Shown piece after piece: positions 1-64,000 of a stretch of DNA of 64,000 bases. Location: assembly GCA_964544585.1 (NCBI GenBank), contig CAZJBV010000004.1, positions 5,169-69,168 of the forward strand. The letters run 5' to 3'. The position numbers were made by a program, and so were the translations under genes. Under the pieces are notes generated by a model that had not been told where the DNA came from, did not search any database, and saw only the letters and a program-made list of their open reading frames with translations. Source of the DNA: an uncultured Gammaproteobacteria bacterium (GTDB lineage: Bacteria; Patescibacteriota; Microgenomatia; 2-02-FULL-39-11). The first letter of the stretch is position 1; each line of letters opens with the position of its first letter.

Positions 1-294
1 ATCCCTACCGTCAAAGGTTACAACAGCACTTGAAAGTTGCCAGGTTCCGTCCCGCCCTTGACGCCTTTCGACAGGAAGCAGTAGTTTCTGAATCTCAAAA
101 GGAAAATTTTCTTTCTCCAATAATCCAACCGCTAATTTCCCCAAGTTTGTCTCTAATGCGTTTTGGAAATCAGGTGTTCGGATAAAATCAAAACTACCTT
201 CCCGTTTCGGTCTTCCACTACCAGCAGAAGTAATATCCACCTGAAATTGTTGAATATGCTGAGCTACATCTCTTTCTTGAATTTGTCCTGCCAT
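1..294 (-). CDS. Hypothetical protein, N-terminal part only (runs off window start); MAGQIQERDVAQ...
   Basis: Open reading frame on minus strand with ATG at 292-294 and no stop before the window edge; not in the ORF track because it is incomplete. Function not recognised. Confidence 0.25.
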   Translation of the reverse strand, partial: MAGQIQERDVAQHIQQFQVDITSAGSGRPKREGSFDFIRTPDFQNALETNLGKLAVGLLEKENFPFEIQKLLLPVERRQGRDGTWQLSSAVVTFDGRD

Positions 295-298
295 ATGG

Positions 299-326
299 TA
301 AAAAAAGCGTCCTATTTAGGACGCTG
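299..326 (-). terminator. Hairpin AGCGTCCTA-TTT-TAGGACGCT followed on the minus strand by a T7 run; rho-independent terminator-like
   Basis: Perfect 8-9 bp inverted repeat at 306-325 with an A/T run on its distal side. It lies ~190 bp downstream of the 513..2009(-) gene but also directly abuts the putative start of the 1..294(-) ORF, so its role is ambiguous. Confidence 0.3.
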
Positions 327-512
327 TCAAAAATTTATCCCGAATACTCGGGAAAATAAATAATTTAAATTTAAAGGCAGAGTATTTCATACTTGACTAT
401 ATTATATTGTATCATACTATATTTCATTTTGTCAACACTATAGGATAACATCCTGGATATCTGACTTCGACCGTAAGTATATCATATTACTTCAATGACA
501 ACAAGTTCGTAA

Positions 513-2009
513 TCATTTTGAAAGAATAAATCCATCAAGCATAGGACGAGTATAAGTACCTTCTACATACTGTCTCTCACCATCTGGAAGCGTATCTATT
601 CTTTTATTGACTACATAGTTTGTGTTAGTTTTTTTTAAACCTTCTGCAAGCGACGGCTTATATGGCAAAATCCTCCAATATTGCCCAAACGGTACACAGC
701 AATAGTAGTATGGATCTCTAAACTTTAATGCATAACCTGAAAGATCAAACACAAAACTCCCCGCGGGAATTTCTGCCTCGATTCGTACTATCTGCTCAAG
801 TTCATTTATATTAGTCCAGACGGCCTTTGGCAAGTTAGTTCTTTGTGCAGAGTAGAAAATTATTGCTAATATAACTAGATTAAACGCAATACCCAAAAAC
901 TTTGCCCTCCTCTGTAAAAATTCACCCGCAGAATTTATAAAATCAGCAAAGAATAGCGACACAAAAGGCACCAATGGCACCAGATACTGTGAATGTTTTA
1001 AAGGAAAAACGTACATAAATCCGTACAAATTAAAGAAAAAAGAGGATGCCAATAAAAGAACTGCCGCCTGCTTCTTAAAGCCATCTTCTGCTAAAAATCC
1101 CACCATTCGGAAAATCGCAAAAATCGACCCTGTTATCCAAATAAATAAATTTACATAATATTGAAAATTCATCCCACCCTCACCGTAAAATGTCTGATTC
1201 GGCCAGAAAAAATGAGTCGGGAACATATAAAACGAATGGTTGTAAATAGTCACAAGCTCAAGCGATGCATCCGATGCTATCTTCGTCATAAGGGAAAAGG
1301 CATACACAGGATTCCCGCTTGATACTGCAAAAAGAATAATACCCAAAACAGGAATCAAAAGCCCCAATGTCCATACCCCAAAAAACCTCAGTATTTGCTT
1401 CCATTCCTTTTTTTTAGTCAAATACCAAAAGCCAAACATCAAAAGGGCGGGAGGTATAAAAAAAATTGTTTTGGGGATTATCCCAAAACTAATTCCATAA
1501 AATAAACCAGATAAAAACAAAAACAAGTTCCGCAAGGCGAGACCCTGAGAAGCTAAAATGAGGAAAAATATCCCAACAAATGCTACTGCAGTTGCTGGAA
1601 GATCCGGTCGTATCTCTATCATTTTGTCATATGGAATTGGAATAAATGAAAGAAGAATAATAGCCAGAAGCCCCACCCAACTATTCCTTACTATTCGCCC
1701 AAAAAGAAAAACAACGGCAAGAAGTATTAAAAAAAATACAAATATTACTACTCGCGCTTCTGTAACTACCGTAACTGTCTCACCAAAAACTCTCCATAAA
1801 AATGAAAGAAGAAACAAAAAATAGGGCGGGAAAATATAAAAAAAATCCGTATACGGCATTTGTCCCGCAAAATAATTATGACCCCAATGTAGATGTGCCA
1901 ACTCATCCGCATCAAAATACCTAGTTAATCCAAACCTCAACCTCCAATAAAGAAAGTACACCAAAAGAACAGATCCAAACGCGAAAACTAATTTTTGTAA
2001 TAGCCGCAC
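513..2009 (-). CDS. Polytopic membrane protein, putative GT-C glycosyltransferase (ArnT/PMT_2-like; first-loop motif YFDADELAHLHW)
   Basis: ~12 predicted hydrophobic helices. The acidic DADE motif in the first extracytoplasmic loop resembles the ArnT 'PDETRY' motif. Confidence 0.5.
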   Translation of the reverse strand: MRLLQKLVFAFGSVLLVYFLYWRLRFGLTRYFDADELAHLHWGHNYFAGQMPYTDFFYIFPPYFLFLLSFLWRVFGETVTVVTEARVVIFVFFLILLAVVFLFGRIVRNSWVGLLAIILLSFIPIPYDKMIEIRPDLPATAVAFVGIFFLILASQGLALRNLFLFLSGLFYGISFGIIPKTIFFIPPALLMFGFWYLTKKKEWKQILRFFGVWTLGLLIPVLGIILFAVSSGNPVYAFSLMTKIASDASLELVTIYNHSFYMFPTHFFWPNQTFYGEGGMNFQYYVNLFIWITGSIFAIFRMVGFLAEDGFKKQAAVLLLASSFFFNLYGFMYVFPLKHSQYLVPLVPFVSLFFADFINSAGEFLQRRAKFLGIAFNLVILAIIFYSAQRTNLPKAVWTNINELEQIVRIEAEIPAGSFVFDLSGYALKFRDPYYYCCVPFGQYWRILPYKPSLAEGLKKTNTNYVVNKRIDTLPDGERQYVEGTYTRPMLDGFILSK

Positions 2010-2045
2010 ATTTGTGATTATACAAGAAATTGTTAGACTTAATGT

Positions 2046-3569
2046 ATGGACTTCACGACTCGTTTCTACATCCTCACTACACTCATCATCTTCTTTGCCA
2101 TCATCATCCGCATCTTACCTCTATTAAACAACAACTTTTACTTCACCATGGACCAAGGCTACGACGCCGTCAATGCCAGAGAAATTCTCCGAAGCAAAAA
2201 AATAATCTTAACCGGTCCAGAAACAAATGTAAAAAATATCTTTGCAGGCCCAGGTTGGTTTTATTTACTCTCCCTTGGTCTTGGCCTTTTTGCTGGCCAT
2301 CCTGCTGGAGGAATAATCCCATTGATCTCTCTTAACATCATTCTCACTTTAATTTTAATAATAATAGTATCCCATAAAGTCTCACCCCTCTGGGGTCTAC
2401 TAATAGGTTTGAGCCTACAAATTTACTGGTGGTTTTATGACACCTCACGGTATGCCTTCAATCCTTTCCCCAATGTATTCTTGACAGCCTTAACAATTCT
2501 GCTTCTTGCGGGAGAAACAGAAAAGAAAAAAGAACTTTTCATTATCTCAGCAATCCCAGTTGGTCTAGCTTTCCATTTTGAAGTAGCATTTACCGTCGTT
2601 TTAGGCTTGTTCTATTTAACTGTTGGAACCATTTTTTTACTCAGAAAATCAATACGGTTTCCTGACCTAATTTTTGGCCTATCTATGATAGTAGTTGTCA
2701 ATACGCCATTTATTCTCTATGAATTGAAAACCAATTTTTCTCAAATTAAAGCTTTTTCCAATCATATGTTTGCCGAAGGCGGTACATTTTCCCAAACTCA
2801 AGAAAGAATTATCATCAACGAATACAAAGAAATTGCCGGCCAATCGATCTTTCCTCAGCATTCAATCCTTGGTACAGGATTACTCCTTCTCTTAATTGTT
2901 AGCTACATTCGTCAAAAAGACACAAATGCATGGAGAAAAAGAATCGTTTTCTTTACTCTTTTACTAATTATTATTTCCTTCCTTTTTTTTCTCACCAACT
3001 CAGGCTGGAGACAGTGGCATACAGCACCAATTCCAGTAGTTATATTTTTTAGTATTCTTCTCATCTTCTCTACATTCTCATCAAAAACTTCCATTATCGC
3101 AACTCTAATCATATTTATTCTCCAAAGTATTTTCTTCTTCAATAGATATAAAGAATACCTTTATGTAAAATCGGATTCCGGTATTTTAAAAAACCAAATC
3201 GCGGCCATCGACTGGATATATAAAGAGTCAAAATTACAGGGTTTTTATGTCTATCATTATGTCCCCTCAGTATACGATTACAATTTTCAGTACACCATAT
3301 TTTGGCATGGTAAAAATGCATATGGATATGTTCCTTGTGAATACGCTACAAATCCAGGCGCACCGGAAGATCTCATTATTCCCGGTTGGTCTTATTACCA
3401 ACATCCCAAAAAGAAGTGTACGCCCCTTAGATTTCTTATTATGGAAAAGGACATAAATGGAGCAATCGATCAAAAATGGTACGCTGAAGTTATAAAAAAT
3501 ACCGATCTTTTAAAAACAGCAAAATTCGGCGATCTACTTGCGGAAAAAAGAATTATTAAAAATAATTGA
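2046..3569 (+). CDS. Polytopic membrane protein, putative GT-C-type glycosyltransferase
   Basis: 507 aa, multiple TM helices, DQGYDAVNARE motif after TM1, C-terminal soluble domain. Confidence 0.4.
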   Translation: MDFTTRFYILTTLIIFFAIIIRILPLLNNNFYFTMDQGYDAVNAREILRSKKIILTGPETNVKNIFAGPGWFYLLSLGLGLFAGHPAGGIIPLISLNIILTLILIIIVSHKVSPLWGLLIGLSLQIYWWFYDTSRYAFNPFPNVFLTALTILLLAGETEKKKELFIISAIPVGLAFHFEVAFTVVLGLFYLTVGTIFLLRKSIRFPDLIFGLSMIVVVNTPFILYELKTNFSQIKAFSNHMFAEGGTFSQTQERIIINEYKEIAGQSIFPQHSILGTGLLLLLIVSYIRQKDTNAWRKRIVFFTLLLIIISFLFFLTNSGWRQWHTAPIPVVIFFSILLIFSTFSSKTSIIATLIIFILQSIFFFNRYKEYLYVKSDSGILKNQIAAIDWIYKESKLQGFYVYHYVPSVYDYNFQYTIFWHGKNAYGYVPCEYATNPGAPEDLIIPGWSYYQHPKKKCTPLRFLIMEKDINGAIDQKWYAEVIKNTDLLKTAKFGDLLAEKRIIKNN

Positions 3570-3577
3570 TCCCAAAC

Positions 3578-4156
3578 TTATTCCACTTTGTATATGTAAT
3601 AATTCATCTTCTCTCCTCTAAAATTAAAACTTTTCTCCAAATTACAACCCATTTTTTTATAAAAAAAATTTGCTCCTATATCTTTTTCGTATGTACTCAC
3701 CCGAAAATATTTTATTCCTTTTTTCCTAAATTCTCTTTTTACTTTTTGAAATATTTTTTTTCCCCAACCCTTTCTTTGATGTGATGAATCAACAGCCATA
3801 GAAAGTAGTTCTGCTCCACCATTAGAAAATCCGGAATAAGAAAGTGTTTCCCAAATTTTACCTATGCTCGTAGGATGTAAAAATAAATGCTCAATTAGAG
3901 CCTTAAAAATTCCCCAAAAATTATTTCTTATTACCCGCAAATGCAATCTTTCTATTTCATCTGTTAACGAAACAAAACCTACTATTCTATCGTTATTTTT
4001 TGCCACAAATACAAATATACCTGGGGTCTTTAATAGTGATTTTGAATATTCATAAAGAAATTTTTTCCCTAATTTACTTAAGAGACCAGATGAAAGTTCC
4101 TTATATCTTATATTTACTACCTCATCTATATCTTCGTATTTAAAGGGCACAATCAT
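3578..4156 (-). CDS. GNAT family N-acetyltransferase (WecD-like sugar N-acetyltransferase candidate)
   Basis: Acetyl-CoA binding motif HQRKGWGKKIF (R/Q-x-x-G-x-G/A); size 192 aa. Confidence 0.6.
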   Translation of the reverse strand: MIVPFKYEDIDEVVNIRYKELSSGLLSKLGKKFLYEYSKSLLKTPGIFVFVAKNNDRIVGFVSLTDEIERLHLRVIRNNFWGIFKALIEHLFLHPTSIGKIWETLSYSGFSNGGAELLSMAVDSSHQRKGWGKKIFQKVKREFRKKGIKYFRVSTYEKDIGANFFYKKMGCNLEKSFNFRGEKMNYYIYKVE

Positions 4157-5427
4157 ACAAAATATTTAAACTTTATAATCGTTTTTACTATTTGACAAAT
4201 CCCATATCCCGCAAATAAAAAAACAATGGGATACACTGGCAATGTATAACGCTCTGCCCCCACCGAGAAAAGATGTATAAATGTTGTATAGATAAGAAGA
4301 TACATACACAAAAAATAAAACCGATAATCTACCTCTTTTTTACTTTTATATAGACCAAATCCGCAAAGAAAAATAATTATTAAATTTGACCAATATATAA
4401 ATGATAAAAGGAGTTTATTTTCTAACGTGTAATAAGGAAAAATTTGATATTTCTCCCAGATATATTTCATCTTCCGAAGGCGACTCAACAAAAACTCTCC
4501 AGGATCATTTTTGACCTTTTCCATACTTAGCTTTAAATATTTTGTATCCAAATCATACTTAGTCACATCTCTCCATTTATTTCCATACTCAAAATACATA
4601 TTGTTTAACTCAGGCGGATAAGCGGTAGTCTTTAAAAGATCGTCCGTGTAAAGTGAGGCATAAAATTCCTTTACTGCTAAATTATCAATTGTCACCAAAG
4701 ATATTTTTCTGTACACTTTAAAATTTGCGATTAGGCTGTACAAAAAGGGAATTATAAAAAGCAAACCCCCAAAAAAATATATAAAAAACTTTTTATTAGT
4801 CCTCTTTTTTCTCATAATTAAAAATGCAATAAAAATAATCGAAAGTGAAAAATACAAAAAACCTGGCCTCACTTGAGGAAGAAAACCTGCAAATAAAGCC
4901 AATAAAAAAAGACTCCTTTTTTCCTCAAGTTTAATAAATAATAAATAAAGAGTTACCAATAAAGTCAGAAAAAAAATGGCATAAATCTCGCTCAAACGTA
5001 CTCCCACATATGCCGCCGTAAAAGGATTGAATAAATATAATATAAACCCTAACCAAGCCACCAATTTATTCCCAAAAATGCGCCAGCCAATATAAAATAT
5101 CATCAGTGATACCAGGGCATCCAAAACTGCTTGTAAATAAATCCAAACAATCGTATTTTCTGTTCCAAAAATTGAATAGATCATTGCAAGAACTATCGGA
5201 AAACCATATTGCCTATATGGATGAGCTGCAATAAAAAACGGAGAATCTTTTATTTTAACGGCTAACTCATGATATTCTGTCTGATCCAATATGAAAGACT
5301 GGGGGGAAAAATACGCTAGTAAAAGGCGAAAGATTATGCCTCCCAAAAATAAAAAAACTATTAAAAATATAGAAAATATTTGCCTTGGCATAAGATCAAT
5401 CATAGAAATCCACCACACTCTTTGCAA
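4153..5427 (-). CDS. ArnT/PMT_2-like GT-C glycosyltransferase (first-loop motif ILDQTEYHELA)
   Basis: 424 aa polytopic membrane protein. It is a paralog of 33959..35215, 35212..36444 and the N-terminus of 10853..12487. Confidence 0.5.
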   Translation of the reverse strand: MQRVWWISMIDLMPRQIFSIFLIVFLFLGGIIFRLLLAYFSPQSFILDQTEYHELAVKIKDSPFFIAAHPYRQYGFPIVLAMIYSIFGTENTIVWIYLQAVLDALVSLMIFYIGWRIFGNKLVAWLGFILYLFNPFTAAYVGVRLSEIYAIFFLTLLVTLYLLFIKLEEKRSLFLLALFAGFLPQVRPGFLYFSLSIIFIAFLIMRKKRTNKKFFIYFFGGLLFIIPFLYSLIANFKVYRKISLVTIDNLAVKEFYASLYTDDLLKTTAYPPELNNMYFEYGNKWRDVTKYDLDTKYLKLSMEKVKNDPGEFLLSRLRKMKYIWEKYQIFPYYTLENKLLLSFIYWSNLIIIFLCGFGLYKSKKEVDYRFYFLCMYLLIYTTFIHLFSVGAERYTLPVYPIVFLFAGYGICQIVKTIIKFKYFV

Positions 5428-6508
5428 TCTGTAAAACTTCTTTATTTGTCATTTCAGGATAAAGAGGCAAAGAAAGTATCTCTTGCGATGCCCTTTCTGC
5501 CTCGGGAAAATCTCCCTTTTTGTATCTCAAATTTTTAAACGATGACACTAAGTGTATCGGCACTGGATAATGTATCGCCGTCTGTATCCCCTTCCTATCC
5601 AGATACTCTTTCAACTCATCTCTCTTTTTTGTCCTAATCACAAACAAATGATAAACATGCTTAGAATAAGAAGATTCAAAAGGCAATATTATTTGATATT
5701 TGATATTTGATATTTGATATTTGATATTCTCTGATATCTCTCTTCTCCTCTCAATCCATCTATCCAAATATTTCAATTTCACCAAGAGAAATGCCGCCTG
5801 TAATTCGTCAAGCCTTGAATTCTTCCCCACCAAAACACTTTTATATCTTTCTTTCTCACCATACATTCTCAAAAGTCTTAGTTTTTCATAAAGCCTTGTA
5901 TCATTCGTCACCACCATTCCCCCGTCACCAAATGCACCCAAATTCTTGGTCGGATAAAATGAGAAACAACCTATATCTCCAAAAGATCCAACTTTTTTTC
6001 CATTTATTTCAGCCCCTACTGCTTGAGCACAATCTTCCACCACAGGAATACTCCATTTTCTCGCTATCGCTAAAATTTGGTTCATCTCGGCAGGATTTCC
6101 ATACAAATGTACCGGTATTATTGCTTTTGTTTTTTTATTTATCGCCCTTTCCAATTTCGTTGGATCAATATTGTAAGTTTTTCGATCTATATCCACCAAA
6201 ACTAGTTTTGCACCAGTTGCTGCTAAACCAAATGCACTAGGATAACTATTTGCAGGCATTATGACTTCGTCTCCTTCCCCTATCCCTAATGCTAAAAGTG
6301 ATAGAGTCAAAGCATCCGTCCCCGACGCCACTCCCAACGCGTATTTGACTCCTATGTATTCGGCAAATTTCTTCTCAAACTCTTCTACTTTTTCACCGAG
6401 AATAAATAGTCCTTGCCGCAAAACATCCTGAAAAATCTCTATATATTCTCTCTCAAGTTCTTTATTTTGCCTTTTTAAATCAAAAACAGGAATCATATTG
6501 ACTATCAT
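5396..6508 (-). CDS. DegT/DnrJ/EryC1/StrS family PLP-dependent sugar aminotransferase
   Basis: Family-typical blocks GVASGTDALTLSL, AIIPVHLYGNPAEM, VVEDCAQAVGAE, GDIGCFSFYPTKNLGAFGDGGMVVTND. The true start may be the internal MIPVFDLK (6496). Confidence 0.85.
   Translation of the reverse strand: MIVNMIPVFDLKRQNKELEREYIEIFQDVLRQGLFILGEKVEEFEKKFAEYIGVKYALGVASGTDALTLSLLALGIGEGDEVIMPANSYPSAFGLAATGAKLVLVDIDRKTYNIDPTKLERAINKKTKAIIPVHLYGNPAEMNQILAIARKWSIPVVEDCAQAVGAEINGKKVGSFGDIGCFSFYPTKNLGAFGDGGMVVTNDTRLYEKLRLLRMYGEKERYKSVLVGKNSRLDELQAAFLLVKLKYLDRWIERRREISENIKYQISNIKYQIILPFESSYSKHVYHLFVIRTKKRDELKEYLDRKGIQTAIHYPVPIHLVSSFKNLRYKKGDFPEAERASQEILSLPLYPEMTNKEVLQIAKSVVDFYD
5691..5735. repeat. Heptanucleotide tandem repeat (ATTTGAT)x5.4 plus variant unit, inside the DegT CDS
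   Basis: Read directly: atttgat x5 + att + ctctgat. It translates as a repeated ISNIKYQ peptide and the current copy number keeps the frame. Confidence 0.85.
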
Positions 6509-6637
6509 TTTTCCTTATATTACAACATTAGAACTAATATCGAAATCCACTTTCGTCACGAAAGACTTCAGGTTCGAGAGAAACTGGTGAGAATCGACGA
6601 CGGAGTATATGGCAATATACTTCTAGGAGATTCGAAC

Positions 6638-6657
6638 CCTGCCTGCCGGCAGGCAGG
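6638..6657. repeat. GC-rich 20-bp perfect palindrome CCTGCCTGCCGGCAGGCAGG (copy 1), abutting T-arm-like GATTCGAACC
   Basis: Perfect palindrome in a 197-bp divergent intergenic region. The identical 20-mer recurs at 59803-59822. Confidence 0.85.
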
Positions 6658-6705
6658 CAGTTGCAGCCGAATCCTGAAGGCTTGCAGTAGAAAGGGGATT
6701 TTGAT

Positions 6706-8007
6706 ATGAGTTCTTATACGTTGAAAAACTACCTCAAATTATCTCCTTTTATCATACTCATGGCTGCCTTGGCCATCCGTATATTATTTTTTCTCTCTAC
6801 TCCAAACTACACCCTCCATCCAGATACTTTTGGTTATTTTGAAGTTGGAGATGATATCTTAAAATTTCCCGCAAAATATTTCTTCAATGAAAGGCGGACA
6901 CCTGTCTATCCACTATTTGTCAGTATTATTAAAGTAGCTACCCCAGACGCGATTTACTTCTGGATAATATTTATCCAAACCCTTTTAGGATTACTCACTC
7001 TTTACATCCTCTATAAAATCATGTCCCTTTTAAATACATCCCCAAAGTTTAAATTATTTTTACTCCTTTTCTTCTCTCTAAATCCCCTCATCTTTGCCTG
7101 GGAACAAGTACTCCTCACAGAATCACTTTCTATATTTTTACTTACGCTATCTTCCTACATTCTACTTCTTTTTATAAAAAAGCCAGATTTTTATCATCTC
7201 CTTCTTCTTTCTTTATCCTCAATTTTTCTATTTCTATTAAAACCCATATTTTCCTATTTTCCCATCATATCGGCCATATCAATTCTTCTTTATAAACCGA
7301 CAAAACAGAAATTAGTTTCGGGAATAATTTTTCTTACTATTTTCATTTTAGTTTTGATTACATATATCAATCACAATAAAACATATTTTTCTTATTCTGG
7401 CATAAATAGGACTACTGATATTAATCTTCTCGGTATGATAATCAAATTTAATTTAGATACCGAAAAAGCTAAAAATATCGGCGGTTTCCATCAAAAACTT
7501 ACGGAATATAAAAAAATAAATATTGAGCCTCAACCATACCGTTTCCTTGAATATTATGATCCGCAAATTTATGCCAAAAATGAAATATTCCAAAATCTGC
7601 AACAATTCAATAAGGAGGTGCTTCTTAGTAATCTACCTATTTATATCAAAAAATCTCTTTTACAATATTCGGAAGCCACTCTTGAGATAAGTCATACCAT
7701 TCCCAAGCCAAAAGATGAATCGATTTTCCGTCCGTTTTTCATCATTTTGGAAAATATCGCCGCAAAAACACTTTTTATAAACTTCCTCACATTTCCATTA
7801 TTAATCTTTTCCCTCTACCGCTTTTTAAAAATAAAATCTCTAAAAAACTTTGCCATATTTACAATCGGTGTAATATGCACCCTCCATATCCTCACTTCCA
7901 TCTTTTTTTCCTACAATGAATTTGGTCGCCTCATTACTCCCACCCTTCCCCTTCTCTATCTTTTTAATTTTTATTCACTCCAATATCTTTTTTTATTTCT
8001 TTTATAA
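6706..8007 (+). CDS. Polytopic membrane protein, putative GT-C-type glycosyltransferase
   Basis: 433 aa, >10 hydrophobic helices, HPDTFGYFEVGDD acidic first-loop motif. Confidence 0.4.
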   Translation: MSSYTLKNYLKLSPFIILMAALAIRILFFLSTPNYTLHPDTFGYFEVGDDILKFPAKYFFNERRTPVYPLFVSIIKVATPDAIYFWIIFIQTLLGLLTLYILYKIMSLLNTSPKFKLFLLLFFSLNPLIFAWEQVLLTESLSIFLLTLSSYILLLFIKKPDFYHLLLLSLSSIFLFLLKPIFSYFPIISAISILLYKPTKQKLVSGIIFLTIFILVLITYINHNKTYFSYSGINRTTDINLLGMIIKFNLDTEKAKNIGGFHQKLTEYKKINIEPQPYRFLEYYDPQIYAKNEIFQNLQQFNKEVLLSNLPIYIKKSLLQYSEATLEISHTIPKPKDESIFRPFFIILENIAAKTLFINFLTFPLLIFSLYRFLKIKSLKNFAIFTIGVICTLHILTSIFFSYNEFGRLITPTLPLLYLFNFYSLQYLFLFLL

Positions 8008-8951
8008 AACTCAATCGTCTGTCTAATTCCTTCTCCTAATGAAACTTTTGGCTTCCAACCAAAAGTCTTGGTCATTTTAGAATAATCCGCTATATAGTCT
8101 CCTATTTCTATATCTTTTCTATCTTTAGGGAAAGGGACCTTTTTATACGCTCCTTTTCCTAGTATTTTTATTACCTTTTTGACAAAATCTTCCAAAGAAA
8201 CAGGTTTCCCTCCTAAATTGTAAGCTTCTCCCCATCCCTTCAAGCTTCTTCCTACCATTAAAAGTGCCTCCACCACATCATCTATATAATTCACATCTCT
8301 TATTTGCTTTCCGCTGCCGTATAGAGTCACTTTTTGCCCGTCCATAATCTGCCTTATAAACCAGTTTAATACCCCTTGCCTCGGATGTTTCATTTGATGC
8401 CGAGGTCCATAAGTATTGGTCATCCGCAAGGATATTGTCGGTATTCCATACACACTTGTATACATTAAATGATATTTTTCGGCTGCGATATTATTGATTC
8501 CATTAATATCCGTTGGCTCCATCGGATGATCCTCAGTCACTGGCAAAAATTTAGCTTTTCCATATTGATTCCTCGTCCCTGCAAATATAATCCTAGTTTT
8601 TGGATTGTATTTTCTCACCGATTCCAAAAGCGACAATTGTGCACGGCAATTTATCTCGAGATCAGTCATCGGATCATTCATACTATCGATATGAGACAAA
8701 GTTCCAGCCAAATTAAAAATGATATCCTTCCCCCTCACCAGTCGATCGATAAGATCCTTATCTCTCACATCACCCTTCACCCACCTCACTTTATCTTTAA
8801 TAGCGTCTATATTAAAAAGATTCCCGCCATATGAAGAAATCAAGGCATCAATCAAAGTAACCCTTGCTCCACTTTCGACCAATCTAATTGCCAAGCTACT
8901 TCCTATAAACCCCAAACCCCCCGTGATTAAAATTCGTGTATTCTTATACAT
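7971..8951 (-). CDS. NAD-dependent epimerase/dehydratase (extended SDR; UDP-sugar 4-epimerase/decarboxylase-like)
   Basis: N-terminal Rossmann ILITGGLGFIGSSLA, catalytic YGxxK (YGKAK), 326 aa. Confidence 0.8.
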   Translation of the reverse strand: MYKNTRILITGGLGFIGSSLAIRLVESGARVTLIDALISSYGGNLFNIDAIKDKVRWVKGDVRDKDLIDRLVRGKDIIFNLAGTLSHIDSMNDPMTDLEINCRAQLSLLESVRKYNPKTRIIFAGTRNQYGKAKFLPVTEDHPMEPTDINGINNIAAEKYHLMYTSVYGIPTISLRMTNTYGPRHQMKHPRQGVLNWFIRQIMDGQKVTLYGSGKQIRDVNYIDDVVEALLMVGRSLKGWGEAYNLGGKPVSLEDFVKKVIKILGKGAYKKVPFPKDRKDIEIGDYIADYSKMTKTFGWKPKVSLGEGIRQTIEFYKRNKKRYWSE

Positions 8952-8957
8952 AATACG

Positions 8958-10856
8958 CTAATAAAAAGGGTAAAATACCCATTCTATAAAAATATTATTT
9001 TCAAAAGGTTGAGGACCATTGTGGCGAAACCGTATCTCCAAAACGTCCTCTCCTTCCAAATTCTTTGAAAGCTTCTCAATATAAGGATCAACCCATACAC
9101 CAGAAGACATATTATCTACAACCAATCTATGAGTCACCTCACGATTTTGCAAACGATAATCTATATACGCTTCTGTTTCCTTCCAAATATATCTCAAAAG
9201 TCTACCAAAAGGCGTATATCCGGCGTAAACGTTTGCTCTTAAAACTCCCTGGTCAACCTCTTTAACTTTAATCCACTCATTCCACAACCCTAAAGTTCTC
9301 CCGATAATAACGGGCTTCTTAAAATGCAGAAAATTGTTTTTTTTCAAAAGAGCCACTGAAGAATCAATCAATTCTACATTATAATTATTAAAAATCGCCA
9401 TTATTGTATTTGGCTCATCATTTAATATATATCTTCCGTCGATACTTTCCATTTTCCCATATGTCTCCCAATTGTAGTGAAAAATGACAAATTCAGGCGC
9501 GACAGGCGAGGTAAAAAATGCTTCATTGCGTTTATCAAGCCAAGGCGTACTGACAATATACGACTGAAATACAGGACGTGGTTTCCAGGACAAATTATTT
9601 GCAGGTATGTATGATAACTCAAAGGGATAAGTATCAACTTCTTTATTTTTGATTCCTTCTTTGATTTGATCTGAAAGAACTGATTGAGGTAAGTTAACAA
9701 TACTAATATTTTGTAAGAAAGCAAAACGTTCATTATACTTAATTACAGATTCATAAAAATTGATAAATCCATTAAGATGTAAAAATCTATCTGCAATTTT
9801 AGATAAATCAAAAGGATAAGCTGGAAAAGTTACCAGAATATTAGCAAAAAGAATCACCAAAGATAAAATAATTAAACTTAAAACTTTTAATGCAACCCTC
9901 CCTATATAAATCAAAAATAGGAAAAAAAATATTAATATAAAATCCCAAAAATATAATACATGGTGAATATCTTCCCTCGAATATCCATATTTTGCTATTG
10001 CATACAATGTTGGAATAAATAAAAGATAATAAAAGATAACTTTCTTAGATCGCCATAAAAAAGGAACTCCGAAAAAAGATACTACGAACAGAAGATGCAA
10101 AAACCAATTTTCATTCTGACTTATTGTCATCGCCGAAGAATTACTTGAAGCTATTTCAAACCTGCTTAGGATAAAAGTTCCAATTCCAGAAAAAGTCCTG
10201 TTGGAAACTACCCAAAATATTAAAAAAAAGTAAATAAATCCTACAATTATAAATATCAACTCAATTATTTTCCGCCTCTTTCTAAAATGAGGAATAATCT
10301 CAAACAAAATAAAACTAAGAAGTATTAAAATCGATGAGACTGCAGAAGGCATCATGGTAAGAGTCGCAAATGCACTAACTCCAGTTCCAATCACTAAATA
10401 CCGTATTGATCCTGTCTCTTTGTAATACAATAAAGCCATAGCTACAGTGAACGGCAGCATGTACATGAAAAGATAGCGAAATTCTACAAATGACGAAAGT
10501 ATCAATACTAAAACGGCCAGAATTATCACGCGAATAGGTGTACCTTCGTTTGCTTCACCCAATTTAAGAGCCAAATAAATAAAAATTATTTTAATTATGC
10601 TAAATACAGCAATTGCAATGACTAAATTATTTCCTATAGCTTGAGGAAACATAAGAAACCCAAGTGGACCATAAGAAAAAATAATATCCTTTCCAACTAC
10701 CGCACCCTGATCAAATAAATAATTCAATGCCCATATATAAGAATGATCCAAACCTGGCTGAGCCGAAAAACCAATTAATGGAAAAGTCAAAAAAAAGATA
10801 ACTATTGTAGCTAAAAATAAAAAATTTCTTTTAAAAGCCAATAAAATTTGCTTCAT
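8958..10856 (-). CDS. Large membrane protein with N-terminal multi-TM region and ~250-aa C-terminal soluble domain; putative glycosyltransferase/polymerase
   Basis: 632 aa. TM-rich first ~380 aa then a hydrophilic domain. Family not recognised. Confidence 0.35.
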   Translation of the reverse strand: MKQILLAFKRNFLFLATIVIFFLTFPLIGFSAQPGLDHSYIWALNYLFDQGAVVGKDIIFSYGPLGFLMFPQAIGNNLVIAIAVFSIIKIIFIYLALKLGEANEGTPIRVIILAVLVLILSSFVEFRYLFMYMLPFTVAMALLYYKETGSIRYLVIGTGVSAFATLTMMPSAVSSILILLSFILFEIIPHFRKRRKIIELIFIIVGFIYFFLIFWVVSNRTFSGIGTFILSRFEIASSNSSAMTISQNENWFLHLLFVVSFFGVPFLWRSKKVIFYYLLFIPTLYAIAKYGYSREDIHHVLYFWDFILIFFFLFLIYIGRVALKVLSLIILSLVILFANILVTFPAYPFDLSKIADRFLHLNGFINFYESVIKYNERFAFLQNISIVNLPQSVLSDQIKEGIKNKEVDTYPFELSYIPANNLSWKPRPVFQSYIVSTPWLDKRNEAFFTSPVAPEFVIFHYNWETYGKMESIDGRYILNDEPNTIMAIFNNYNVELIDSSVALLKKNNFLHFKKPVIIGRTLGLWNEWIKVKEVDQGVLRANVYAGYTPFGRLLRYIWKETEAYIDYRLQNREVTHRLVVDNMSSGVWVDPYIEKLSKNLEGEDVLEIRFRHNGPQPFENNIFIEWVFYPFY

Positions 10857-12487
10857 TTGGTAAACTTATAAATCCGAAACTCTTCAAGAGATGTGGTCAA
10901 TATCGCCCAAGGAAGAAAGCGATCGCCAGTTGCATAGTATCCCCTCGGAGCAACTAACGAATCCGTCAAAGTCCGAAATACGGTCAAAATATTATGTGGT
11001 ACTTCTTCCGGGGTTATATATTGTAAATATTGCTGATGATTTGGATTTATATACTGCGTTTCAGTAGATGGTAAGACTAAATAGTCTCCGTTTAAAAATT
11101 CAGACCTCCACGTATCATATTGCATCATACCCTCTTTTCTTGCATACCACTGCCATCCCCAATGACCGGCAAAAAATATAGAAGTAAAATCTCCTTTTTG
11201 TTGTTGAAACGTCTTTACAGATTGCAATAATCTAGGCGCATAATTTCTGTATACATCAGCAGTAATCCAGTCAGAAATTGCCAATATTATTCCCAAAAAT
11301 AAAGTCAGAAAACATGCGAAAAGCACCACTGGTTTCGACAAATGAACATAAAGAACACTTCCTAAAATAAGAAGAACTACTGGAATCACGATAAGTACAT
11401 GCCGTACCGCCATAAAGGGAACAAAAATACTCATCACAATCGATCCTCCCAAAAACCAGAAAAAAAGGATAATATATGGGATATTCTTTTCTTCAGAGAA
11501 ATGGGATTTGATCCGCCGGAATATAAAGAAAAAGTAATACAATAAAAGACTAATAAGAAAAATACCATTTGCAAGGAATGCAAGACGAAGAATATAACTT
11601 GAAGTTGGCTCCCCACTAAATATCCAGTTAGCTTGGGAATAAAATATTGAAAAAACGATACTTCCAATAAGTATTATTGCGCGTCTATCAAAAAGACAAA
11701 ATGGTACCAATACAAGCGTAAAAGGACTCATTGATCCTATTGTTACCACAAAGAGAACTACCCATTGTCTTATCCTCTCAATTGAAATAGGTGTATTTTG
11801 TGATCCCAAAATATGTATCCCGCCATACTCCCAGTAATTAAATAAAGACCAACCAATTATAATTGCGATTGGTATCAATATAACCCAAAAAAGACTCCAT
11901 CGCCGGCGAAGAATAATATCTAAACAAAGTATTGGTACAAGAATAAAACCAGAGTATTTTGTCATTGTTGCAAAACCAATCATCAAGGCTGCAAAAACGT
12001 ATCTTTTCAATGCTCCTGATTGTCCGTATGGCGTCAAAAGTGCCCAGAAAAATGCTAGCCAAAAGGCAACATTTGGCACATCCAGCATCAAATTTTGGCC
12101 TGGCAAGAAAGACGGCCCCAATATAAACATCGCCGTAAATATAAATCTATATTTGAACACAAACTGCTTTGCTAAAAGATAAAAGAATATAATGGATCCG
12201 AGAGTAAATATTGACATCAGTAGATGCATTCCAAATTCAGATATGCCAAAAATTCGAATGACAAAAGCATAAAGATATGGAATAAAAAGAGGATGATACC
12301 TATATCTAATTTGCTCGAGAGTATCAAACCAATTCAACCATCCAGACATAGGATGAAGTGGATCTTGTGCTATATGAATTGCTTCTTCGATATATGCAGT
12401 ATCATCAATATGAAGCGCTTTAGTCAGATTAAATACGGTTGCCAGAAGCCATATAAAAAAGAGTATCAGTAGGGTTTTATTAATCAT
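10853..12487 (-). CDS. ArnT/PMT_2-like GT-C glycosyltransferase (first-loop motif LHIDDTAYIEEA)
   Basis: 544 aa polytopic membrane protein with acidic D-D-T-x-Y loop motif and C-terminal soluble domain. Confidence 0.5.
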   Translation of the reverse strand: MINKTLLILFFIWLLATVFNLTKALHIDDTAYIEEAIHIAQDPLHPMSGWLNWFDTLEQIRYRYHPLFIPYLYAFVIRIFGISEFGMHLLMSIFTLGSIIFFYLLAKQFVFKYRFIFTAMFILGPSFLPGQNLMLDVPNVAFWLAFFWALLTPYGQSGALKRYVFAALMIGFATMTKYSGFILVPILCLDIILRRRWSLFWVILIPIAIIIGWSLFNYWEYGGIHILGSQNTPISIERIRQWVVLFVVTIGSMSPFTLVLVPFCLFDRRAIILIGSIVFSIFYSQANWIFSGEPTSSYILRLAFLANGIFLISLLLYYFFFIFRRIKSHFSEEKNIPYIILFFWFLGGSIVMSIFVPFMAVRHVLIVIPVVLLILGSVLYVHLSKPVVLFACFLTLFLGIILAISDWITADVYRNYAPRLLQSVKTFQQQKGDFTSIFFAGHWGWQWYARKEGMMQYDTWRSEFLNGDYLVLPSTETQYINPNHQQYLQYITPEEVPHNILTVFRTLTDSLVAPRGYYATGDRFLPWAILTTSLEEFRIYKFTK

Positions 12488-13079
12488 TAATTTTTTCCAA
12501 ATTATACCTCAAAATAATAGAGTCCAACACAGCCTTTTGCACTCGAAACCCAATTCTTTTATAAAAGCCAAAAGCGTCTTTGTTACTTTTTAAAGTATCG
12601 ACATAGAGATATCTCACTCGGAGAATAATATATTGTTTCATTATTTTATTTATCAAACTTTTTCCTACTCCCTTTTTTTGATAGTCATTTGCAACAAAAA
12701 GTGTCAGAATCGTCGCATATGGTTTAGTAAATTTAGTGACCAGAATTTTCTCGAAATGGAATTTACGATATAGCTCTGAAAGAGAAATCTTGCCCAAAAA
12801 AGTCGCCTTTAGTATCAATAAAACTGTTTTAAATGTAATCAGTGTCTTTAAAAAACTCTGCGTTTTATTCAAGTCAACAGTAGAAGTAACAACGCCAACT
12901 ATCTTCCTGTCTACTTCCGCTACATACAAGGCGTGGATATCTTCATGTTTCAATAAAGTAACATAAAGTAACTCGAGGTAGGATTCTCCTATTTTAGATG
13001 ACAATGTATTTGGCAATATCTCCAAATGAAGTCTGACTACATCCTCCAAATCTCGTATCCTAAGCAAACGGATTATCAT
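12480..13079 (-). CDS. GNAT family N-acetyltransferase
   Basis: Motif YQKKGVGKSLI (acetyl-CoA P-loop-like), 199 aa. Confidence 0.55.
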   Translation of the reverse strand: MIIRLLRIRDLEDVVRLHLEILPNTLSSKIGESYLELLYVTLLKHEDIHALYVAEVDRKIVGVVTSTVDLNKTQSFLKTLITFKTVLLILKATFLGKISLSELYRKFHFEKILVTKFTKPYATILTLFVANDYQKKGVGKSLINKIMKQYIILRVRYLYVDTLKSNKDAFGFYKRIGFRVQKAVLDSIILRYNLEKIND

Positions 13080-13822
13080 GGCATCGTACGCAAAATATGT
13101 TTTTCGGTAAGAAGTTGCATCGTCATCATCATATACTTACTTCCTCGCCGAAGATACTGCAATAGATTTTGCCCTGTCTTAGAAATGCCTTTTCTCCGAG
13201 GTAAACAAATATATGGAATTTCTACTATTTTAAATCCGTATGCAAATGATTTATATATAAAATCGATAAAGTATTCACCATAATCGCCTCGTAGCCTTAT
13301 CTTTCGAAAAACATTTTTCCTTACTGCCACAAAACCGCTCGTATAATCTCGAAAATGCCTACCCAATAAAATCTGTATGGAATAATTCATTAACCGACTC
13401 AAGAAAACCGCCAGGAGAGAATCCTTCATTCCTTCAGCCTGCTTCTTAAAAGCCCCGCCTTTCACAAATCTTGATCCGACAGCAATATCAAAACCTTTAT
13501 CTATTTTTTTCAATAACTCATTTATTAAAGATGGTGGCATGGAAAAATCACAATCCATCCAGACAATAATATTTCCTCTGGCAATATCGATTCCTCTTTG
13601 AATACTGTTTGTCAATCCCCTATTTTTTACACGCATCTCCACTAGTACGTTTTTTATTCCATATTTGTTGATATAATTGCCGACAATATTTGCCGTCCCA
13701 TCCGGAGAATTATCATCAACCACAATAATCTCTTTTTTTATTTTCACCATCTTCGTAATTTCTTTAATTAAGGGAATAATATTTTCCGCTTCATTATAAG
13801 TAGGAAGAATGATAGAAATCAT
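13076..13822 (-). CDS. Family 2 glycosyltransferase (polyprenyl-phosphate sugar synthase, DPM1/CsbB-like)
   Basis: MISIILPTYNEAENI ... VVDDNSPDGT ... D-x-D region; 248 aa without TM tail. Confidence 0.8.
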   Translation of the reverse strand: MISIILPTYNEAENIIPLIKEITKMVKIKKEIIVVDDNSPDGTANIVGNYINKYGIKNVLVEMRVKNRGLTNSIQRGIDIARGNIIVWMDCDFSMPPSLINELLKKIDKGFDIAVGSRFVKGGAFKKQAEGMKDSLLAVFLSRLMNYSIQILLGRHFRDYTSGFVAVRKNVFRKIRLRGDYGEYFIDFIYKSFAYGFKIVEIPYICLPRRKGISKTGQNLLQYLRRGSKYMMMTMQLLTEKHILRTMP

Positions 13823-14958
13823 GAAAGTATTTTTTTTATAGCCGCAACTACTGATCTTATTTGTCTTTCTGTAATTGCCAAACCCGACGGTATATAAAAA
13901 CCTCTTCGCGATAAATCATCAGATATAGGACATTTCTCCTTCTTAAAAAATCCCAAATTTCGCAAAATAGGCTGTCTATGCAAGGGTATAAAATAATCTC
14001 TTGTATCTATTCCACTCATTCGCAGTCTATTGCAAAGTTCGTCTCGAGTAATATATAATTTTTTAGTAACACGCGGCGCATACATCCAGTAAACATTTAT
14101 CACTCCCGGCAAAGAGGATGGTAGCTCTAAATTTTCTATATTTTGAAGACCTCTATTATAAAGTTGCGCCATCCAGAGCTTTTTTTTTATATAACTTTCG
14201 ACTTCTTCAAGCTGAGCCAAACCCAATGCTGCCTGTAAATTAGTCATCCTGTAATTAAAACCCAATTCTTCATGGTAAAATCGCCTTTTGGGAGAATGAG
14301 CTAAATCTTTAAGAAGTCTTGCTTTTTTTGCTATGTCTGGATTATTTGTCACAACCATTCCGCCCTCTCCTGTCGTCACAATTTTATTTCCATAAAATGA
14401 AAAACATCCAATATCTCCCAACGATCCCACTTTTTTCCATTCATACATCCTTGCATTCTCCATTTTTTTCATTTGTATTTCCGCTCCGTGCGCCTCTGCC
14501 GCATCCTCAACCACATAAAGATTATGCTTTTTAGCAATTCGGATAATTTCATTCATCTTTGCCGGATGTCCATAAAGATGGACTACCATAATTGCTTTTG
14601 TTTTCCTTGTAATTTTTTCTTCTATTAAATTTGGATCAATATTTCCAGTTGTACTTTCCACATCAACTACAACCGGATTTGCTCCCGTATATAAAACCGC
14701 ATAAGCACAAGATATGATTGTTAGATCAGGAAGTATTACTTCATCGCCTTTTCCAATACCTAAAGAAGCAAGAGCCAAGTGGAGCGCGGCAGTCCCATTT
14801 GTCGTGGAGACTCCATATTTTGTCCCTATATATGAAGAAAATGCTTCTTCAAATTCTCCTATATATTTTCCTGCAGAAGATACCCACCCTGTCTTTATAC
14901 AGTCACTAACATATCTTTGCGCATTTTTACCAATAAGAGGCTCATTTACGGGAATCAT
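13819..14958 (-). CDS. DegT/DnrJ/EryC1 family PLP-dependent sugar aminotransferase (second copy)
   Basis: Blocks TNGTAALHLAL, AIMVVHLYGHPAKM, VVEDAAEAHGAE, GDIGCFSFYGNKIVTTGEGGMVVTNN. Confidence 0.85.
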   Translation of the reverse strand: MIPVNEPLIGKNAQRYVSDCIKTGWVSSAGKYIGEFEEAFSSYIGTKYGVSTTNGTAALHLALASLGIGKGDEVILPDLTIISCAYAVLYTGANPVVVDVESTTGNIDPNLIEEKITRKTKAIMVVHLYGHPAKMNEIIRIAKKHNLYVVEDAAEAHGAEIQMKKMENARMYEWKKVGSLGDIGCFSFYGNKIVTTGEGGMVVTNNPDIAKKARLLKDLAHSPKRRFYHEELGFNYRMTNLQAALGLAQLEEVESYIKKKLWMAQLYNRGLQNIENLELPSSLPGVINVYWMYAPRVTKKLYITRDELCNRLRMSGIDTRDYFIPLHRQPILRNLGFFKKEKCPISDDLSRRGFYIPSGLAITERQIRSVVAAIKKILS

Positions 14959-14970
14959 AATAACTAAAAA

Positions 14971-15399
14971 TTAAGATCGAAAATATATCTTGGCGTGCTC
15001 TGTACCAGGGTAAGGACCCTGTTTTACCTCAAATATCTTTGTATTGGCAAGGACCTTTATTCCATGTCCCTCTTTCATCAGAAGAATGCTATCACCCGTC
15101 TTTAAAATCTTACGTGTTATGGTAAAACCCTCTTTAGTATAAAGAGTTACCAATATTTTACCTTCTTGAATTACTAAAACTTCTTGAATAGTATCTATAT
15201 TTAAAGACTTTTGCATTTTATGTATATGCGGGGAAAGAACGGTACCTTTTTTTCGCTGATGGATACCTATTTGAAAAGGATTAGAAACATCCGTAAAAAA
15301 CTTCACGCCTAATACTTGAATATTTCTTCTCAAAACCAAAGCCACAATCTGCTTTTTATGTCTTACAAACTCTACGCCTTTCATAACATATATATTCAA
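14971..15399 (-). CDS. Small cupin-fold protein (sugar ketoisomerase/epimerase-like, FdtA/RmlC-type candidate)
   Basis: 142 aa. Cupin motif 2-like G-x5-M-K-E-G-H-G-x3-L-x-N and His-rich SPHIHK. Assignment by context. Confidence 0.35.
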   Translation of the reverse strand: MNIYVMKGVEFVRHKKQIVALVLRRNIQVLGVKFFTDVSNPFQIGIHQRKKGTVLSPHIHKMQKSLNIDTIQEVLVIQEGKILVTLYTKEGFTITRKILKTGDSILLMKEGHGIKVLANTKIFEVKQGPYPGTEHAKIYFRS

Positions 15400-16361
15400 A
15401 ACCTATGCCTATATATTAACGGTTCTTTTGACAATTTATCCCAATTTTGATTCACCCACTCCACCACTTCATCGATTCCCTTCTCCAATGTAATTTCTGG
15501 CATCCATCCCAAATGTCTGATTTTACTAGAATCCAAAACATATGCTTTATCCTGCCCCAACCGATCAGAAGCAATATTGGCTGAATTTTTGAATGACACC
15601 CCCATCTTCTCACAAATCATTCTAACCAAATCTCTTATCGAAATACTTCTATCCGGTGAAATATGATATATCTCTCCATCCTTTCCCTTCAAAAGAGCAA
15701 TTAGTTCTCCGTGGCTTACATCTTTTATATGAATATATGACTTAATCGCCCTCCCACCCCCTTCAAGCGGGATTTTTATCTTTTTCTTTATTGAAATAAT
15801 TGTTTTTGGAATAATTCTAAAAGCTTGTTGACCAGGTCCATACACATTTGTTGATCTAATAAAAATAACGGGAAAATTATAATTTTTATTTATGGTCATT
15901 AAATACAAATCTACCGCAGCCTTTGATGCCGCATAAGGAGTACTTGGATTCAATTTAGTATCCTCTTTTGCTCTCCCGATTGTTGTTCCATACACTTCCG
16001 GCGTCGAAATGTGTACATATCTCTTCAAATATTTCTTCTCCTTCAAAAAATTAGCCAATGAAACGATCGCAAAACAATTAGTTTGAAAATAATGTTCGGG
16101 ATAATTCCAGCTTGAGGATACCTCCACCAATCCGGCAAAATTAATTATATACTCCGGCCGAAAATCATCAAAAAGTTCAAATAACTTTTTCCGCTGGGAA
16201 TTAAGGTCAATCTGTGCAAAACGAAAATTTTGATTTTTGATTTTTGATTTTTCTTTCGACCTGCTTACTCCGACCACTTCCCAATCCCCCTCATTTAATA
16301 AAAGATCCACAAAATGACTTCCAGAAAACGAATTACTCCCCAATACAACAATCTTTTTCAT
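15396..16361 (-). CDS. NAD-dependent epimerase/dehydratase (extended SDR; 4,6-dehydratase/reductase-like)
   Basis: Rossmann VVLGSNSFSGSHFVDLLL, YAASKAAVD (YxxxK), 321 aa. Confidence 0.75.
   Translation of the reverse strand: MKKIVVLGSNSFSGSHFVDLLLNEGDWEVVGVSRSKEKSKIKNQNFRFAQIDLNSQRKKLFELFDDFRPEYIINFAGLVEVSSSWNYPEHYFQTNCFAIVSLANFLKEKKYLKRYVHISTPEVYGTTIGRAKEDTKLNPSTPYAASKAAVDLYLMTINKNYNFPVIFIRSTNVYGPGQQAFRIIPKTIISIKKKIKIPLEGGGRAIKSYIHIKDVSHGELIALLKGKDGEIYHISPDRSISIRDLVRMICEKMGVSFKNSANIASDRLGQDKAYVLDSSKIRHLGWMPEITLEKGIDEVVEWVNQNWDKLSKEPLIYRHRF
16232..16252. repeat. (GATTTTT)x3 heptanucleotide repeat inside the SDR CDS
   Basis: Read directly; encodes KSKIKNQN. Confidence 0.8.
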
Positions 16362-17434
16362 TAAAACGGCCCTTTAAATCTTAAATCTGGCACATCCGAC
16401 GGTATTTCTTTCTTTTTTTCGATTTCCGCAGCCAAAATTCTTTTTGCTTTATCGCTTTGTACTCCCATTAAACGTAAAGCTTTCTCTAAAATATCTATAT
16501 GAGTTGGATAATAATATTCTGCCAATTTCCATGAAGTCGGAGTAGGACTATCCGGCAATGTTAGCGTCACCGGCGCCATTTTCAGGCTCGAAAAGGCATT
16601 TTTATACACCCTCGCCAAAATCTCTGAAGCAGTCCCAAAAGAAGAAAATCCTGTATCACAGACGATCAGTCTCCCGGTTTTCTTTATCGATTTTAATAAA
16701 GACTTCTCATCCAAGGGTTTAACCGTCCTTAAATCTATGACTTCTGCCTCAATACCCTCTTTTTTCAAGACATCCGCTACTCTCATACATTCTACTACCA
16801 TATATGATGTACCAACTAACGTGATATCGTTTCCCAATTTCGCTAGTCGTACGCGACCAATGTGCTCGGTATAATATTTCTCAGGCACCGCGCCTTTTAT
16901 CCCATGTAGCCATCTATGTTCTATAAAAATGACAGGATTAGGATCAACGAGAGCTGAAATTAGCATTCCCTTAGCATCAGCAGGAGTCACTGGCATAACC
17001 ACTTTCAGTCCCGGAAAATGCCCATACATCGCCTGTAAACTCTGCGAATGTTGTGCTCCCTGTCCCCATCCTCGCCCCACTATCATTCTTATAACAATTG
17101 GCACACTTTGTATTTCCCCAAACATCGAATACCACTTTGCCGCCACATTGACTATCTGATCTACAGAATATATCGAAAAGTCGACCCTCTGGTGCGTTAG
17201 GAGTGGGCGCAAACCGCGAAGTGCAGCCCCTATGCATACTCCCGTTATTCCACTCTCTGAAACAGGCATATCCATTACCCTTTTTTTGCCATATTTTTTT
17301 TGCAAACCCAATGTCGTCCCAAATATTCCCTTTGGATCAGGCACTCCTTCACCTATCACAAAGATTCTTTTATCTCGTGCCATCGCCTGATCCGTTGCTT
17401 CATAAATTGCTTGAGCGTATGTTATATTTCTCAT
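16361..17434 (-). CDS. Thiamine-diphosphate-dependent 2-oxoacid dehydrogenase E1 component, beta subunit (transketolase C-terminal-like)
   Basis: Strong collinear similarity to PdhB/AcoB: GEGV, PVSESGITGVCIGAALRGLRP, GLKVVMPVTPADAKGML, NPVIFIEH, VIDLRTVKPLD. Confidence 0.8.
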   Translation of the reverse strand: MRNITYAQAIYEATDQAMARDKRIFVIGEGVPDPKGIFGTTLGLQKKYGKKRVMDMPVSESGITGVCIGAALRGLRPLLTHQRVDFSIYSVDQIVNVAAKWYSMFGEIQSVPIVIRMIVGRGWGQGAQHSQSLQAMYGHFPGLKVVMPVTPADAKGMLISALVDPNPVIFIEHRWLHGIKGAVPEKYYTEHIGRVRLAKLGNDITLVGTSYMVVECMRVADVLKKEGIEAEVIDLRTVKPLDEKSLLKSIKKTGRLIVCDTGFSSFGTASEILARVYKNAFSSLKMAPVTLTLPDSPTPTSWKLAEYYYPTHIDILEKALRLMGVQSDKAKRILAAEIEKKKEIPSDVPDLRFKGPF

Positions 17435-18387
17435 GCGTAAACCTTTCTTAACATTTTCTTATCCGGGTACGGACTATTCTTTGCAAATTCAAAGGCTTTT
17501 TCAATCTCTCCTCCTATTTCCTTTTTCATTTCTTCAATTTCCAAAGTAGTTAAAATTTTTTTTTCAAGAATATAGTTAGTAAAAAGTTTAATTGGGTCCT
17601 TTTTTTGCCACAATCTGATTTCTTTCTCTGGCCTATATCCAGGTGGATCATAAAGATGGCCACAGTGCTCCAAATATCTATACGTTGTCAACTCTACAAA
17701 CACCGGCTTTTTTTCTTTTTTTACATAAGCCAAAGCCTTCCCACCCACGTTATAGACCTCCATTACATCATTTCCGTCTCCCGAAAAAGTTTTTATTCCC
17801 ATGCCTTTAGCCCGTGGCCAAATGGAAATGCTTGGCTGCCTATCCAAAATATGAGTCGATATGGAATATAAATTATTCTCGCAAATAAAAAGAATTGGAA
17901 TATTTCTTAAAACTGCAAAATTGACGCTCTCAAAAAATACCCCTTGTTCAGTCGCCGCATCGCCAAAAAAGACGGCTCCTACAGTGTCATTTCCCTTCAA
18001 TGTCTCCGCCCAAACGGCTCCGACTGCCAAAGGTATAGTTTCGGAAACAATAGGAATCGCCCCACAAAAATTAACCGAAAGATCAATCAGGTGTTGCGAC
18101 CCTCCTATCCCCCCACTACAACCAGTTGCCTTTCCATAAAGTTCCGCAACCATCGCCTTAAGGTCTCCACCTTTTGCCAAATAATGGCCATGCGATCTGT
18201 GATAAGAAAAAACAATGTCCTTTTGCCGAAGGTGGAAAGAGATTCCAGTAGCTATTGCTTCTTGTCCTATATACAAATGGGTCGGGCATCTTATTTCCTG
18301 TTTTTTATATTCCTCGGCAATTCCCTCTTCCACCATCCTTATCCTGAGAAGCTGATAAAAAAGTTTTTTAATAATTTTATTTGTCAT
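17431..18387 (-). CDS. Thiamine-diphosphate-dependent dehydrogenase E1 component, alpha subunit
   Basis: E1_dh motifs YRSHGHYLAKG, GGSQH, FFGDAATEQGVFFESVNFA, ICENNLYSIST. It overlaps the beta subunit by 4 nt. Confidence 0.8.
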   Translation of the reverse strand: MTNKIIKKLFYQLLRIRMVEEGIAEEYKKQEIRCPTHLYIGQEAIATGISFHLRQKDIVFSYHRSHGHYLAKGGDLKAMVAELYGKATGCSGGIGGSQHLIDLSVNFCGAIPIVSETIPLAVGAVWAETLKGNDTVGAVFFGDAATEQGVFFESVNFAVLRNIPILFICENNLYSISTHILDRQPSISIWPRAKGMGIKTFSGDGNDVMEVYNVGGKALAYVKKEKKPVFVELTTYRYLEHCGHLYDPPGYRPEKEIRLWQKKDPIKLFTNYILEKKILTTLEIEEMKKEIGGEIEKAFEFAKNSPYPDKKMLRKVYA

Positions 18388-19016
18388 TTAAATGGTACAG
18401 CTCTATTTTTACTTCTCTTTCCTTCATGTTTAACGAGCGAAATCCAAGAAGTCATAATATGGTCAACCACAAGCTGTATGTCCTCACATGGACCATAATG
18501 ACGACTTTTAGTAATAATTGCCTCATCAACCATCTTCCCCAATTTTCCTCCGGTAGTAAACCCCAAAATTCCTACCGTCGTCGCTCGACACTTTTTGGCA
18601 TATTTTATTGCCCGGATTAGATTCGGACTATTTCCTGATCCTGATAGAGCCAAAACCACATCCCCCCTCTCTATCAGATTTCTAAGTTGCTGCACAAAAA
18701 TATCCTCAAACGAAAGATCATTGCCATACGCAGTCAACGTCGCCACATTATCAGTCAGACTATAGACTCTCAAACGCTTTTCTTTCTGATCATAAACTCG
18801 CCTCAATGTTCCTTTGGAAAGATCACACGCCATATGAGACGCAGTTGCTGCACTCCCGCCGTTTCCTATTATAAATACCTTTTTATCTCCTTTATAAGCT
18901 CTTAAAAGTATATTAATTACTTTCTCAATCTGTTTTTTATCAAGACTATCAAGCGTCTTCTTCAATTCTTCTATATACCTGTCAATAAAAGTCACAAGTC
19001 TTAATTTCTTTGGCAT
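18384..19016 (-). CDS. gmhA: SIS-domain sedoheptulose-7-phosphate isomerase (GmhA-like)
   Basis: FIIGNGGSAATASHMACDL and ALSGSGNSPNLIRAIKYAKK match the GmhA signature; 210 aa. Confidence 0.7.
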   Translation of the reverse strand: MPKKLRLVTFIDRYIEELKKTLDSLDKKQIEKVINILLRAYKGDKKVFIIGNGGSAATASHMACDLSKGTLRRVYDQKEKRLRVYSLTDNVATLTAYGNDLSFEDIFVQQLRNLIERGDVVLALSGSGNSPNLIRAIKYAKKCRATTVGILGFTTGGKLGKMVDEAIITKSRHYGPCEDIQLVVDHIMTSWISLVKHEGKRSKNRAVPFK

Positions 19017-19040
19017 ACATAAGGCAGGATCTTAAATTAA

Positions 19041-20027
19041 TTATTGAATTTTTCTATTCTTCATCATCTTCACATTGTAGTATTGTATACTTTCCATTGG
19101 ATTTGGTATCTGCCCTTTTTCATATGCTCTCTTCAAATCCATAATCGCCTCTTCAACCGTATGCTTCGGCTTAAACCCCAATTCTTTATAAATTTTCTTT
19201 GAAGAAATATGATAAGATCTCAAATCGTGAGTCCGAGTAAAAATGATCTTTATCCCGCTATCTCCTATTACCTTTTTTATCATTAAAGCTATTTCTTTGA
19301 GCGTATAATTTTCATATCCAGCATTAAATATTTTTCCCGCAATTTTCTTATCATCATACTCTAGAGTTTTTATATAAAGACCAGTCATATCCTCAATATG
19401 AATATTTGGTCGCTTCTGACTTCCTCCAAAAACTGTAATTTTTTTATTGACCAAAGCCTGCATACTAAGCATATTGACAGTCAGATCAAGTCTAAGCCTC
19501 TTTGAATAACCACACACGGTAGCTGGTCGAAGAACCAAAACTATAAAATCATGGTTTCCCTTTTTCAAAGTATATTCCTCCGACATTGCCTTATATTTCG
19601 AATAATCTGTTAAAGGTTCAAGAGACAACTCTTCGTGAACTTCTTTTTCCTTCTTTATCCCATACACGCTAGACGATGAAGCATAAATAAATCTCTTGAC
19701 TCCAGCATTCTTTGCCAAATCAGTTAGAAGTACAGTTGCATCATAATTTATAGATTTCCCTAAATTTGGGTCAAGCTCAAAACTCGGATCATTGGATATA
19801 CATGCTAAATGAATTACCGCATCGATCCCTTTTAATTCTCTTTGCAAAAGTCTCTTATCCCTTATATCTCCCTTTATCTCTCTTAATTTCCTATGTTTTT
19901 TAAAAACGGTTGGGTTATATAGATACCAATCGATAACCTTCACCTCATACCCTTTTTTCAAGAGTTTTGGCACAAGTACAGCCCCTACATACCCCGCTCC
20001 GCCCGTCACCAACACACGTTTTATCAT
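19041..20027 (-). CDS. NAD-dependent epimerase/dehydratase (extended SDR; heptose 6-epimerase/4-epimerase candidate)
   Basis: VLVTGGAGYVG Rossmann, SSSVYG, YxxxK; 328 aa. Adjacent to GmhA and the HldE-like gene. Confidence 0.7.
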   Translation of the reverse strand: MIKRVLVTGGAGYVGAVLVPKLLKKGYEVKVIDWYLYNPTVFKKHRKLREIKGDIRDKRLLQRELKGIDAVIHLACISNDPSFELDPNLGKSINYDATVLLTDLAKNAGVKRFIYASSSSVYGIKKEKEVHEELSLEPLTDYSKYKAMSEEYTLKKGNHDFIVLVLRPATVCGYSKRLRLDLTVNMLSMQALVNKKITVFGGSQKRPNIHIEDMTGLYIKTLEYDDKKIAGKIFNAGYENYTLKEIALMIKKVIGDSGIKIIFTRTHDLRSYHISSKKIYKELGFKPKHTVEEAIMDLKRAYEKGQIPNPMESIQYYNVKMMKNRKIQ

Positions 20028-20046
20028 AATAAAGTTTTAAAATTAG

Positions 20047-20099
20047 AAATTTAAAAATTTAAAATTGATTAAAAATTTAAAATTTAAAATTTAAAATTA
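20047..20099. repeat. Intergenic AAAATTT-type heptanucleotide array (3 perfect units at 20072-20092 plus degenerate units)
   Basis: Read directly. It lies between the stop of 20097..21644(-) and the start of 19041..20027(-), in the promoter/5' region of the latter. Confidence 0.8.
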
Positions 20100-21644
20100 T
20101 TTTAACAGTCTATTTATCATAATATGCATATCATCAAATGTAATCGATCTACTATTTCCAATAACCTGTACTTGTAAAGCTCCAGCTATATTTCCCAAAA
20201 AAGAAACCAACTCCACCGGCATCTGGCTGTAAACGCCTGGACTGGTAATCGCAAACAACGCATCCCCGGCTCCGACCCTATCTATCACACGCTGTGTCAA
20301 TGCCGGTGACAGCATGAAACCATCTTTTTCAGTGTAACTTATCGCCCCATTATAGCCTCTTGTTACTATAATTACCTGACACTTCATCTTTTTATATATC
20401 CGCCGAATTAGATCCTCTATATCCCCATATTTATCATGCATCGCCAGTCTCATTTCTTGCTCATCAATACACACATAATGCGCCCGTGGATATTTCGTAA
20501 TTACATTAAATCCATAGTTTGCGCTGTTTGCCTGGACATTCAATGCAATGTACTTTCCGTATTTGCAAATAGTTTTAACCAAAGCTTCGGTCAAAAATCC
20601 ATGTCCAAAATCATTAACAATAACCATGTCATACTTTAGTAATTCCTGTTTGAGTAATTTCTTTATACTCCGCTCTAATTTTCCTTCAATCTCATCATCA
20701 TCGATATAGCTTACCTGGAAAAGTTTCTGCTTCGTGTCAATATCCACGAATCGCCTCTTGATAACTGTATGCGTGCCTGATCTTATAAAAAAAGTATGAC
20801 GAATGGGCCTTTTTAGCCTCTTTTCTATAAATGATTGAAAAGAATTTTTCTCTCCCAAAAGACTAATAAGACTAATACGCTTTGATAATGACACCACATG
20901 ATTTGCAGTGGCGAGAGCCCCCCCCAAGTATGATTCTTCTGATAAAAATTTGTTGACAATCACAGGTTCTTTAGAAGATTTCCCCACCGGTTTAGAATAG
21001 TGATACTGATCAATGATCGCATCACCTATGATAAGTATTTTTATATCCTCCAATTTCCGCATCCAGTCAACCACATCGTCAGTAGTATAGTCACGCCTCA
21101 AATTCTCTAAATATCGCCTCGTGCGAGCGGGATAGACATCGATATATGAATTAATAAGTTTGGTCGAGGAAAAAACAATATCATCGGTAAACTCGAGCTT
21201 ACCCCCCACTTTTTTGACCGCCTCCTCTTCTTCCAGAAGCCTTTTATATATGGAAGTATCCTTCCTTATTCCTCTATAATCCGGGCCTTTCAGGTATACA
21301 TCAGGTTTAATAGCCATTATTGCCGCCACCGCGCTCTCTGACCTATCTATAGAAACATAATCAACAAAAGATATAGAAGATAAAAACTCTGCCCGGAGTC
21401 TCTCATGAAAAATAGGTCTTCCCGGACCTTTTTTGACAAAAACATCAGCCGTGATCGTCACAACGACTATATCTCCCCTTTTTTTCGCCTCCTCAAAATA
21501 GCGGATATGCCCCGGATGAATAAGATCAAATACTCCATGACAATGTATTATCTTTTTTCCCTCCTTTTTCAACCTGGATATTATTTTAGATAAATCCGAA
21601 ATTCTTTTTACCTTTTTTCTTGGATTGATTTCCATGTGTGGCAA
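20097..21644 (-). CDS. Bifunctional heptose-phosphate kinase / nucleotidyltransferase, HldE(RfaE)-like but with reversed domain order (N-terminal cytidylyltransferase-like, C-terminal PfkB kinase)
   Basis: N-terminus HCHGVFDLIHPGHIRYFEEAKKRGDIVVVTITAD matches HldE domain II (GVFDILHAGH...AVNSD). C-terminus IKILIIGDAIIDQY...GGALATANHV...VIDRVGAGDALFA matches the ribokinase-like domain I. Confidence 0.7.
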   Translation of the reverse strand: MPHMEINPRKKVKRISDLSKIISRLKKEGKKIIHCHGVFDLIHPGHIRYFEEAKKRGDIVVVTITADVFVKKGPGRPIFHERLRAEFLSSISFVDYVSIDRSESAVAAIMAIKPDVYLKGPDYRGIRKDTSIYKRLLEEEEAVKKVGGKLEFTDDIVFSSTKLINSYIDVYPARTRRYLENLRRDYTTDDVVDWMRKLEDIKILIIGDAIIDQYHYSKPVGKSSKEPVIVNKFLSEESYLGGALATANHVVSLSKRISLISLLGEKNSFQSFIEKRLKRPIRHTFFIRSGTHTVIKRRFVDIDTKQKLFQVSYIDDDEIEGKLERSIKKLLKQELLKYDMVIVNDFGHGFLTEALVKTICKYGKYIALNVQANSANYGFNVITKYPRAHYVCIDEQEMRLAMHDKYGDIEDLIRRIYKKMKCQVIIVTRGYNGAISYTEKDGFMLSPALTQRVIDRVGAGDALFAITSPGVYSQMPVELVSFLGNIAGALQVQVIGNSRSITFDDMHIMINRLLK

Positions 21645-21707
21645 TAATAACGGGGGAACTCAAAGAATTCAAGAGGACCAATTGATTTACTCATATTCAG
21701 CATATCC

Positions 21708-21736
21708 TTGACAACTAATAGTTCTTATTGTATCAT
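21708..21736 (+). promoter_or_regulatory. Sigma70-like promoter TTGACA-N17-TATCAT upstream of brnT
   Basis: -35 at 21708-21713, -10 at 21731-21736, ATG at 21748. Confidence 0.45.
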
Positions 21737-21747
21737 ACAGTATATAC

Positions 21748-22059
21748 ATGGATGTGATTGATGATGTTACAGAATTTGAATGGGATAAAGGAAATAAAGA
21801 TAAAAACTGGATAAAACATAAAGTACGCCAAGAAGAAGCAGAACAAGCTTTCTTTGATAAAAATAAAGTAATATCAGATAACCTATCGCGCTCACAAAAG
21901 GAGAAAAGATATATTTTACTAGGCAAGACAAAAGAAGAAAGACTTTTATATATTGTCTGTACTGTAAGAAAACAAAAAATTAGAGTTATTTCTGCTCGAG
22001 ATATAAATAAAAAGGAGGTAAAATTATATGAAAAAACCACTAAAAATACCAAAATTTAA
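21748..22059 (+). CDS. brnT: BrnT-family (DUF497) type II toxin
   Basis: FEWDKGNKDKNWIKHKV...EAEQAF...RYILLGKT...RLLYIVCTVR..IRVISARD matches the BrnT consensus. Confidence 0.65.
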   Translation: MDVIDDVTEFEWDKGNKDKNWIKHKVRQEEAEQAFFDKNKVISDNLSRSQKEKRYILLGKTKEERLLYIVCTVRKQKIRVISARDINKKEVKLYEKTTKNTKI

Positions 22060-22294
22060 AACAGAGGACGAGGAAAGGGATTTCTGGGCTCGGCTTGATT
22101 TAGCGGAATACTTTGAGCCTGCTGATTTCCATAGAGTTTCATTTCCCAACCTAAAACCAACTACCAGACCTATCTCCATAAGACTTCCAGAGTATTTAAT
22201 AAATATGGTCAAAGAAAAAGCCAACGAACTCTCTATCCCCTATCAAAGCCTGATTAAACAATACATTAAAAAAGGAGTAATGTCAGAATTATAA
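22028..22294 (+). CDS. brnA: BrnA-type (CopG/RHH-like) antitoxin
   Basis: RPISIRLPEYLINMVKEKANELSIPYQSLIKQYIKKGV matches the BrnA C-terminus. Preceded by an AGGAGG Shine-Dalgarno. Confidence 0.6.
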   Translation: MKKPLKIPKFKTEDEERDFWARLDLAEYFEPADFHRVSFPNLKPTTRPISIRLPEYLINMVKEKANELSIPYQSLIKQYIKKGVMSEL

Positions 22295-22300
22295 TTTACT

Positions 22301-23284
22301 TTAGGTTAGATACCTAAACCACTCCCTTGTTTCTTTTCTTATTTTTTTTGGAGTCCATACAGGAGCTTTTTTCCAATAATCAATATTTTCCAGCATAATT
22401 TTTACCCCCTCCGCAAAAATCACTTTCGGTCTCCAACCTAAGGCTTTCTGAATTTTTCTAATATCCGCTTGTGTTTTATCCGGTTCTCCAGGTCGCTTGG
22501 GTATATACGTCACTTTTCCACCTAAAAGCTTAACCAATGTATTTACACTCTGAGGCTTTCCAGTTCCCACATTAAAAACTTCTCCACTCACTTTGGATTC
22601 CACAGCTTTTATAAATGCATCTATAACATCAGTCACAAAAGTAAAATCTCGAACTTGGGTCCCATCTCCTACTACAGTAAAAGGACAACCAGCAAGCTTT
22701 TGCGCCAAAAAAACTCCAAACACGGCCCCATATGTACCTGATGTCCTCGATCGCGGCCCATATACATTAAAAAGCCTCAACGAAATAAGCGGAAGTTTAT
22801 ATATATGCGCCCAGGAAAGAGCATAAATTTCTCCAGCATATTTTGTCAGTGCATAAGGATATCGAGGATCGATTTCTGCCACTTCACTGGTCGGATATGT
22901 TTTGGGAATTCCATAACAAGACGATGATGCAGTATAAATAAATCTTTTTATTCCTGCCTGTCTCGCTGCCTCAAGTACATTAAACGTTCCATCCACATTA
23001 GCCCGATGATAATCCAATGGCCTTATTATCGAAGGTACAATGTCGGCTAGGGCCGCCAAATGAAAAACCCAATCTACTTTCTGAAAATATTTGTCGAGTT
23101 TCTCAACATTTTTTGAAATATCTACTCGGAAAAAGCTTAATTTGTCACTTTTAATATATGAAAGATTCTCTCTTCTTCCAGTTGCCAGATTATCCAAGAC
23201 AATTACACTATGACCATCCCTAATAAGACGCTCAACCAAATGGCTTCCTATAAATCCCGCTCCTCCGGTAACAAGTGTTTTCAT
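22301..23284 (-). CDS. NAD-dependent epimerase/dehydratase (UDP-glucuronate decarboxylase/4-epimerase-like)
   Basis: LVTGGAGFIGSHLVERL, ASSSSCYG, YALTKYAGE; 327 aa. Confidence 0.8.
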   Translation of the reverse strand: MKTLVTGGAGFIGSHLVERLIRDGHSVIVLDNLATGRRENLSYIKSDKLSFFRVDISKNVEKLDKYFQKVDWVFHLAALADIVPSIIRPLDYHRANVDGTFNVLEAARQAGIKRFIYTASSSCYGIPKTYPTSEVAEIDPRYPYALTKYAGEIYALSWAHIYKLPLISLRLFNVYGPRSRTSGTYGAVFGVFLAQKLAGCPFTVVGDGTQVRDFTFVTDVIDAFIKAVESKVSGEVFNVGTGKPQSVNTLVKLLGGKVTYIPKRPGEPDKTQADIRKIQKALGWRPKVIFAEGVKIMLENIDYWKKAPVWTPKKIRKETREWFRYLT

Positions 23285-24855
23285 AATTTTAATTCATATA
23301 AACTAATGTTTTCTCTCTCATAAATCTTTTTAATAAACGTATATTTCTCAAAACCTCCTCCACCAGCCGCTAAAATATGGCTTATATTGTTTTTCTGTAT
23401 TAAATCTTTTGCTTCAACTTCTGTTAAAACTCCATCCAATATTTGTAAAGCTTCTTGCGTTTTTTTATTCCCATCTATTGTCATATGAGAAATGGGGTCT
23501 CCATAATATACCCTTCTCCCCGTTATAGCCGGAAATGACTCATTATATGGCCATCTGACAAGAAAAATACTTTCGGCAGATGTATTTTTCTTTGCAAAAT
23601 GATACGTTTCATAAACATCTTTTGGTAGATAAATTAGTCCCCTATCATTAGTCTTTGCTACAAGATCATCTTCAAGTTGTCCTAAATAAGATGCTGCTGT
23701 CAAAGATGCATAAATTAAAATAATTGTTATTATCACCCATACTCTCCATTTTTTAAAAAATGATGAGATAAAAATTATTCCCTCAGTCGCCACTGCGGCA
23801 ATGAAAATATAAATAGCTTGGGGCCAAAATCGCACATTCATAATTCCCAATGAAAAATGTAATTTACTTACAAATAGGGTAAAACAAATAATGATAAATA
23901 TTAGACCAAATATTCTTTCATGCTTTAGACTCTTTATAAATGGAAAAATACCTAAAATAGCAAATAAAGACACGGGCCCGTTCGCATAAAAGAACGAAAT
24001 AAAGTCCATTGGTAGCCTCTGATAAGATTCCCAAGTTAAAATAGTACTGTAGGGGATAGTTTTATATATTTCCTGGATATAAAAAGCCGGAAATACTCCA
24101 CCGAAAAAGTATACAACAAGTGGCACAAACAACTTAAATCCCCCCCGAATACCTGCAATTAATCCCGCTCCCAAAACTAGCACCCAGAAAATAGGACTAA
24201 TACTAGCTAAAAGAAAACCAGAAAGACTAAGTAATAATAGATGCCTTTTATATAAAATACGCAATCGACCTATTATTAACAAATAAAAAAAGAAAGAAAA
24301 GGCAAGAAGTGCGCTTGCCAAAAGATGATTCGGAGTAGGCCCAAATCTCGAGAAAAAATTTCCCGTGTTATACCAGAAGTAATGATACCCAAAATCTAAA
24401 CCTTGCTTTGATATTTCCACAATTGGCCATGCGGTAGAAGAGGCAAATAAAAAGAATGATAAAATTCTCTTCAATCTGGAATCAGGAAAAATAAGCCGAA
24501 GAACTAAATAGGATGCAATAAAAAATAATATCCTAAAAAGAAATACTCCTACATGATAAATACCAATCGGTCCAAAGCCAAATTTTGTCAGTATAAAGCC
24601 AAGAAGTACAAATTCCCATCTAGATAAATTTTTAGGCACATTTTCTGCCGTATACAAAAGTGCAGAAGACAAAATATTATTTTCTCCTTGTACAATCCAC
24701 GATATATAATTGAAATAGTCAGGCGCATAATGAATAGTCCCCAGGTAGATATTCCCAGGCTGTGTCCGTATCCAGTCGGCAATAAATCCTAGAGTTAACA
24801 GAAAAACGCAAGCAGTAGTTATTCCCAAAATCGAAATCCATTCCCTTTTGTTCAT
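23281..24855 (-). CDS. Member of 7-copy paralogous ~540-aa polytopic membrane protein family (putative GT-C glycosyltransferase)
   Basis: Shares the N-terminal loop pattern H-x-(A/N)-x-D-(Y/F)-x-x-Y-x-S-x-x-Q-G-E and the C-terminal Y-x-G pattern with the other six copies. Confidence 0.45.
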   Translation of the reverse strand: MNKREWISILGITTACVFLLTLGFIADWIRTQPGNIYLGTIHYAPDYFNYISWIVQGENNILSSALLYTAENVPKNLSRWEFVLLGFILTKFGFGPIGIYHVGVFLFRILFFIASYLVLRLIFPDSRLKRILSFFLFASSTAWPIVEISKQGLDFGYHYFWYNTGNFFSRFGPTPNHLLASALLAFSFFFYLLIIGRLRILYKRHLLLLSLSGFLLASISPIFWVLVLGAGLIAGIRGGFKLFVPLVVYFFGGVFPAFYIQEIYKTIPYSTILTWESYQRLPMDFISFFYANGPVSLFAILGIFPFIKSLKHERIFGLIFIIICFTLFVSKLHFSLGIMNVRFWPQAIYIFIAAVATEGIIFISSFFKKWRVWVIITIILIYASLTAASYLGQLEDDLVAKTNDRGLIYLPKDVYETYHFAKKNTSAESIFLVRWPYNESFPAITGRRVYYGDPISHMTIDGNKKTQEALQILDGVLTEVEAKDLIQKNNISHILAAGGGGFEKYTFIKKIYERENISLYELKL

Positions 24856-25757
24856 ACGAGCACTCTATTTATACCCTCGGCAAGAGATATTTTTGGCTTC
24901 CAACCAGTATAGTTAAATATTTTTGATATATCCGCAAGAGTTAAATGTGGCTCCTTTTCAATCATCGGAACATATTTAATTTTACCGCCAAGAAGCTTGG
25001 TGAGTTCGTTCATGCTGTATGCTTTTCCATTTCCAATATTAAAAACTTCTCCCGTATATTTTGCATAAGCCAAATATAAAAATGCATCATAAACATCATC
25101 TACATATGTAAAATCTCTTTTCTGCCTTCCATCCCCTCGTATTGTCAGTGGCTTTCCCTCTCGTAATTGATTTATAAAAATTGAAAGCGTCGGACCATAA
25201 TATCCTGATATCCTATTTTTAAACCCATATACGTTAAAAAGCCGGGTTATAACAACTGGAAGCTTATATACCCTGAAATAATGGAGGCAATATTTCTCTC
25301 CAATATATTTCGTCACAGAGTATGGATAATCCAGACTAATCTTGGCACTTTCAGGAGTCGGATATAGTAAAGGCGTACCATAGACAGACGCAGTTGAAAC
25401 GTAAATAAACTTCTTTATATTCATTTGCCTGGCTAACTCCAAAACATTGACCGTCCCATTGACATTGACTAAGTGATATCCCACCGGATCAAGTTTTGAA
25501 ACCGCATTACCAATTTTTGCCGCAAGATGAAAAACCCAATCTACTTCTCCAATACTTTTTTTGTTTAAATTAGAAGCATTCGAAATATCAGCTTTAATGA
25601 GAGTTAATTTATCTTTATATTTCTTGTTTGCATTCAAATGTTCTTCCAACCCCAGCCGAAATTTGTCTATTCCAATTACAGTATGCCCATCTACAAGCAG
25701 CCTATCTATAAAATGGCTTCCAATAAACCCCGCCGCCCCAGTAACCAAAACTTTCAT
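24852..25757 (-). CDS. NAD-dependent epimerase/dehydratase
   Basis: VLVTGAAGFIGSHFIDRL, STASVYG, YSVTKYIGE; 301 aa. Confidence 0.75.
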   Translation of the reverse strand: MKVLVTGAAGFIGSHFIDRLLVDGHTVIGIDKFRLGLEEHLNANKKYKDKLTLIKADISNASNLNKKSIGEVDWVFHLAAKIGNAVSKLDPVGYHLVNVNGTVNVLELARQMNIKKFIYVSTASVYGTPLLYPTPESAKISLDYPYSVTKYIGEKYCLHYFRVYKLPVVITRLFNVYGFKNRISGYYGPTLSIFINQLREGKPLTIRGDGRQKRDFTYVDDVYDAFLYLAYAKYTGEVFNIGNGKAYSMNELTKLLGGKIKYVPMIEKEPHLTLADISKIFNYTGWKPKISLAEGINRVLV

Positions 25758-25760
25758 AAG

Positions 25761-26279
25761 TTATGTGTACAGCTTCTTAAATATCATAAACAAGCTGTGA
25801 TGCAATCGAAATATAGAAAATCTATTAACCAAGTTATAAATATCTCCCTGTACTTTTACCTCTCCACTTTTTAAAAGTCTTTTCAGGCGTTCATCAACAA
25901 TCATTCTCTCATTATATTTTTCAATGATTGATTTTTTGTTTATTCCATTACTACCCGCAATATATATTTCCCTCAAAATCCTCACTCTCAAAGAAGCAAC
26001 CATCATCCCAAAAAAACCCAATATATAAGACGCCGCCAGTAAGTTGAAAAGAATAAAACTTATTAGAAGTAAAACAAAATAAACTCCAATCGTTTGGTTT
26101 AAGAGAAATAAAAATATTGAAATAAAGATTAAAGAAATTATGTTGCCACCGACAAAAGTGAATAAAAGACCTCTAATTACACTATGTTTATCAATGCTTC
26201 GAAAAACTAAAAAATGAATAAATACAAATAAAAAAAGCGATATAAAAGAAGCAAATATAACAGCAAAATCCACTTTCAA
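25761..26279 (-). CDS. Small membrane protein (3-4 TM) with C-terminal winged-helix-like soluble tail
   Basis: 172 aa. It has the same architecture as its neighbour 26276..26788. Function unknown (GtrA-like flippase or membrane-tethered regulator are guesses). Confidence 0.3.
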   Translation of the reverse strand: MKVDFAVIFASFISLFLFVFIHFLVFRSIDKHSVIRGLLFTFVGGNIISLIFISIFLFLLNQTIGVYFVLLLISFILFNLLAASYILGFFGMMVASLRVRILREIYIAGSNGINKKSIIEKYNERMIVDERLKRLLKSGEVKVQGDIYNLVNRFSIFRLHHSLFMIFKKLYT

Positions 26280-26788
26280 CCTCCTTTATTCCATCTAAAA
26301 AAATTCCTATACTTTTCAAATATAAACATAATTAATCTACCTCTATTGGTTATAATATAAACTCCACTTTTTTCAATTACCATTCCCGCATCAATCAAGT
26401 TCCTGAGCCTTATATGAACAAGCGATGCATCCGAAAAATAAGAAATTATCTGCTCATAAGACTTTGCTCCACCCTCAAGATGATAAAAAATACGCGATGA
26501 AGGGCTATCCTCCCCAAGATAGGCATTGGCAAAATATAAAAAGTATAAAAAAGACAAAAGGGCATAAATTAAACTTGCCGTGATTGGTAACGAGACATTC
26601 CACCAAGAGATAGATGTGATTTTAGTTGAAAGGTAAAGCAATAAGAGTAATGTTGCTATAAATCCAAAACCCAAAATATAAATGCTTCGATAAGTTTTAA
26701 CTCCGTAAGATAAAAGAAATCGATGAAGAAAAATGTGTCCTATTACACTCAATAGGAAAAAAAATAAACTTAATAAAACATATATCAT
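26276..26788 (-). CDS. Small membrane protein (3-4 TM) with C-terminal winged-helix-like soluble tail (paralog of 25761..26279)
   Basis: 170 aa; C-terminal LVHIRLRNLIDAGMVIEKSGVYIITNRG. Confidence 0.3.
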   Translation of the reverse strand: MIYVLLSLFFFLLSVIGHIFLHRFLLSYGVKTYRSIYILGFGFIATLLLLLYLSTKITSISWWNVSLPITASLIYALLSFLYFLYFANAYLGEDSPSSRIFYHLEGGAKSYEQIISYFSDASLVHIRLRNLIDAGMVIEKSGVYIITNRGRLIMFIFEKYRNFFRWNKGG

Positions 26789-26800
26789 GGAATTATAAAA

Positions 26801-27517
26801 TTAAGAAAAATATACTCTCCTATATAAGGATATAGTATTTCCTAAAGCTTGCAAAACGCCTCTTACTGTTAAAATTTTAGAAGACCCATGCTGTCGCGGG
26901 GTATGCTCAAATGGTATCTCTTTAATCGTCGCATTTTTTTTTAGAAGTAATACCTTTATCTCACCTAATATTGCAATACTTTCCGAGGCAAGCCTTAGAT
27001 TCTTAATAAGTTTTGTTTTACAAACAAAATAACCGGTGAAATAATGCAATCTTAAACCAAAAAGAAGATTCATCAAAAGTACATAACTTCTAGAGGCAAT
27101 ACGCCGGAAAAATGTCCTAGCAGATGGATTACTCATATAAGACGAAATAATATCAGTATTCCTCGCCTCCTTCATCAAGAAAAGAAGCGATTTCCAAGAC
27201 ATATCATTATCTCCAGGAAATCCTCCAAAGTATTCTTTTGATGCCTTTCTGATTCCTCTTCTAAACGCATATCCAAATCCTTTATTCACCTCATTATGCA
27301 AAACAATTATATGTGTGTCTTTCTTTGCCAGGTCTTCCATTATTCTCCCCGTAGAGTCATCGCTTCCATCATCAACTAAAATTACCTCATAGTTACTAGT
27401 CACATTCTCACAGGCTTTTTGCACACTTTCCCAAGCATCCTTAATATTTTTCTCTTCATTATATGCACAGACTACAATCGAAAAACTCATGTATAAAACT
27501 CTCTTATCTTTTTGCAC
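26801..27517 (-). CDS. Family 2 glycosyltransferase (polyprenyl-phosphate sugar synthase, GtrB/DPM1-like catalytic domain)
   Basis: FSIVVCAYNEEKNI...VILVDDGSDDST... Confidence 0.8.
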   Translation of the reverse strand: MQKDKRVLYMSFSIVVCAYNEEKNIKDAWESVQKACENVTSNYEVILVDDGSDDSTGRIMEDLAKKDTHIIVLHNEVNKGFGYAFRRGIRKASKEYFGGFPGDNDMSWKSLLFLMKEARNTDIISSYMSNPSARTFFRRIASRSYVLLMNLLFGLRLHYFTGYFVCKTKLIKNLRLASESIAILGEIKVLLLKKNATIKEIPFEHTPRQHGSSKILTVRGVLQALGNTISLYRRVYFS

Positions 27518-28620
27518 ACATACTTGACTTGTTCTTTTGAAAGATACTGATTACAAGGTAGCGTAATTATGGTTTCTGCCTGTCTTTCTGTAACCGGAAA
27601 ACTTCCTTTTTTATAACCCAAGTACTTGGCAGCTTTCTGCATATGAATAGGAATCGGATAGTGTATTTTTACCTCGACTCCATTTTCAATAAGATATTTA
27701 TATAACCCATCACGCTTTTTAACTTGGACGACATAATTTGTATATGTAGGCAAGGTAGGTCTAGCACACACAGTACGTGAAGGAATATGCACAAACTCTT
27801 CTAAACCTGAAAGACCTTTATCATACCAACCAGCTACCTGCTTCCTTTTTCTTAGGAGTTTATCATGTTCAGAAAGCAGAGTATCGACAATTACTGCCTG
27901 CACGCTATCCAGTCTACTGTTATGAGCAAAAAATTCGACATGATCACGATCAACTAAACCGTGATTTCGCATTAGCCTAAGTTTTGCTGCCAATTTATCA
28001 TCATTTATTGAAATTGCTCCACCATCTCCCCATACATTCAGAATCTTCAATGGATGAAAAGAAAAACATCCGGCTGTTCCAAAACTGCCAGCACATTTCC
28101 CATCATATTTTGCCAAAGCCGCCTGCGCCACATCCTCAATCACATGGAGCTTATATTTCTTCGCAATATCTAAAATTGGATACATATCCGCCAAATTTCC
28201 AATAAGATGTACCGGAATAATTGCTCGTGTTTTTGAGGTTATTGCCTTTTCCAAAAGATCCGGATCCATTGTATAGTCATCTCTGACATCGACAAATCTG
28301 GGAGTTGCTCCAACCAAAGCTATCACCGATGCGCTCGCCACAAAGCTGTTTGGCGCCGTGATTACCTCATCCCCTGGCCCAATACCGAGCGCCAAAAGAG
28401 ACAGAAACAAAGCATCCGTCCCATTGGCCACCCCAATCACATGTTTAACCCCCAATTTCTTGGCAAATCGCTTTTCGAAGTCCCCAACCCTTTTTCCAAG
28501 CGTAAAATCCCCCTTGTCTACAACCTCTTTTATCCCCTGTAAATACTTTCCTATCTCTGGATAAAACTGCTCATGAAGATAAACATAGGGTACTTTAAAT
28601 TTCTTATTCGCCTTTTTCAT
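27487..28620 (-). CDS. DegT/DnrJ/EryC1 family PLP-dependent sugar aminotransferase (third copy)
   Basis: Blocks GVANGTDALFLSL, AIIPVHLIGNLADM, VIEDVAQAALAK, GTAGCFSFHPLKILNVWGDGGAISIND. The start is trimmed to the internal Met because the full ORF (to 28707) leaves no intergenic space before the divergent gene at 28708. Confidence 0.75.
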   Translation of the reverse strand: MKKANKKFKVPYVYLHEQFYPEIGKYLQGIKEVVDKGDFTLGKRVGDFEKRFAKKLGVKHVIGVANGTDALFLSLLALGIGPGDEVITAPNSFVASASVIALVGATPRFVDVRDDYTMDPDLLEKAITSKTRAIIPVHLIGNLADMYPILDIAKKYKLHVIEDVAQAALAKYDGKCAGSFGTAGCFSFHPLKILNVWGDGGAISINDDKLAAKLRLMRNHGLVDRDHVEFFAHNSRLDSVQAVIVDTLLSEHDKLLRKRKQVAGWYDKGLSGLEEFVHIPSRTVCARPTLPTYTNYVVQVKKRDGLYKYLIENGVEVKIHYPIPIHMQKAAKYLGYKKGSFPVTERQAETIITLPCNQYLSKEQVKYVCKKIREFYT

Positions 28621-28671
28621 GCAGCTAGTGTAAATGCTTTCTTCAAAAAAAACAACCGGAATTCTGCTATT

Positions 28672-28700
28672 GACAAGTCCTTTACCTTTTAATAAAATGT
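28672..28700 (+). promoter_or_regulatory. Sigma70-like promoter TTGACA-N17-TAAAAT for the vapB-like gene
   Basis: Read directly. It sits inside the extended DegT ORF's 5' region. Confidence 0.4.
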
Positions 28701-28707
28701 AAGACAT

Positions 28708-28968
28708 ATGAATTATTTACAAAGCACTCTAAGCCGCAAATATCAGACCGTTATCCCTTCTCAGATTCGAAGACTCCTCCAGTTAAAAGCAGGAGATACT
28801 ATCATCTGGCAAATTACTCAATATAAAAATCAAACCCAAGCCATTGCTTCTCCCAAACCCCAAAAATGGACAGAGTATACACGCGGGCTCGGAAAAAGTA
28901 TCTGGAAAGATGTCAATATAGAAGACTATATAAGGAAGCTACGTTCCGAATGGCAAAACCGCGACTAA
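28708..28968 (+). CDS. AbrB/MazE(SpoVT_AbrB)-fold antitoxin
   Basis: KYQTVIPSQIRRLLQLKAGDTI swapped-hairpin motif; 86 aa. It overlaps the downstream PIN gene. Confidence 0.5.
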   Translation: MNYLQSTLSRKYQTVIPSQIRRLLQLKAGDTIIWQITQYKNQTQAIASPKPQKWTEYTRGLGKSIWKDVNIEDYIRKLRSEWQNRD

Positions 28969-29414
28969 ACAAATTCCAAAAGGATCTTCTCACGTACGGG
29001 AATATTGGTGTTGACTCGATGATTTTCATCTATCATTTTGCCGATCATCCTCAATACGCACCGCTTACAAATATTTTTTTTGATGCTCTCGAAAATAATA
29101 AAATAACGGCGGTTACATCAATAATATCCCTTATCGAAATACTTATAAAACCGGAAAGAGAGAAGGAATTAGCCTTAGTAGAAGAGTATGAAAAAATACT
29201 CTATAATTTCCCAAATCTGGAAATACTACCAATAGATGAATCTGTAGCCAGGCTTGGAGCAAAACTGCGAGGACACTATTCCTTTCTCAAGACTCCAGAC
29301 GCCATTCAGTTAAGCGTCGCACTTCTGAAAGACTGCAAAGCATTTCTCACCAATGATGAAAAACTCAAGAGAATAAAAGAAATTCATACCATTGTCCTCC
29401 AAAACTACCTCTAA
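28950..29414 (+). CDS. PIN-domain (VapC-like) toxin
   Basis: IGVDSMIFIY (N-terminal catalytic Asp), LTNDEKL (C-terminal D). The start is trimmed to Met29 of the track ORF. Confidence 0.55.
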   Translation: MAKPRLNKFQKDLLTYGNIGVDSMIFIYHFADHPQYAPLTNIFFDALENNKITAVTSIISLIEILIKPEREKELALVEEYEKILYNFPNLEILPIDESVARLGAKLRGHYSFLKTPDAIQLSVALLKDCKAFLTNDEKLKRIKEIHTIVLQNYL

Positions 29415-29420
29415 CACCCA

Positions 29421-29687
29421 TCATTCCAGTAAATCACGCAGTGCCTTGTAAATATCTTTTCTATGCCCTATGAGAACCACATAAAAAAAGGAAGCTGTCT
29501 TTTTATAGACAATACGATAATCGCCTATTCTAATTCTATATATATCTTTGAAGCCTTGTAATTTCTCCTCATTAGGTACCTTGTTCTCGTCTCGAATTTT
29601 TCTTATTTTTTGAACAATCGCTATTTGATCTATTTTGGGAATTCGACGAAGTTTCTTTTCCGCATGTGGGGATAAAATGACTTTCAT
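29421..29687 (-). CDS. RelE/ParE-family type II toxin
   Basis: 88 aa; YRIRIGDYRIVYKK...VVLIGHRKDIY is typical of RelE/ParE. Confidence 0.6.
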   Translation of the reverse strand: MKVILSPHAEKKLRRIPKIDQIAIVQKIRKIRDENKVPNEEKLQGFKDIYRIRIGDYRIVYKKTASFFYVVLIGHRKDIYKALRDLLE

Positions 29688-29923
29688 ATTCCCAATTCTC
29701 TAGCTACACTCTCAAAATCTCTTCCCTTTTTGAAATCGGAAGCTTCAACTGCTTTCCTATCTATAAAATTTTCGATATAAGAAACAAGTTTATCATATAT
29801 ATCTTTCCCAATAAGATACGCTTTCACTTCATTTCTTTTTTCCACCGCAACAGGATAGTCTCCCGCGCTTTCAATATATTTCGCTGGACTAGTTTTAAGC
29901 TGAGATATAGAAACTGTAGTCAT
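29684..29923 (-). CDS. Phd/YefM-like antitoxin
   Basis: 79 aa; N-terminal TVSISQLKTSPAKYIE pattern. It overlaps the toxin by 4 nt. Confidence 0.5.
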   Translation of the reverse strand: MTTVSISQLKTSPAKYIESAGDYPVAVEKRNEVKAYLIGKDIYDKLVSYIENFIDRKAVEASDFKKGRDFESVARELGI

Positions 29924-29985
29924 AAAAAAATGATATCAAATCATAGGTCTCTTGTCAAGACCTATATTTAGGTCTCTCTTCGTCC

Positions 29986-30014
29986 TTGACAAAAGCCTCT
30001 AAATTAGCTAGACT
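29986..30014 (+). promoter_or_regulatory. Sigma70-like promoter TTGACA-N17-TAGACT, with upstream operator-like inverted repeats (29944-29965 TAGGTCTCTTGTCAAGACCTA)
   Basis: Read directly. It lies 28 nt upstream of the ATG at 30042. Confidence 0.4.
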
Positions 30015-30041
30015 AGACTTAGTCAAGTTTAACCTACATCT

Positions 30042-30272
30042 ATGATGACCAATATTTACCAAGCAAAAACTCAGCTCTCCAAGCTCATCGAGAAAGTCAC
30101 CAAAGGTGAAGAGGTCATCATCGCCAAAGCAGGAAAACCCGTAGCAAAATTAGTGGCTTTTGAAAAGAAACTACAACCCAGAAAACCCGGCCTCTTAAAA
30201 GGAAAAATTTTTGTACCTGATAATTTCAATGATGAAGATGAAGAAATAAATAAGATGTTTTATGGTGAATAG
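30042..30272 (+). CDS. Phd/YefM-family antitoxin (partner of downstream PIN)
   Basis: MTNIYQAKTQLSKLIEKVTKGEEVIIAKAGKPVAKLV matches the Phd/YefM consensus. Confidence 0.6.
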   Translation: MMTNIYQAKTQLSKLIEKVTKGEEVIIAKAGKPVAKLVAFEKKLQPRKPGLLKGKIFVPDNFNDEDEEINKMFYGE

Positions 30273-30660
30273 GATAAACAGCACAGGCTTCCTCCTCGAT
30301 ACAAATATCTTCCTTTGGTGGCTCAATGACGACAAAAAGCTAAAATCGGCAATAAGAGAAACTATGGCAGATCCCCAAAATATACTCTATATATCTGTAG
30401 TTTCTGCATGGGAAATAAGCTTAAAGCATAAAATTGGAAAATTGCCATTGAAAACAACTCTCAAAAGATGTTTTGAAATTTCTCCATTTCCTATATTAAC
30501 TCTGCGCCTTGAACATATTCTAAACTTAGACAAATTGCCACTTTTCCACAAAGACCCATTTGACCGTCTTTTGATTACTCAATCAAAAGTAGAAAACCTA
30601 ACACTCATCACGTCAGATCAACAGATGAGAAAATACAACATAAGCTTATTAAAAGCTTAA
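30262..30660 (+). CDS. vapC: PIN-domain VapC toxin
   Basis: LLDTNIFLW, SVVSAWEIS, DPFDRLLITQS: classic PIN acidic residues. Confidence 0.7.
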   Translation: MVNRINSTGFLLDTNIFLWWLNDDKKLKSAIRETMADPQNILYISVVSAWEISLKHKIGKLPLKTTLKRCFEISPFPILTLRLEHILNLDKLPLFHKDPFDRLLITQSKVENLTLITSDQQMRKYNISLLKA

Positions 30661-31700
30661 AACTCAATTACTACTCTTCCCAAGCTTCTATTTTGCTCTA
30701 CTTCATCAAGTGCTTCATTTACTTGATTTAAACGATATTTCTTCGGAATAAGTTTTCCCATATCCAATTCTGCCGAAATATATTTTTCTGCATAATAAGG
30801 TATATCGCGATCGATATCAGTCTCCCCTCCCCATGTACCTATAATTTGCTTCCCCAAAATAAAGTCATAAGGCACAATGCATATTTTCTCTCCCTTTTTG
30901 AGATTTCCCGCAATCACCAGTTTTCCTGAAATATTAAGGGCCGCAAACGCAGTTTCCATCGCTTCTTTCACTCCTGCTGCTTCAATTGCATAATCCAAAC
31001 CACCAGAAGTCTTCTCTTTTATCTTCACCAGAACATTTTCTTCTTTTGCATTTATTACGTTGGTTGCTCCCAGATGTTTTGCAAAATCAAGTTTTTCTTT
31101 TGTTATATCAATAGCTATAATTATTTTGCATTTGGTAAGCACTGCACCCAAAATGGAGGCACTTCCCACTCCCCCCACTCCAAAAATTGCAATAGAAGTT
31201 CCTTTCCTTACTTTTAGTGTATTTAAAACAACTCCCATTCCCGTTGGGACAGCACATCCTAGAATCGATGCGATATCAGGCGGTACTTTTTTAGGAATTT
31301 TTACTAGTCTATTCTCTGAAATGACTGCATATTCACTAAATGTAGTTATTGGACCGGCATTGATGATCCTTCCTCTACATTTATACTGACTTGCTCCTCC
31401 CTCCAATCCTTTTCCTTTTATCCATGTACAAACGACATAAACTCCCCTTTTTACCTTGGTTACTCCCCCCCCTACCTCCATTACCTCCCCCGCGCCTTCA
31501 TGGCCCAAAAGATGAGGCAAAAACCTGTCAGGTCCTTTTAAAGCCTTCCTTTCATTCACCTGTGCCCGACAAACACCCGTTGCCAATATCTTAACCAGCA
31601 CCTGTCCTCTCTTAAGCTTAGGAATCTCTACCTCTTCTATAGCAAGGGGATCGTTTGTTTTGTATAAAACCGCCGCCCTAGTCTTCATGGAATAAACCAA
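30657..31700 (-). CDS. Zn-dependent medium-chain alcohol dehydrogenase (MDR; polyol/threonine dehydrogenase or TarJ-like reductase candidate)
   Basis: GHEGAGEV (catalytic Zn), C-x-x-C-x-x-C structural Zn region, GVGGVGS Rossmann. Confidence 0.75.
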   Translation of the reverse strand: MVYSMKTRAAVLYKTNDPLAIEEVEIPKLKRGQVLVKILATGVCRAQVNERKALKGPDRFLPHLLGHEGAGEVMEVGGGVTKVKRGVYVVCTWIKGKGLEGGASQYKCRGRIINAGPITTFSEYAVISENRLVKIPKKVPPDIASILGCAVPTGMGVVLNTLKVRKGTSIAIFGVGGVGSASILGAVLTKCKIIIAIDITKEKLDFAKHLGATNVINAKEENVLVKIKEKTSGGLDYAIEAAGVKEAMETAFAALNISGKLVIAGNLKKGEKICIVPYDFILGKQIIGTWGGETDIDRDIPYYAEKYISAELDMGKLIPKKYRLNQVNEALDEVEQNRSLGRVVIEF

Positions 31701-32341
31701 TAAAAGTCTCCTGTATAATCCATTTCCTTAAATAACTTCTTCCATTCGGAAACACTCATATACGTCAAGGCAGTCAGATTCCACATTGCCATTCTTCTCC
31801 TTTCTTCCTCATTTCTATATGCATCGACGGTTATAAATGCATCTTTTCTTGTCACCCTCTGAATTTCTCTTATGGCCTCTTTGCAGTCCTCCAAAGGTAA
31901 ATTATGGACAGTATTTACTGAAATGACTAAATCAAAAGATTTATCCTTATAAGGAAGTTTTTTTGCATTACCAACTCTCAAAAATGGTTTTACCTCAGGC
32001 ATAGCGTTTTCAATTGCATACGTTGAAATATCTATCCCGGCTAGTTTTATACCAGGAATTAATCGCTGAAAATCATACAACATAAATCCCTTTCCGCATC
32101 CCACATCCAAAATTGAACTTTTCGCTGTTAAGTTGTAATGCTTTTGAAAATCGCCAACCACTCCTGTCCAAAATCTCGGATGATAATTATATCCTCCATA
32201 TCCATATTTCCTCTCTCCATCAAAAAACTCTCTCCCAAATTGTCTCGCAATTTTTCTTACTTCTTCCGTTTTTTCCTCAAATCTCGCATCGAGATTTCTT
32301 TTTGCCTGCGGATATTTTTTTAAAAGATTAATTTCTGCCAT
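31685..32341 (-). CDS. Class I SAM-dependent methyltransferase
   Basis: Motif I ILDVGCGKGFML, motif post-I DIS, motif II FDLVISV. Confidence 0.7.
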   Translation of the reverse strand: MAEINLLKKYPQAKRNLDARFEEKTEEVRKIARQFGREFFDGERKYGYGGYNYHPRFWTGVVGDFQKHYNLTAKSSILDVGCGKGFMLYDFQRLIPGIKLAGIDISTYAIENAMPEVKPFLRVGNAKKLPYKDKSFDLVISVNTVHNLPLEDCKEAIREIQRVTRKDAFITVDAYRNEEERRRMAMWNLTALTYMSVSEWKKLFKEMDYTGDFYWFIP

Positions 32342-33962
32342 CCGTTTTCAATTTATATATTCTAACATCTTTGTTCTCGTATACAACTTCGAGAAAATCA
32401 TACTCCCTAAACCCTCCCCCACCTATATTTTTTTCATAAGGACCATAAAGTACATAATCTATACCATTATCAGTCAATATTTTTCCCATCGTATTTTCTT
32501 TCAATCCTTCACTATAAAATTCCCTTGTTAGACTAAGCTTACTTTCAAAATTATAAGTCTCAAGTACATGCCCAATAAAGCTTATAAAAGGTCCATATGC
32601 TGGAATAATAATACCCGATTCTTGCGAACTCATTACTCGAGTATCTTTAGGAAAGTTGTCTCTCATGAATAAAAATGCATTATGCAAATTAAGTGGAATT
32701 CTAAAAGAATTTACCGGATTATTCTTTAAAAAATAGTGAATCGAATTAAATTTTATAAGAGTATATTCTGCCAAAGAAATAATATAAAAACCTAAAACCA
32801 GTGCCATAATAAAATATCTCAATAATCTATTTTTGAAATAATCAAAAAAATAAACGGCCAAAATTGCAAGTGGTATAAATGATGTCGCGTTAATAAGTCT
32901 TATTTTTGGGATACTCAATATATGAACAAATAGAAGAAGCAAAAAAGGCATAAAAGCCCAAAAAAATAAGAAAATTTTTTTAAAATCCAAAGTTCTCCAT
33001 TCTATAAAAACCACTGGAAACGCCAAAATTATAGGTACAAAGAAAGAAATTAATAATTCATAATTAAATGATTTTAAATAATTCCAATATCCCAGCTCAT
33101 AATTCTTACTTTCCGACCAAGGATATCCAAAGGTCTGTTGGAAATAAATAAGCCCCACTACAAATAGACTTACAAGACAAATAAACATTATTGGAAAAAG
33201 ATAGCCTTTATAGTCATGGAAAGTTTTCCTCGATTGAAAACTTCTAACTAATAAATATAAAAAACTTGCCATTGGAACGATCAGCATGGGTAATACAATC
33301 GGAGGATACGCCAAGGCCCCTATCAATAAAACAATGCCACTAAAAATTGGCCAGTTCCTTCTCTTTTTTTCAATATATTGGAAGAAAAAAATAAGCGAAA
33401 ACAAAAGCATCGCTTGACCAAAAATATGGTGTGGTGGCATATATAATCTTTCAAGTAAGTCAAAACCAAAATACCACGGATAGTCAAAGGGATACCTCGT
33501 CACATCTATCTTTATGCCATAAAAAAAAGTCAAAGGTATAGTCGCAATTAAAGACAAGATTCCAGCAAGAAGAAAGTTCTTTTTGGCAAATAATATACAA
33601 ATAAGAATAACGCCAAAAATAAAAAGTTCAACCGAAATAATCCTCGCAATGTGGTAAATATATATGGCATCAATATCAAATAACCCTCCAATTTTTCCAA
33701 TCATCAAGTAGTAAAAATGAAGTATTCCGGGTGTGGTTTTTTCTGTAGTATAAGGATCTCTTTTTAACCAATGCCCATATTTTCCTTCGGTAGTGTATGC
33801 CAGATAGCTAAAATAATCATTCGTCGCTTCTCTATGTATTAAAGGATAAATATATCCTGTGGTCGTATATGAAAGATTTATAAAAAGGTGTAAATTGGAT
33901 AGAACTACAATAATATTCGCCAGGATTAAATAAATAATAAATTGTGGCAAAACCTTCCTCAT
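32328..33962 (-). CDS. Member of 7-copy paralogous ~540-aa polytopic membrane protein family
   Basis: YPLIHREATNDYFSYLAYTTEGKYGHWL...TTEKT N-terminal pattern; C-terminal FIGH...YGP pattern. Confidence 0.45.
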   Translation of the reverse strand: MRKVLPQFIIYLILANIIVVLSNLHLFINLSYTTTGYIYPLIHREATNDYFSYLAYTTEGKYGHWLKRDPYTTEKTTPGILHFYYLMIGKIGGLFDIDAIYIYHIARIISVELFIFGVILICILFAKKNFLLAGILSLIATIPLTFFYGIKIDVTRYPFDYPWYFGFDLLERLYMPPHHIFGQAMLLFSLIFFFQYIEKKRRNWPIFSGIVLLIGALAYPPIVLPMLIVPMASFLYLLVRSFQSRKTFHDYKGYLFPIMFICLVSLFVVGLIYFQQTFGYPWSESKNYELGYWNYLKSFNYELLISFFVPIILAFPVVFIEWRTLDFKKIFLFFWAFMPFLLLLFVHILSIPKIRLINATSFIPLAILAVYFFDYFKNRLLRYFIMALVLGFYIISLAEYTLIKFNSIHYFLKNNPVNSFRIPLNLHNAFLFMRDNFPKDTRVMSSQESGIIIPAYGPFISFIGHVLETYNFESKLSLTREFYSEGLKENTMGKILTDNGIDYVLYGPYEKNIGGGGFREYDFLEVVYENKDVRIYKLKTDGRN

Positions 33963-35215
33963 GACTGCCTCTTCATAAATAAATATCTAAATCCACTTCT
34001 TAAATAGCCTCGGAAGTAATAAATCCCAAGGGGTGTAAAAAGGCTAAGCGCCGGATAAACAGGCATAGTAATTCTTTCTTCAGGAGTAAGTAAACTCAAG
34101 GGAAGAGTAAAATATAATATAAGTAAAATTATAAAAAAAAGTAATCTTTTCTCTCCAATATTTTTATTTTTTTTACGCCAAACATAATTTATTCCCACAA
34201 TCGAGAAAAAAATAAACAAAATATTACCTATTCGGACAATATATTTATCGTTAGGGTAAAAGGGATCAGTGTAGAAATATAAATGGCTTTTATCCCAGAA
34301 TAAAAATACATTGCGGACGCGCGTAGCAATAAAAGGCCCAGGATTGTTTTGTATCTCCTCAATTGCCGCATTTAGTCTCGGTCTTACTTTCTCCATAAAA
34401 ATGTCTTTATCTTCACCAAATATTTTAGGATGCTCGGATGAAACCGAAATCGGCACTTCTCTAAAATATTCCTCGTTATAAAGCCCTGGCCAGCGGGCAA
34501 TCTCAAGGCTATGTAAAAAATCAAGATAAACAAAAGGAACGGAAGGAATAGGACTCAGATTTTTAAAAAATCTCCAGTTTGCCGATATCGGATAAATAAC
34601 AGTAATTAAAAATCCCAAAAAAATTATTAACCATTTTAGCGAAAACTTCTTTCTTTCAAAATAAATATTAAATAAAGGGATTGATATTAATAAAATTAAG
34701 GTAAACCACCACAGCATTATTCTCGTATATGTAAGCCACCCGATAACTAACCCCAAAATAAATTGTCCCAATTTATTTTTATAACTTATAAATAGGTAAA
34801 TTACTAAAGACATTAAAAATAATGCTAAAACTTCAGAAAGAAAAAGACCTGTATATGAGGAGGATAATGGATTGAATATATAAATTAGAAAAGTTAGCAA
34901 ACTTAATTTTTCATTAGCAAAAACTTTACGAGACGTCACAAGCAAAACAAAAGCTGTTAAAACATCAATTAACGCCTGAAAAACAACAACTGCATATAAA
35001 TTTCCTTGTCCAAATAATCTGAAAATAAATGACAAAAATAAAGGATATCCATAGGTTTTCGCACAACAATCAGCATACCAAAAACTATTATTTATTACAT
35101 TGGCAAAAGAAATATAATCTGTCTCATCAAACATCGGCTGGTGAGGAAAAAGAGATGCCATCCACATCCTAAATATAAATCCCAAAACTAGTAAAATAAA
35201 AATTATTTTTTTCAT
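33959..35215 (-). CDS. ArnT/PMT_2-like GT-C glycosyltransferase (first-loop FDETDY)
   Basis: 418 aa. It is a tandem paralog of 35212..36444; both share the CC pair after the D-E-T-x-Y loop. Confidence 0.55.
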   Translation of the reverse strand: MKKIIFILLVLGFIFRMWMASLFPHQPMFDETDYISFANVINNSFWYADCCAKTYGYPLFLSFIFRLFGQGNLYAVVVFQALIDVLTAFVLLVTSRKVFANEKLSLLTFLIYIFNPLSSSYTGLFLSEVLALFLMSLVIYLFISYKNKLGQFILGLVIGWLTYTRIMLWWFTLILLISIPLFNIYFERKKFSLKWLIIFLGFLITVIYPISANWRFFKNLSPIPSVPFVYLDFLHSLEIARWPGLYNEEYFREVPISVSSEHPKIFGEDKDIFMEKVRPRLNAAIEEIQNNPGPFIATRVRNVFLFWDKSHLYFYTDPFYPNDKYIVRIGNILFIFFSIVGINYVWRKKNKNIGEKRLLFFIILLILYFTLPLSLLTPEERITMPVYPALSLFTPLGIYYFRGYLRSGFRYLFMKRQS

Positions 35216-36444
35216 GACTTAAGACTTTTTATTGAAAGTATCCCTAAGGGTAAAAATAAAAGTAATATAGGATAAGCAGGCATCGTATGACGCTCTTCAG
35301 GAACGCGCAAGGTTAAAGCTGTAGTCAGATATAAAAGGAGAACAATGACAAAAATTATCCCTATTTTTTGCTCTAAAAATTTATTTTTCAAAAAAATAAA
35401 TCTCAAAATTCCTAAGGTGCAAATACTTAAAAATAATATATTACCTATCCTTATAAAAGGCCTATCAAATGGAAAAAATGGATCATCATAACAGCAAAAA
35501 CTTCTCTTATCCCATAAAGTAGGTATATGCCCCAAACGAGATAAAGCAAAAGGCCAAGGATTTTTGATTATCTCCTTTTTAACTTCTTCAATCCTTCTAC
35601 CAGTATCCGCAAGAAATGCTTCTCTATCATTAAAATTAATTTGATAATACCGAAGCAAAATCGGTTCTACCTCCCTTTTGTGCTCTTCAACCAAAATTGG
35701 CCATCGATGAACCCTAAAGCTTACCAAAAAATCATAATTACCACCCGGTATATAAGGCATAGGAGAAATAGTCTTATACTTTAAATAGTTTGCCGTTGAT
35801 GGATACAATACAATCAACAAAACTCCGAGAGAAATAGGTATTACAAAACTGAAAAATTGCCTCCTTTTTAGAATTAAATAAACTGCTAGAATAAAAATTA
35901 ATAATATCCCCCAATAAACAAAAATTAGCCTCGTAAACATTAAAAGTCCTAAAATTATACCCGCCACAAATCTACCTAATACACCGTGATAAGAAGCAAG
36001 TAAAAATAAAAACGATACTAAAAGAAAAAAAGTCAGTGTCTCCGTCAAAATCATTCCCGTATATGTTGCGGTTAGAGGGTTAAATAAATAGACAATTAAC
36101 ACAACCCAACTACCCCATTCTGGTTTTTCTATAAACTTCCTATAAATTAAAAATAGGATGAGTCCAATCAGAGAATCCATCACCGCCTGAGTAAAAAAGA
36201 GAAAAAAATGATTCTGCTCACCAAATATCCCAAGAATAATTCTTAAAAACATGGGGTAAACAAATCCCCTCGTACAACATTCAGCTACCCAAAATTCCCT
36301 TTTTATAATATCCGCCATTTCAAGGTACGTTTTTTCATCAGCAATAACTTCATGCCTAAAAATATTGGCCAGAATTAACCTAAACAAAATTCCAGCTAAC
36401 AAAAAAAATAGTATTAAAACAATTTTTTTATTATTCGACTGCAT
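35212..36444 (-). CDS. ArnT/PMT_2-like GT-C glycosyltransferase (first-loop ADEKTY)
   Basis: 410 aa. It aligns collinearly with 33959..35215. Confidence 0.55.
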   Translation of the reverse strand: MQSNNKKIVLILFFLLAGILFRLILANIFRHEVIADEKTYLEMADIIKREFWVAECCTRGFVYPMFLRIILGIFGEQNHFFLFFTQAVMDSLIGLILFLIYRKFIEKPEWGSWVVLIVYLFNPLTATYTGMILTETLTFFLLVSFLFLLASYHGVLGRFVAGIILGLLMFTRLIFVYWGILLIFILAVYLILKRRQFFSFVIPISLGVLLIVLYPSTANYLKYKTISPMPYIPGGNYDFLVSFRVHRWPILVEEHKREVEPILLRYYQINFNDREAFLADTGRRIEEVKKEIIKNPWPFALSRLGHIPTLWDKRSFCCYDDPFFPFDRPFIRIGNILFLSICTLGILRFIFLKNKFLEQKIGIIFVIVLLLYLTTALTLRVPEERHTMPAYPILLLFLPLGILSIKSLKS

Positions 36445-38047
36445 AGATAATAGTTTGATTATTTTTATTTTTTTGCTTCAAAAAGGGATATCTTAAATCA
36501 CCTCCATCAGTTAAATTTTTTCTCTCCCCGTCCCCAAAAAAGACATAGGAAATACGATTTCTTTTTAAAAACTCTAGAGCCTCTAAATTATCCATATTAT
36601 GTGAGTAGAAACGATTAACCAACGTTGAGGTCGTATTTATATTTGGCGGACTCATAATATAGTGCCACCAGCTCGTATATACATAATTTCCGGAAAAAGC
36701 TGGTATTAAAGTCCCTGCGTAAAATCCTGAAAGCACAATATTACTTTCCTCTGTATTCTTCCTCAGCCAGAAAAGTGCATCCATCACCTCTTTTTTGGGA
36801 TACCCATAATCATAGACAGAAGAAACCAAACAAAAACATACGCGTTGACTGATCATACTCGTCTCATAGGAATAATATCCGGAAGCAAGAACAATAATAG
36901 TAATAACAACTGCAAAACTAACTCGTTTTACAATCCAAAATATCCCAACCGTCGCCAAAATTGCAAATACTAGAAAATAAGGTGTCAGGAAAAATCTAAT
37001 ACTATTTATGCCCAAAATATACGACACAATAAAAATACTTAGTGGATGGATTACAATCCAAGGAATCAAAAGTAGAAAAAAAGTTTTTCCGCTTTTTAAA
37101 ATTGGAATATATGCAATTAGTGAAAATATATATACTAGTCCAATTGCTTGAATATACTCAAAAGGCAAAATCGTAAAAGGGACGATAAGTTCAGTTTTTG
37201 ATAGCGCATTGAAATCCCAAAAAGAAGATGCATAGCGAAAATAAAGAAGTGGAATAAAAGAAACAATTATATATACACCTAAAAATAATATTTCAGTTTT
37301 CAATAGACTAAAAGATTTTAGAAGAAGTCTGAGGCGTATAATTTTTAAAATAAGATAGAGCGGTAATGATAATACAACTAAAACCATCCCTGCTGGATAT
37401 ATCAGTGTTGCTAAAAACCCAAACAGACCAGCAATAAAAATATATTTCCACCGTTTAGAATCTATTCCTAAAGACAAAAAATAAATTGAAAGGATAGTAA
37501 AAAATCCACTTAAAAGATAATGGTGGGCAGAAAGAGTCAGCCTTTGAAAAACTAAAGAGTCTAAAGGCAATCTATGCATAATACCCATTCCCTGTAAAGG
37601 ATTAATTATCCCCGTTGCAAATAGACACAATATGAAAGAAACAATCCGTTGACCTGGCGTCTTAAATACATTTCGCACAATAAAGTACAAAGAGAAAAGA
37701 AAAATTATGGATATTACAAAACGAGAAAGAAAATACATAAATAAAGGATCGATATGAAAAAGCCTTGCCGCTTGCCCTATCAAAATATATTCCATCTTTA
37801 AAAAAGTAGCTTTTGCCTCTATCGTTGTGGTTGCCTTGGGCATCCTCATCCAATGACCCAAATATCCCTCTTGTACTGTCGACAAACTCCCCATCAAATC
37901 TAATGGATACTCGCTTGCGCCATAATAATAGCGATCGGCTGTCTTATTCTTAAAATTGTCATAAATTGGCTTGTAGGAAAATATAAGAAGAACGAGGATA
38001 GAAAGCAAAACAACTAAAACCTCAAAAAATGACTTCTTCTTTATCAT
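36431..38047 (-). CDS. Divergent member of the ~540-aa paralogous membrane protein family
   Basis: N-terminal SEYPLDLMGSLSTVQEGYLGHWMRMPKATTT and C-terminal YVYTSWW...YVFFGDGE fit the family pattern more loosely. Confidence 0.4.
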   Translation of the reverse strand: MIKKKSFFEVLVVLLSILVLLIFSYKPIYDNFKNKTADRYYYGASEYPLDLMGSLSTVQEGYLGHWMRMPKATTTIEAKATFLKMEYILIGQAARLFHIDPLFMYFLSRFVISIIFLFSLYFIVRNVFKTPGQRIVSFILCLFATGIINPLQGMGIMHRLPLDSLVFQRLTLSAHHYLLSGFFTILSIYFLSLGIDSKRWKYIFIAGLFGFLATLIYPAGMVLVVLSLPLYLILKIIRLRLLLKSFSLLKTEILFLGVYIIVSFIPLLYFRYASSFWDFNALSKTELIVPFTILPFEYIQAIGLVYIFSLIAYIPILKSGKTFFLLLIPWIVIHPLSIFIVSYILGINSIRFFLTPYFLVFAILATVGIFWIVKRVSFAVVITIIVLASGYYSYETSMISQRVCFCLVSSVYDYGYPKKEVMDALFWLRKNTEESNIVLSGFYAGTLIPAFSGNYVYTSWWHYIMSPPNINTTSTLVNRFYSHNMDNLEALEFLKRNRISYVFFGDGERKNLTDGGDLRYPFLKQKNKNNQTIIYAVE

Positions 38048-38086
38048 GAGATTGACTTATAATTCATAAAATTATAGCATCTCCTC

Positions 38087-39562
38087 ATGCGTTTTCCTTC
38101 TCTCTCTTTAGTCATTTTTCTTATATCTTTTATAATCAATCTTTATTTTTCAAGTCTCGGACTTGACTTTCCCCTCGCCGACCCCCATGGCTTTCGCCAA
38201 GCCCAAACCGCCATCGCCACTTATTATTTTCTCAAAGACGGCTTACGGCTAGATTATTGGACCCCAGCCCTTGGTCCCCCTTGGTCTATCCCTATGGAAT
38301 TCCCTCTCTTCCAAAGTTTTGTGGCTATTTTTGTCAGTCTGACAAATATTCCACTAGATATCTCTGGACGACTTGTTTCTTTAATCTTTTTTTATACCAT
38401 GCTTCCTATCCTTTATGCTATATTAGCTAAACTTAAGATCCCTCAAAACCACCGCTTTTTACTTTTATCCTTTCTCCTCCTCTCCCCCATTTATCTTTTT
38501 TGGTCGCGCGCATTTCTCATCGAATCCCTCGGCCTCATTTTATCTCTTCTCTACTTCTTTTTTGCAATGAAAATGCGGGAAGAGAATTATAAATTGCTAT
38601 TTATTTTATTAGCCGTCTTTGTCGGAACACTAGCCGCCATAGTAAAAATAACTACATTTGTTTTAATAATAATCCCTCTAATTTGTTACTTTATTTATAG
38701 TTTTCCCAAAAAAGCTCGCTTTCTCCATCTCTACCAGAAAGCAATTATTCTTTTGGTCATCATAGCAATCCCTCTCCTTATCAATCTTATCTGGGTTTCT
38801 TATGCCGATTCCTTAAAAGAGTTAAATCCAATTGCAAATGGATTACTCACTTCAGAGGATATGTCAGAATGGAATTATGGCACGCTTTCACAAAAACTTT
38901 CCTGGTCAACGTGGGATGGCATTTTCTTACATATCAAGCGCTCTTTAATAGGTATTCCCCAACTTTTACTAATCCCACTTTTGTCAATTTTTATAAAACA
39001 TCGATATAGAGCTTTTGCACTCATTTCTTTTATAACATTCCTCTTAGGACCCATCATCTTCACCAATCTCTATTTCGTCCACGATTACTATTATTATGCC
39101 AATACCATTTATCTTCTTCTTGCTTTAGGCTTCACCATTCTTGGAATTCTAACTAAACCATTTATGTACATCCTTGCCACCATTTTTTTTCTAATTCTTT
39201 TTTTAAAAACTTACAAAAACACATATTATCAGTATCAAGTTTATCCAAACTATGAACTTGTTGAGATCGGAAATGCGATCCAAAATAATACAAATGAGGA
39301 AGATATAATTCTCATTTACGGTCACAGCTGGAGTCCCGAAATCCCCTATTATGCTCAAAGAAAAGCAATTACTGATATGTGGGGTCTAACTCTACAAAAT
39401 TCCAAGATTTCCCAAAGTATCAATCTCGCCGGTAAAGAAAATATTAAAGCAATGTTTATAGTCTACTATCCTGAATCTTTTATAAAAGAACGCGTTGCCT
39501 ATTTCAATTTTAAAAATGATCCCGTATTCGTAAATTCCCGAGGTCTTCTTTACATAAAATAA
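38087..39562 (+). CDS. Polytopic membrane protein, putative glycosyltransferase (family unassigned)
   Basis: 491 aa, >10 TM helices, locally GC-rich 5' region. Confidence 0.35.
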   Translation: MRFPSLSLVIFLISFIINLYFSSLGLDFPLADPHGFRQAQTAIATYYFLKDGLRLDYWTPALGPPWSIPMEFPLFQSFVAIFVSLTNIPLDISGRLVSLIFFYTMLPILYAILAKLKIPQNHRFLLLSFLLLSPIYLFWSRAFLIESLGLILSLLYFFFAMKMREENYKLLFILLAVFVGTLAAIVKITTFVLIIIPLICYFIYSFPKKARFLHLYQKAIILLVIIAIPLLINLIWVSYADSLKELNPIANGLLTSEDMSEWNYGTLSQKLSWSTWDGIFLHIKRSLIGIPQLLLIPLLSIFIKHRYRAFALISFITFLLGPIIFTNLYFVHDYYYYANTIYLLLALGFTILGILTKPFMYILATIFFLILFLKTYKNTYYQYQVYPNYELVEIGNAIQNNTNEEDIILIYGHSWSPEIPYYAQRKAITDMWGLTLQNSKISQSINLAGKENIKAMFIVYYPESFIKERVAYFNFKNDPVFVNSRGLLYIK

Positions 39563-40314
39563 TGTACGATTTTTTTTACCAAAAAAGACACCCTGCCTTC
39601 TTAGAAAAAATCTTCCTCCGTTCAAGTCTAAATATACTTTCCGTCCTCCTCCAAGAATTTCCCTTAAAAAAATCTCTCTCCTTCCTAGAATTAGGTCCAG
39701 GTAAAGGATATTTTTTAAAAGCTATAAAAGAATCAAAAATAAAAATTTCGTATACTGCGGTTGATCAAAATGAATTAGTTCTCAAAAATATTACCACACT
39801 CAAAAAATATAAATCGACTCTTCCTAAACTGCCTAAATTCTATCAAAAGTTCGACTGTATCTATGGAGCCTATCTCATAGAACATCTTAAATCGGGAGAC
39901 GAGCTTTACGAACTCATCCTAAACTGCAAAAAATACTTAAAAAAGGGAGGAATTATCTCTTTTCTTGCCCCCGATGTACTAGATCAAAAATTTGAATTCT
40001 ACGCAGCAGATTATACTCATCAGTATCCAGTCACCAAAAGAAATGTTTCTCTCATTTTTCAAGATATTGGCTTCACAAATCTCGTCATTTATGAGGGTAG
40101 TGATCTTTGCTTTTATCTCACCTCCAATCCGTCTTTTTGGAAACCCATTTTGTGGCTCTCCAAATTACTATTATTTTTCTACAACTACCATCTATTTTCA
40201 TTCATCTTTTCCCCTATTTATAAAAATAAAGACTATGAACTCGATAATTGGTTTTATCGCTTTTACTCTTTTACCAAAGTAAAAAACCTTCTCTTTATTG
40301 CCAAAAATGAATAA
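39562..40314 (+). CDS. SAM-dependent methyltransferase with C-terminal hydrophobic segment
   Basis: Motif I LELGPGKGYFL; acidic D at the end of beta2 (AVDQNE). Confidence 0.5.
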   Translation: MYDFFYQKRHPAFLEKIFLRSSLNILSVLLQEFPLKKSLSFLELGPGKGYFLKAIKESKIKISYTAVDQNELVLKNITTLKKYKSTLPKLPKFYQKFDCIYGAYLIEHLKSGDELYELILNCKKYLKKGGIISFLAPDVLDQKFEFYAADYTHQYPVTKRNVSLIFQDIGFTNLVIYEGSDLCFYLTSNPSFWKPILWLSKLLLFFYNYHLFSFIFSPIYKNKDYELDNWFYRFYSFTKVKNLLFIAKNE

Positions 40315-41443
40315 AAAAATAGTTTCCGTCATCATGCCTTGTCTCAATGAAGAGCAAACGATAAAAACGAGCATCAAATGGGCAAAAATTGGCCTTTCTA
40401 AACTTCCTAAGAGTTACTCAGGTGAAATTATTGTTGTCGATAATGGCTCAACTGATAAATCGAAAAAGTTGGCAAAGAAAGAAAAAGTCAAAGTATTTTC
40501 CCAAGATATCAAAGGTTATGGCAGGGCTTATATTACAGGTTTAAATAAGTCTTCTGGCCAATACATTGTCATAGGAGATAGCGACGCAACCTACGACTTC
40601 AGACTCCTACCCCTTTTTATTAAAAAACTTGAACAGGGATACGAACTCGTCTTGGGCTCACGCTTAAAAGGTCACGCCAAACCTCGTAAAATGTCTTTTA
40701 CTCATCAATATATCGGCAACCCTATCTTGACTTTTTTGCTCAATCTATTTTATGGAAGCCAAATAACAGACGCCCATACCGGCATGAGAGCATTTACCAA
40801 ACATACCTACCATAAATTAAATATGAAAGGCAAAGGCATGGAATTTGCCTCAGAAATGATCATCAAAGCCATTTATCATAATCTAAAAATTGCCGAAATT
40901 CCTATCCCTTATTACAAAAGGCTTGGCAAATCAAAGCTCCTTCCCTTACCCGACGCCTATAGACACATTAAATATATTCTTCTTTACTCACCAACCTACG
41001 TTTTCGTCATGCCGGGACTTATTTTATTCTTAACTGGCTCAATTATTTCAATTGCCCTTTTGCCCGGAGGGCTTATATTTTTGGGCAGGTTTTTCGATAT
41101 TCATACCATGAGTATAGGAATACTCTTTGCCAGCCTTGGTGTTCAACTTATTCTTTTGGGAGTTTTTTCCAGGCTCTATACAAGATACACATTAAGCCTC
41201 CCTAGCGGCCCCTTAGGTAACTTTTTGACCAACAATCTCACTACGGGAAGACTCTTATTGTTTGGAAGCCTAATTATTTTGGTAGCCACAATCATAATCG
41301 GAACTATTACTCTAAATTGGATAGGAGCCAATTTTGGTGCCCTCTCCAAGGTTAGAGAATTCATATTTGCCATAGGACTATCTGTCATTGGCATACAAAT
41401 TCTTTTCTCCTCCTTTTTATTTGGACTACTTAAAGAAGAATAA
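40298..41443 (+). CDS. Family 2 glycosyltransferase with C-terminal TM helices (GtrB/ArnC-like polyprenyl-phosphate sugar synthase)
   Basis: VSVIMPCLNEEQTI...IIVVDNGSTDKS... then 2-4 TM helices at the C-terminus. Confidence 0.75.
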   Translation: MPKMNKKIVSVIMPCLNEEQTIKTSIKWAKIGLSKLPKSYSGEIIVVDNGSTDKSKKLAKKEKVKVFSQDIKGYGRAYITGLNKSSGQYIVIGDSDATYDFRLLPLFIKKLEQGYELVLGSRLKGHAKPRKMSFTHQYIGNPILTFLLNLFYGSQITDAHTGMRAFTKHTYHKLNMKGKGMEFASEMIIKAIYHNLKIAEIPIPYYKRLGKSKLLPLPDAYRHIKYILLYSPTYVFVMPGLILFLTGSIISIALLPGGLIFLGRFFDIHTMSIGILFASLGVQLILLGVFSRLYTRYTLSLPSGPLGNFLTNNLTTGRLLLFGSLIILVATIIIGTITLNWIGANFGALSKVREFIFAIGLSVIGIQILFSSFLFGLLKEE

Positions 41444-41444
41444 T

Positions 41445-42608
41445 ATGAGAATACTCATTACCATAGAATATTTTTATCCCCATATAGGCGGAGTCGAAAG
41501 AGCATTTCTAGAAATATCAAGACTACTTACTACCCGCGGTCATAAAGTATATATTTTAACCACTCAAGAAAACCCATCACTCAAAACAAAGTTTATAATT
41601 AAAGAAAAAATAAATGGCATCGAAGTAGTCCGACTCAATATACCCAATTTTGGCAGACGCTATATATTTCCACTTATTGTTTTTCCTCTCATGTTTATCC
41701 TTTTTAGTAAAGTAGACATAGTTCATTCCGCCAACAACTACACCATCTCTCTTCCCTCTTTTCTTTTTGCCCGCCTGACAGGAAAACCAATATCAATTAC
41801 AGTCTGGGAAATTTGGCACCATCTTTGGTTAGAGTTTTATCCTCCTTTTATAGGAATATTTTTTTGGGCATATGAAAGACTCACTCTCTCCCTTCCCTTT
41901 AATATGTTTATCTCACCCTCCAGATTTGTTTACAACCAATTAAAATCTATCCCAATCAATAAAAAGATAGTCATCTATCCCGCCGGAAAAAATCTTCATT
42001 TTAGTCAAAAAGCAAGAGCTAAGTTTAGAAAAAAATATAAAGCAGGCAAAAACTTTCTCTTTGTCTATTATGGACGATTCGCTCCAAATAAGGGTGTCGA
42101 AAACCTCATTCATGCACACTCAAAAGCTCTCAAAAAGTTAAAAAAAACAAAATTATTTCTCTTTATCCCCCAACCTGAGGAAAAAATTACTCATTCCATT
42201 CATAAAATCATTTCCAAAACACCAGCTAAAAACCTAATCTTTCTCTATCCCGGCATCCCAGAGCAGGATAATGAAACATTAACAGGCATCCTCTCTATGG
42301 CAGACGCCATTGTCATCCCAGATAAAACAGCAGCCTTTGGTCTTTCTGCACTCGAATCATCTGAGATGGAAAAACCCATCGTCATTACCAAAACAGGAGC
42401 ATTTCCAGAAGTCGTCTCAGGAAAAGTAGTTTTTGTTGATAAGGATTCTATCGAAAGTCTCAAAGATGGCTTAATAAAAGTTTATAATAAAAAATGGCAA
42501 ATTATTCCACCCAAAAAATTCTCTTGGAAAAAAACAGCAATTGAATATGAAAAAATATTTTTATCCCTTACTTCGCCAAAACCCACACTAAAGGCACAGT
42601 ATCAATAG
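41445..42608 (+). CDS. GT-B fold glycosyltransferase (GT4-like)
   Basis: MRILITIEYFYPHIGGVERAF N-terminus typical of GT4. C-terminal E-x7-E-like region (ALESSEMEKPIVITKTGAFPEVV). The start is trimmed to Met20. Confidence 0.6.
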   Translation: MRILITIEYFYPHIGGVERAFLEISRLLTTRGHKVYILTTQENPSLKTKFIIKEKINGIEVVRLNIPNFGRRYIFPLIVFPLMFILFSKVDIVHSANNYTISLPSFLFARLTGKPISITVWEIWHHLWLEFYPPFIGIFFWAYERLTLSLPFNMFISPSRFVYNQLKSIPINKKIVIYPAGKNLHFSQKARAKFRKKYKAGKNFLFVYYGRFAPNKGVENLIHAHSKALKKLKKTKLFLFIPQPEEKITHSIHKIISKTPAKNLIFLYPGIPEQDNETLTGILSMADAIVIPDKTAAFGLSALESSEMEKPIVITKTGAFPEVVSGKVVFVDKDSIESLKDGLIKVYNKKWQIIPPKKFSWKKTAIEYEKIFLSLTSPKPTLKAQYQ

Positions 42609-44085
42609 TTCTAGAATAGGCAATTTTTCCCCTCCCAATTTTTTCTGTCATAAATTTTTTTACCTCTTCATTCCAAAAAGAAGGCCGATTCAAGATCACA
42701 ACATAATCACTTTCCCAAAGATTCCTGGTATTTACTCTTTCCAAAAGATCATGTCTTAAATACATACTTGCAGAGCTTTGCGCCATAAAAATATTAATAG
42801 CTGAGCCCTTTTCAGCATTTTCATTTAACCATCCCACCGCTTCCTTCTGTGGAGTTCCCCAAAAGTCAATATCATATTTTCCGTTGGCTCCTCTTATACC
42901 TCCAACCAACAAATTATAGAAACTCGTCTGATAAGGATGATAAAAAACAATATTGTAGACAAGAGATCCAAAAATAAACAAAAGAAAAATTTTACTCTTT
43001 CTCAAATATGAATATACCACCATAAATCCGACAGCTGCTATTGCCGCAAGTGGAAAAAGTACTTCTAAAAAATGTCTTACCCCATCAATAACCGAAACAT
43101 TCGGCAGGAAAAATCTTAAAAGCGGAACAAAAAACCACAAAATTAAAAGTAAGTAAAAAGATCCCCTTTTAAGACTTATAAATAGACCAACTACAAAAAA
43201 AAGCAAAATAGATAGTGGAGTAGTAATTGCTAAATACAGATAAGGATAATAAAAAGGTATGTTTATCCCCGAACGATATGTTTCTCCCGAAAGTAGTACC
43301 GGCATATTAAATGTATTGTGAGAAAATGTATCCCGAAGTTCTATAAGTTTGGCAACTGGATCAGTCCAAAAAGGCCACCAGATAAAAAGCGCCGCCAAAG
43401 GAGCACTAATAAAATAAACCAAAACAATACGCATTGATTTATCCAATAGTTTTTTCCTCATCGAAATCAAAAGCCATAAGGCACAAATTATTGGAATATA
43501 AATGGCATTGACTTTTATAGAAAAAGCTATGCCAAAAAATAAAGAAGCCAAAAATAGGTCTATAAATTTTTTATTCCTCGAAAGTCTCCAAAAAAAGTAT
43601 ATTGATAAACAAAAAACGACTGCCACAGGAATATCCTTCATATTCACATGAAGATATCCAAAATAATTAGGCAAAAAACCTAAAATGAGAGCACCTATCA
43701 ATCCACCTCTCACTCCCAACGCCTGATATAAAAAAAAGTATAAAATCCCTACTCCAATAGAGCCATACAAAACAGAAGGCAAATTGTACGCCATATCAAA
43801 CGGAAGTAAATGAAGAGTCTCAAAGAGGATCTGATAAGAAAGTGCCGGAATTATTCCCATAATTGGACCAAATGGATCATCAATCGTCAATCGCGGATCA
43901 GGAGGAGTAAATGGCACCGGAGGAGGTTTATCTATCGAGGGAACGGCAATTCCTAATTGATGTAATCCTCCATAAAGATGGTAGTGAAAGTCCCAACTTA
44001 TTCCATAATCTTTCATTAAAAAAAGCTGGAGGACTAAATATAAAAAAGTAAAAAACAATCCAATTAAAATTTTATTTTTCTCCAT
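42568..44085 (-). CDS. PMT_2/GT39-like GT-C membrane glycosyltransferase
   Basis: 505 aa polytopic; first-loop GISWDFHYHLYGG. Confidence 0.45.
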   Translation of the reverse strand: MEKNKILIGLFFTFLYLVLQLFLMKDYGISWDFHYHLYGGLHQLGIAVPSIDKPPPVPFTPPDPRLTIDDPFGPIMGIIPALSYQILFETLHLLPFDMAYNLPSVLYGSIGVGILYFFLYQALGVRGGLIGALILGFLPNYFGYLHVNMKDIPVAVVFCLSIYFFWRLSRNKKFIDLFLASLFFGIAFSIKVNAIYIPIICALWLLISMRKKLLDKSMRIVLVYFISAPLAALFIWWPFWTDPVAKLIELRDTFSHNTFNMPVLLSGETYRSGINIPFYYPYLYLAITTPLSILLFFVVGLFISLKRGSFYLLLILWFFVPLLRFFLPNVSVIDGVRHFLEVLFPLAAIAAVGFMVVYSYLRKSKIFLLFIFGSLVYNIVFYHPYQTSFYNLLVGGIRGANGKYDIDFWGTPQKEAVGWLNENAEKGSAINIFMAQSSASMYLRHDLLERVNTRNLWESDYVVILNRPSFWNEEVKKFMTEKIGRGKIAYSRTIDTVPLVWVLAK

Positions 44086-46169
44086 ATGATATACAATCCC
44101 AGTCCACTTAATATACTTATGATAAGACCATATATATATATTCTTGGATAATAATAAAACTCTATTTCATGTTCTCCCTTTGGCACATAAATAGACCGGA
44201 AAGCATAATTACTCCTATAGACAGGAACATTTCTTCCATCAATAGTAGCCAACCATCCCGGGTAATAAATTTCAGACGAAGAAAGAAATCTTCCACAAGA
44301 TGAATTTGTCGTCAAAACAATTTTATTCGGTGTATGAAAAGATACCACCACACTCTCCCCCTTCTTATCCTCACAACCTAAATCAAAATTCTTTAAGTCT
44401 CCTATTTCTTTCCCTTCAAATAAAATAGTTTTTCCCAAATCAACTTTTCTTGCCAATATCGCCTCCTCTAATTCTTTCAAGTTGGGATAGACCATAGCTT
44501 GGCTTACAAGAAAAAATCTCGGTAAATATGATTTATTTTCATAAAGTCTGTATCTGTCACCCTCGGAAACTAGATTATAATTTTCTGTATTACCTCCTAT
44601 GGCATCAGCACTCTTATCCACTGTCACATATTTTACATTTAGAAAATCTATATAAGGAGAATCCGGTTGAGGCGGTGGTATCTCCACATTAAAGTATTGT
44701 GTCGAGGGATAAGAAGATCCATTAGACAAATCAATAAATCTGTAATATCGGGAAAGTATCATAGAATTATAATCACTCGTCGAATAAAATCTATACATGC
44801 TTGATGCACCGAAATCGATATCTCTTCTCACCGCTGAAATCACCGTAAAATCAGGCAATACTCTATAAAAATCTTTGCCATAAGAAATCTTTTTTACTAG
44901 TTGTTGATCAAATGTTTTTGTCGGAATATCAGCCAAACGAAAAAAATGGCGATCAACCAACAACAAATCTACCATCAAAACCACAATAAAAATTATCTTT
45001 ATAAATCGATATTTTATACTTCCCAAAATTATCCCAGACACCAAACTCAAAGAGAAAAAAACGACAAACATGTGTCTTACGGGAAATCTGTACGATGAAT
45101 AAAACGGAATATATTTCCATAAAATTTCATGAAGATTAATTGGAGAATTTATTCCCAAACTAATGATAAAAAAGAGAGGAACAACTAATACTAAAAAAAA
45201 CCAAACATCTTTCGATAATTTTTGTTTTTTGAACCTAAAAATAACAAACAAAACAAGCGTCAAAGGCAATATTCCCACATAATAAACGTACTCTGAAAGA
45301 TTAGGCCATGGCCCATTGTAGCTTTCCGGTAAACCAAAAATAAAAGGATTTACAAAAAGTTTGAATCCCTCATAAGGCATCGACCCGCTACTCGCCACTC
45401 CATAAGGTACACCCTCCGATCGAAGCGACAGTCTCAAAAATTCTAGTCTTGGTAAAACCTCCAATGCAGTAATACCCAATGAGAAGATAGCTATGACAAT
45501 AAGTAGCCCAAAATTTTTTATTAGAGTCCCCCATCTCCATCGCAAGCTAGTAAAAAAGAGAAACAAAATGTAAAGCCCCAGCAGTTCTAATGTGTAGAGA
45601 ATAAAAAGCTCATTGCCCGAAAGAAAAAGTAATCCAATCGATAATATCGCAAAAAGAATAGACTTCTTTTTATGATCAACAATTACTCGCTTTCCTAAAC
45701 CAAATGCCAGCGGCATCCATGCCGCCGTATCCATATATTCAGGATGTCCTGCATATAGACGCGCCGAAAAAAAGCTACCGAGACTATAAGAAATTGCGCA
45801 GAACAAGGCTCCATATCTATCTGTATATTGTCTGCCTAACCAATACATTGTTATACCAGCAATCACCATATGTAAAAACATGTAAATAGCAAAAGATTGA
45901 GATTGAGAAAATAAGATATAAATCCAATTTAGGGGATAAAATATATTTATATTTGGATGAGCCAAAAAAGGAGTCCCCGAAAAGTTATATGGATTCCAAA
46001 AGGGAATAGTCCCTGAGAGAAAACTCTCTCTCAGATATCCTTTCCAAAAATAATAAGCATCATAAATATCTCCGCCATAAATCATTTTTCCCTCTGGAGG
46101 ATTAAAATAAGGAAGAAAAAGGATAAAAGGTAAAATTAAAATTAAAAGAATTGGCAATAGTTTTTTCAC
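44064..46169 (-). CDS. YfhO-like large membrane protein (GT-C glycosyltransferase acting with a CsbB-like GT2)
   Basis: 701 aa; N-terminal GGDIYDAYYFWKGYLRESFLSGTIPFWNPYNFSGTPFLAHP resembles the YfhO family. It sits immediately downstream of a CsbB-like GT2. Confidence 0.4.
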   Translation of the reverse strand: MKKLLPILLILILPFILFLPYFNPPEGKMIYGGDIYDAYYFWKGYLRESFLSGTIPFWNPYNFSGTPFLAHPNINIFYPLNWIYILFSQSQSFAIYMFLHMVIAGITMYWLGRQYTDRYGALFCAISYSLGSFFSARLYAGHPEYMDTAAWMPLAFGLGKRVIVDHKKKSILFAILSIGLLFLSGNELFILYTLELLGLYILFLFFTSLRWRWGTLIKNFGLLIVIAIFSLGITALEVLPRLEFLRLSLRSEGVPYGVASSGSMPYEGFKLFVNPFIFGLPESYNGPWPNLSEYVYYVGILPLTLVLFVIFRFKKQKLSKDVWFFLVLVVPLFFIISLGINSPINLHEILWKYIPFYSSYRFPVRHMFVVFFSLSLVSGIILGSIKYRFIKIIFIVVLMVDLLLVDRHFFRLADIPTKTFDQQLVKKISYGKDFYRVLPDFTVISAVRRDIDFGASSMYRFYSTSDYNSMILSRYYRFIDLSNGSSYPSTQYFNVEIPPPQPDSPYIDFLNVKYVTVDKSADAIGGNTENYNLVSEGDRYRLYENKSYLPRFFLVSQAMVYPNLKELEEAILARKVDLGKTILFEGKEIGDLKNFDLGCEDKKGESVVVSFHTPNKIVLTTNSSCGRFLSSSEIYYPGWLATIDGRNVPVYRSNYAFRSIYVPKGEHEIEFYYYPRIYIYGLIISILSGLGLYIIWRKIKF

Positions 46170-46894
46170 TTATTGAATTCTTTTTTAACCATCAATTTCC
46201 ACCACAATTTTAAAAGATTAGTTCCTGTTTTATAAAGCCTATTAAAATTAAAAAACTGACTCTTCCCAGAAGTCCTCCAGAAGTGATGCACCGGTACCTC
46301 CGTAATAGTATATCCCGCATGATCTATCTTTTTCACCAATTCCACACAGATTGTTCCTGTATTTTCAAAGAGTTTTACTTTTGTAAATATTTCTCGCCGC
46401 ATAAGCCGAAAATCACAATCAGTATCGGCAATAGGAATTCCAAATGCTATCTTGACAATATAGTGATACATGCGCCCAGCAACAATTCTAAACCATGGAT
46501 CATTTCTTTTTATTTTATATCCATTTACCATTCCGATTCCGGGTTTCATTTTTTCATAAAGTAAAGCAAGTTCTCTAGGGTCATACTGGGCATCACAATC
46601 CGTATAGAAAATTAAGTCTTTCTTACAAGCACTAATACCGCTTCTTAAAGCCCCCCCATACCCCCTGTTTTTTTCGTGATGAACAATTCGAATTCTAGAT
46701 GAATTGAAAACTTCAACTACGGAATCAAGCGCAGCTGAATTTTCAGGCAAACTGCCATCATCAATGATTATCACTTCCCAATCATCCGTCAATTTTGAAA
46801 CATTTGATATCGAGAGTCCTACCAAGCTCCCCACCGTCCCCCAATCATTAAGAAAGGGAAAAAATATTGAAATAGAAGGTTTTTTTAACACCAT
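46166..46894 (-). CDS. Family 2 glycosyltransferase (CsbB/GtrB-like)
   Basis: IFFPFLND...VIIIDDGS...DCDAQYDP (DxD). Confidence 0.75.
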   Translation of the reverse strand: MVLKKPSISIFFPFLNDWGTVGSLVGLSISNVSKLTDDWEVIIIDDGSLPENSAALDSVVEVFNSSRIRIVHHEKNRGYGGALRSGISACKKDLIFYTDCDAQYDPRELALLYEKMKPGIGMVNGYKIKRNDPWFRIVAGRMYHYIVKIAFGIPIADTDCDFRLMRREIFTKVKLFENTGTICVELVKKIDHAGYTITEVPVHHFWRTSGKSQFFNFNRLYKTGTNLLKLWWKLMVKKEFNK

Positions 46895-46947
46895 TGTAAT
46901 GCCTGCATCATAGCAAATTTAAAAAGATAGTGTAATATAAAAGGAAA

Positions 46948-48582
46948 ATGCTAAAACTGTTAGAATCAAAAATCTTTTTTTTTCTGACTACAACCATCAT
47001 CATACTCTCATTAAACCTTACTCCATTAGTTCTTCAATATTCCCATTCTCCCCCCGGACGTACATTTGCCCTCATCCACAACAATACACAAGATTTCTTC
47101 TTCTACCAATCCCTTATGAATCAGGGGGCAGAAGGTAGCTTGTTGACTCGCGATTCCTACACCTCCGAACCACACCATTCTTCCATCATATTTTCCTATT
47201 TTCTTTGGTTTGGCAAAATAAGCAACCTACTCAATATACCCTATCCCATCATGTATCACTTAATTAGAATACTATTCGCCATCCTTTTTCTTCTTTCTGC
47301 CTACTTCCTCCTTTTTGCCTTTTCCGTCCCTCACCCACGATTAACTTACTTCCTCTTTCTCTTTGCCGCACCCCTCATGCATCAAATAGAAGATGGCGGA
47401 ACAACAAGAGAAGTTGAATATATGTACTGGTGGACCGGAATGGATCCAATAAGACGCGCCGCCTACCTTCCCCACCACGCAATCGGAGCTTTCCTCCTGG
47501 TTTTATCAATGATTCTCATAGTAAGGTTTATTAAAAAACCACAGCGCAAATATATCATTTGGCTTTCAATATTCGCCATAATCTTAGCATTTATCCATAC
47601 TCCTAGCTTATTTATCCTCTTAATCACCCTACCCGGAGCTCTCTTTATTTATAATTTAAATTTCATTAAAAATTTCAAATTTCAAATTTCAAATTATTTT
47701 CCTTTATTGGTTTATTGGTTTATTGGTTTACTAGCCTTATTGTTTATGGTCTCCCAAACCCAAAAAGGCTTTCCCTGGAGTCAATACATAGAATGGGAAA
47801 AAAGCCTCCAATTCCCTCTGGATAAAGAACTTATCGGTGCCTTTGGATTTCTTTTCCCCTTTTCTCTCGTAGGAATAGTAAAAGCACTAAAAACTAAAGA
47901 ATTTCCTTTTATTCTTGTCGCCACTTGGTTTATTTTTCCACTTTTTCTCATCCCTTTTTCTCCAATGTTAAATATCTCCAATATCCGCCTGATTCAGGGT
48001 ATTCCATATCTTCCACTTGCCATTCTGGGAGTTTTAGGCATGAAAACAATTGGTAATTTACTCCTAAAAACTCCCCTACCTTTTTTCTCGCGGCTCAAAA
48101 ATTGGCATATAATTTCAATTTGGTACGGGATTTTTACTATATTATTTATCATCTTTACCTTCCCTACCATAATCTGGAGTATTAAAGACCAAACTCGGGA
48201 ATTCTGGGCCATTTATGGCAATGTCTATTTTGACAATAGACTTATAGAAGCATTTAGTTTCATGAATCAGAAACTTCCCCAGAACACAGTCACAGTTGCC
48301 ACATTTTATGCTGGAAATTATATTCCCGCATTTACAAATACCACCAGTTTTATCGGTCACTCTGGTTACACATATAATCTTTCCCAAAAAGAGCCACTCG
48401 TCAAAAGATTTTTCGAGGGGAATATGTCCGACCAAGAAACCAGAGAGTTTATCTCTTCAAACAATATTGACGTAGTCTTCCAAGGTCCCGAAGAAATGAT
48501 TTTATTCGGTAGAGAACTCTACCCCAATGTTTTAAGACCCATTTTCAATAATGGGGTTGTCATTCTCTATAAAATGATATAG
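46948..48582 (+). CDS. Member of 7-copy paralogous ~540-aa polytopic membrane protein family
   Basis: ALIHNNTQDFFFYQSLMNQGAEGSLLTRDSYTSEPHH; C-terminal FIGHSGYTYN...VVFQGPEE. Confidence 0.45.
   Translation: MLKLLESKIFFFLTTTIIILSLNLTPLVLQYSHSPPGRTFALIHNNTQDFFFYQSLMNQGAEGSLLTRDSYTSEPHHSSIIFSYFLWFGKISNLLNIPYPIMYHLIRILFAILFLLSAYFLLFAFSVPHPRLTYFLFLFAAPLMHQIEDGGTTREVEYMYWWTGMDPIRRAAYLPHHAIGAFLLVLSMILIVRFIKKPQRKYIIWLSIFAIILAFIHTPSLFILLITLPGALFIYNLNFIKNFKFQISNYFPLLVYWFIGLLALLFMVSQTQKGFPWSQYIEWEKSLQFPLDKELIGAFGFLFPFSLVGIVKALKTKEFPFILVATWFIFPLFLIPFSPMLNISNIRLIQGIPYLPLAILGVLGMKTIGNLLLKTPLPFFSRLKNWHIISIWYGIFTILFIIFTFPTIIWSIKDQTREFWAIYGNVYFDNRLIEAFSFMNQKLPQNTVTVATFYAGNYIPAFTNTTSFIGHSGYTYNLSQKEPLVKRFFEGNMSDQETREFISSNNIDVVFQGPEEMILFGRELYPNVLRPIFNNGVVILYKMI
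47671..47730. repeat. (AATTTCA)x3 followed by (TTTATTGG)x3 tandem repeats inside the CDS
   Basis: Read directly: 47671-47691 and 47704-47727. They encode KFQISN and LVYWFIGL. Confidence 0.8.
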
Positions 48583-50190
48583 AGTGACACTTCCTTTTTG
48601 GTAAATCTTCCGCATGAATGGATAGACTTCTAATAATTCCTCTACCCCACCTAGCTCTTTTTCTTGGGGCCCAAAAAATATATATCTAATCCTATTGTCT
48701 TTTAATAATTTTCTTGCCTCATCGCTACTCATCTCCCCCTTAAAAAAACGAGCAACCACTATCTCCTTCCAATTTTCATCAGGCGTATTTGCGTGTCCAA
48801 TATAGACAAAATTTCCCGCATATGCCGGAATAAAATTTCCCGCAGTTACATAGGTCAAAACAACACTATTCTTATCAGTTGAATCGGCAAGATAATATAC
48901 CCCCTCCATAAAATCCGTCAGTGGGTAAGCAAGTTGAGCTCCAATTGGCACATTAAATGTCGCCACCCTTTTGGCAAAAATCTGATCGGTCAACCATCCT
49001 ACCATAGAAACCATCACTCCCAACCCCATAAGAATAATTAGACTGATAATTATACCCACTCCTATCCTTACGTACCTTAAGTGGCCTATGTAGCCCAAAA
49101 CCCAAACAAAAAAATAAGTCGCCAATATCCCAAGAGGTATATTCAAGGCCGCTTCCGTAAATCTCGAGGGTGACTGTTCCGGCACATTTTCAAAAATCAT
49201 AAAAAGGACAAAGACCGAGACAACCCATGAAATTAAGGGGTAAAAATTAATTTTCTTTTTTATTAAAACGAGAATCCCGCCCAATATCCCCAGAGGAAGT
49301 AATGGCCCCAAAGCCAAAAAATATTCCCCATATGGTAAAAGAATCCTATGTTCAATATCAAAGATGGCAAGAGCCTTCCATGGTTGGATTTGAAACATAA
49401 GTTTTAAATAAATCAAAGACGGAAACGAAAATATAAAAAAAATAATCCGAGGTATAATTTTTTTAACAATTCCCTTTTTTTCCAGGACAAATTCAAGTAC
49501 TGTCAACACCACAAAAAATACGTACATCACGATCAAAGTCGGCGGGAAAATAATCCCTATCAGAAAACCTAAAACTCCCATCATAAGTAACTTAAAAACC
49601 TCAAGTGACCTGCCCTCCGAAAACCACCGCAAGAAAAGCAATAACCCTATCTGCCCAATCAAAATATGCGGAATAAATGTTATCCGTTGAAGTGAATCTA
49701 TAGCCGACCACCATCCCATATGGGTTGCAAAGCGAGGAATACCATTTACAAAGACTAAAACAGGAAAACTCCCCATCGTCACTACAAACAGAAAGCAAAC
49801 CACTACCCACCATCCTTTAAAAAAATATTGACAATATCGACTAATCAAAAAAAGCAACACAAACCCAAAAATAAGCCGGGATACATGATAAACTGCAGTA
49901 GGAGAAAGACTAAACACTCCTCCCAGCTTTCCTAAATAAAGATAGACTATCTGGAAAAGACTCCCCCCATGTGGTTCACTGTAGTATTTTTCCACCACCA
50001 GCCACCTTCCCTCCATCCCTTGTCTAATCCGGGAAAGATAAAAGTTATAATCAAACATATAATTATGCTCAAGAACAAAAGTCCTATTAGTTGGTAGTTG
50101 ATTTCGACTTGCCAATTCGTACAGACTAGGAGAAAAGGAAAAAATAACAAATAGGAAAGAAAGCAAAATGAGTACAATTCTTAAATTCAT
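48532..50190 (-). CDS. Member of 7-copy paralogous ~540-aa polytopic membrane protein family
   Basis: FVLEHNYMFDYNFYLSRIRQGMEGRWLVVEKYYSEPHGG; C-terminal YIGHANTPDE...IFFGPQEKELGG. Confidence 0.45.
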   Translation of the reverse strand: MNLRIVLILLSFLFVIFSFSPSLYELASRNQLPTNRTFVLEHNYMFDYNFYLSRIRQGMEGRWLVVEKYYSEPHGGSLFQIVYLYLGKLGGVFSLSPTAVYHVSRLIFGFVLLFLISRYCQYFFKGWWVVVCFLFVVTMGSFPVLVFVNGIPRFATHMGWWSAIDSLQRITFIPHILIGQIGLLLFLRWFSEGRSLEVFKLLMMGVLGFLIGIIFPPTLIVMYVFFVVLTVLEFVLEKKGIVKKIIPRIIFFIFSFPSLIYLKLMFQIQPWKALAIFDIEHRILLPYGEYFLALGPLLPLGILGGILVLIKKKINFYPLISWVVSVFVLFMIFENVPEQSPSRFTEAALNIPLGILATYFFVWVLGYIGHLRYVRIGVGIIISLIILMGLGVMVSMVGWLTDQIFAKRVATFNVPIGAQLAYPLTDFMEGVYYLADSTDKNSVVLTYVTAGNFIPAYAGNFVYIGHANTPDENWKEIVVARFFKGEMSSDEARKLLKDNRIRYIFFGPQEKELGGVEELLEVYPFMRKIYQKGSVTLYHFIENDNPIIENGS

Positions 50191-50225
50191 AGAAGTATTA
50201 TAATTGCGAGTATATCATCCACAGC

Positions 50226-51827
50226 ATGAATAATAGAATTACTACTCTCATTCTTTTATTGTTTATAACCATCAGTCTCAGTATCAGTCTACTTCCTGAT
50301 ATTTTTAGAATTATCTCCACACCCGCAAATACCATTTTTCCTCTCATTCACAACAACGCTAGTGACTATTTCTACTATCTCTCACTTATAAGACAAGGAT
50401 ACGATGGAAATCTCCTTCTTACTTCTAGAATGACCCCAGAGCAATTTCACCCCGCCTTTACCCAAACTATATTCTCAATCATGGGATTGGTATCTCGGCT
50501 ATTTTCACTTTCTCTTCCCCTCACCTACCTTTTGGCACGAATCGTATTCGGCCTATTTCTTCTCTTTACCATCATCTATTGCGCCAAAATTCTATTTAGG
50601 AAAAATATCTATGTTGTCAGCGCCAGTTTCCTAGCAATTTTTACTACTGGTTTTTGGATAATTGGAGAAAATTATACCGGCCTACCCGTCAGACAATATC
50701 TCATCCACTGGACCAGACTAGATCCTATCATCCGCACCACCTATCTTCCACATCATCTTGCCTCTACAGTCATCGGACTATTTTCTCTTATTATTCTCTC
50801 GAAAAGTTTAGATCAAAAAAATATCAAAATGGGAGTCTTGGCTGCTATTTTGGCTTTACTATCAAGCTTCATCTATTTTGCTACCATGGTTAACATTCTA
50901 GGAGGATTGACGCTTGTCGTCTTATTAACTATAAGATCCCTTACATATCAAAATTTAAAAGACAAGTTGCCCATCGTCTGTATATACATCTTATTATCAT
51001 CTTTGCCCCTCTTCTATTTCCGCAGCCTTTCCCTCACCTCATTTCCCTGGTCCGCTTATGATAAAGTCGGCGAAAACTTCAATTTCTATTTGCCTTTCTT
51101 ACATTACTTATACTCATCAGGCCTAGTCTTTCCCCTTACTTTAGTAGGTTTACCCCTCATTTTTAAGACAAAAGAATTTCTTCCCAAATTCCTGTTAGGA
51201 TGGGCTCTCTTTCCTTTTATCGGCCTTTTTGTTGTGGCCAAAATATTTCCCCAATATGGAAATGTTTACTATCTAGAAGCTACATCTCATATACCCTTTG
51301 GATTACTTTCCCTTTACGGATTTATTTACATTAAAAATAGATTTTATTTGCATAAAAAAGTCCTACTTTTAATATTTATTCTCCTCGGATTATATTTCAT
51401 TCCCCCCACCCTCACGTCCATAGTCTACGAGTCAGGCAGACTCAAAACCAACTATTACAATTTTTTCATTCCCGAGGACATTTTTAAAGGCTTCTCCTGG
51501 TTAGATGGTAATACCCCCTCCGAATCTATAATTTTAGCAGGCGGATATTTTGGCAATGTTGTTCCTGCCTTCACCCACAACAGAGTCGTCTACGGCCATC
51601 GGGCAAATACTTACAAGCCAGAAGAAAAAAAAGCCGCACTAGATATATTTTTCAACCAAACAGATCTCACCCAATCCGCCAAAATATTAAAAAAATTTAA
51701 CGTCTCATATATATTTTTTAGCCTAGATACCAATAATCCAATCCCTCAATTCGAAACGAGTCTTCCTGTAATTAAAGTTTACCAGAATCCATCTGTATCT
51801 ATTTATAAAGTAACTACGCCTCAATGA
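50226..51827 (+). CDS. Member of 7-copy paralogous ~540-aa polytopic membrane protein family
   Basis: FPLIHNNASDYFYYLSLIRQGYDGNLLLTSRMTPEQFH; C-terminal VYGHRANTYKPEE...YIFFSLD. Confidence 0.45.
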   Translation: MNNRITTLILLLFITISLSISLLPDIFRIISTPANTIFPLIHNNASDYFYYLSLIRQGYDGNLLLTSRMTPEQFHPAFTQTIFSIMGLVSRLFSLSLPLTYLLARIVFGLFLLFTIIYCAKILFRKNIYVVSASFLAIFTTGFWIIGENYTGLPVRQYLIHWTRLDPIIRTTYLPHHLASTVIGLFSLIILSKSLDQKNIKMGVLAAILALLSSFIYFATMVNILGGLTLVVLLTIRSLTYQNLKDKLPIVCIYILLSSLPLFYFRSLSLTSFPWSAYDKVGENFNFYLPFLHYLYSSGLVFPLTLVGLPLIFKTKEFLPKFLLGWALFPFIGLFVVAKIFPQYGNVYYLEATSHIPFGLLSLYGFIYIKNRFYLHKKVLLLIFILLGLYFIPPTLTSIVYESGRLKTNYYNFFIPEDIFKGFSWLDGNTPSESIILAGGYFGNVVPAFTHNRVVYGHRANTYKPEEKKAALDIFFNQTDLTQSAKILKKFNVSYIFFSLDTNNPIPQFETSLPVIKVYQNPSVSIYKVTTPQ

Positions 51828-52579
51828 GAATCAATCTTAGCATCATTACTCCCGTCTACAATGAGGATAAATTACTATCAAAAAATATCAAAAATTTTGT
51901 TGATTTTTTCCAAAAAAGACCGGAAATAGACCATTTTGAAATCATCATCTCCGAAAACGGCTCGAAAGATAAAACACTCGCCATAGCCAAAAAAATCAAA
52001 AAAAAATATCAATTCATAGAGCTTATTAATTTGAACGAAAAAAGCCTAGGACTTGCCCTCAGCTACGCCATCAAGAAATCTAAATATCCATATCTATATT
52101 TTCTTCCCATCGACAATCCATTCCGCTTTATGGACTATTTTGGATCGATTAAAAATATAAATCGCTTTGACATTATCTTTTCCACCAAAAACCACCCACA
52201 ATCAGTCTATAAAAACAAACCACTCCGCAAAGTTGCCTCCCACATATTCTCATTTTTAGTCAAAGCAATATTTCACCTTCCGCTCACTGATACACAAGGA
52301 ACCTTCTTTGCAAAAAGAGAAAAACTTCTATCACTTCTTCATTATTCCACATCCAAAGGACCTTTTTTTCAAACCCAATTAGCAATCTATGCTTTCAAAA
52401 AAGGTATGCATATCCAAGAATTTCCCGTAAATTACACTACACCCTACAGACGCCGTTCAAAAATTTCCCTCATCAAAGATGGATCGATGCTTATTTTTGA
52501 GTTGCTAATAGAAAAGTTAAAAATTATGAAAGCTAGTCTAACACCTCGTAGAGAACATTTAGGCCGCTATTATAAATAA
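51824..52579 (+). CDS. Family 2 glycosyltransferase (polyprenyl-phosphate sugar synthase-like)
   Basis: LSIITPVYNEDKLL...IIISENGSKDKT... Confidence 0.7.
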   Translation: MRINLSIITPVYNEDKLLSKNIKNFVDFFQKRPEIDHFEIIISENGSKDKTLAIAKKIKKKYQFIELINLNEKSLGLALSYAIKKSKYPYLYFLPIDNPFRFMDYFGSIKNINRFDIIFSTKNHPQSVYKNKPLRKVASHIFSFLVKAIFHLPLTDTQGTFFAKREKLLSLLHYSTSKGPFFQTQLAIYAFKKGMHIQEFPVNYTTPYRRRSKISLIKDGSMLIFELLIEKLKIMKASLTPRREHLGRYYK

Positions 52580-54188
52580 CTTTCTTATTAGGTAATTTAT
52601 CAACACTTGTTTCCCATGGTCGAGGCGTATCAGGCCCAAAATATATATATTTAATTTTATATTTTCGGATTATATCCACCAACTCATCGCTTGAAAAAGT
52701 ATTAGAATAAAATTTGGTCATTATGTCCAACTTTTCATTGTAATTAAAAGTCGCATCTCCATGTCCTACCAATACTCTATTATGGGCAAATGAAGGCAAC
52801 ATTATCCCAGATGAATACCCTGCCAAAACCACCGACTCTGGGGGAGTATTGTTATCAAGGTAAGTAAAAAGAGACAAAGTATCTACAGGTATATGGCTAA
52901 AAAGATTAAAAGCATTAGTTTCTTCAAACTGTGTTTTCAACGAAAGGTAACAATTAAGAATAAAAAGCACCACAAGAAACATCGTGAGTAATATAGTAAT
53001 AAATTTTTTTCTTAAATTATCATAAACTATAAATATTCCCATGCTTCCAAGAATAGAAAGTGGTATAAATTGACTTAACTGAAGGAGTCGAAACATAGAA
53101 ATTTCTGGAATAAATTGCGATGCAAATACTCCGATAACTGGTCCAAAAGCCCATCCTACTATAAAATAATAAAGAATACCCTGTCGCTTTCGCCAAGTCA
53201 AAACTAAAACAGTAATGGCAAGCGGTAATGCTGGCCCCAAAACCATAATATATTCCCAAAATGGCCACCGCAAAGTAGCTATATCATTTCTTAAAAAATT
53301 GTCCCACGGAAATACAGTAAATAAATAAAATCGATAATAATAAACACTTATAACCAGAGGCAGCAAATATAAAACAAAATGACTACTCAAATAAAAAAAC
53401 TTTCTCTCCTGGAAAAAAATAAGAAAAAAAGCTAAAGGTAAAATAAATATCATCCCCGCCAGAGTAGCCGGATTTATAAGCACAGAAAAAAAGAGTAATA
53501 CTGAACCTATCAAAGAATATTTAAATTCATGATCTTTTATACCCTTATAAGCGCAAAAGAGAAAACCAATCATCAATATTGATGACGCTGTATGATGGGG
53601 TAGAAACGCAATTCTCCTTAAAACATCAAAATTTGTAATCCCCCACAGAAAATTTCCAAAAGAAGTTGTTACATCCCCCGTCCAATTAAATCTCAAAAAA
53701 CTGGACATTAAAACCACAGATAAAAAAGAAATTAATCTTCGCCATCGCCCCTGAACAAGTTTGATAATGAGAATATAAACCAAAAGAAGCCTTATAAATC
53801 CAAAAATAAATCGCGAAAATGTAAAACTTACCATTGGATTAAATCCTAAAGACCCTAAAGTAAAACCCAGAATAGAAAAAAAAGTATGTCCATATTTTCG
53901 CGGAAATATTTCAGGCGTAAAACGCGAAGTTAAAGCAATTTGACCTTCGCTACCATCCTTCATCCACGAAAGAAACTGATAATAATCAGGGTAAAAATTA
54001 AAAGCCATCGTATAAATTTTACCGGATGGCGTCCCAAGACTGTGATATAAAATCGGAAGAAAACCGATAAATATAGATATTAAAATGACTCCAACAATCA
54101 AAAAAAATTCATTTTTCCAAAAAACTGAAATCTTCATAAACAATTCTAATATATCACAATTATTTTTACCTACTTGACAAATAATCAA
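52533..54188 (-). CDS. Member of 7-copy paralogous ~540-aa polytopic membrane protein family
   Basis: MAFNFYPDYYQFLSWMKDGSEGQIALTSRFTPE; C-terminal VGHGDATFNYNE...YIYFGPDTPRPW. Confidence 0.45.
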   Translation of the reverse strand: MIICQVGKNNCDILELFMKISVFWKNEFFLIVGVILISIFIGFLPILYHSLGTPSGKIYTMAFNFYPDYYQFLSWMKDGSEGQIALTSRFTPEIFPRKYGHTFFSILGFTLGSLGFNPMVSFTFSRFIFGFIRLLLVYILIIKLVQGRWRRLISFLSVVLMSSFLRFNWTGDVTTSFGNFLWGITNFDVLRRIAFLPHHTASSILMIGFLFCAYKGIKDHEFKYSLIGSVLLFFSVLINPATLAGMIFILPLAFFLIFFQERKFFYLSSHFVLYLLPLVISVYYYRFYLFTVFPWDNFLRNDIATLRWPFWEYIMVLGPALPLAITVLVLTWRKRQGILYYFIVGWAFGPVIGVFASQFIPEISMFRLLQLSQFIPLSILGSMGIFIVYDNLRKKFITILLTMFLVVLFILNCYLSLKTQFEETNAFNLFSHIPVDTLSLFTYLDNNTPPESVVLAGYSSGIMLPSFAHNRVLVGHGDATFNYNEKLDIMTKFYSNTFSSDELVDIIRKYKIKYIYFGPDTPRPWETSVDKLPNKKVIYNSGLNVLYEVLD

Positions 54189-54204
54189 CCATAAGTGTTA
54201 ATAT
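54174..54204 (+). promoter_or_regulatory. Sigma70-like promoter TTGACA-N18-TTAATA upstream of 54217
   Basis: Read directly. Confidence 0.35.
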
Positions 54205-54216
54205 AGATTCCATCCT

Positions 54217-54933
54217 ATGGCAGAAGAACCCACAGAAGAGCAACTCGACATCAAAAAATTGGCTACGGCCACAATCGTCGGTATTGTTGTTCTCGGAGCC
54301 GTAGTCTATGGAGCATATACTTATTCTCAAAGAAAAAGCGGTAATATCGCTCTCCCAGGAGGAGTTACTTATTTAGGGGCAACACCCGCCGGGGATCAAC
54401 CGCCAACCGCTCCCCTTAGATTTACGGCAGATCCAAGTGTTTCCTGGACGATTTATGCTGGTAAAGAATATCCATATTCATTCTCCACACCCGCAACTTT
54501 ACCCCTCGTCTATTTCCCGGGAGACAGAAATGATCCAGTCGGCGTCGTCTGGGGAAATATTCCCCCTCAGGCAAATCTTCTTTTAAATATTGAGAGATTA
54601 TCCGAAAGAGAAGGCGACTATGAAAAAAAACCCAAAAGAACTTATGTCGAAGATTGGTATAAATTTTTTTCCGGACTATCAGGAATCGAATCCATTGCAG
54701 AATTTACCAATATCAAAGGTCTCAAAGGCTACAGAGTCCAGTATCTCACACCGACGGGAAAATCTCCCAACATCGATATATTTTTAGAGATACCAGGCAG
54801 AAACGACATCATGATCCACATGGGAAACGGTTCATTGGATCCTAGCGTGTTCGATCGCATCGTAGATAGCGTCGAATGGGGAAATGACATCTCTCCTACT
54901 ACAATTCCTCCGACACCTTCTACCACTCCCTAA
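54217..54933 (+). CDS. Membrane-anchored (single N-terminal TM) extracytoplasmic protein of unknown function with Pro/Thr-rich C-terminus
   Basis: 238 aa; hydrophobic helix at aa 15-33. Codon usage is less AT-biased than in neighbours. Confidence 0.45.
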   Translation: MAEEPTEEQLDIKKLATATIVGIVVLGAVVYGAYTYSQRKSGNIALPGGVTYLGATPAGDQPPTAPLRFTADPSVSWTIYAGKEYPYSFSTPATLPLVYFPGDRNDPVGVVWGNIPPQANLLLNIERLSEREGDYEKKPKRTYVEDWYKFFSGLSGIESIAEFTNIKGLKGYRVQYLTPTGKSPNIDIFLEIPGRNDIMIHMGNGSLDPSVFDRIVDSVEWGNDISPTTIPPTPSTTP

Positions 54934-54936
54934 TTA

Positions 54937-56723
54937 GTGTATATTCTGTTAAAATCCAAATTAGTCAGTATGCGTAATCTCCTCTATCTTCTTTTAATTG
55001 GTCTTCTAATTCGTCTTATTTTTATCCCCAACACCGGTTTTATCGCAGATATTTCCTTTTGGAAATCATGGGGCTTAGCAGCCAGAGACCATGGCATAGT
55101 CTGGACAGCCCACAATACCAATATCAATTATCCTCCCGGTTTTATTTATATCCTATGGTACATGGGTGAATCTTACAGTCTATTTGCCGATCCCCAAAAT
55201 TTCAATGAATTTTGGGATGCGGGAAACCTCCTCTTTCTTGCTATTTCCAAATTTCCTGCCATCCTCTCCGATCTGGGTATTGCAATTTTAATTTATATTT
55301 TTTCTAAAAATATATTAAAAGACGAAAAACAAAAAGAATCTCGCCTCCCTCTCATTCTTACCGGATTATTTCTATTTAATCCAGTCGTCATATTAGATAG
55401 CGCCATCTGGGGCCAAGTCGAATCATTCGGCATGCTCTTTACGATTCTGACAGTAATTCTCATACTCAAAGGCAAACCATCCCTGGCCATATTTATTTTT
55501 GTCGTCGGCTGCCTCATGAAGCTCCAGAATATTATTTATATACCCCTAATCTACCTTTTCATTTTTCGCTATCATGGTTTTGACGCGCTCATAAAAAGTA
55601 TTGCTACCTCCCTTCTTGCTTTTATCATAACCGTCTTCCCCTTTTTAATGGCAAACGATATAGAACGCGTCCTTCTCCTTTTGACCGTCAACAATGATTA
55701 CTTTCCCTGGCTCTCACTCCACGCCCACAATCCTTGGTGGATACTTTCAGGCGGAACAATGATTTCGTCCGACAAAATTTTAGTCTTGGGTATAGCAAAT
55801 GCCAAACAAGTTGGACTGATCCTTTTTGCCGGAATCTATCTTCTCCTAATGATTCTACTTTGGAAGAGTCCAAACCCTAAAAATTTTATCATTAGCCTGG
55901 GAATTTCCATCTTTGCCTTTTTCCTTTTTACCACCCAAAGCCATGAACGGTATTCTTATCCCGCGATCGTCTGGCTCCTTTTTTATATTCCTTTTATTCG
56001 TGAAATCCGTTGGAAAAAATATGCCTTTTTTTTATTTGCCCTATTGACTTCAGCAATTTTTTTCAATATGCACGAAGGTCTAGTCGCCAATTATCCCGAA
56101 AACGGATTTGCCCCTCTTACGGCAATCACAAATCAACTAACAAACAACATTAATTCCGTCTTTATGATCATACTCCTTTTTCTCCTTCTTCCATTTATTT
56201 TTAGACAAATATCCTATTTATATTTATTTATTCCAGCAATATTTATTTCTCTTGCTTTATTTGGCCTAAATGCCCAATACTTATTAAAAGGAAAAATCTT
56301 TTTATCATCTTTAAAGCCTACCAGCACATCCCTCGGCTTTGGCGTCTTGCAGAAAGATCGCTCCGTCAATTCTTTTGCCGGTCCCAAATCATGGAATTTT
56401 CTCTCCTCTGAATATTTCTTTTATGAAAAAGGCTTTGGCACCCATGCCAACTCCCTCCTCACTTTTGACCTCAATCGCAAATTTTCCCGCCTCAAAACTG
56501 ATGTTGGTGTAGACTCCGAGGGAGGTACAGACGCTTCAGTCGTCTTCAAAATTCACGGTGATGATAAATTACTTTACGAATCGGAAAAAATGGGCAGATT
56601 CGATTTCCCCAGACACATAGATGTAAATCTCAAAGGAGTAAAAACTTTGATACTTGAAGTAACCGACGGCGATGATGGTATAAACAATGATCACGCCGAT
56701 TGGCTAAATCCAATTTTATACAA

Positions 56724-56727
<4 letters not shown>
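54937..56727 (+). CDS. Polytopic membrane protein (GT-C-like N-terminal ~450 aa) fused to a C-terminal NPCBM-type carbohydrate-binding domain
   Basis: C-terminus GFGTHANSLLTFDLNRKFSRLKTDVGVDSEGG...VVFKIHGDDKLLYES...DHADWLNPILY matches the NPCBM consensus (…GxHAxS…DHADWADAxL). Confidence 0.5.
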
Positions 56728-58993
<2,266 letters not shown>

Positions 58994-59012
<19 letters not shown>

Positions 59013-59038
59013 AATTCACTCCCAGTGGGTTTCTAGGT
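58994..59038. terminator. Hairpin (AAACCCACCGG ... CCAGTGGGTTT, 10 bp with one mismatch) between convergent genes; possible bidirectional terminator
   Basis: Inverted repeat read directly. The downstream T-run is weak. Confidence 0.3.
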
Positions 59039-59056
59039 TTCAATTGAAAAAGACTA

Positions 59057-59368
59057 TTAAGCAGTCGAAGGTATACCACCGCTTTGTCTTTGATTTTGAA
59101 AACATTCTCGACAAAGTACACCTGTTCCCTTTCGGGGTACAAATGGTACTTCATCCTCTCGTCCACAATTAGAACACGTAATTTTAGTCATGACACGATT
59201 GGCCATCTTTTCAGCCTTTCGCTTTTGCCTATCCTCTGGACATCTTGATGGAGGGTTATCAAAACCCTTATCTTTATAGAACTGCTGTTCACCAGCAGTC
59301 CAAACAAACTGTTTACCACAGTCTTTACAAACTAATGTCTGATCTTGAAATTGAGATTGAGATTGCAT
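59057..59368 (-). CDS. Zinc-ribbon protein (two CxxC pairs x2; zf-trcl-like)
   Basis: CKDCGKQF...CPEDR and CSNCGRED...CRECF; 103 aa. Confidence 0.5.
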   Translation of the reverse strand: MQSQSQFQDQTLVCKDCGKQFVWTAGEQQFYKDKGFDNPPSRCPEDRQKRKAEKMANRVMTKITCSNCGREDEVPFVPRKGTGVLCRECFQNQRQSGGIPSTA

Positions 59369-59486
59369 CCTGGAATCACCCCCTTTTTACTGGCCTTTAT
59401 CCAGGATGCCTAAGAAGAATTTTCCCTAGGAAATACCATGGAATGAGGACCTTACTAAATTAAAGTATATCAACTAATGCTGTTAT

Positions 59487-59570
59487 AGTCAAATAAAGTG
59501 GAACGTAACAAATTGCCAAAGCAATTTGAACGTTCCCACCACGTTTAAATTTGCGTCAGCAAATTTATTA
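59487..59570 (-). terminator. Two consecutive strong hairpins in the tRNA-Ala(-) 3' trailer followed by a U-rich tract
   Basis: First hairpin CCACCACGT-TT-AAATTTGC / GCAAATTT-ATT-ACGTGGTGG. Second hairpin GGAACGTAACAAATTGC / GCAATTTGAACGTTCC. The first overlaps the encoded CCA end. Confidence 0.45.
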
Positions 59571-59571
59571 C

Positions 59572-59648
59572 GTGGTGGACCCGAGGGGACTCGAACCCCT
59601 TGCCTTCTGACTGCCAGCCAGATGTTCAACCAGCTAAACTTCGGGCCC
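59572..59648 (-). tRNA. tRNA-Ala (anticodon GGC), CCA encoded
   Basis: Manual fold gives acceptor GGGCCCG with a G3:U70 Ala identity pair, anticodon loop CUGGCAG and T-arm AGGGG-UUCGAGU-CCCCU. There is one extra nucleotide at the T-stem/acceptor junction (77 nt), so tRNAscan confirmation is needed. Confidence 0.55.
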
Positions 59649-59662
59649 GGGTGATCTAACAT

Positions 59663-59690
59663 TGTATCAAATCAATCTCAGATGTAAAAT
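59663..59690 (+). promoter_or_regulatory. Sigma70-like promoter TTGTAT-N17-TAAAAT for tRNA-Ala(+)
   Basis: Read directly. The -10 element ends 8 nt before the tRNA 5' end. Confidence 0.4.
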
Positions 59691-59698
59691 ACCAAAAA

Positions 59699-59769
59699 GG
59701 GCCTATGGTTCAACGGTAGAATACTGCTTTCGCATTGCAGAGATCCGAGTTCGATTCTCGGTAGGTCCA
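59699..59769 (+). tRNA. tRNA-Ala (anticodon CGC), no encoded CCA
   Basis: Acceptor GGGCCUA/UAGGUCC with G3:U70, D-arm GUUC-AACGGUA-GAAU, anticodon loop UUCGCAU, T-arm CCGAG-UUCGAUU-CUCGG. Confidence 0.6.
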
Positions 59770-59792
59770 CAGATCTTCTCACAGGTACTCCA

Positions 59793-59841
59793 ATCCGAGT
59801 TCCCTGCCTGCCGGCAGGCAGGGATTCTCGGTAGGTCCACA
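59793..59841 (+). other. Duplicated 3' fragment of tRNA-Ala(CGC) (ATCCGAGTTC ... GATTCTCGGTAGGTCCACA) interrupted in the T-loop by the 20-bp palindrome CCTGCCTGCCGGCAGGCAGG (copy 2, 59803-59822)
   Basis: Direct comparison with 59742-59770. The two flanks reproduce the tRNA from the variable region to the 3' end, and the palindrome sits exactly where the T-loop would be. Confidence 0.7.
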
Positions 59842-59843
59842 AA

Positions 59844-60950
59844 TTATCTCCCAAGATACCCCAGAGGATTTACAATTACTCCATTTATCCTCACCTCAAA
59901 ATGGATGTGGATTCCCGATGATCTTCCCGTCGCACCCATCTTACCGATTGCCTGACCTCTTAATACACCATTTCCACTTGAAACATACAATGCTTGCATA
60001 TGGGCATATAGTGTCTGCATTCCGTCTCCATGGTCAACAATTATGTGACATCCATAACCATAGCGAATACATCCCGAGTACACAACCGTCCCGCTTTCGG
60101 CAACAGCAATATCAGGAGCAGCATTATTCGCAATGTCAACTGCCATATGATATGAAACTGGATATTGCGTAATTTGTCCTGATGCCGGCCATAAAAGCCT
60201 TCCTCCCCCACCAGCAATAATCTTTGGTACCCGTTGAGCAATATAAACGGGGGCTGCCTCAGGAGCTACACCGTCAGGCACGATAAGGGTCTGCCCTACA
60301 GCTAAAGAAAATGTATCCAGGTCCGCAAAATCATTTGCCGGAAAATTGACTATTTTCTGTGCATCAGTTTTATAATATTTGGCTACAGAATAAATCGTAT
60401 CTCCCGGCTTTACCCTATGGACAATTCCCGTCACGGGCGGAACCCGAAGAATCTGACCAGTCACCAAACGATCAGATTTTAAGTTATTCGCCCACTTGAT
60501 CGTATCCACAGACACTCCAAATTTTTCCGCAATTGTTCCCAAGACATCTCCACCCTCAACTTCATATTCAAGAATTTCAAACCGTGGCTTATCAGATATT
60601 TGTGTTGCCGTTGACAGTTCCTGCGGTTGGTTGGAGACAAGATAAGATGAATCTGTTAAAGAAAGCGTCTCTTCCCGATTCACCGTAGGATAGTATTCTG
60701 CTACAACCGGCGCTCCCACAATTGCCCCCGTCACCAGAAAAAAAAGAGATAGATTAAGAAAGTGTTTTGAGTAGCGCCCCCTCTTGGCAATAAGAATATC
60801 AACCAAAACATCTTTAAAACGCTCAAAATGGGTAAAAAGAATAAGTACACGCTTTCTAAAGTAATTGTAAAGAAATCTTATCCAATCGGCCACATCATTT
60901 TTGAAAATGAAAAACCACTCAAAAGTGTCTTTCGAAATACTTATTTTCAT
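59844..60950 (-). CDS. M23-family metallopeptidase with two LysM domains and N-terminal membrane anchor
   Basis: LysM-like GDVLGTIAEKFGVSVDTIKWAN and GDTIYSVAKYY. M23 motifs HMAVDIA and GIHIHFEV. Confidence 0.8.
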   Translation of the reverse strand: MKISISKDTFEWFFIFKNDVADWIRFLYNYFRKRVLILFTHFERFKDVLVDILIAKRGRYSKHFLNLSLFFLVTGAIVGAPVVAEYYPTVNREETLSLTDSSYLVSNQPQELSTATQISDKPRFEILEYEVEGGDVLGTIAEKFGVSVDTIKWANNLKSDRLVTGQILRVPPVTGIVHRVKPGDTIYSVAKYYKTDAQKIVNFPANDFADLDTFSLAVGQTLIVPDGVAPEAAPVYIAQRVPKIIAGGGGRLLWPASGQITQYPVSYHMAVDIANNAAPDIAVAESGTVVYSGCIRYGYGCHIIVDHGDGMQTLYAHMQALYVSSGNGVLRGQAIGKMGATGRSSGIHIHFEVRINGVIVNPLGYLGR

Positions 60951-60967
60951 GGAGGAAAAAGTTTGTC

Positions 60968-62362
60968 CTATCCCTGACTAAGCGTTGCCAAAAAGTCTTT
61001 GTTGCTCTTCGTTTTAGAAAGCCTATCAATAAGGGCCATAGTTCTCTCCTGTCCTTCACCTAAGAGTGATAGCATGTGCCTTAAAGTCACAATCTTTTTT
61101 AGCGTTTCGGGAGTTAGTAAAAGTTCATCATGTCTCGTACCTGACTTTTCAATATCAATTGCCGGAAAAATTCTCTGCTCTTGTAAGAATCGGGAAAGAT
61201 GAAGCTCCATATTCCCCGTTCCCTTAAATTCTTCATAGATGAGGTCATCCATCCTGCTTCCCGTATCGACAAGAGCCGTACCTAAGATTGTCAACGATCC
61301 GCCTTTTTCACAATTTCGTGCCGCTCCCAAGAATCTTTTTGCTGGATACAATGCCGCCGGATCAAATCCGCCCGTCAACGTGCGTCCCGACGGAGTCACA
61401 GATAAATTATATGCCCGCGCCAGTCTTGTTATTGAATCAAGAAGAATGATTACATCTTTCTCCAATTCCACTAGTCTCTTTGCCCGATCCAATGCTACTT
61501 CGGCTACCCTTGTTTGCGCCTCCGGCGCCTCATCAAAATTTGAGGCAATCACCTCTCCTTTGACTGACCTGCTAATATCGGTTACTTCTTCCGGCCTCTC
61601 CCCAATCAAAACAGCCATCAAGTGGCTTTTAGGAAAATTTTCCGCAATCCCATGGGCAATCTCTTTAAGTATGGTCGTTTTTCCCGCCTTTGGAGGGGAA
61701 ACAATAAGTCCCCTCTGTCCAAAACCAATCGGAGAAATAAAATCAATTATCCTAGACGACAAAGGCTTTTGTTCCGTCTCAAGAGTAATTTGTTTATTTG
61801 GATATATAGGCGTCAGATCCTCAAACTTTGGCCTTTTTCCACTTTCATCAGCTGCCTTTCCATTCACCTTTTCTACTTTCAAAAGACCAAAATATCGTTC
61901 ATTATCTTTTGGTGGCCTAGCCTGACCGCTGACTTCGTCTCCGGGTCTAAGCGCGAACTTTCTTATCTGTGATTGCGATATATAAATATCTCCATCAGAA
62001 GGAATAAATTTCGGCCTTAAAAACCCGTGTCCCTCAGGCATCGTATCCAAAAACCCGCTTACACTCTGTGTCGGCGCATTTTGGGGATACCTTTCTTGCC
62101 CATTTTGATAGCCCTGATAGTAAGGAGTATACAGAGGAGTCCGAGGGGCAACCGGCTGACTGTATTCTCCCCCTCCCATCTGTTGTAAACCCGCACCCCT
62201 TGGCGGAGAATACGATGAAACAGGCGGAGGACTTGCAACTGGCGGAACTATTACTGGTGCCGATTGGGGTGGTATTTCGCCTCCGATGACATCATTGATA
62301 GTCAAACCAACATCTTTTGGCTTTATTTCCGGTTTCTTTACAATTCTAGAACGAATAGGCAT
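60968..62362 (-). CDS. rho: Transcription termination factor Rho with ~105-aa Pro/Tyr/Gln-rich N-terminal extension replacing the canonical N-terminal helical domain
   Basis: Collinear with E. coli Rho from the OB-fold (GFLRP...DIYIS..IRKFALRPGDEVSG) through the Walker A (SPPKAGKTT) and Q/R loops to the C-terminus (GTGNMELHLSR...FPAIDIEKSGTR). Confidence 0.9.
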   Translation of the reverse strand: MPIRSRIVKKPEIKPKDVGLTINDVIGGEIPPQSAPVIVPPVASPPPVSSYSPPRGAGLQQMGGGEYSQPVAPRTPLYTPYYQGYQNGQERYPQNAPTQSVSGFLDTMPEGHGFLRPKFIPSDGDIYISQSQIRKFALRPGDEVSGQARPPKDNERYFGLLKVEKVNGKAADESGKRPKFEDLTPIYPNKQITLETEQKPLSSRIIDFISPIGFGQRGLIVSPPKAGKTTILKEIAHGIAENFPKSHLMAVLIGERPEEVTDISRSVKGEVIASNFDEAPEAQTRVAEVALDRAKRLVELEKDVIILLDSITRLARAYNLSVTPSGRTLTGGFDPAALYPAKRFLGAARNCEKGGSLTILGTALVDTGSRMDDLIYEEFKGTGNMELHLSRFLQEQRIFPAIDIEKSGTRHDELLLTPETLKKIVTLRHMLSLLGEGQERTMALIDRLSKTKSNKDFLATLSQG

Positions 62363-62413
62363 GAAAAATAAAAGTTAAGTTTTGGGAACAAATATTAGGG
62401 GATAATTTTCCCT

Positions 62414-62442
62414 ATTTAATCATAAATGCTCTAATTTGTCAA
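62414..62442 (-). promoter_or_regulatory. Sigma70-like promoter (TTGACA-N17-TTAAAT on minus strand) for rho
   Basis: Read directly on the reverse complement; ~50-nt leader. Confidence 0.35.
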
Positions 62443-62749
62443 GTTTACCCAATCCAAAAAGGACGCCCTTTAGAAGAGATGGTTCGCCTGAGATTTTTCC
62501 CCAAAGGGAAAAATGGGGAAGCTGCTCCGTCCGCCAATGACGGACTGGAGACTCCGCCTCTTTGGGACGCGAGATTACATTTATTGTATCTCTTTCGCCC
62601 TACCCATAAAATTGGTTGTAGAGGAAAAAACTCTCAGGCTTTTCGTCTCGTTCCAAAGGGCAGTCTTATTGCACCACATTCAAATAGATTTGTCAATTGT
62701 CTAATTTATTTGACAATAAAGGATATATTTGTCAGAATGAGATAAACTA

Positions 62750-63166
62750 ATGGACAAGAAATTTATCATTCTCTCAAGCATTTTCTTTCTCCTGTTCATT
62801 TTTGGCATTGGGACTCTTATAGTCGAAAGACCAGTTTCTCAGTTTTTACGCGCCCAAACAGCGGAAGTTTCTCCTACAAAATCATTCTTTACCGCAGTCC
62901 CCCAAGTAGGAAATTCCGATATAAAAGTAGATGTCTATATTCGTGATCAGGACGGGAATGTCATGCCCGGAAAAACGGTCAAACTTTCAACCGATCTTTC
63001 ATCCGTTACTATCGAGCCCTCCGATTCTCAAAATACCGATAACCTAGGGAAAGCATCATTTAGCTTAAAATCAGATAGTCCCGGCACAGCCAATCTTACA
63101 GTCGTAGAAACTACAAGTAATGTTACCCTCACCCAAAAACTATCCGTCGAGTTCACCAATCAATAA
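62750..63166 (+). CDS. Secreted/membrane-anchored hypothetical protein with Ig-like (Big-type) beta domain
   Basis: N-terminal hydrophobic helix then a Thr/Ser-rich beta-strand pattern (KVDVYIRDQDGNVMPGKTVKLSTD...ANLTVVETTSNVTLTQKLSVEF). Confidence 0.35.
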   Translation: MDKKFIILSSIFFLLFIFGIGTLIVERPVSQFLRAQTAEVSPTKSFFTAVPQVGNSDIKVDVYIRDQDGNVMPGKTVKLSTDLSSVTIEPSDSQNTDNLGKASFSLKSDSPGTANLTVVETTSNVTLTQKLSVEFTNQ

Positions 63167-63175
63167 GATAAATAA

Positions 63176-64000
63176 ATGAAATCCCAGGAAATTGCTATTA
63201 TTGGTGCAGGATTTACTGGTCTGACCACCGCATATGAATTATCAAAAAAAGGCATACCCGTGACCATATTTGAAAAAGAGAGTAGTCCCGGAGGTTTAGC
63301 CGTAGGTTTCAATCTCCCCGACTCTCTTTGGACAATCGAAAAGCATTATCACCACATTTTTACCAATGATACTTTTATTATTAATCTTGCCAAAGAAATT
63401 GGTATGGAAAAAGATATTATTTTCCCCCACTCCGAAACCTCTCTCTACATCAATGGTCAAATTTTTCCCTTCAATACTCCAAAAGACATCCTCTCATTTC
63501 CTCCTCTACACTTTCCCGATAGGTTTCGGCTTGGAGCTGCCTCTATATTTCTAAAAATGATACCCCCAGAAGTTGCCATAAATTTTGAGAAATACACATC
63601 TAGCGCTTTTACCAATATGCTCTTTGGCAAAAATATAAATCGCCTCATTTGGGACCCCCTTTTAAGCGGTAAATTTTCAGTATATAAAGATGTGGTAAAT
63701 GCAGCTTGGTTTTGGGCCAGAATCAAAAAACGCACCCTAACTCTTGGCTACATTGCCGGCGGCTTCCAGACTCTCGCCGAAAATCTTGCTCAAAAAATAC
63801 AAAAGCAAGGTGGAAAAATATTATATAAAACTCCATTCTCAAAAGAATTAATCAACCAATATGATAAAATTATTGTTACGACCCCTACGTTTGGTTTTCT
63901 TAAACTATTTCCCCATCTGCCCCAAAAATATAGACAAAATCTCGAGTCCATCCCTCACCTTCATGCCCTCAATCTTTTTCTTATCCTAAAAGACCAATTT
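63176..64000 (+). CDS. FAD/NAD(P)-binding oxidoreductase (amine-oxidase/protoporphyrinogen-oxidase-like), 5' part only; continues past window end
   Basis: Translating from ATG 63176 gives MKSQEIAIIGAGFTGLTTAYELSKKGIPVTIFEKESSPGGLA (GxGxxG + E + GG dinucleotide fold) with no stop before 64000. It is absent from the ORF track because it is incomplete. Confidence 0.6.
   Translation, partial: MKSQEIAIIGAGFTGLTTAYELSKKGIPVTIFEKESSPGGLAVGFNLPDSLWTIEKHYHHIFTNDTFIINLAKEIGMEKDIIFPHSETSLYINGQIFPFNTPKDILSFPPLHFPDRFRLGAASIFLKMIPPEVAINFEKYTSSAFTNMLFGKNINRLIWDPLLSGKFSVYKDVVNAAWFWARIKKRTLTLGYIAGGFQTLAENLAQKIQKQGGKILYKTPFSKELINQYDKIIVTTPTFGFLKLFPHLPQKYRQNLESIPHLHALNLFLILKDQF

Follow-up and report, generated by a model that had tools for sequence, protein, structure and literature searches.

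The seven paralogous proteins of 524 to 552 amino acids described here are probably integral-membrane glycosyltransferases of the GT-C_A class, which belong to an uncharacterised family and serve a fixed extracytoplasmic assembly or decoration from polyprenyl-phosphate sugars. They are encoded in a 64-kb stretch (the window) of a groundwater Candidatus Gottesmanbacteria genome, an uncultivated CPR bacterium, and this locus is a giant extracytoplasmic glycosylation island, since the window holds 16 or more GT-C genes. A previous sequence-only reading of the same DNA had proposed membrane transferases paired with polyprenyl-phosphate-sugar synthases, and the structural matches given below support membrane glycosyltransferases of the GT-C type.

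All seven open reading frames are present at the coordinates and on the strands given below. In an all-against-all BLASTP comparison of the 54 ORFs of the window, they were recovered as full-length homologs with 21-29% mutual identity and E-values of about 2e-7 to 9e-52. Such scores are far above the expectation for low-complexity membrane proteins, and the possibility that the identity of the copies is not above random, which the sequence-only reading had named as fatal to its claim, can be set aside. No further polytopic protein encoded in the window matched the seven in this comparison, except for a short and weak match (E 5e-4, 132 residues) between copy 3 and the PMT_2 protein at 42568-44085. 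Likewise, the family HMM recovers exactly the seven copies in the window (E 1e-116 to 1e-174), with the same PMT_2 protein as one additional weak match (E 2e-11), so that the proposed set of seven homologous membrane proteins of approximately 540 residues is confirmed on both grounds. Pfam and NCBIfam models matched none of the seven copies, in agreement with the earlier impression that models for ArnT, PMT, STT3 and YfhO do not recognise the family. One member carries the UniRef name 'Glycosyltransferase RgtA/B/C/D-like domain-containing protein'. The family comprises 7,291 clusters at 50% identity, and members elsewhere commonly occur in arrays of two to five.

All seven copies belong to the family by BLAST and HMM, and copy 6 was taken for structure modelling. 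Copy 1 (23281-24855, minus strand, 524 aa), a GT-C_A glycosyltransferase-like protein, overlaps each flanking epimerase gene by 4 nt. Copy 2 (32328-33962, minus strand, 544 aa) lies within a tight minus-strand operon (38047 to 30657, overlaps of 4-16 nt) of which copy 3 (36431-38047, minus strand, 538 aa) is the first gene; neither adjoins a GT2 gene, and the operon also contains two short GT-C genes of PMT_2-like type. Copy 4 (46948-48582, plus strand, 544 aa) is divergent from the GT2 gene at 46166-46894 with a 53-bp spacer, and copy 5 (48532-50190, minus strand, 552 aa), which has 51 nt at its 3' end in common with copy 4, has only family members as neighbours on both sides. Copy 6 (50226-51827, plus strand, 533 aa) is co-directional with the GT2 gene at 51824, with an overlap of 4 nt, and copy 7 (52533-54188, minus strand) is convergent with the same GT2 gene; it encodes 551 aa from a TTG start, whereas the GenBank annotation gives 534 aa (52533-54137 of the window). 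The orientation of the four right-hand copies indeed alternates, but a GT2 gene touches just three (starting at 46948, 50226 and 52533), not all four as had been supposed.

The proteins are predicted to possess 11 transmembrane helices with a cytoplasmic N-terminus, and a C-terminal alpha/beta domain of approximately 130 residues of the STT3/AglB 'core' type which does not contain the WWDYG peptide-binding motif. Lysine and arginine reach a density per residue of 0.22-0.29 in loops predicted to be cytoplasmic and of 0.00-0.10 in those predicted to lie outside, which puts the C-terminal domain and every conserved polar residue on the outer side; these positive-inside statistics thus also predict an extracytoplasmic position for the conserved acidic loop to which the sequence-only reading had drawn attention. 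This first extracytoplasmic loop bears an invariant catalytic-type aspartate (D47, 100% of 56 diverse members), followed in conservation by R170 and H176 (98% each), R348 (93%), an acidic residue at position 282 (D/E, 82%) and D166 (68%); D166, R170, H176, D/E282 and R348 face outward by the predicted topology. The first-loop aspartate and R170 are retained in all seven copies of the window, and in the copy 6 subfamily tyrosine replaces the otherwise conserved R348. The sequence landmarks originally picked out by eye hold up as a consensus without being strict: the N-terminal loop is invariant only at the aspartate and one glycine, while the C-terminal stretches (I/V/L)-P-A-(F/Y)-x-x-N-x-V-x-x-G-H and Y-(I/V)-(F/Y)-F-G occur in most copies. 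In the predicted structure of copy 6, all top structural matches are GT-C enzymes, with STT3B the closest. The polytopic N-in topology and the acidic residue that never varies in the first external loop are those of the GT-C_A superfamily, and a GT-C_A fold with an alpha/beta core domain at the C-terminus is common to the family and STT3/AglB/PglB. Oligosaccharyltransferases bind metal through acidic residues, namely an EL1 Asp, an EL2 DxD/DxH and the Glu of the EL5 TIXE/SVSE motif, and in addition have a conserved Arg. The putative constellation of D47, D166, D/E282 and R348 resembles such an active site, with a geometry deduced from the order of secondary structure elements and the topology.

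The small GT2 neighbours, which are devoid of transmembrane helices, resemble ArnC, DPMS, GtrB and AglJ, and their earlier designation as polyprenyl-phosphate sugar synthases is borne out by comparisons with the PDB, NCBIfam and Foldseek. The gene at 51824-52579 (plus strand, 251 aa, Pfam GT2), translationally coupled to copy 6, encodes a protein whose AF2 model (pLDDT 90.7) predicts a polyprenyl-phosphate glycosyltransferase fold, the top 15 Foldseek matches being ArnC, DPMS and GtrB. The ArnC-like polyprenyl-phosphate glycosyltransferase at 46166-46894 (minus strand, 242 aa) matches ArnC (E 7e-21), GtrB (4e-11) and DPMS (3e-6) in a phmmer search of the PDB, with ArnC also its best NCBIfam match, and the DPMS/ArnC-like protein at 26801-27517 (minus strand, 238 aa) in the copy 1 cassette matches DPMS (E 5e-13) and ArnC (3e-11). 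A polyprenyl-phosphate GT2 is found near copies 1, 4, 6 and 7, but not near copies 2, 3 and 5; as these three have no directly adjoining GT2 and the GT-C genes of the window (at least 16) outnumber its five GT2s, the assignment of donors is indirect.

Two of these GT2 plus GT-C arrangements are kept in other contigs. The copy 1 cassette, in the order DegT, GT2, two small transmembrane proteins, epimerase, copy 1, epimerase, HldE, epimerase and GmhA, is conserved in two related loci (L008 and L012), where orthologs of the GT2 at 26801-27517 hold the same position. Downstream of copy 1, this includes nucleotide-heptose-type sugar genes in the same order (18384-23284, minus strand): a GmhA-like isomerase (18384-19016), an SDR epimerase (19041-20027), an HldE-like kinase/adenylyltransferase (20097-21644) and a further SDR epimerase (22301-23284). 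The two small membrane proteins of 172 and 170 aa (25761-26788, minus strand), between the GT2 and the epimerase, are conserved as a pair in both loci; by hydropathy and sequence each has about three transmembrane helices and a C-terminal winged-helix-like tail, and family searches gave no match for them but a weak one to HTH_45. They occupy the place expected for a flippase. Orthologs of copy 6 are directly followed by an ortholog of the GT2 at 51824 in four further contigs (L011/L013, L014, L015 and L016). The arrangement of GT2 plus membrane transferase, as suggested in the sequence-only reading, is thus conserved in other genomes, which makes the logic of GtrB/GtrC or CsbB/YfhO the best reading.

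Arn-like cassettes, each made up of a DegT aminotransferase, an acyltransferase, an ArnC-like GT2 and a GT-C, recur in the window. Between copies 2 and 3, two short PMT_2-like GT-C paralogs of 418 and 410 aa (33959-36444, minus strand) are paralogous (E 1e-32 to 1e-36) to the protein at 4153-5427, which passes the Pfam PMT_2 cutoff. The PMT_2 GT-C at 42568-44085 and a YfhO GT-C at 44064-46169 (both minus strand) form an operon with the GT2 at 46166-46894. To the right of copy 7, on the plus strand, an ALG6/ALG8-like GT-C that ends in an NPCBM carbohydrate-binding domain (54937-56727) precedes a YfhO/DUF6541 GT-C (56700-59012), and the NPCBM domain may point to a glycan as acceptor within this island. 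Among the scanned ORFs of the window, Pfam matches to flippases of the GtrA, SMR/EamA or MATE type were not found. A family member in the related locus L006 has directly upstream of it the gene for a 124-aa protein that matches EamA weakly.

In the proposed pathway, SDR epimerases/dehydratases, DegT aminotransferases, GNAT acetyltransferases and HldE/GmhA-like heptose enzymes would provide nucleotide sugars in the cytoplasm, the small ArnC/DPMS/GtrB-like GT2s would load single sugars onto polyprenyl phosphate, and a putative flippase would transfer the lipid-linked sugar across the membrane, where each family member would attach it at a specific site on a surface glycan or glycoprotein. The analysis shows the homology of the copies, their fold class and topology, the conservation of polar residues that face outward, the nature of the neighbours and the conserved synteny; catalytic activity, the monosaccharide donor on a lipid monophosphate, the sugar identities and the acceptor are what we infer in this scheme. 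With the GT-C fold and the sugar-loading enzymes alongside, decoration of the cell surface from outside the membrane is the most likely role of the copies and, as these represent old and distinct orthogroups, each of the seven most likely has its own donor, acceptor or linkage specificity within a fixed line. Such a line would resemble the mycobacterial set of GT-C enzymes, for which one or a few lipid-linked donors suffice to build arabinan and LAM.

Since STT3B is the closest structural match and the residue constellation is oligosaccharyltransferase-like, some copies may use a diphosphate-oligosaccharide donor. That the family as a whole represents minimal STT3-like oligosaccharyltransferases, which transfer a preassembled glycan en bloc from polyprenyl diphosphate to proteins, for instance S-layer or pilin subunits, is unlikely. 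In the C-terminal domain of STT3, the WWDYG motif binds the +2 Ser/Thr of the sequon. This defining acceptor-binding motif is missing in 56 of 56 family members; in HMM alignments, the STT3 'WWDYGYQI' is aligned with 'xAGNxIPAF' of the family, with G443, P447 and A448 conserved in the equivalent columns and neither Trp nor Asp present, so that with WWDYG replaced acceptor recognition would have to differ. The Pfam STT3 model (PF02516) has no match among the seven copies at E<=1 or the 56 members at E<=0.01, the NCBIfam archaeo_STT3 model reaches just E 0.23 with one copy, and the incomplete conservation of D166 also speaks against this explanation. According to the work on AftA, many GT-C_A enzymes have the C-terminal alpha/beta sandwich (PMC10265970). 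Five polyprenyl-phosphate GT2s are encoded in the locus. Among approximately 50 window ORFs scanned there is no phosphoglycosyltransferase and only one cytoplasmic GT4, which speaks against a lipid-diphosphate-oligosaccharide donor being assembled here.

An expansion of recent date, evolving fast or varying between strains and giving combinatorial or variable surface decoration as the sequence-only reading had suggested, would agree with the dense clustering and alternating orientation of the copies, with the number of members in related loci, which varies from one to five, and with local rearrangements relative to L012. We nevertheless regard it as quite unlikely, because the paralogs have diverged so far from one another, every copy has closer orthologs elsewhere (35-61% identity), most of these outside relatives are clearly nearest to one particular paralog, and the cassettes keep their synteny between genomes in which orthologs are about 38-48% identical; in an unsystematic look, repeats or phase-variation features were not noticed. 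With such orthologs for each copy, the expansion looks, on sequence grounds, like an old and fixed multi-enzyme set and not a variable repertoire. Transporters, flippases or structural membrane proteins which merely possess a GT-C-like helical bundle would fit a family that is without Pfam and NCBIfam annotation and known from sequence and prediction, but we regard a non-enzymatic role as very improbable.

Hence the family is undescribed, while the kind of system to which it belongs, extracytoplasmic GT-C glycosylation, is well described. More tentatively, we consider it possible, if not the favoured outcome, that a new CAZy-level family, so far seen mainly in CPR bacteria, forms an extracytoplasmic line of two to seven paralogs which, together with about ten other GT-Cs, builds a CPR-specific surface glycopolymer or heavily glycosylated surface protein from polyprenyl-phosphate monosaccharides, among them unusual amino or heptose-derived sugars. 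Synthesis would then take place almost entirely outside the membrane, as a convergent counterpart of mycobacterial arabinan/LAM assembly. In a sub-variant, some members may be protein glycosyltransferases that lack WWDYG and follow a new rule for the acceptor.

Among known systems, the family is set apart by the lack of model matches, yet it is remotely homologous to STT3/AglB, in the C-terminal domain, and to PMT_2. Searched against the PDB, the family profile finds only STT3B (E 5e-6), the C-terminal domains of AglB-S and the C-terminal domain of yeast Stt3. With STT3/AglB/PglB (GT66, especially the short archaeal AglB-S) it appears to share the catalytic-type Asp on the first external loop and a conserved Arg after the third-from-last transmembrane helix, but the proteins are shorter, with about 11 instead of 13 helices, and are found in the context of polyprenyl-monophosphate sugar synthases and not of a pathway for LLO assembly. 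With ArnT/PMT_2 proteins (RgtA-D-like; GT83/GT39) and their ArnC and ArnB partners, it shares the Arn-like cassettes of the window and a remote homology: in hhalign, the family profile matches the PMT_2 protein at 42568-44085 (52 bits to PMT_2), the sole window protein remotely related to the family, with 96.4% probability (E 1.2e-9, 348 columns), a match which leaves out the N-terminal catalytic loop. The second PMT_2 protein (10853-12487) gives no hhalign match, Pfam PMT_2 (PF13231) matches none of the seven or the 56 diverse members (E<=0.01), and the first-loop motif is D-Y/F...Q-G..G as opposed to the D-E type. For YfhO (PF09586), there is no HMM match, and against the window's two YfhO proteins hhalign gives a probability below 1%.

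The concept of a GT2 polyprenyl-phosphate sugar synthase with a GT-C transferase has been described (PMC11127046, PMC8035078), and the GtrA/GtrB/Gtr*, CsbB/GtcA/YfhO and GT136 pentofuranose systems are alike in the GT2 gene adjoining a GT-C gene, a pairing here conserved across genomes. They differ in that a recognisable GtrA, SMR or MATE flippase is absent here, that the window GT2s do not have the C-terminal transmembrane helices of GtrB and ArnC, and that the GT-C genes outnumber the GT2s, so that the modules are not one-to-one. AftA (GT85) has 13 transmembrane helices, another donor pathway (DPA from PRPP), a phylogenetically unconnected host and no sequence similarity to the family detectable with the profile against the PDB. 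Its catalytic Asp likewise lies in the first long loop outside the membrane, an Arg in a late transmembrane helix contacts phosphate, and the periplasmic part is an alpha/beta sandwich (PMC10265970). The proposed organisation follows the logic of the mycobacterial AftA and Emb/Aft arabinosyltransferases, with several GT-C paralogs that work outside the membrane on a glycan with a lipid-monophosphate sugar.

The window is identical in sequence to contig JACPKX010000021 of a groundwater MAG assigned to Candidatus Gottesmanbacteria (CPR/Microgenomates; GCA_016186845.1) and has a GC content of ~35%. All seven ORFs claimed in the sequence-only reading are present, copies 1-3 at 23281-24855, 32328-33962 and 36431-38047 (all -) and copies 4-7 at 46948-48582 (+), 48532-50190 (-), 50226-51827 (+) and 52533-54188 (-), the last annotated in GenBank as a 534-aa protein at 52533-54137. 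Their common homology was equally borne out, as in an all-versus-all BLASTP comparison of 54 window ORFs they align over approximately the full length with 21-29% identity (E 2e-7 to 9e-52). No other polytopic protein of the window is linked to them, save for a short and weak match of 132 residues (E 5e-4) between copy 3 and the PMT_2 protein 42568-44085. Of the window proteins, a family HMM constructed from 56 diverse members matches exactly copies 1-7 (E 1e-116 to 1e-174), with the same PMT_2 protein as a weak extra match (E 2e-11). The sequence landmarks by which the copies had been recognized hold as a loose consensus, not as a strict motif, with one Asp and one Gly in the N-terminal loop being invariant in the MAFFT alignment, and alignments of diverse members contain no run of 7-10 conserved residues. 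The orientation of the four right-hand copies alternates as described (+, -, +, -), with 3'-end overlaps of 51 nt and 47 nt between convergent neighbours, and the proposed location of each copy beside a GT2 gene applies to copies 4, 6 and 7, with copy 1 in an operon context, but not to copies 2, 3 and 5.

The nearest relatives of each paralog from other samples show 35-61% identity to it, compared with 21-29% between paralogs, and most of them are unambiguously closest to one paralog. Because related loci on other contigs commonly carry several members (five in 21.6 kb in L011, four in L018, three each in L006, L017 and L019 and two each in L005, L010, L012, L020, L021, L023 and L024), multi-copy arrays are a property of the family and, judged from these comparisons, the duplications are old. 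While a variable or combinatorial repertoire had initially been suggested, old duplications, own orthologs for each copy and the common occurrence of arrays in the family make a fixed set, its members differing in specificity, more likely than a variable repertoire of recent expansion. The named family records are from Gottesmanbacteria or 'Patescibacteria group', one of them, from Gottesmanbacteria, with the UniRef name 'Glycosyltransferase RgtA/B/C/D-like domain-containing protein', and almost none of the cluster members of 20 representatives is named. On these few named records, with the taxonomic spread poorly sampled, the family appears to be mainly CPR. It may extend outside CPR, since locus L010 (ENA scaffold TANS21-1...scaffold_165), in which a YfhO-like gene lies between two divergent family members (9974-15410), is located on a contig of 49% GC with a GGDEF response regulator, YkuD, DsbD, PadR and LysE as neighbours that look non-CPR.

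When copies 1-7 were compared with Pfam and NCBIfam, no model was matched at E<=1 save NCBIfam archaeo_STT3 in one copy (E 0.23), and no GT-C Pfam model matched the 56 diverse members at E<=0.01 except for one DUF6541 hit. A seven-copy profile searched against 1.84 billion representative proteins, on the other hand, recovered 7,291 matches at E<=1e-3, of which 2,342 reach E<=1e-30. In comparisons using the AF2 model of copy 6, human STT3B (19.6; 432 residues aligned) and Mycobacterium tuberculosis AftA (19.4; 467 residues aligned) score highest, followed by Pmt4 (17.8), ALG12 (16.7), ArnT (15.6), AglB (15.3), PglB (14.9) and DPY19 (14.6). Among PDB sequences, the family profile matches only STT3B (E 5e-6), AglB-S C-terminal domains and the yeast Stt3 C-terminal domain. 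Profile-sequence alignment by hhalign indicates remote homology with the window PMT_2 protein 42568-44085 (probability 96.4%, E 1e-9, residues 100-504), with no homology detected to a second PMT_2 protein of the window. A kinship with YfhO, for which the tail had seemed similar by eye, was rejected, as hhalign against the two YfhO proteins of the window gave nothing. As the matches reach STT3-type and PMT_2 proteins remotely, and tests of membership place the family neither among STT3-type nor among ArnT/PMT-type enzymes, the family forms its own branch within the GT-C_A class, between these two types.

Transmembrane helices were assigned from AF2 helices and hydropathy with subsequent positive-inside statistics, hydropathy-only counting being too noisy, which predicts 11 TM helices per family protein. 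Across the 56 members, the density of K+R per residue is high in the six predicted cytoplasmic segments (0.22-0.29) and low in the predicted external loops and the C-terminal domain (0.00-0.10), and therefore supports a predicted N-in, C-out topology. All conserved polar residues locate to the predicted outside (numbering of copy 6): D47 (100%) in a helix of external loop 1, E72 (77%) in the same loop, D166 (68%) and R170 (98%) in external loop 2, H176 (98%) at the start of TM4, P274-W275 and D/E282 (82% for the latter) in the loop after TM7, R348 (93%) in the loop after TM9 and P447-A448 (91% for P447) in the C-terminal domain. The Asp and R170 are kept in all seven window copies; position 348, which in a weak alignment coincides with the conserved Arg of the STT3A 'vRLM' stretch, is a Tyr in copy 6 and its orthologs. 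An Asp on the first external loop combined with a late-TM Arg has been described for the AftA structure as a common GT-C catalytic arrangement (PMC10265970), and the family likewise possesses both, the Asp being invariant.

Sugar-nucleotide enzymes, small GT2s and large polytopic membrane proteins account for nearly all of the 64 kb. When Pfam-supported genes are taken together with their paralogs, the GT-C genes number at least 16, comprising the seven family members, four PMT_2 genes (513, 4153, 10853 and 42568), two paralogs of 4153 (33959 and 35212), two YfhO genes (44064 and 56700) and one ALG6/8-like gene with an NPCBM domain (54937). Outside this count are four further, unassigned polytopic proteins (2046-3569, 6706-8007, 8958-10856 and 38087-39562), of which 38087-39562 has a C-terminal-domain motif in common with the family (hhalign probability 71%). 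With five GT2 genes, one GT4 gene and no phosphoglycosyltransferase found among the window ORFs scanned with Pfam, the window is an unusually GT-C-dominated glycan locus. Between a DegT and a Zn-ADH gene reside three toxin-antitoxin-like pairs, AbrB-like 28708-28968 with a PIN protein at 28866-29414 (the latter checked against Pfam), Phd/YefM-like 29684-29923 with RelE/ParE-like 29421-29687 and Phd-like 30042-30272 with PIN-like 30262-30660; in the syntenic locus L012 the ADH gene directly adjoins DegT, so that 28708-30660 resembles an insertion of a TA cluster into the glycan island. GC skew on the + strand is strongly negative throughout the window regardless of gene orientation (-0.13 to -0.34 per 2 kb), most so at + strand genes. 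At 59573-59770, two divergent tRNA-Ala genes with anticodons GGC (-) and CGC (+), 50 bp apart, are flanked by genes for a small zinc-ribbon protein (59057-59368) and a LysM-M23 peptidase.

The five small GT2s of the window are all polyprenyl-phosphate-glycosyltransferase-like, and the four short ones are devoid of TM helices. GT2 46166-46894 matches ArnC (E 7e-21), GtrB and DPMS, GT2 26801-27517 matches DPMS (E 5e-13) and ArnC, and 13076-13822 and 40298-41443 have ArnC, Dol-P hexose transferase and AglJ as their closest matches; 51824-52579 is ambiguous in sequence, with ArnC, DPMS and GtrB as the top 15 structural matches (TM 0.67-0.75) of its model (pLDDT 90.7). Its ortholog directly follows copy-6 orthologs in L011/L013, L014, L015 and L016; a search for loci with a subfamily alignment (A4) gave one genome locus and 14 metagenome loci. 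Copy 1 is part of a translationally coupled cassette of DegT, GT2, two small membrane proteins, epimerase, copy 1, epimerase, HldE-like, epimerase and GmhA-like genes, the order of which is repeated in L008 and L012 with copy-1 orthologs of 38% and 48% identity. The two small proteins (25761-26279 and 26276-26788, -; 172 and 170 aa), each with ~3 N-terminal TM helices and a ~70-aa winged-helix-like C-terminal tail, are kept between GT2 and epimerase in both loci; these membrane-anchored wHTH proteins occupy the position expected of a lipid-sugar flippase, with no family match supporting such a role. The bifunctional HldE-like protein 20097-21644 (-) has an N-terminal adenylyltransferase and a C-terminal kinase, the reverse of Escherichia coli HldE, and adjoins GmhA-like 18384-19016; a nucleotide-heptose-type pathway in an operon with copy 1 is a notable feature of a CPR genome. 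From the HldE-like to the epimerase gene, ~650 bp (21644-22301) contain no convincing ORF and no Rfam match at the gathering threshold; the counterparts in L012 are nearly contiguous. Upstream, the Arn-like cassettes DegT-GT2-GNAT-PMT_2 at 14958-10853 (-) and DegT-PMT_2-like-GNAT at 6508-3578 (-), only the former of which includes an ArnC-like GT2, suggest lipid-linked N-acetylated amino-sugar donors.

CPR/Patescibacteria constitute a very large, mostly uncultivated share of bacterial diversity and live attached to other cells, and to our knowledge almost nothing is known about their surface chemistry. We found no paper that deals with the family or with CPR GT-C enzymes, and databases label the family 'hypothetical protein' despite thousands of sequence clusters. 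Recognition of the family as GT-C_A enzymes that pair with lipid-sugar synthases supplies concrete candidates for genes that glycosylate the CPR envelope. Fold, probable chemistry and module logic are all well known and no new mechanism is revealed; new are the family itself, an STT3-type C-terminal domain without the canonical OST motif and the arrays inside a very GT-C-rich island. As a compact (~530 aa) STT3-like scaffold, the family helps to trace the evolution of acceptor specificity in the OST/ArnT/PMT/AftA superfamily.

We infer a pathway, including catalysis by the family members, in which nucleotide sugars would be made in the cytoplasm, single sugars put on polyprenyl phosphate by the ArnC/DPMS-like GT2s and the lipid-linked sugars moved out by a putative flippase, upon which each family member would add its sugar to a surface acceptor, the external Asp serving as catalytic base and the phosphate being held by Arg/His. 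The main alternative, OST-like en bloc transfer to protein, is retained because of the STT3-like features of the family, although the content of the locus speaks against it and the hallmark WWDYG of STT3/AglB, which aligns opposite xAGNxIPAF, is missing from the family; we consider it improbable. Stepwise transfer of single sugars from lipid carriers by the family members, as proposed here, follows the same logic of lipid-sugar synthase and GT-C enzyme as the Gtr, CsbB/YfhO, Arn and GT136 systems (PMC11127046; PMC8035078), as does mycobacterial arabinan assembly, with many GT-C enzymes per donor.
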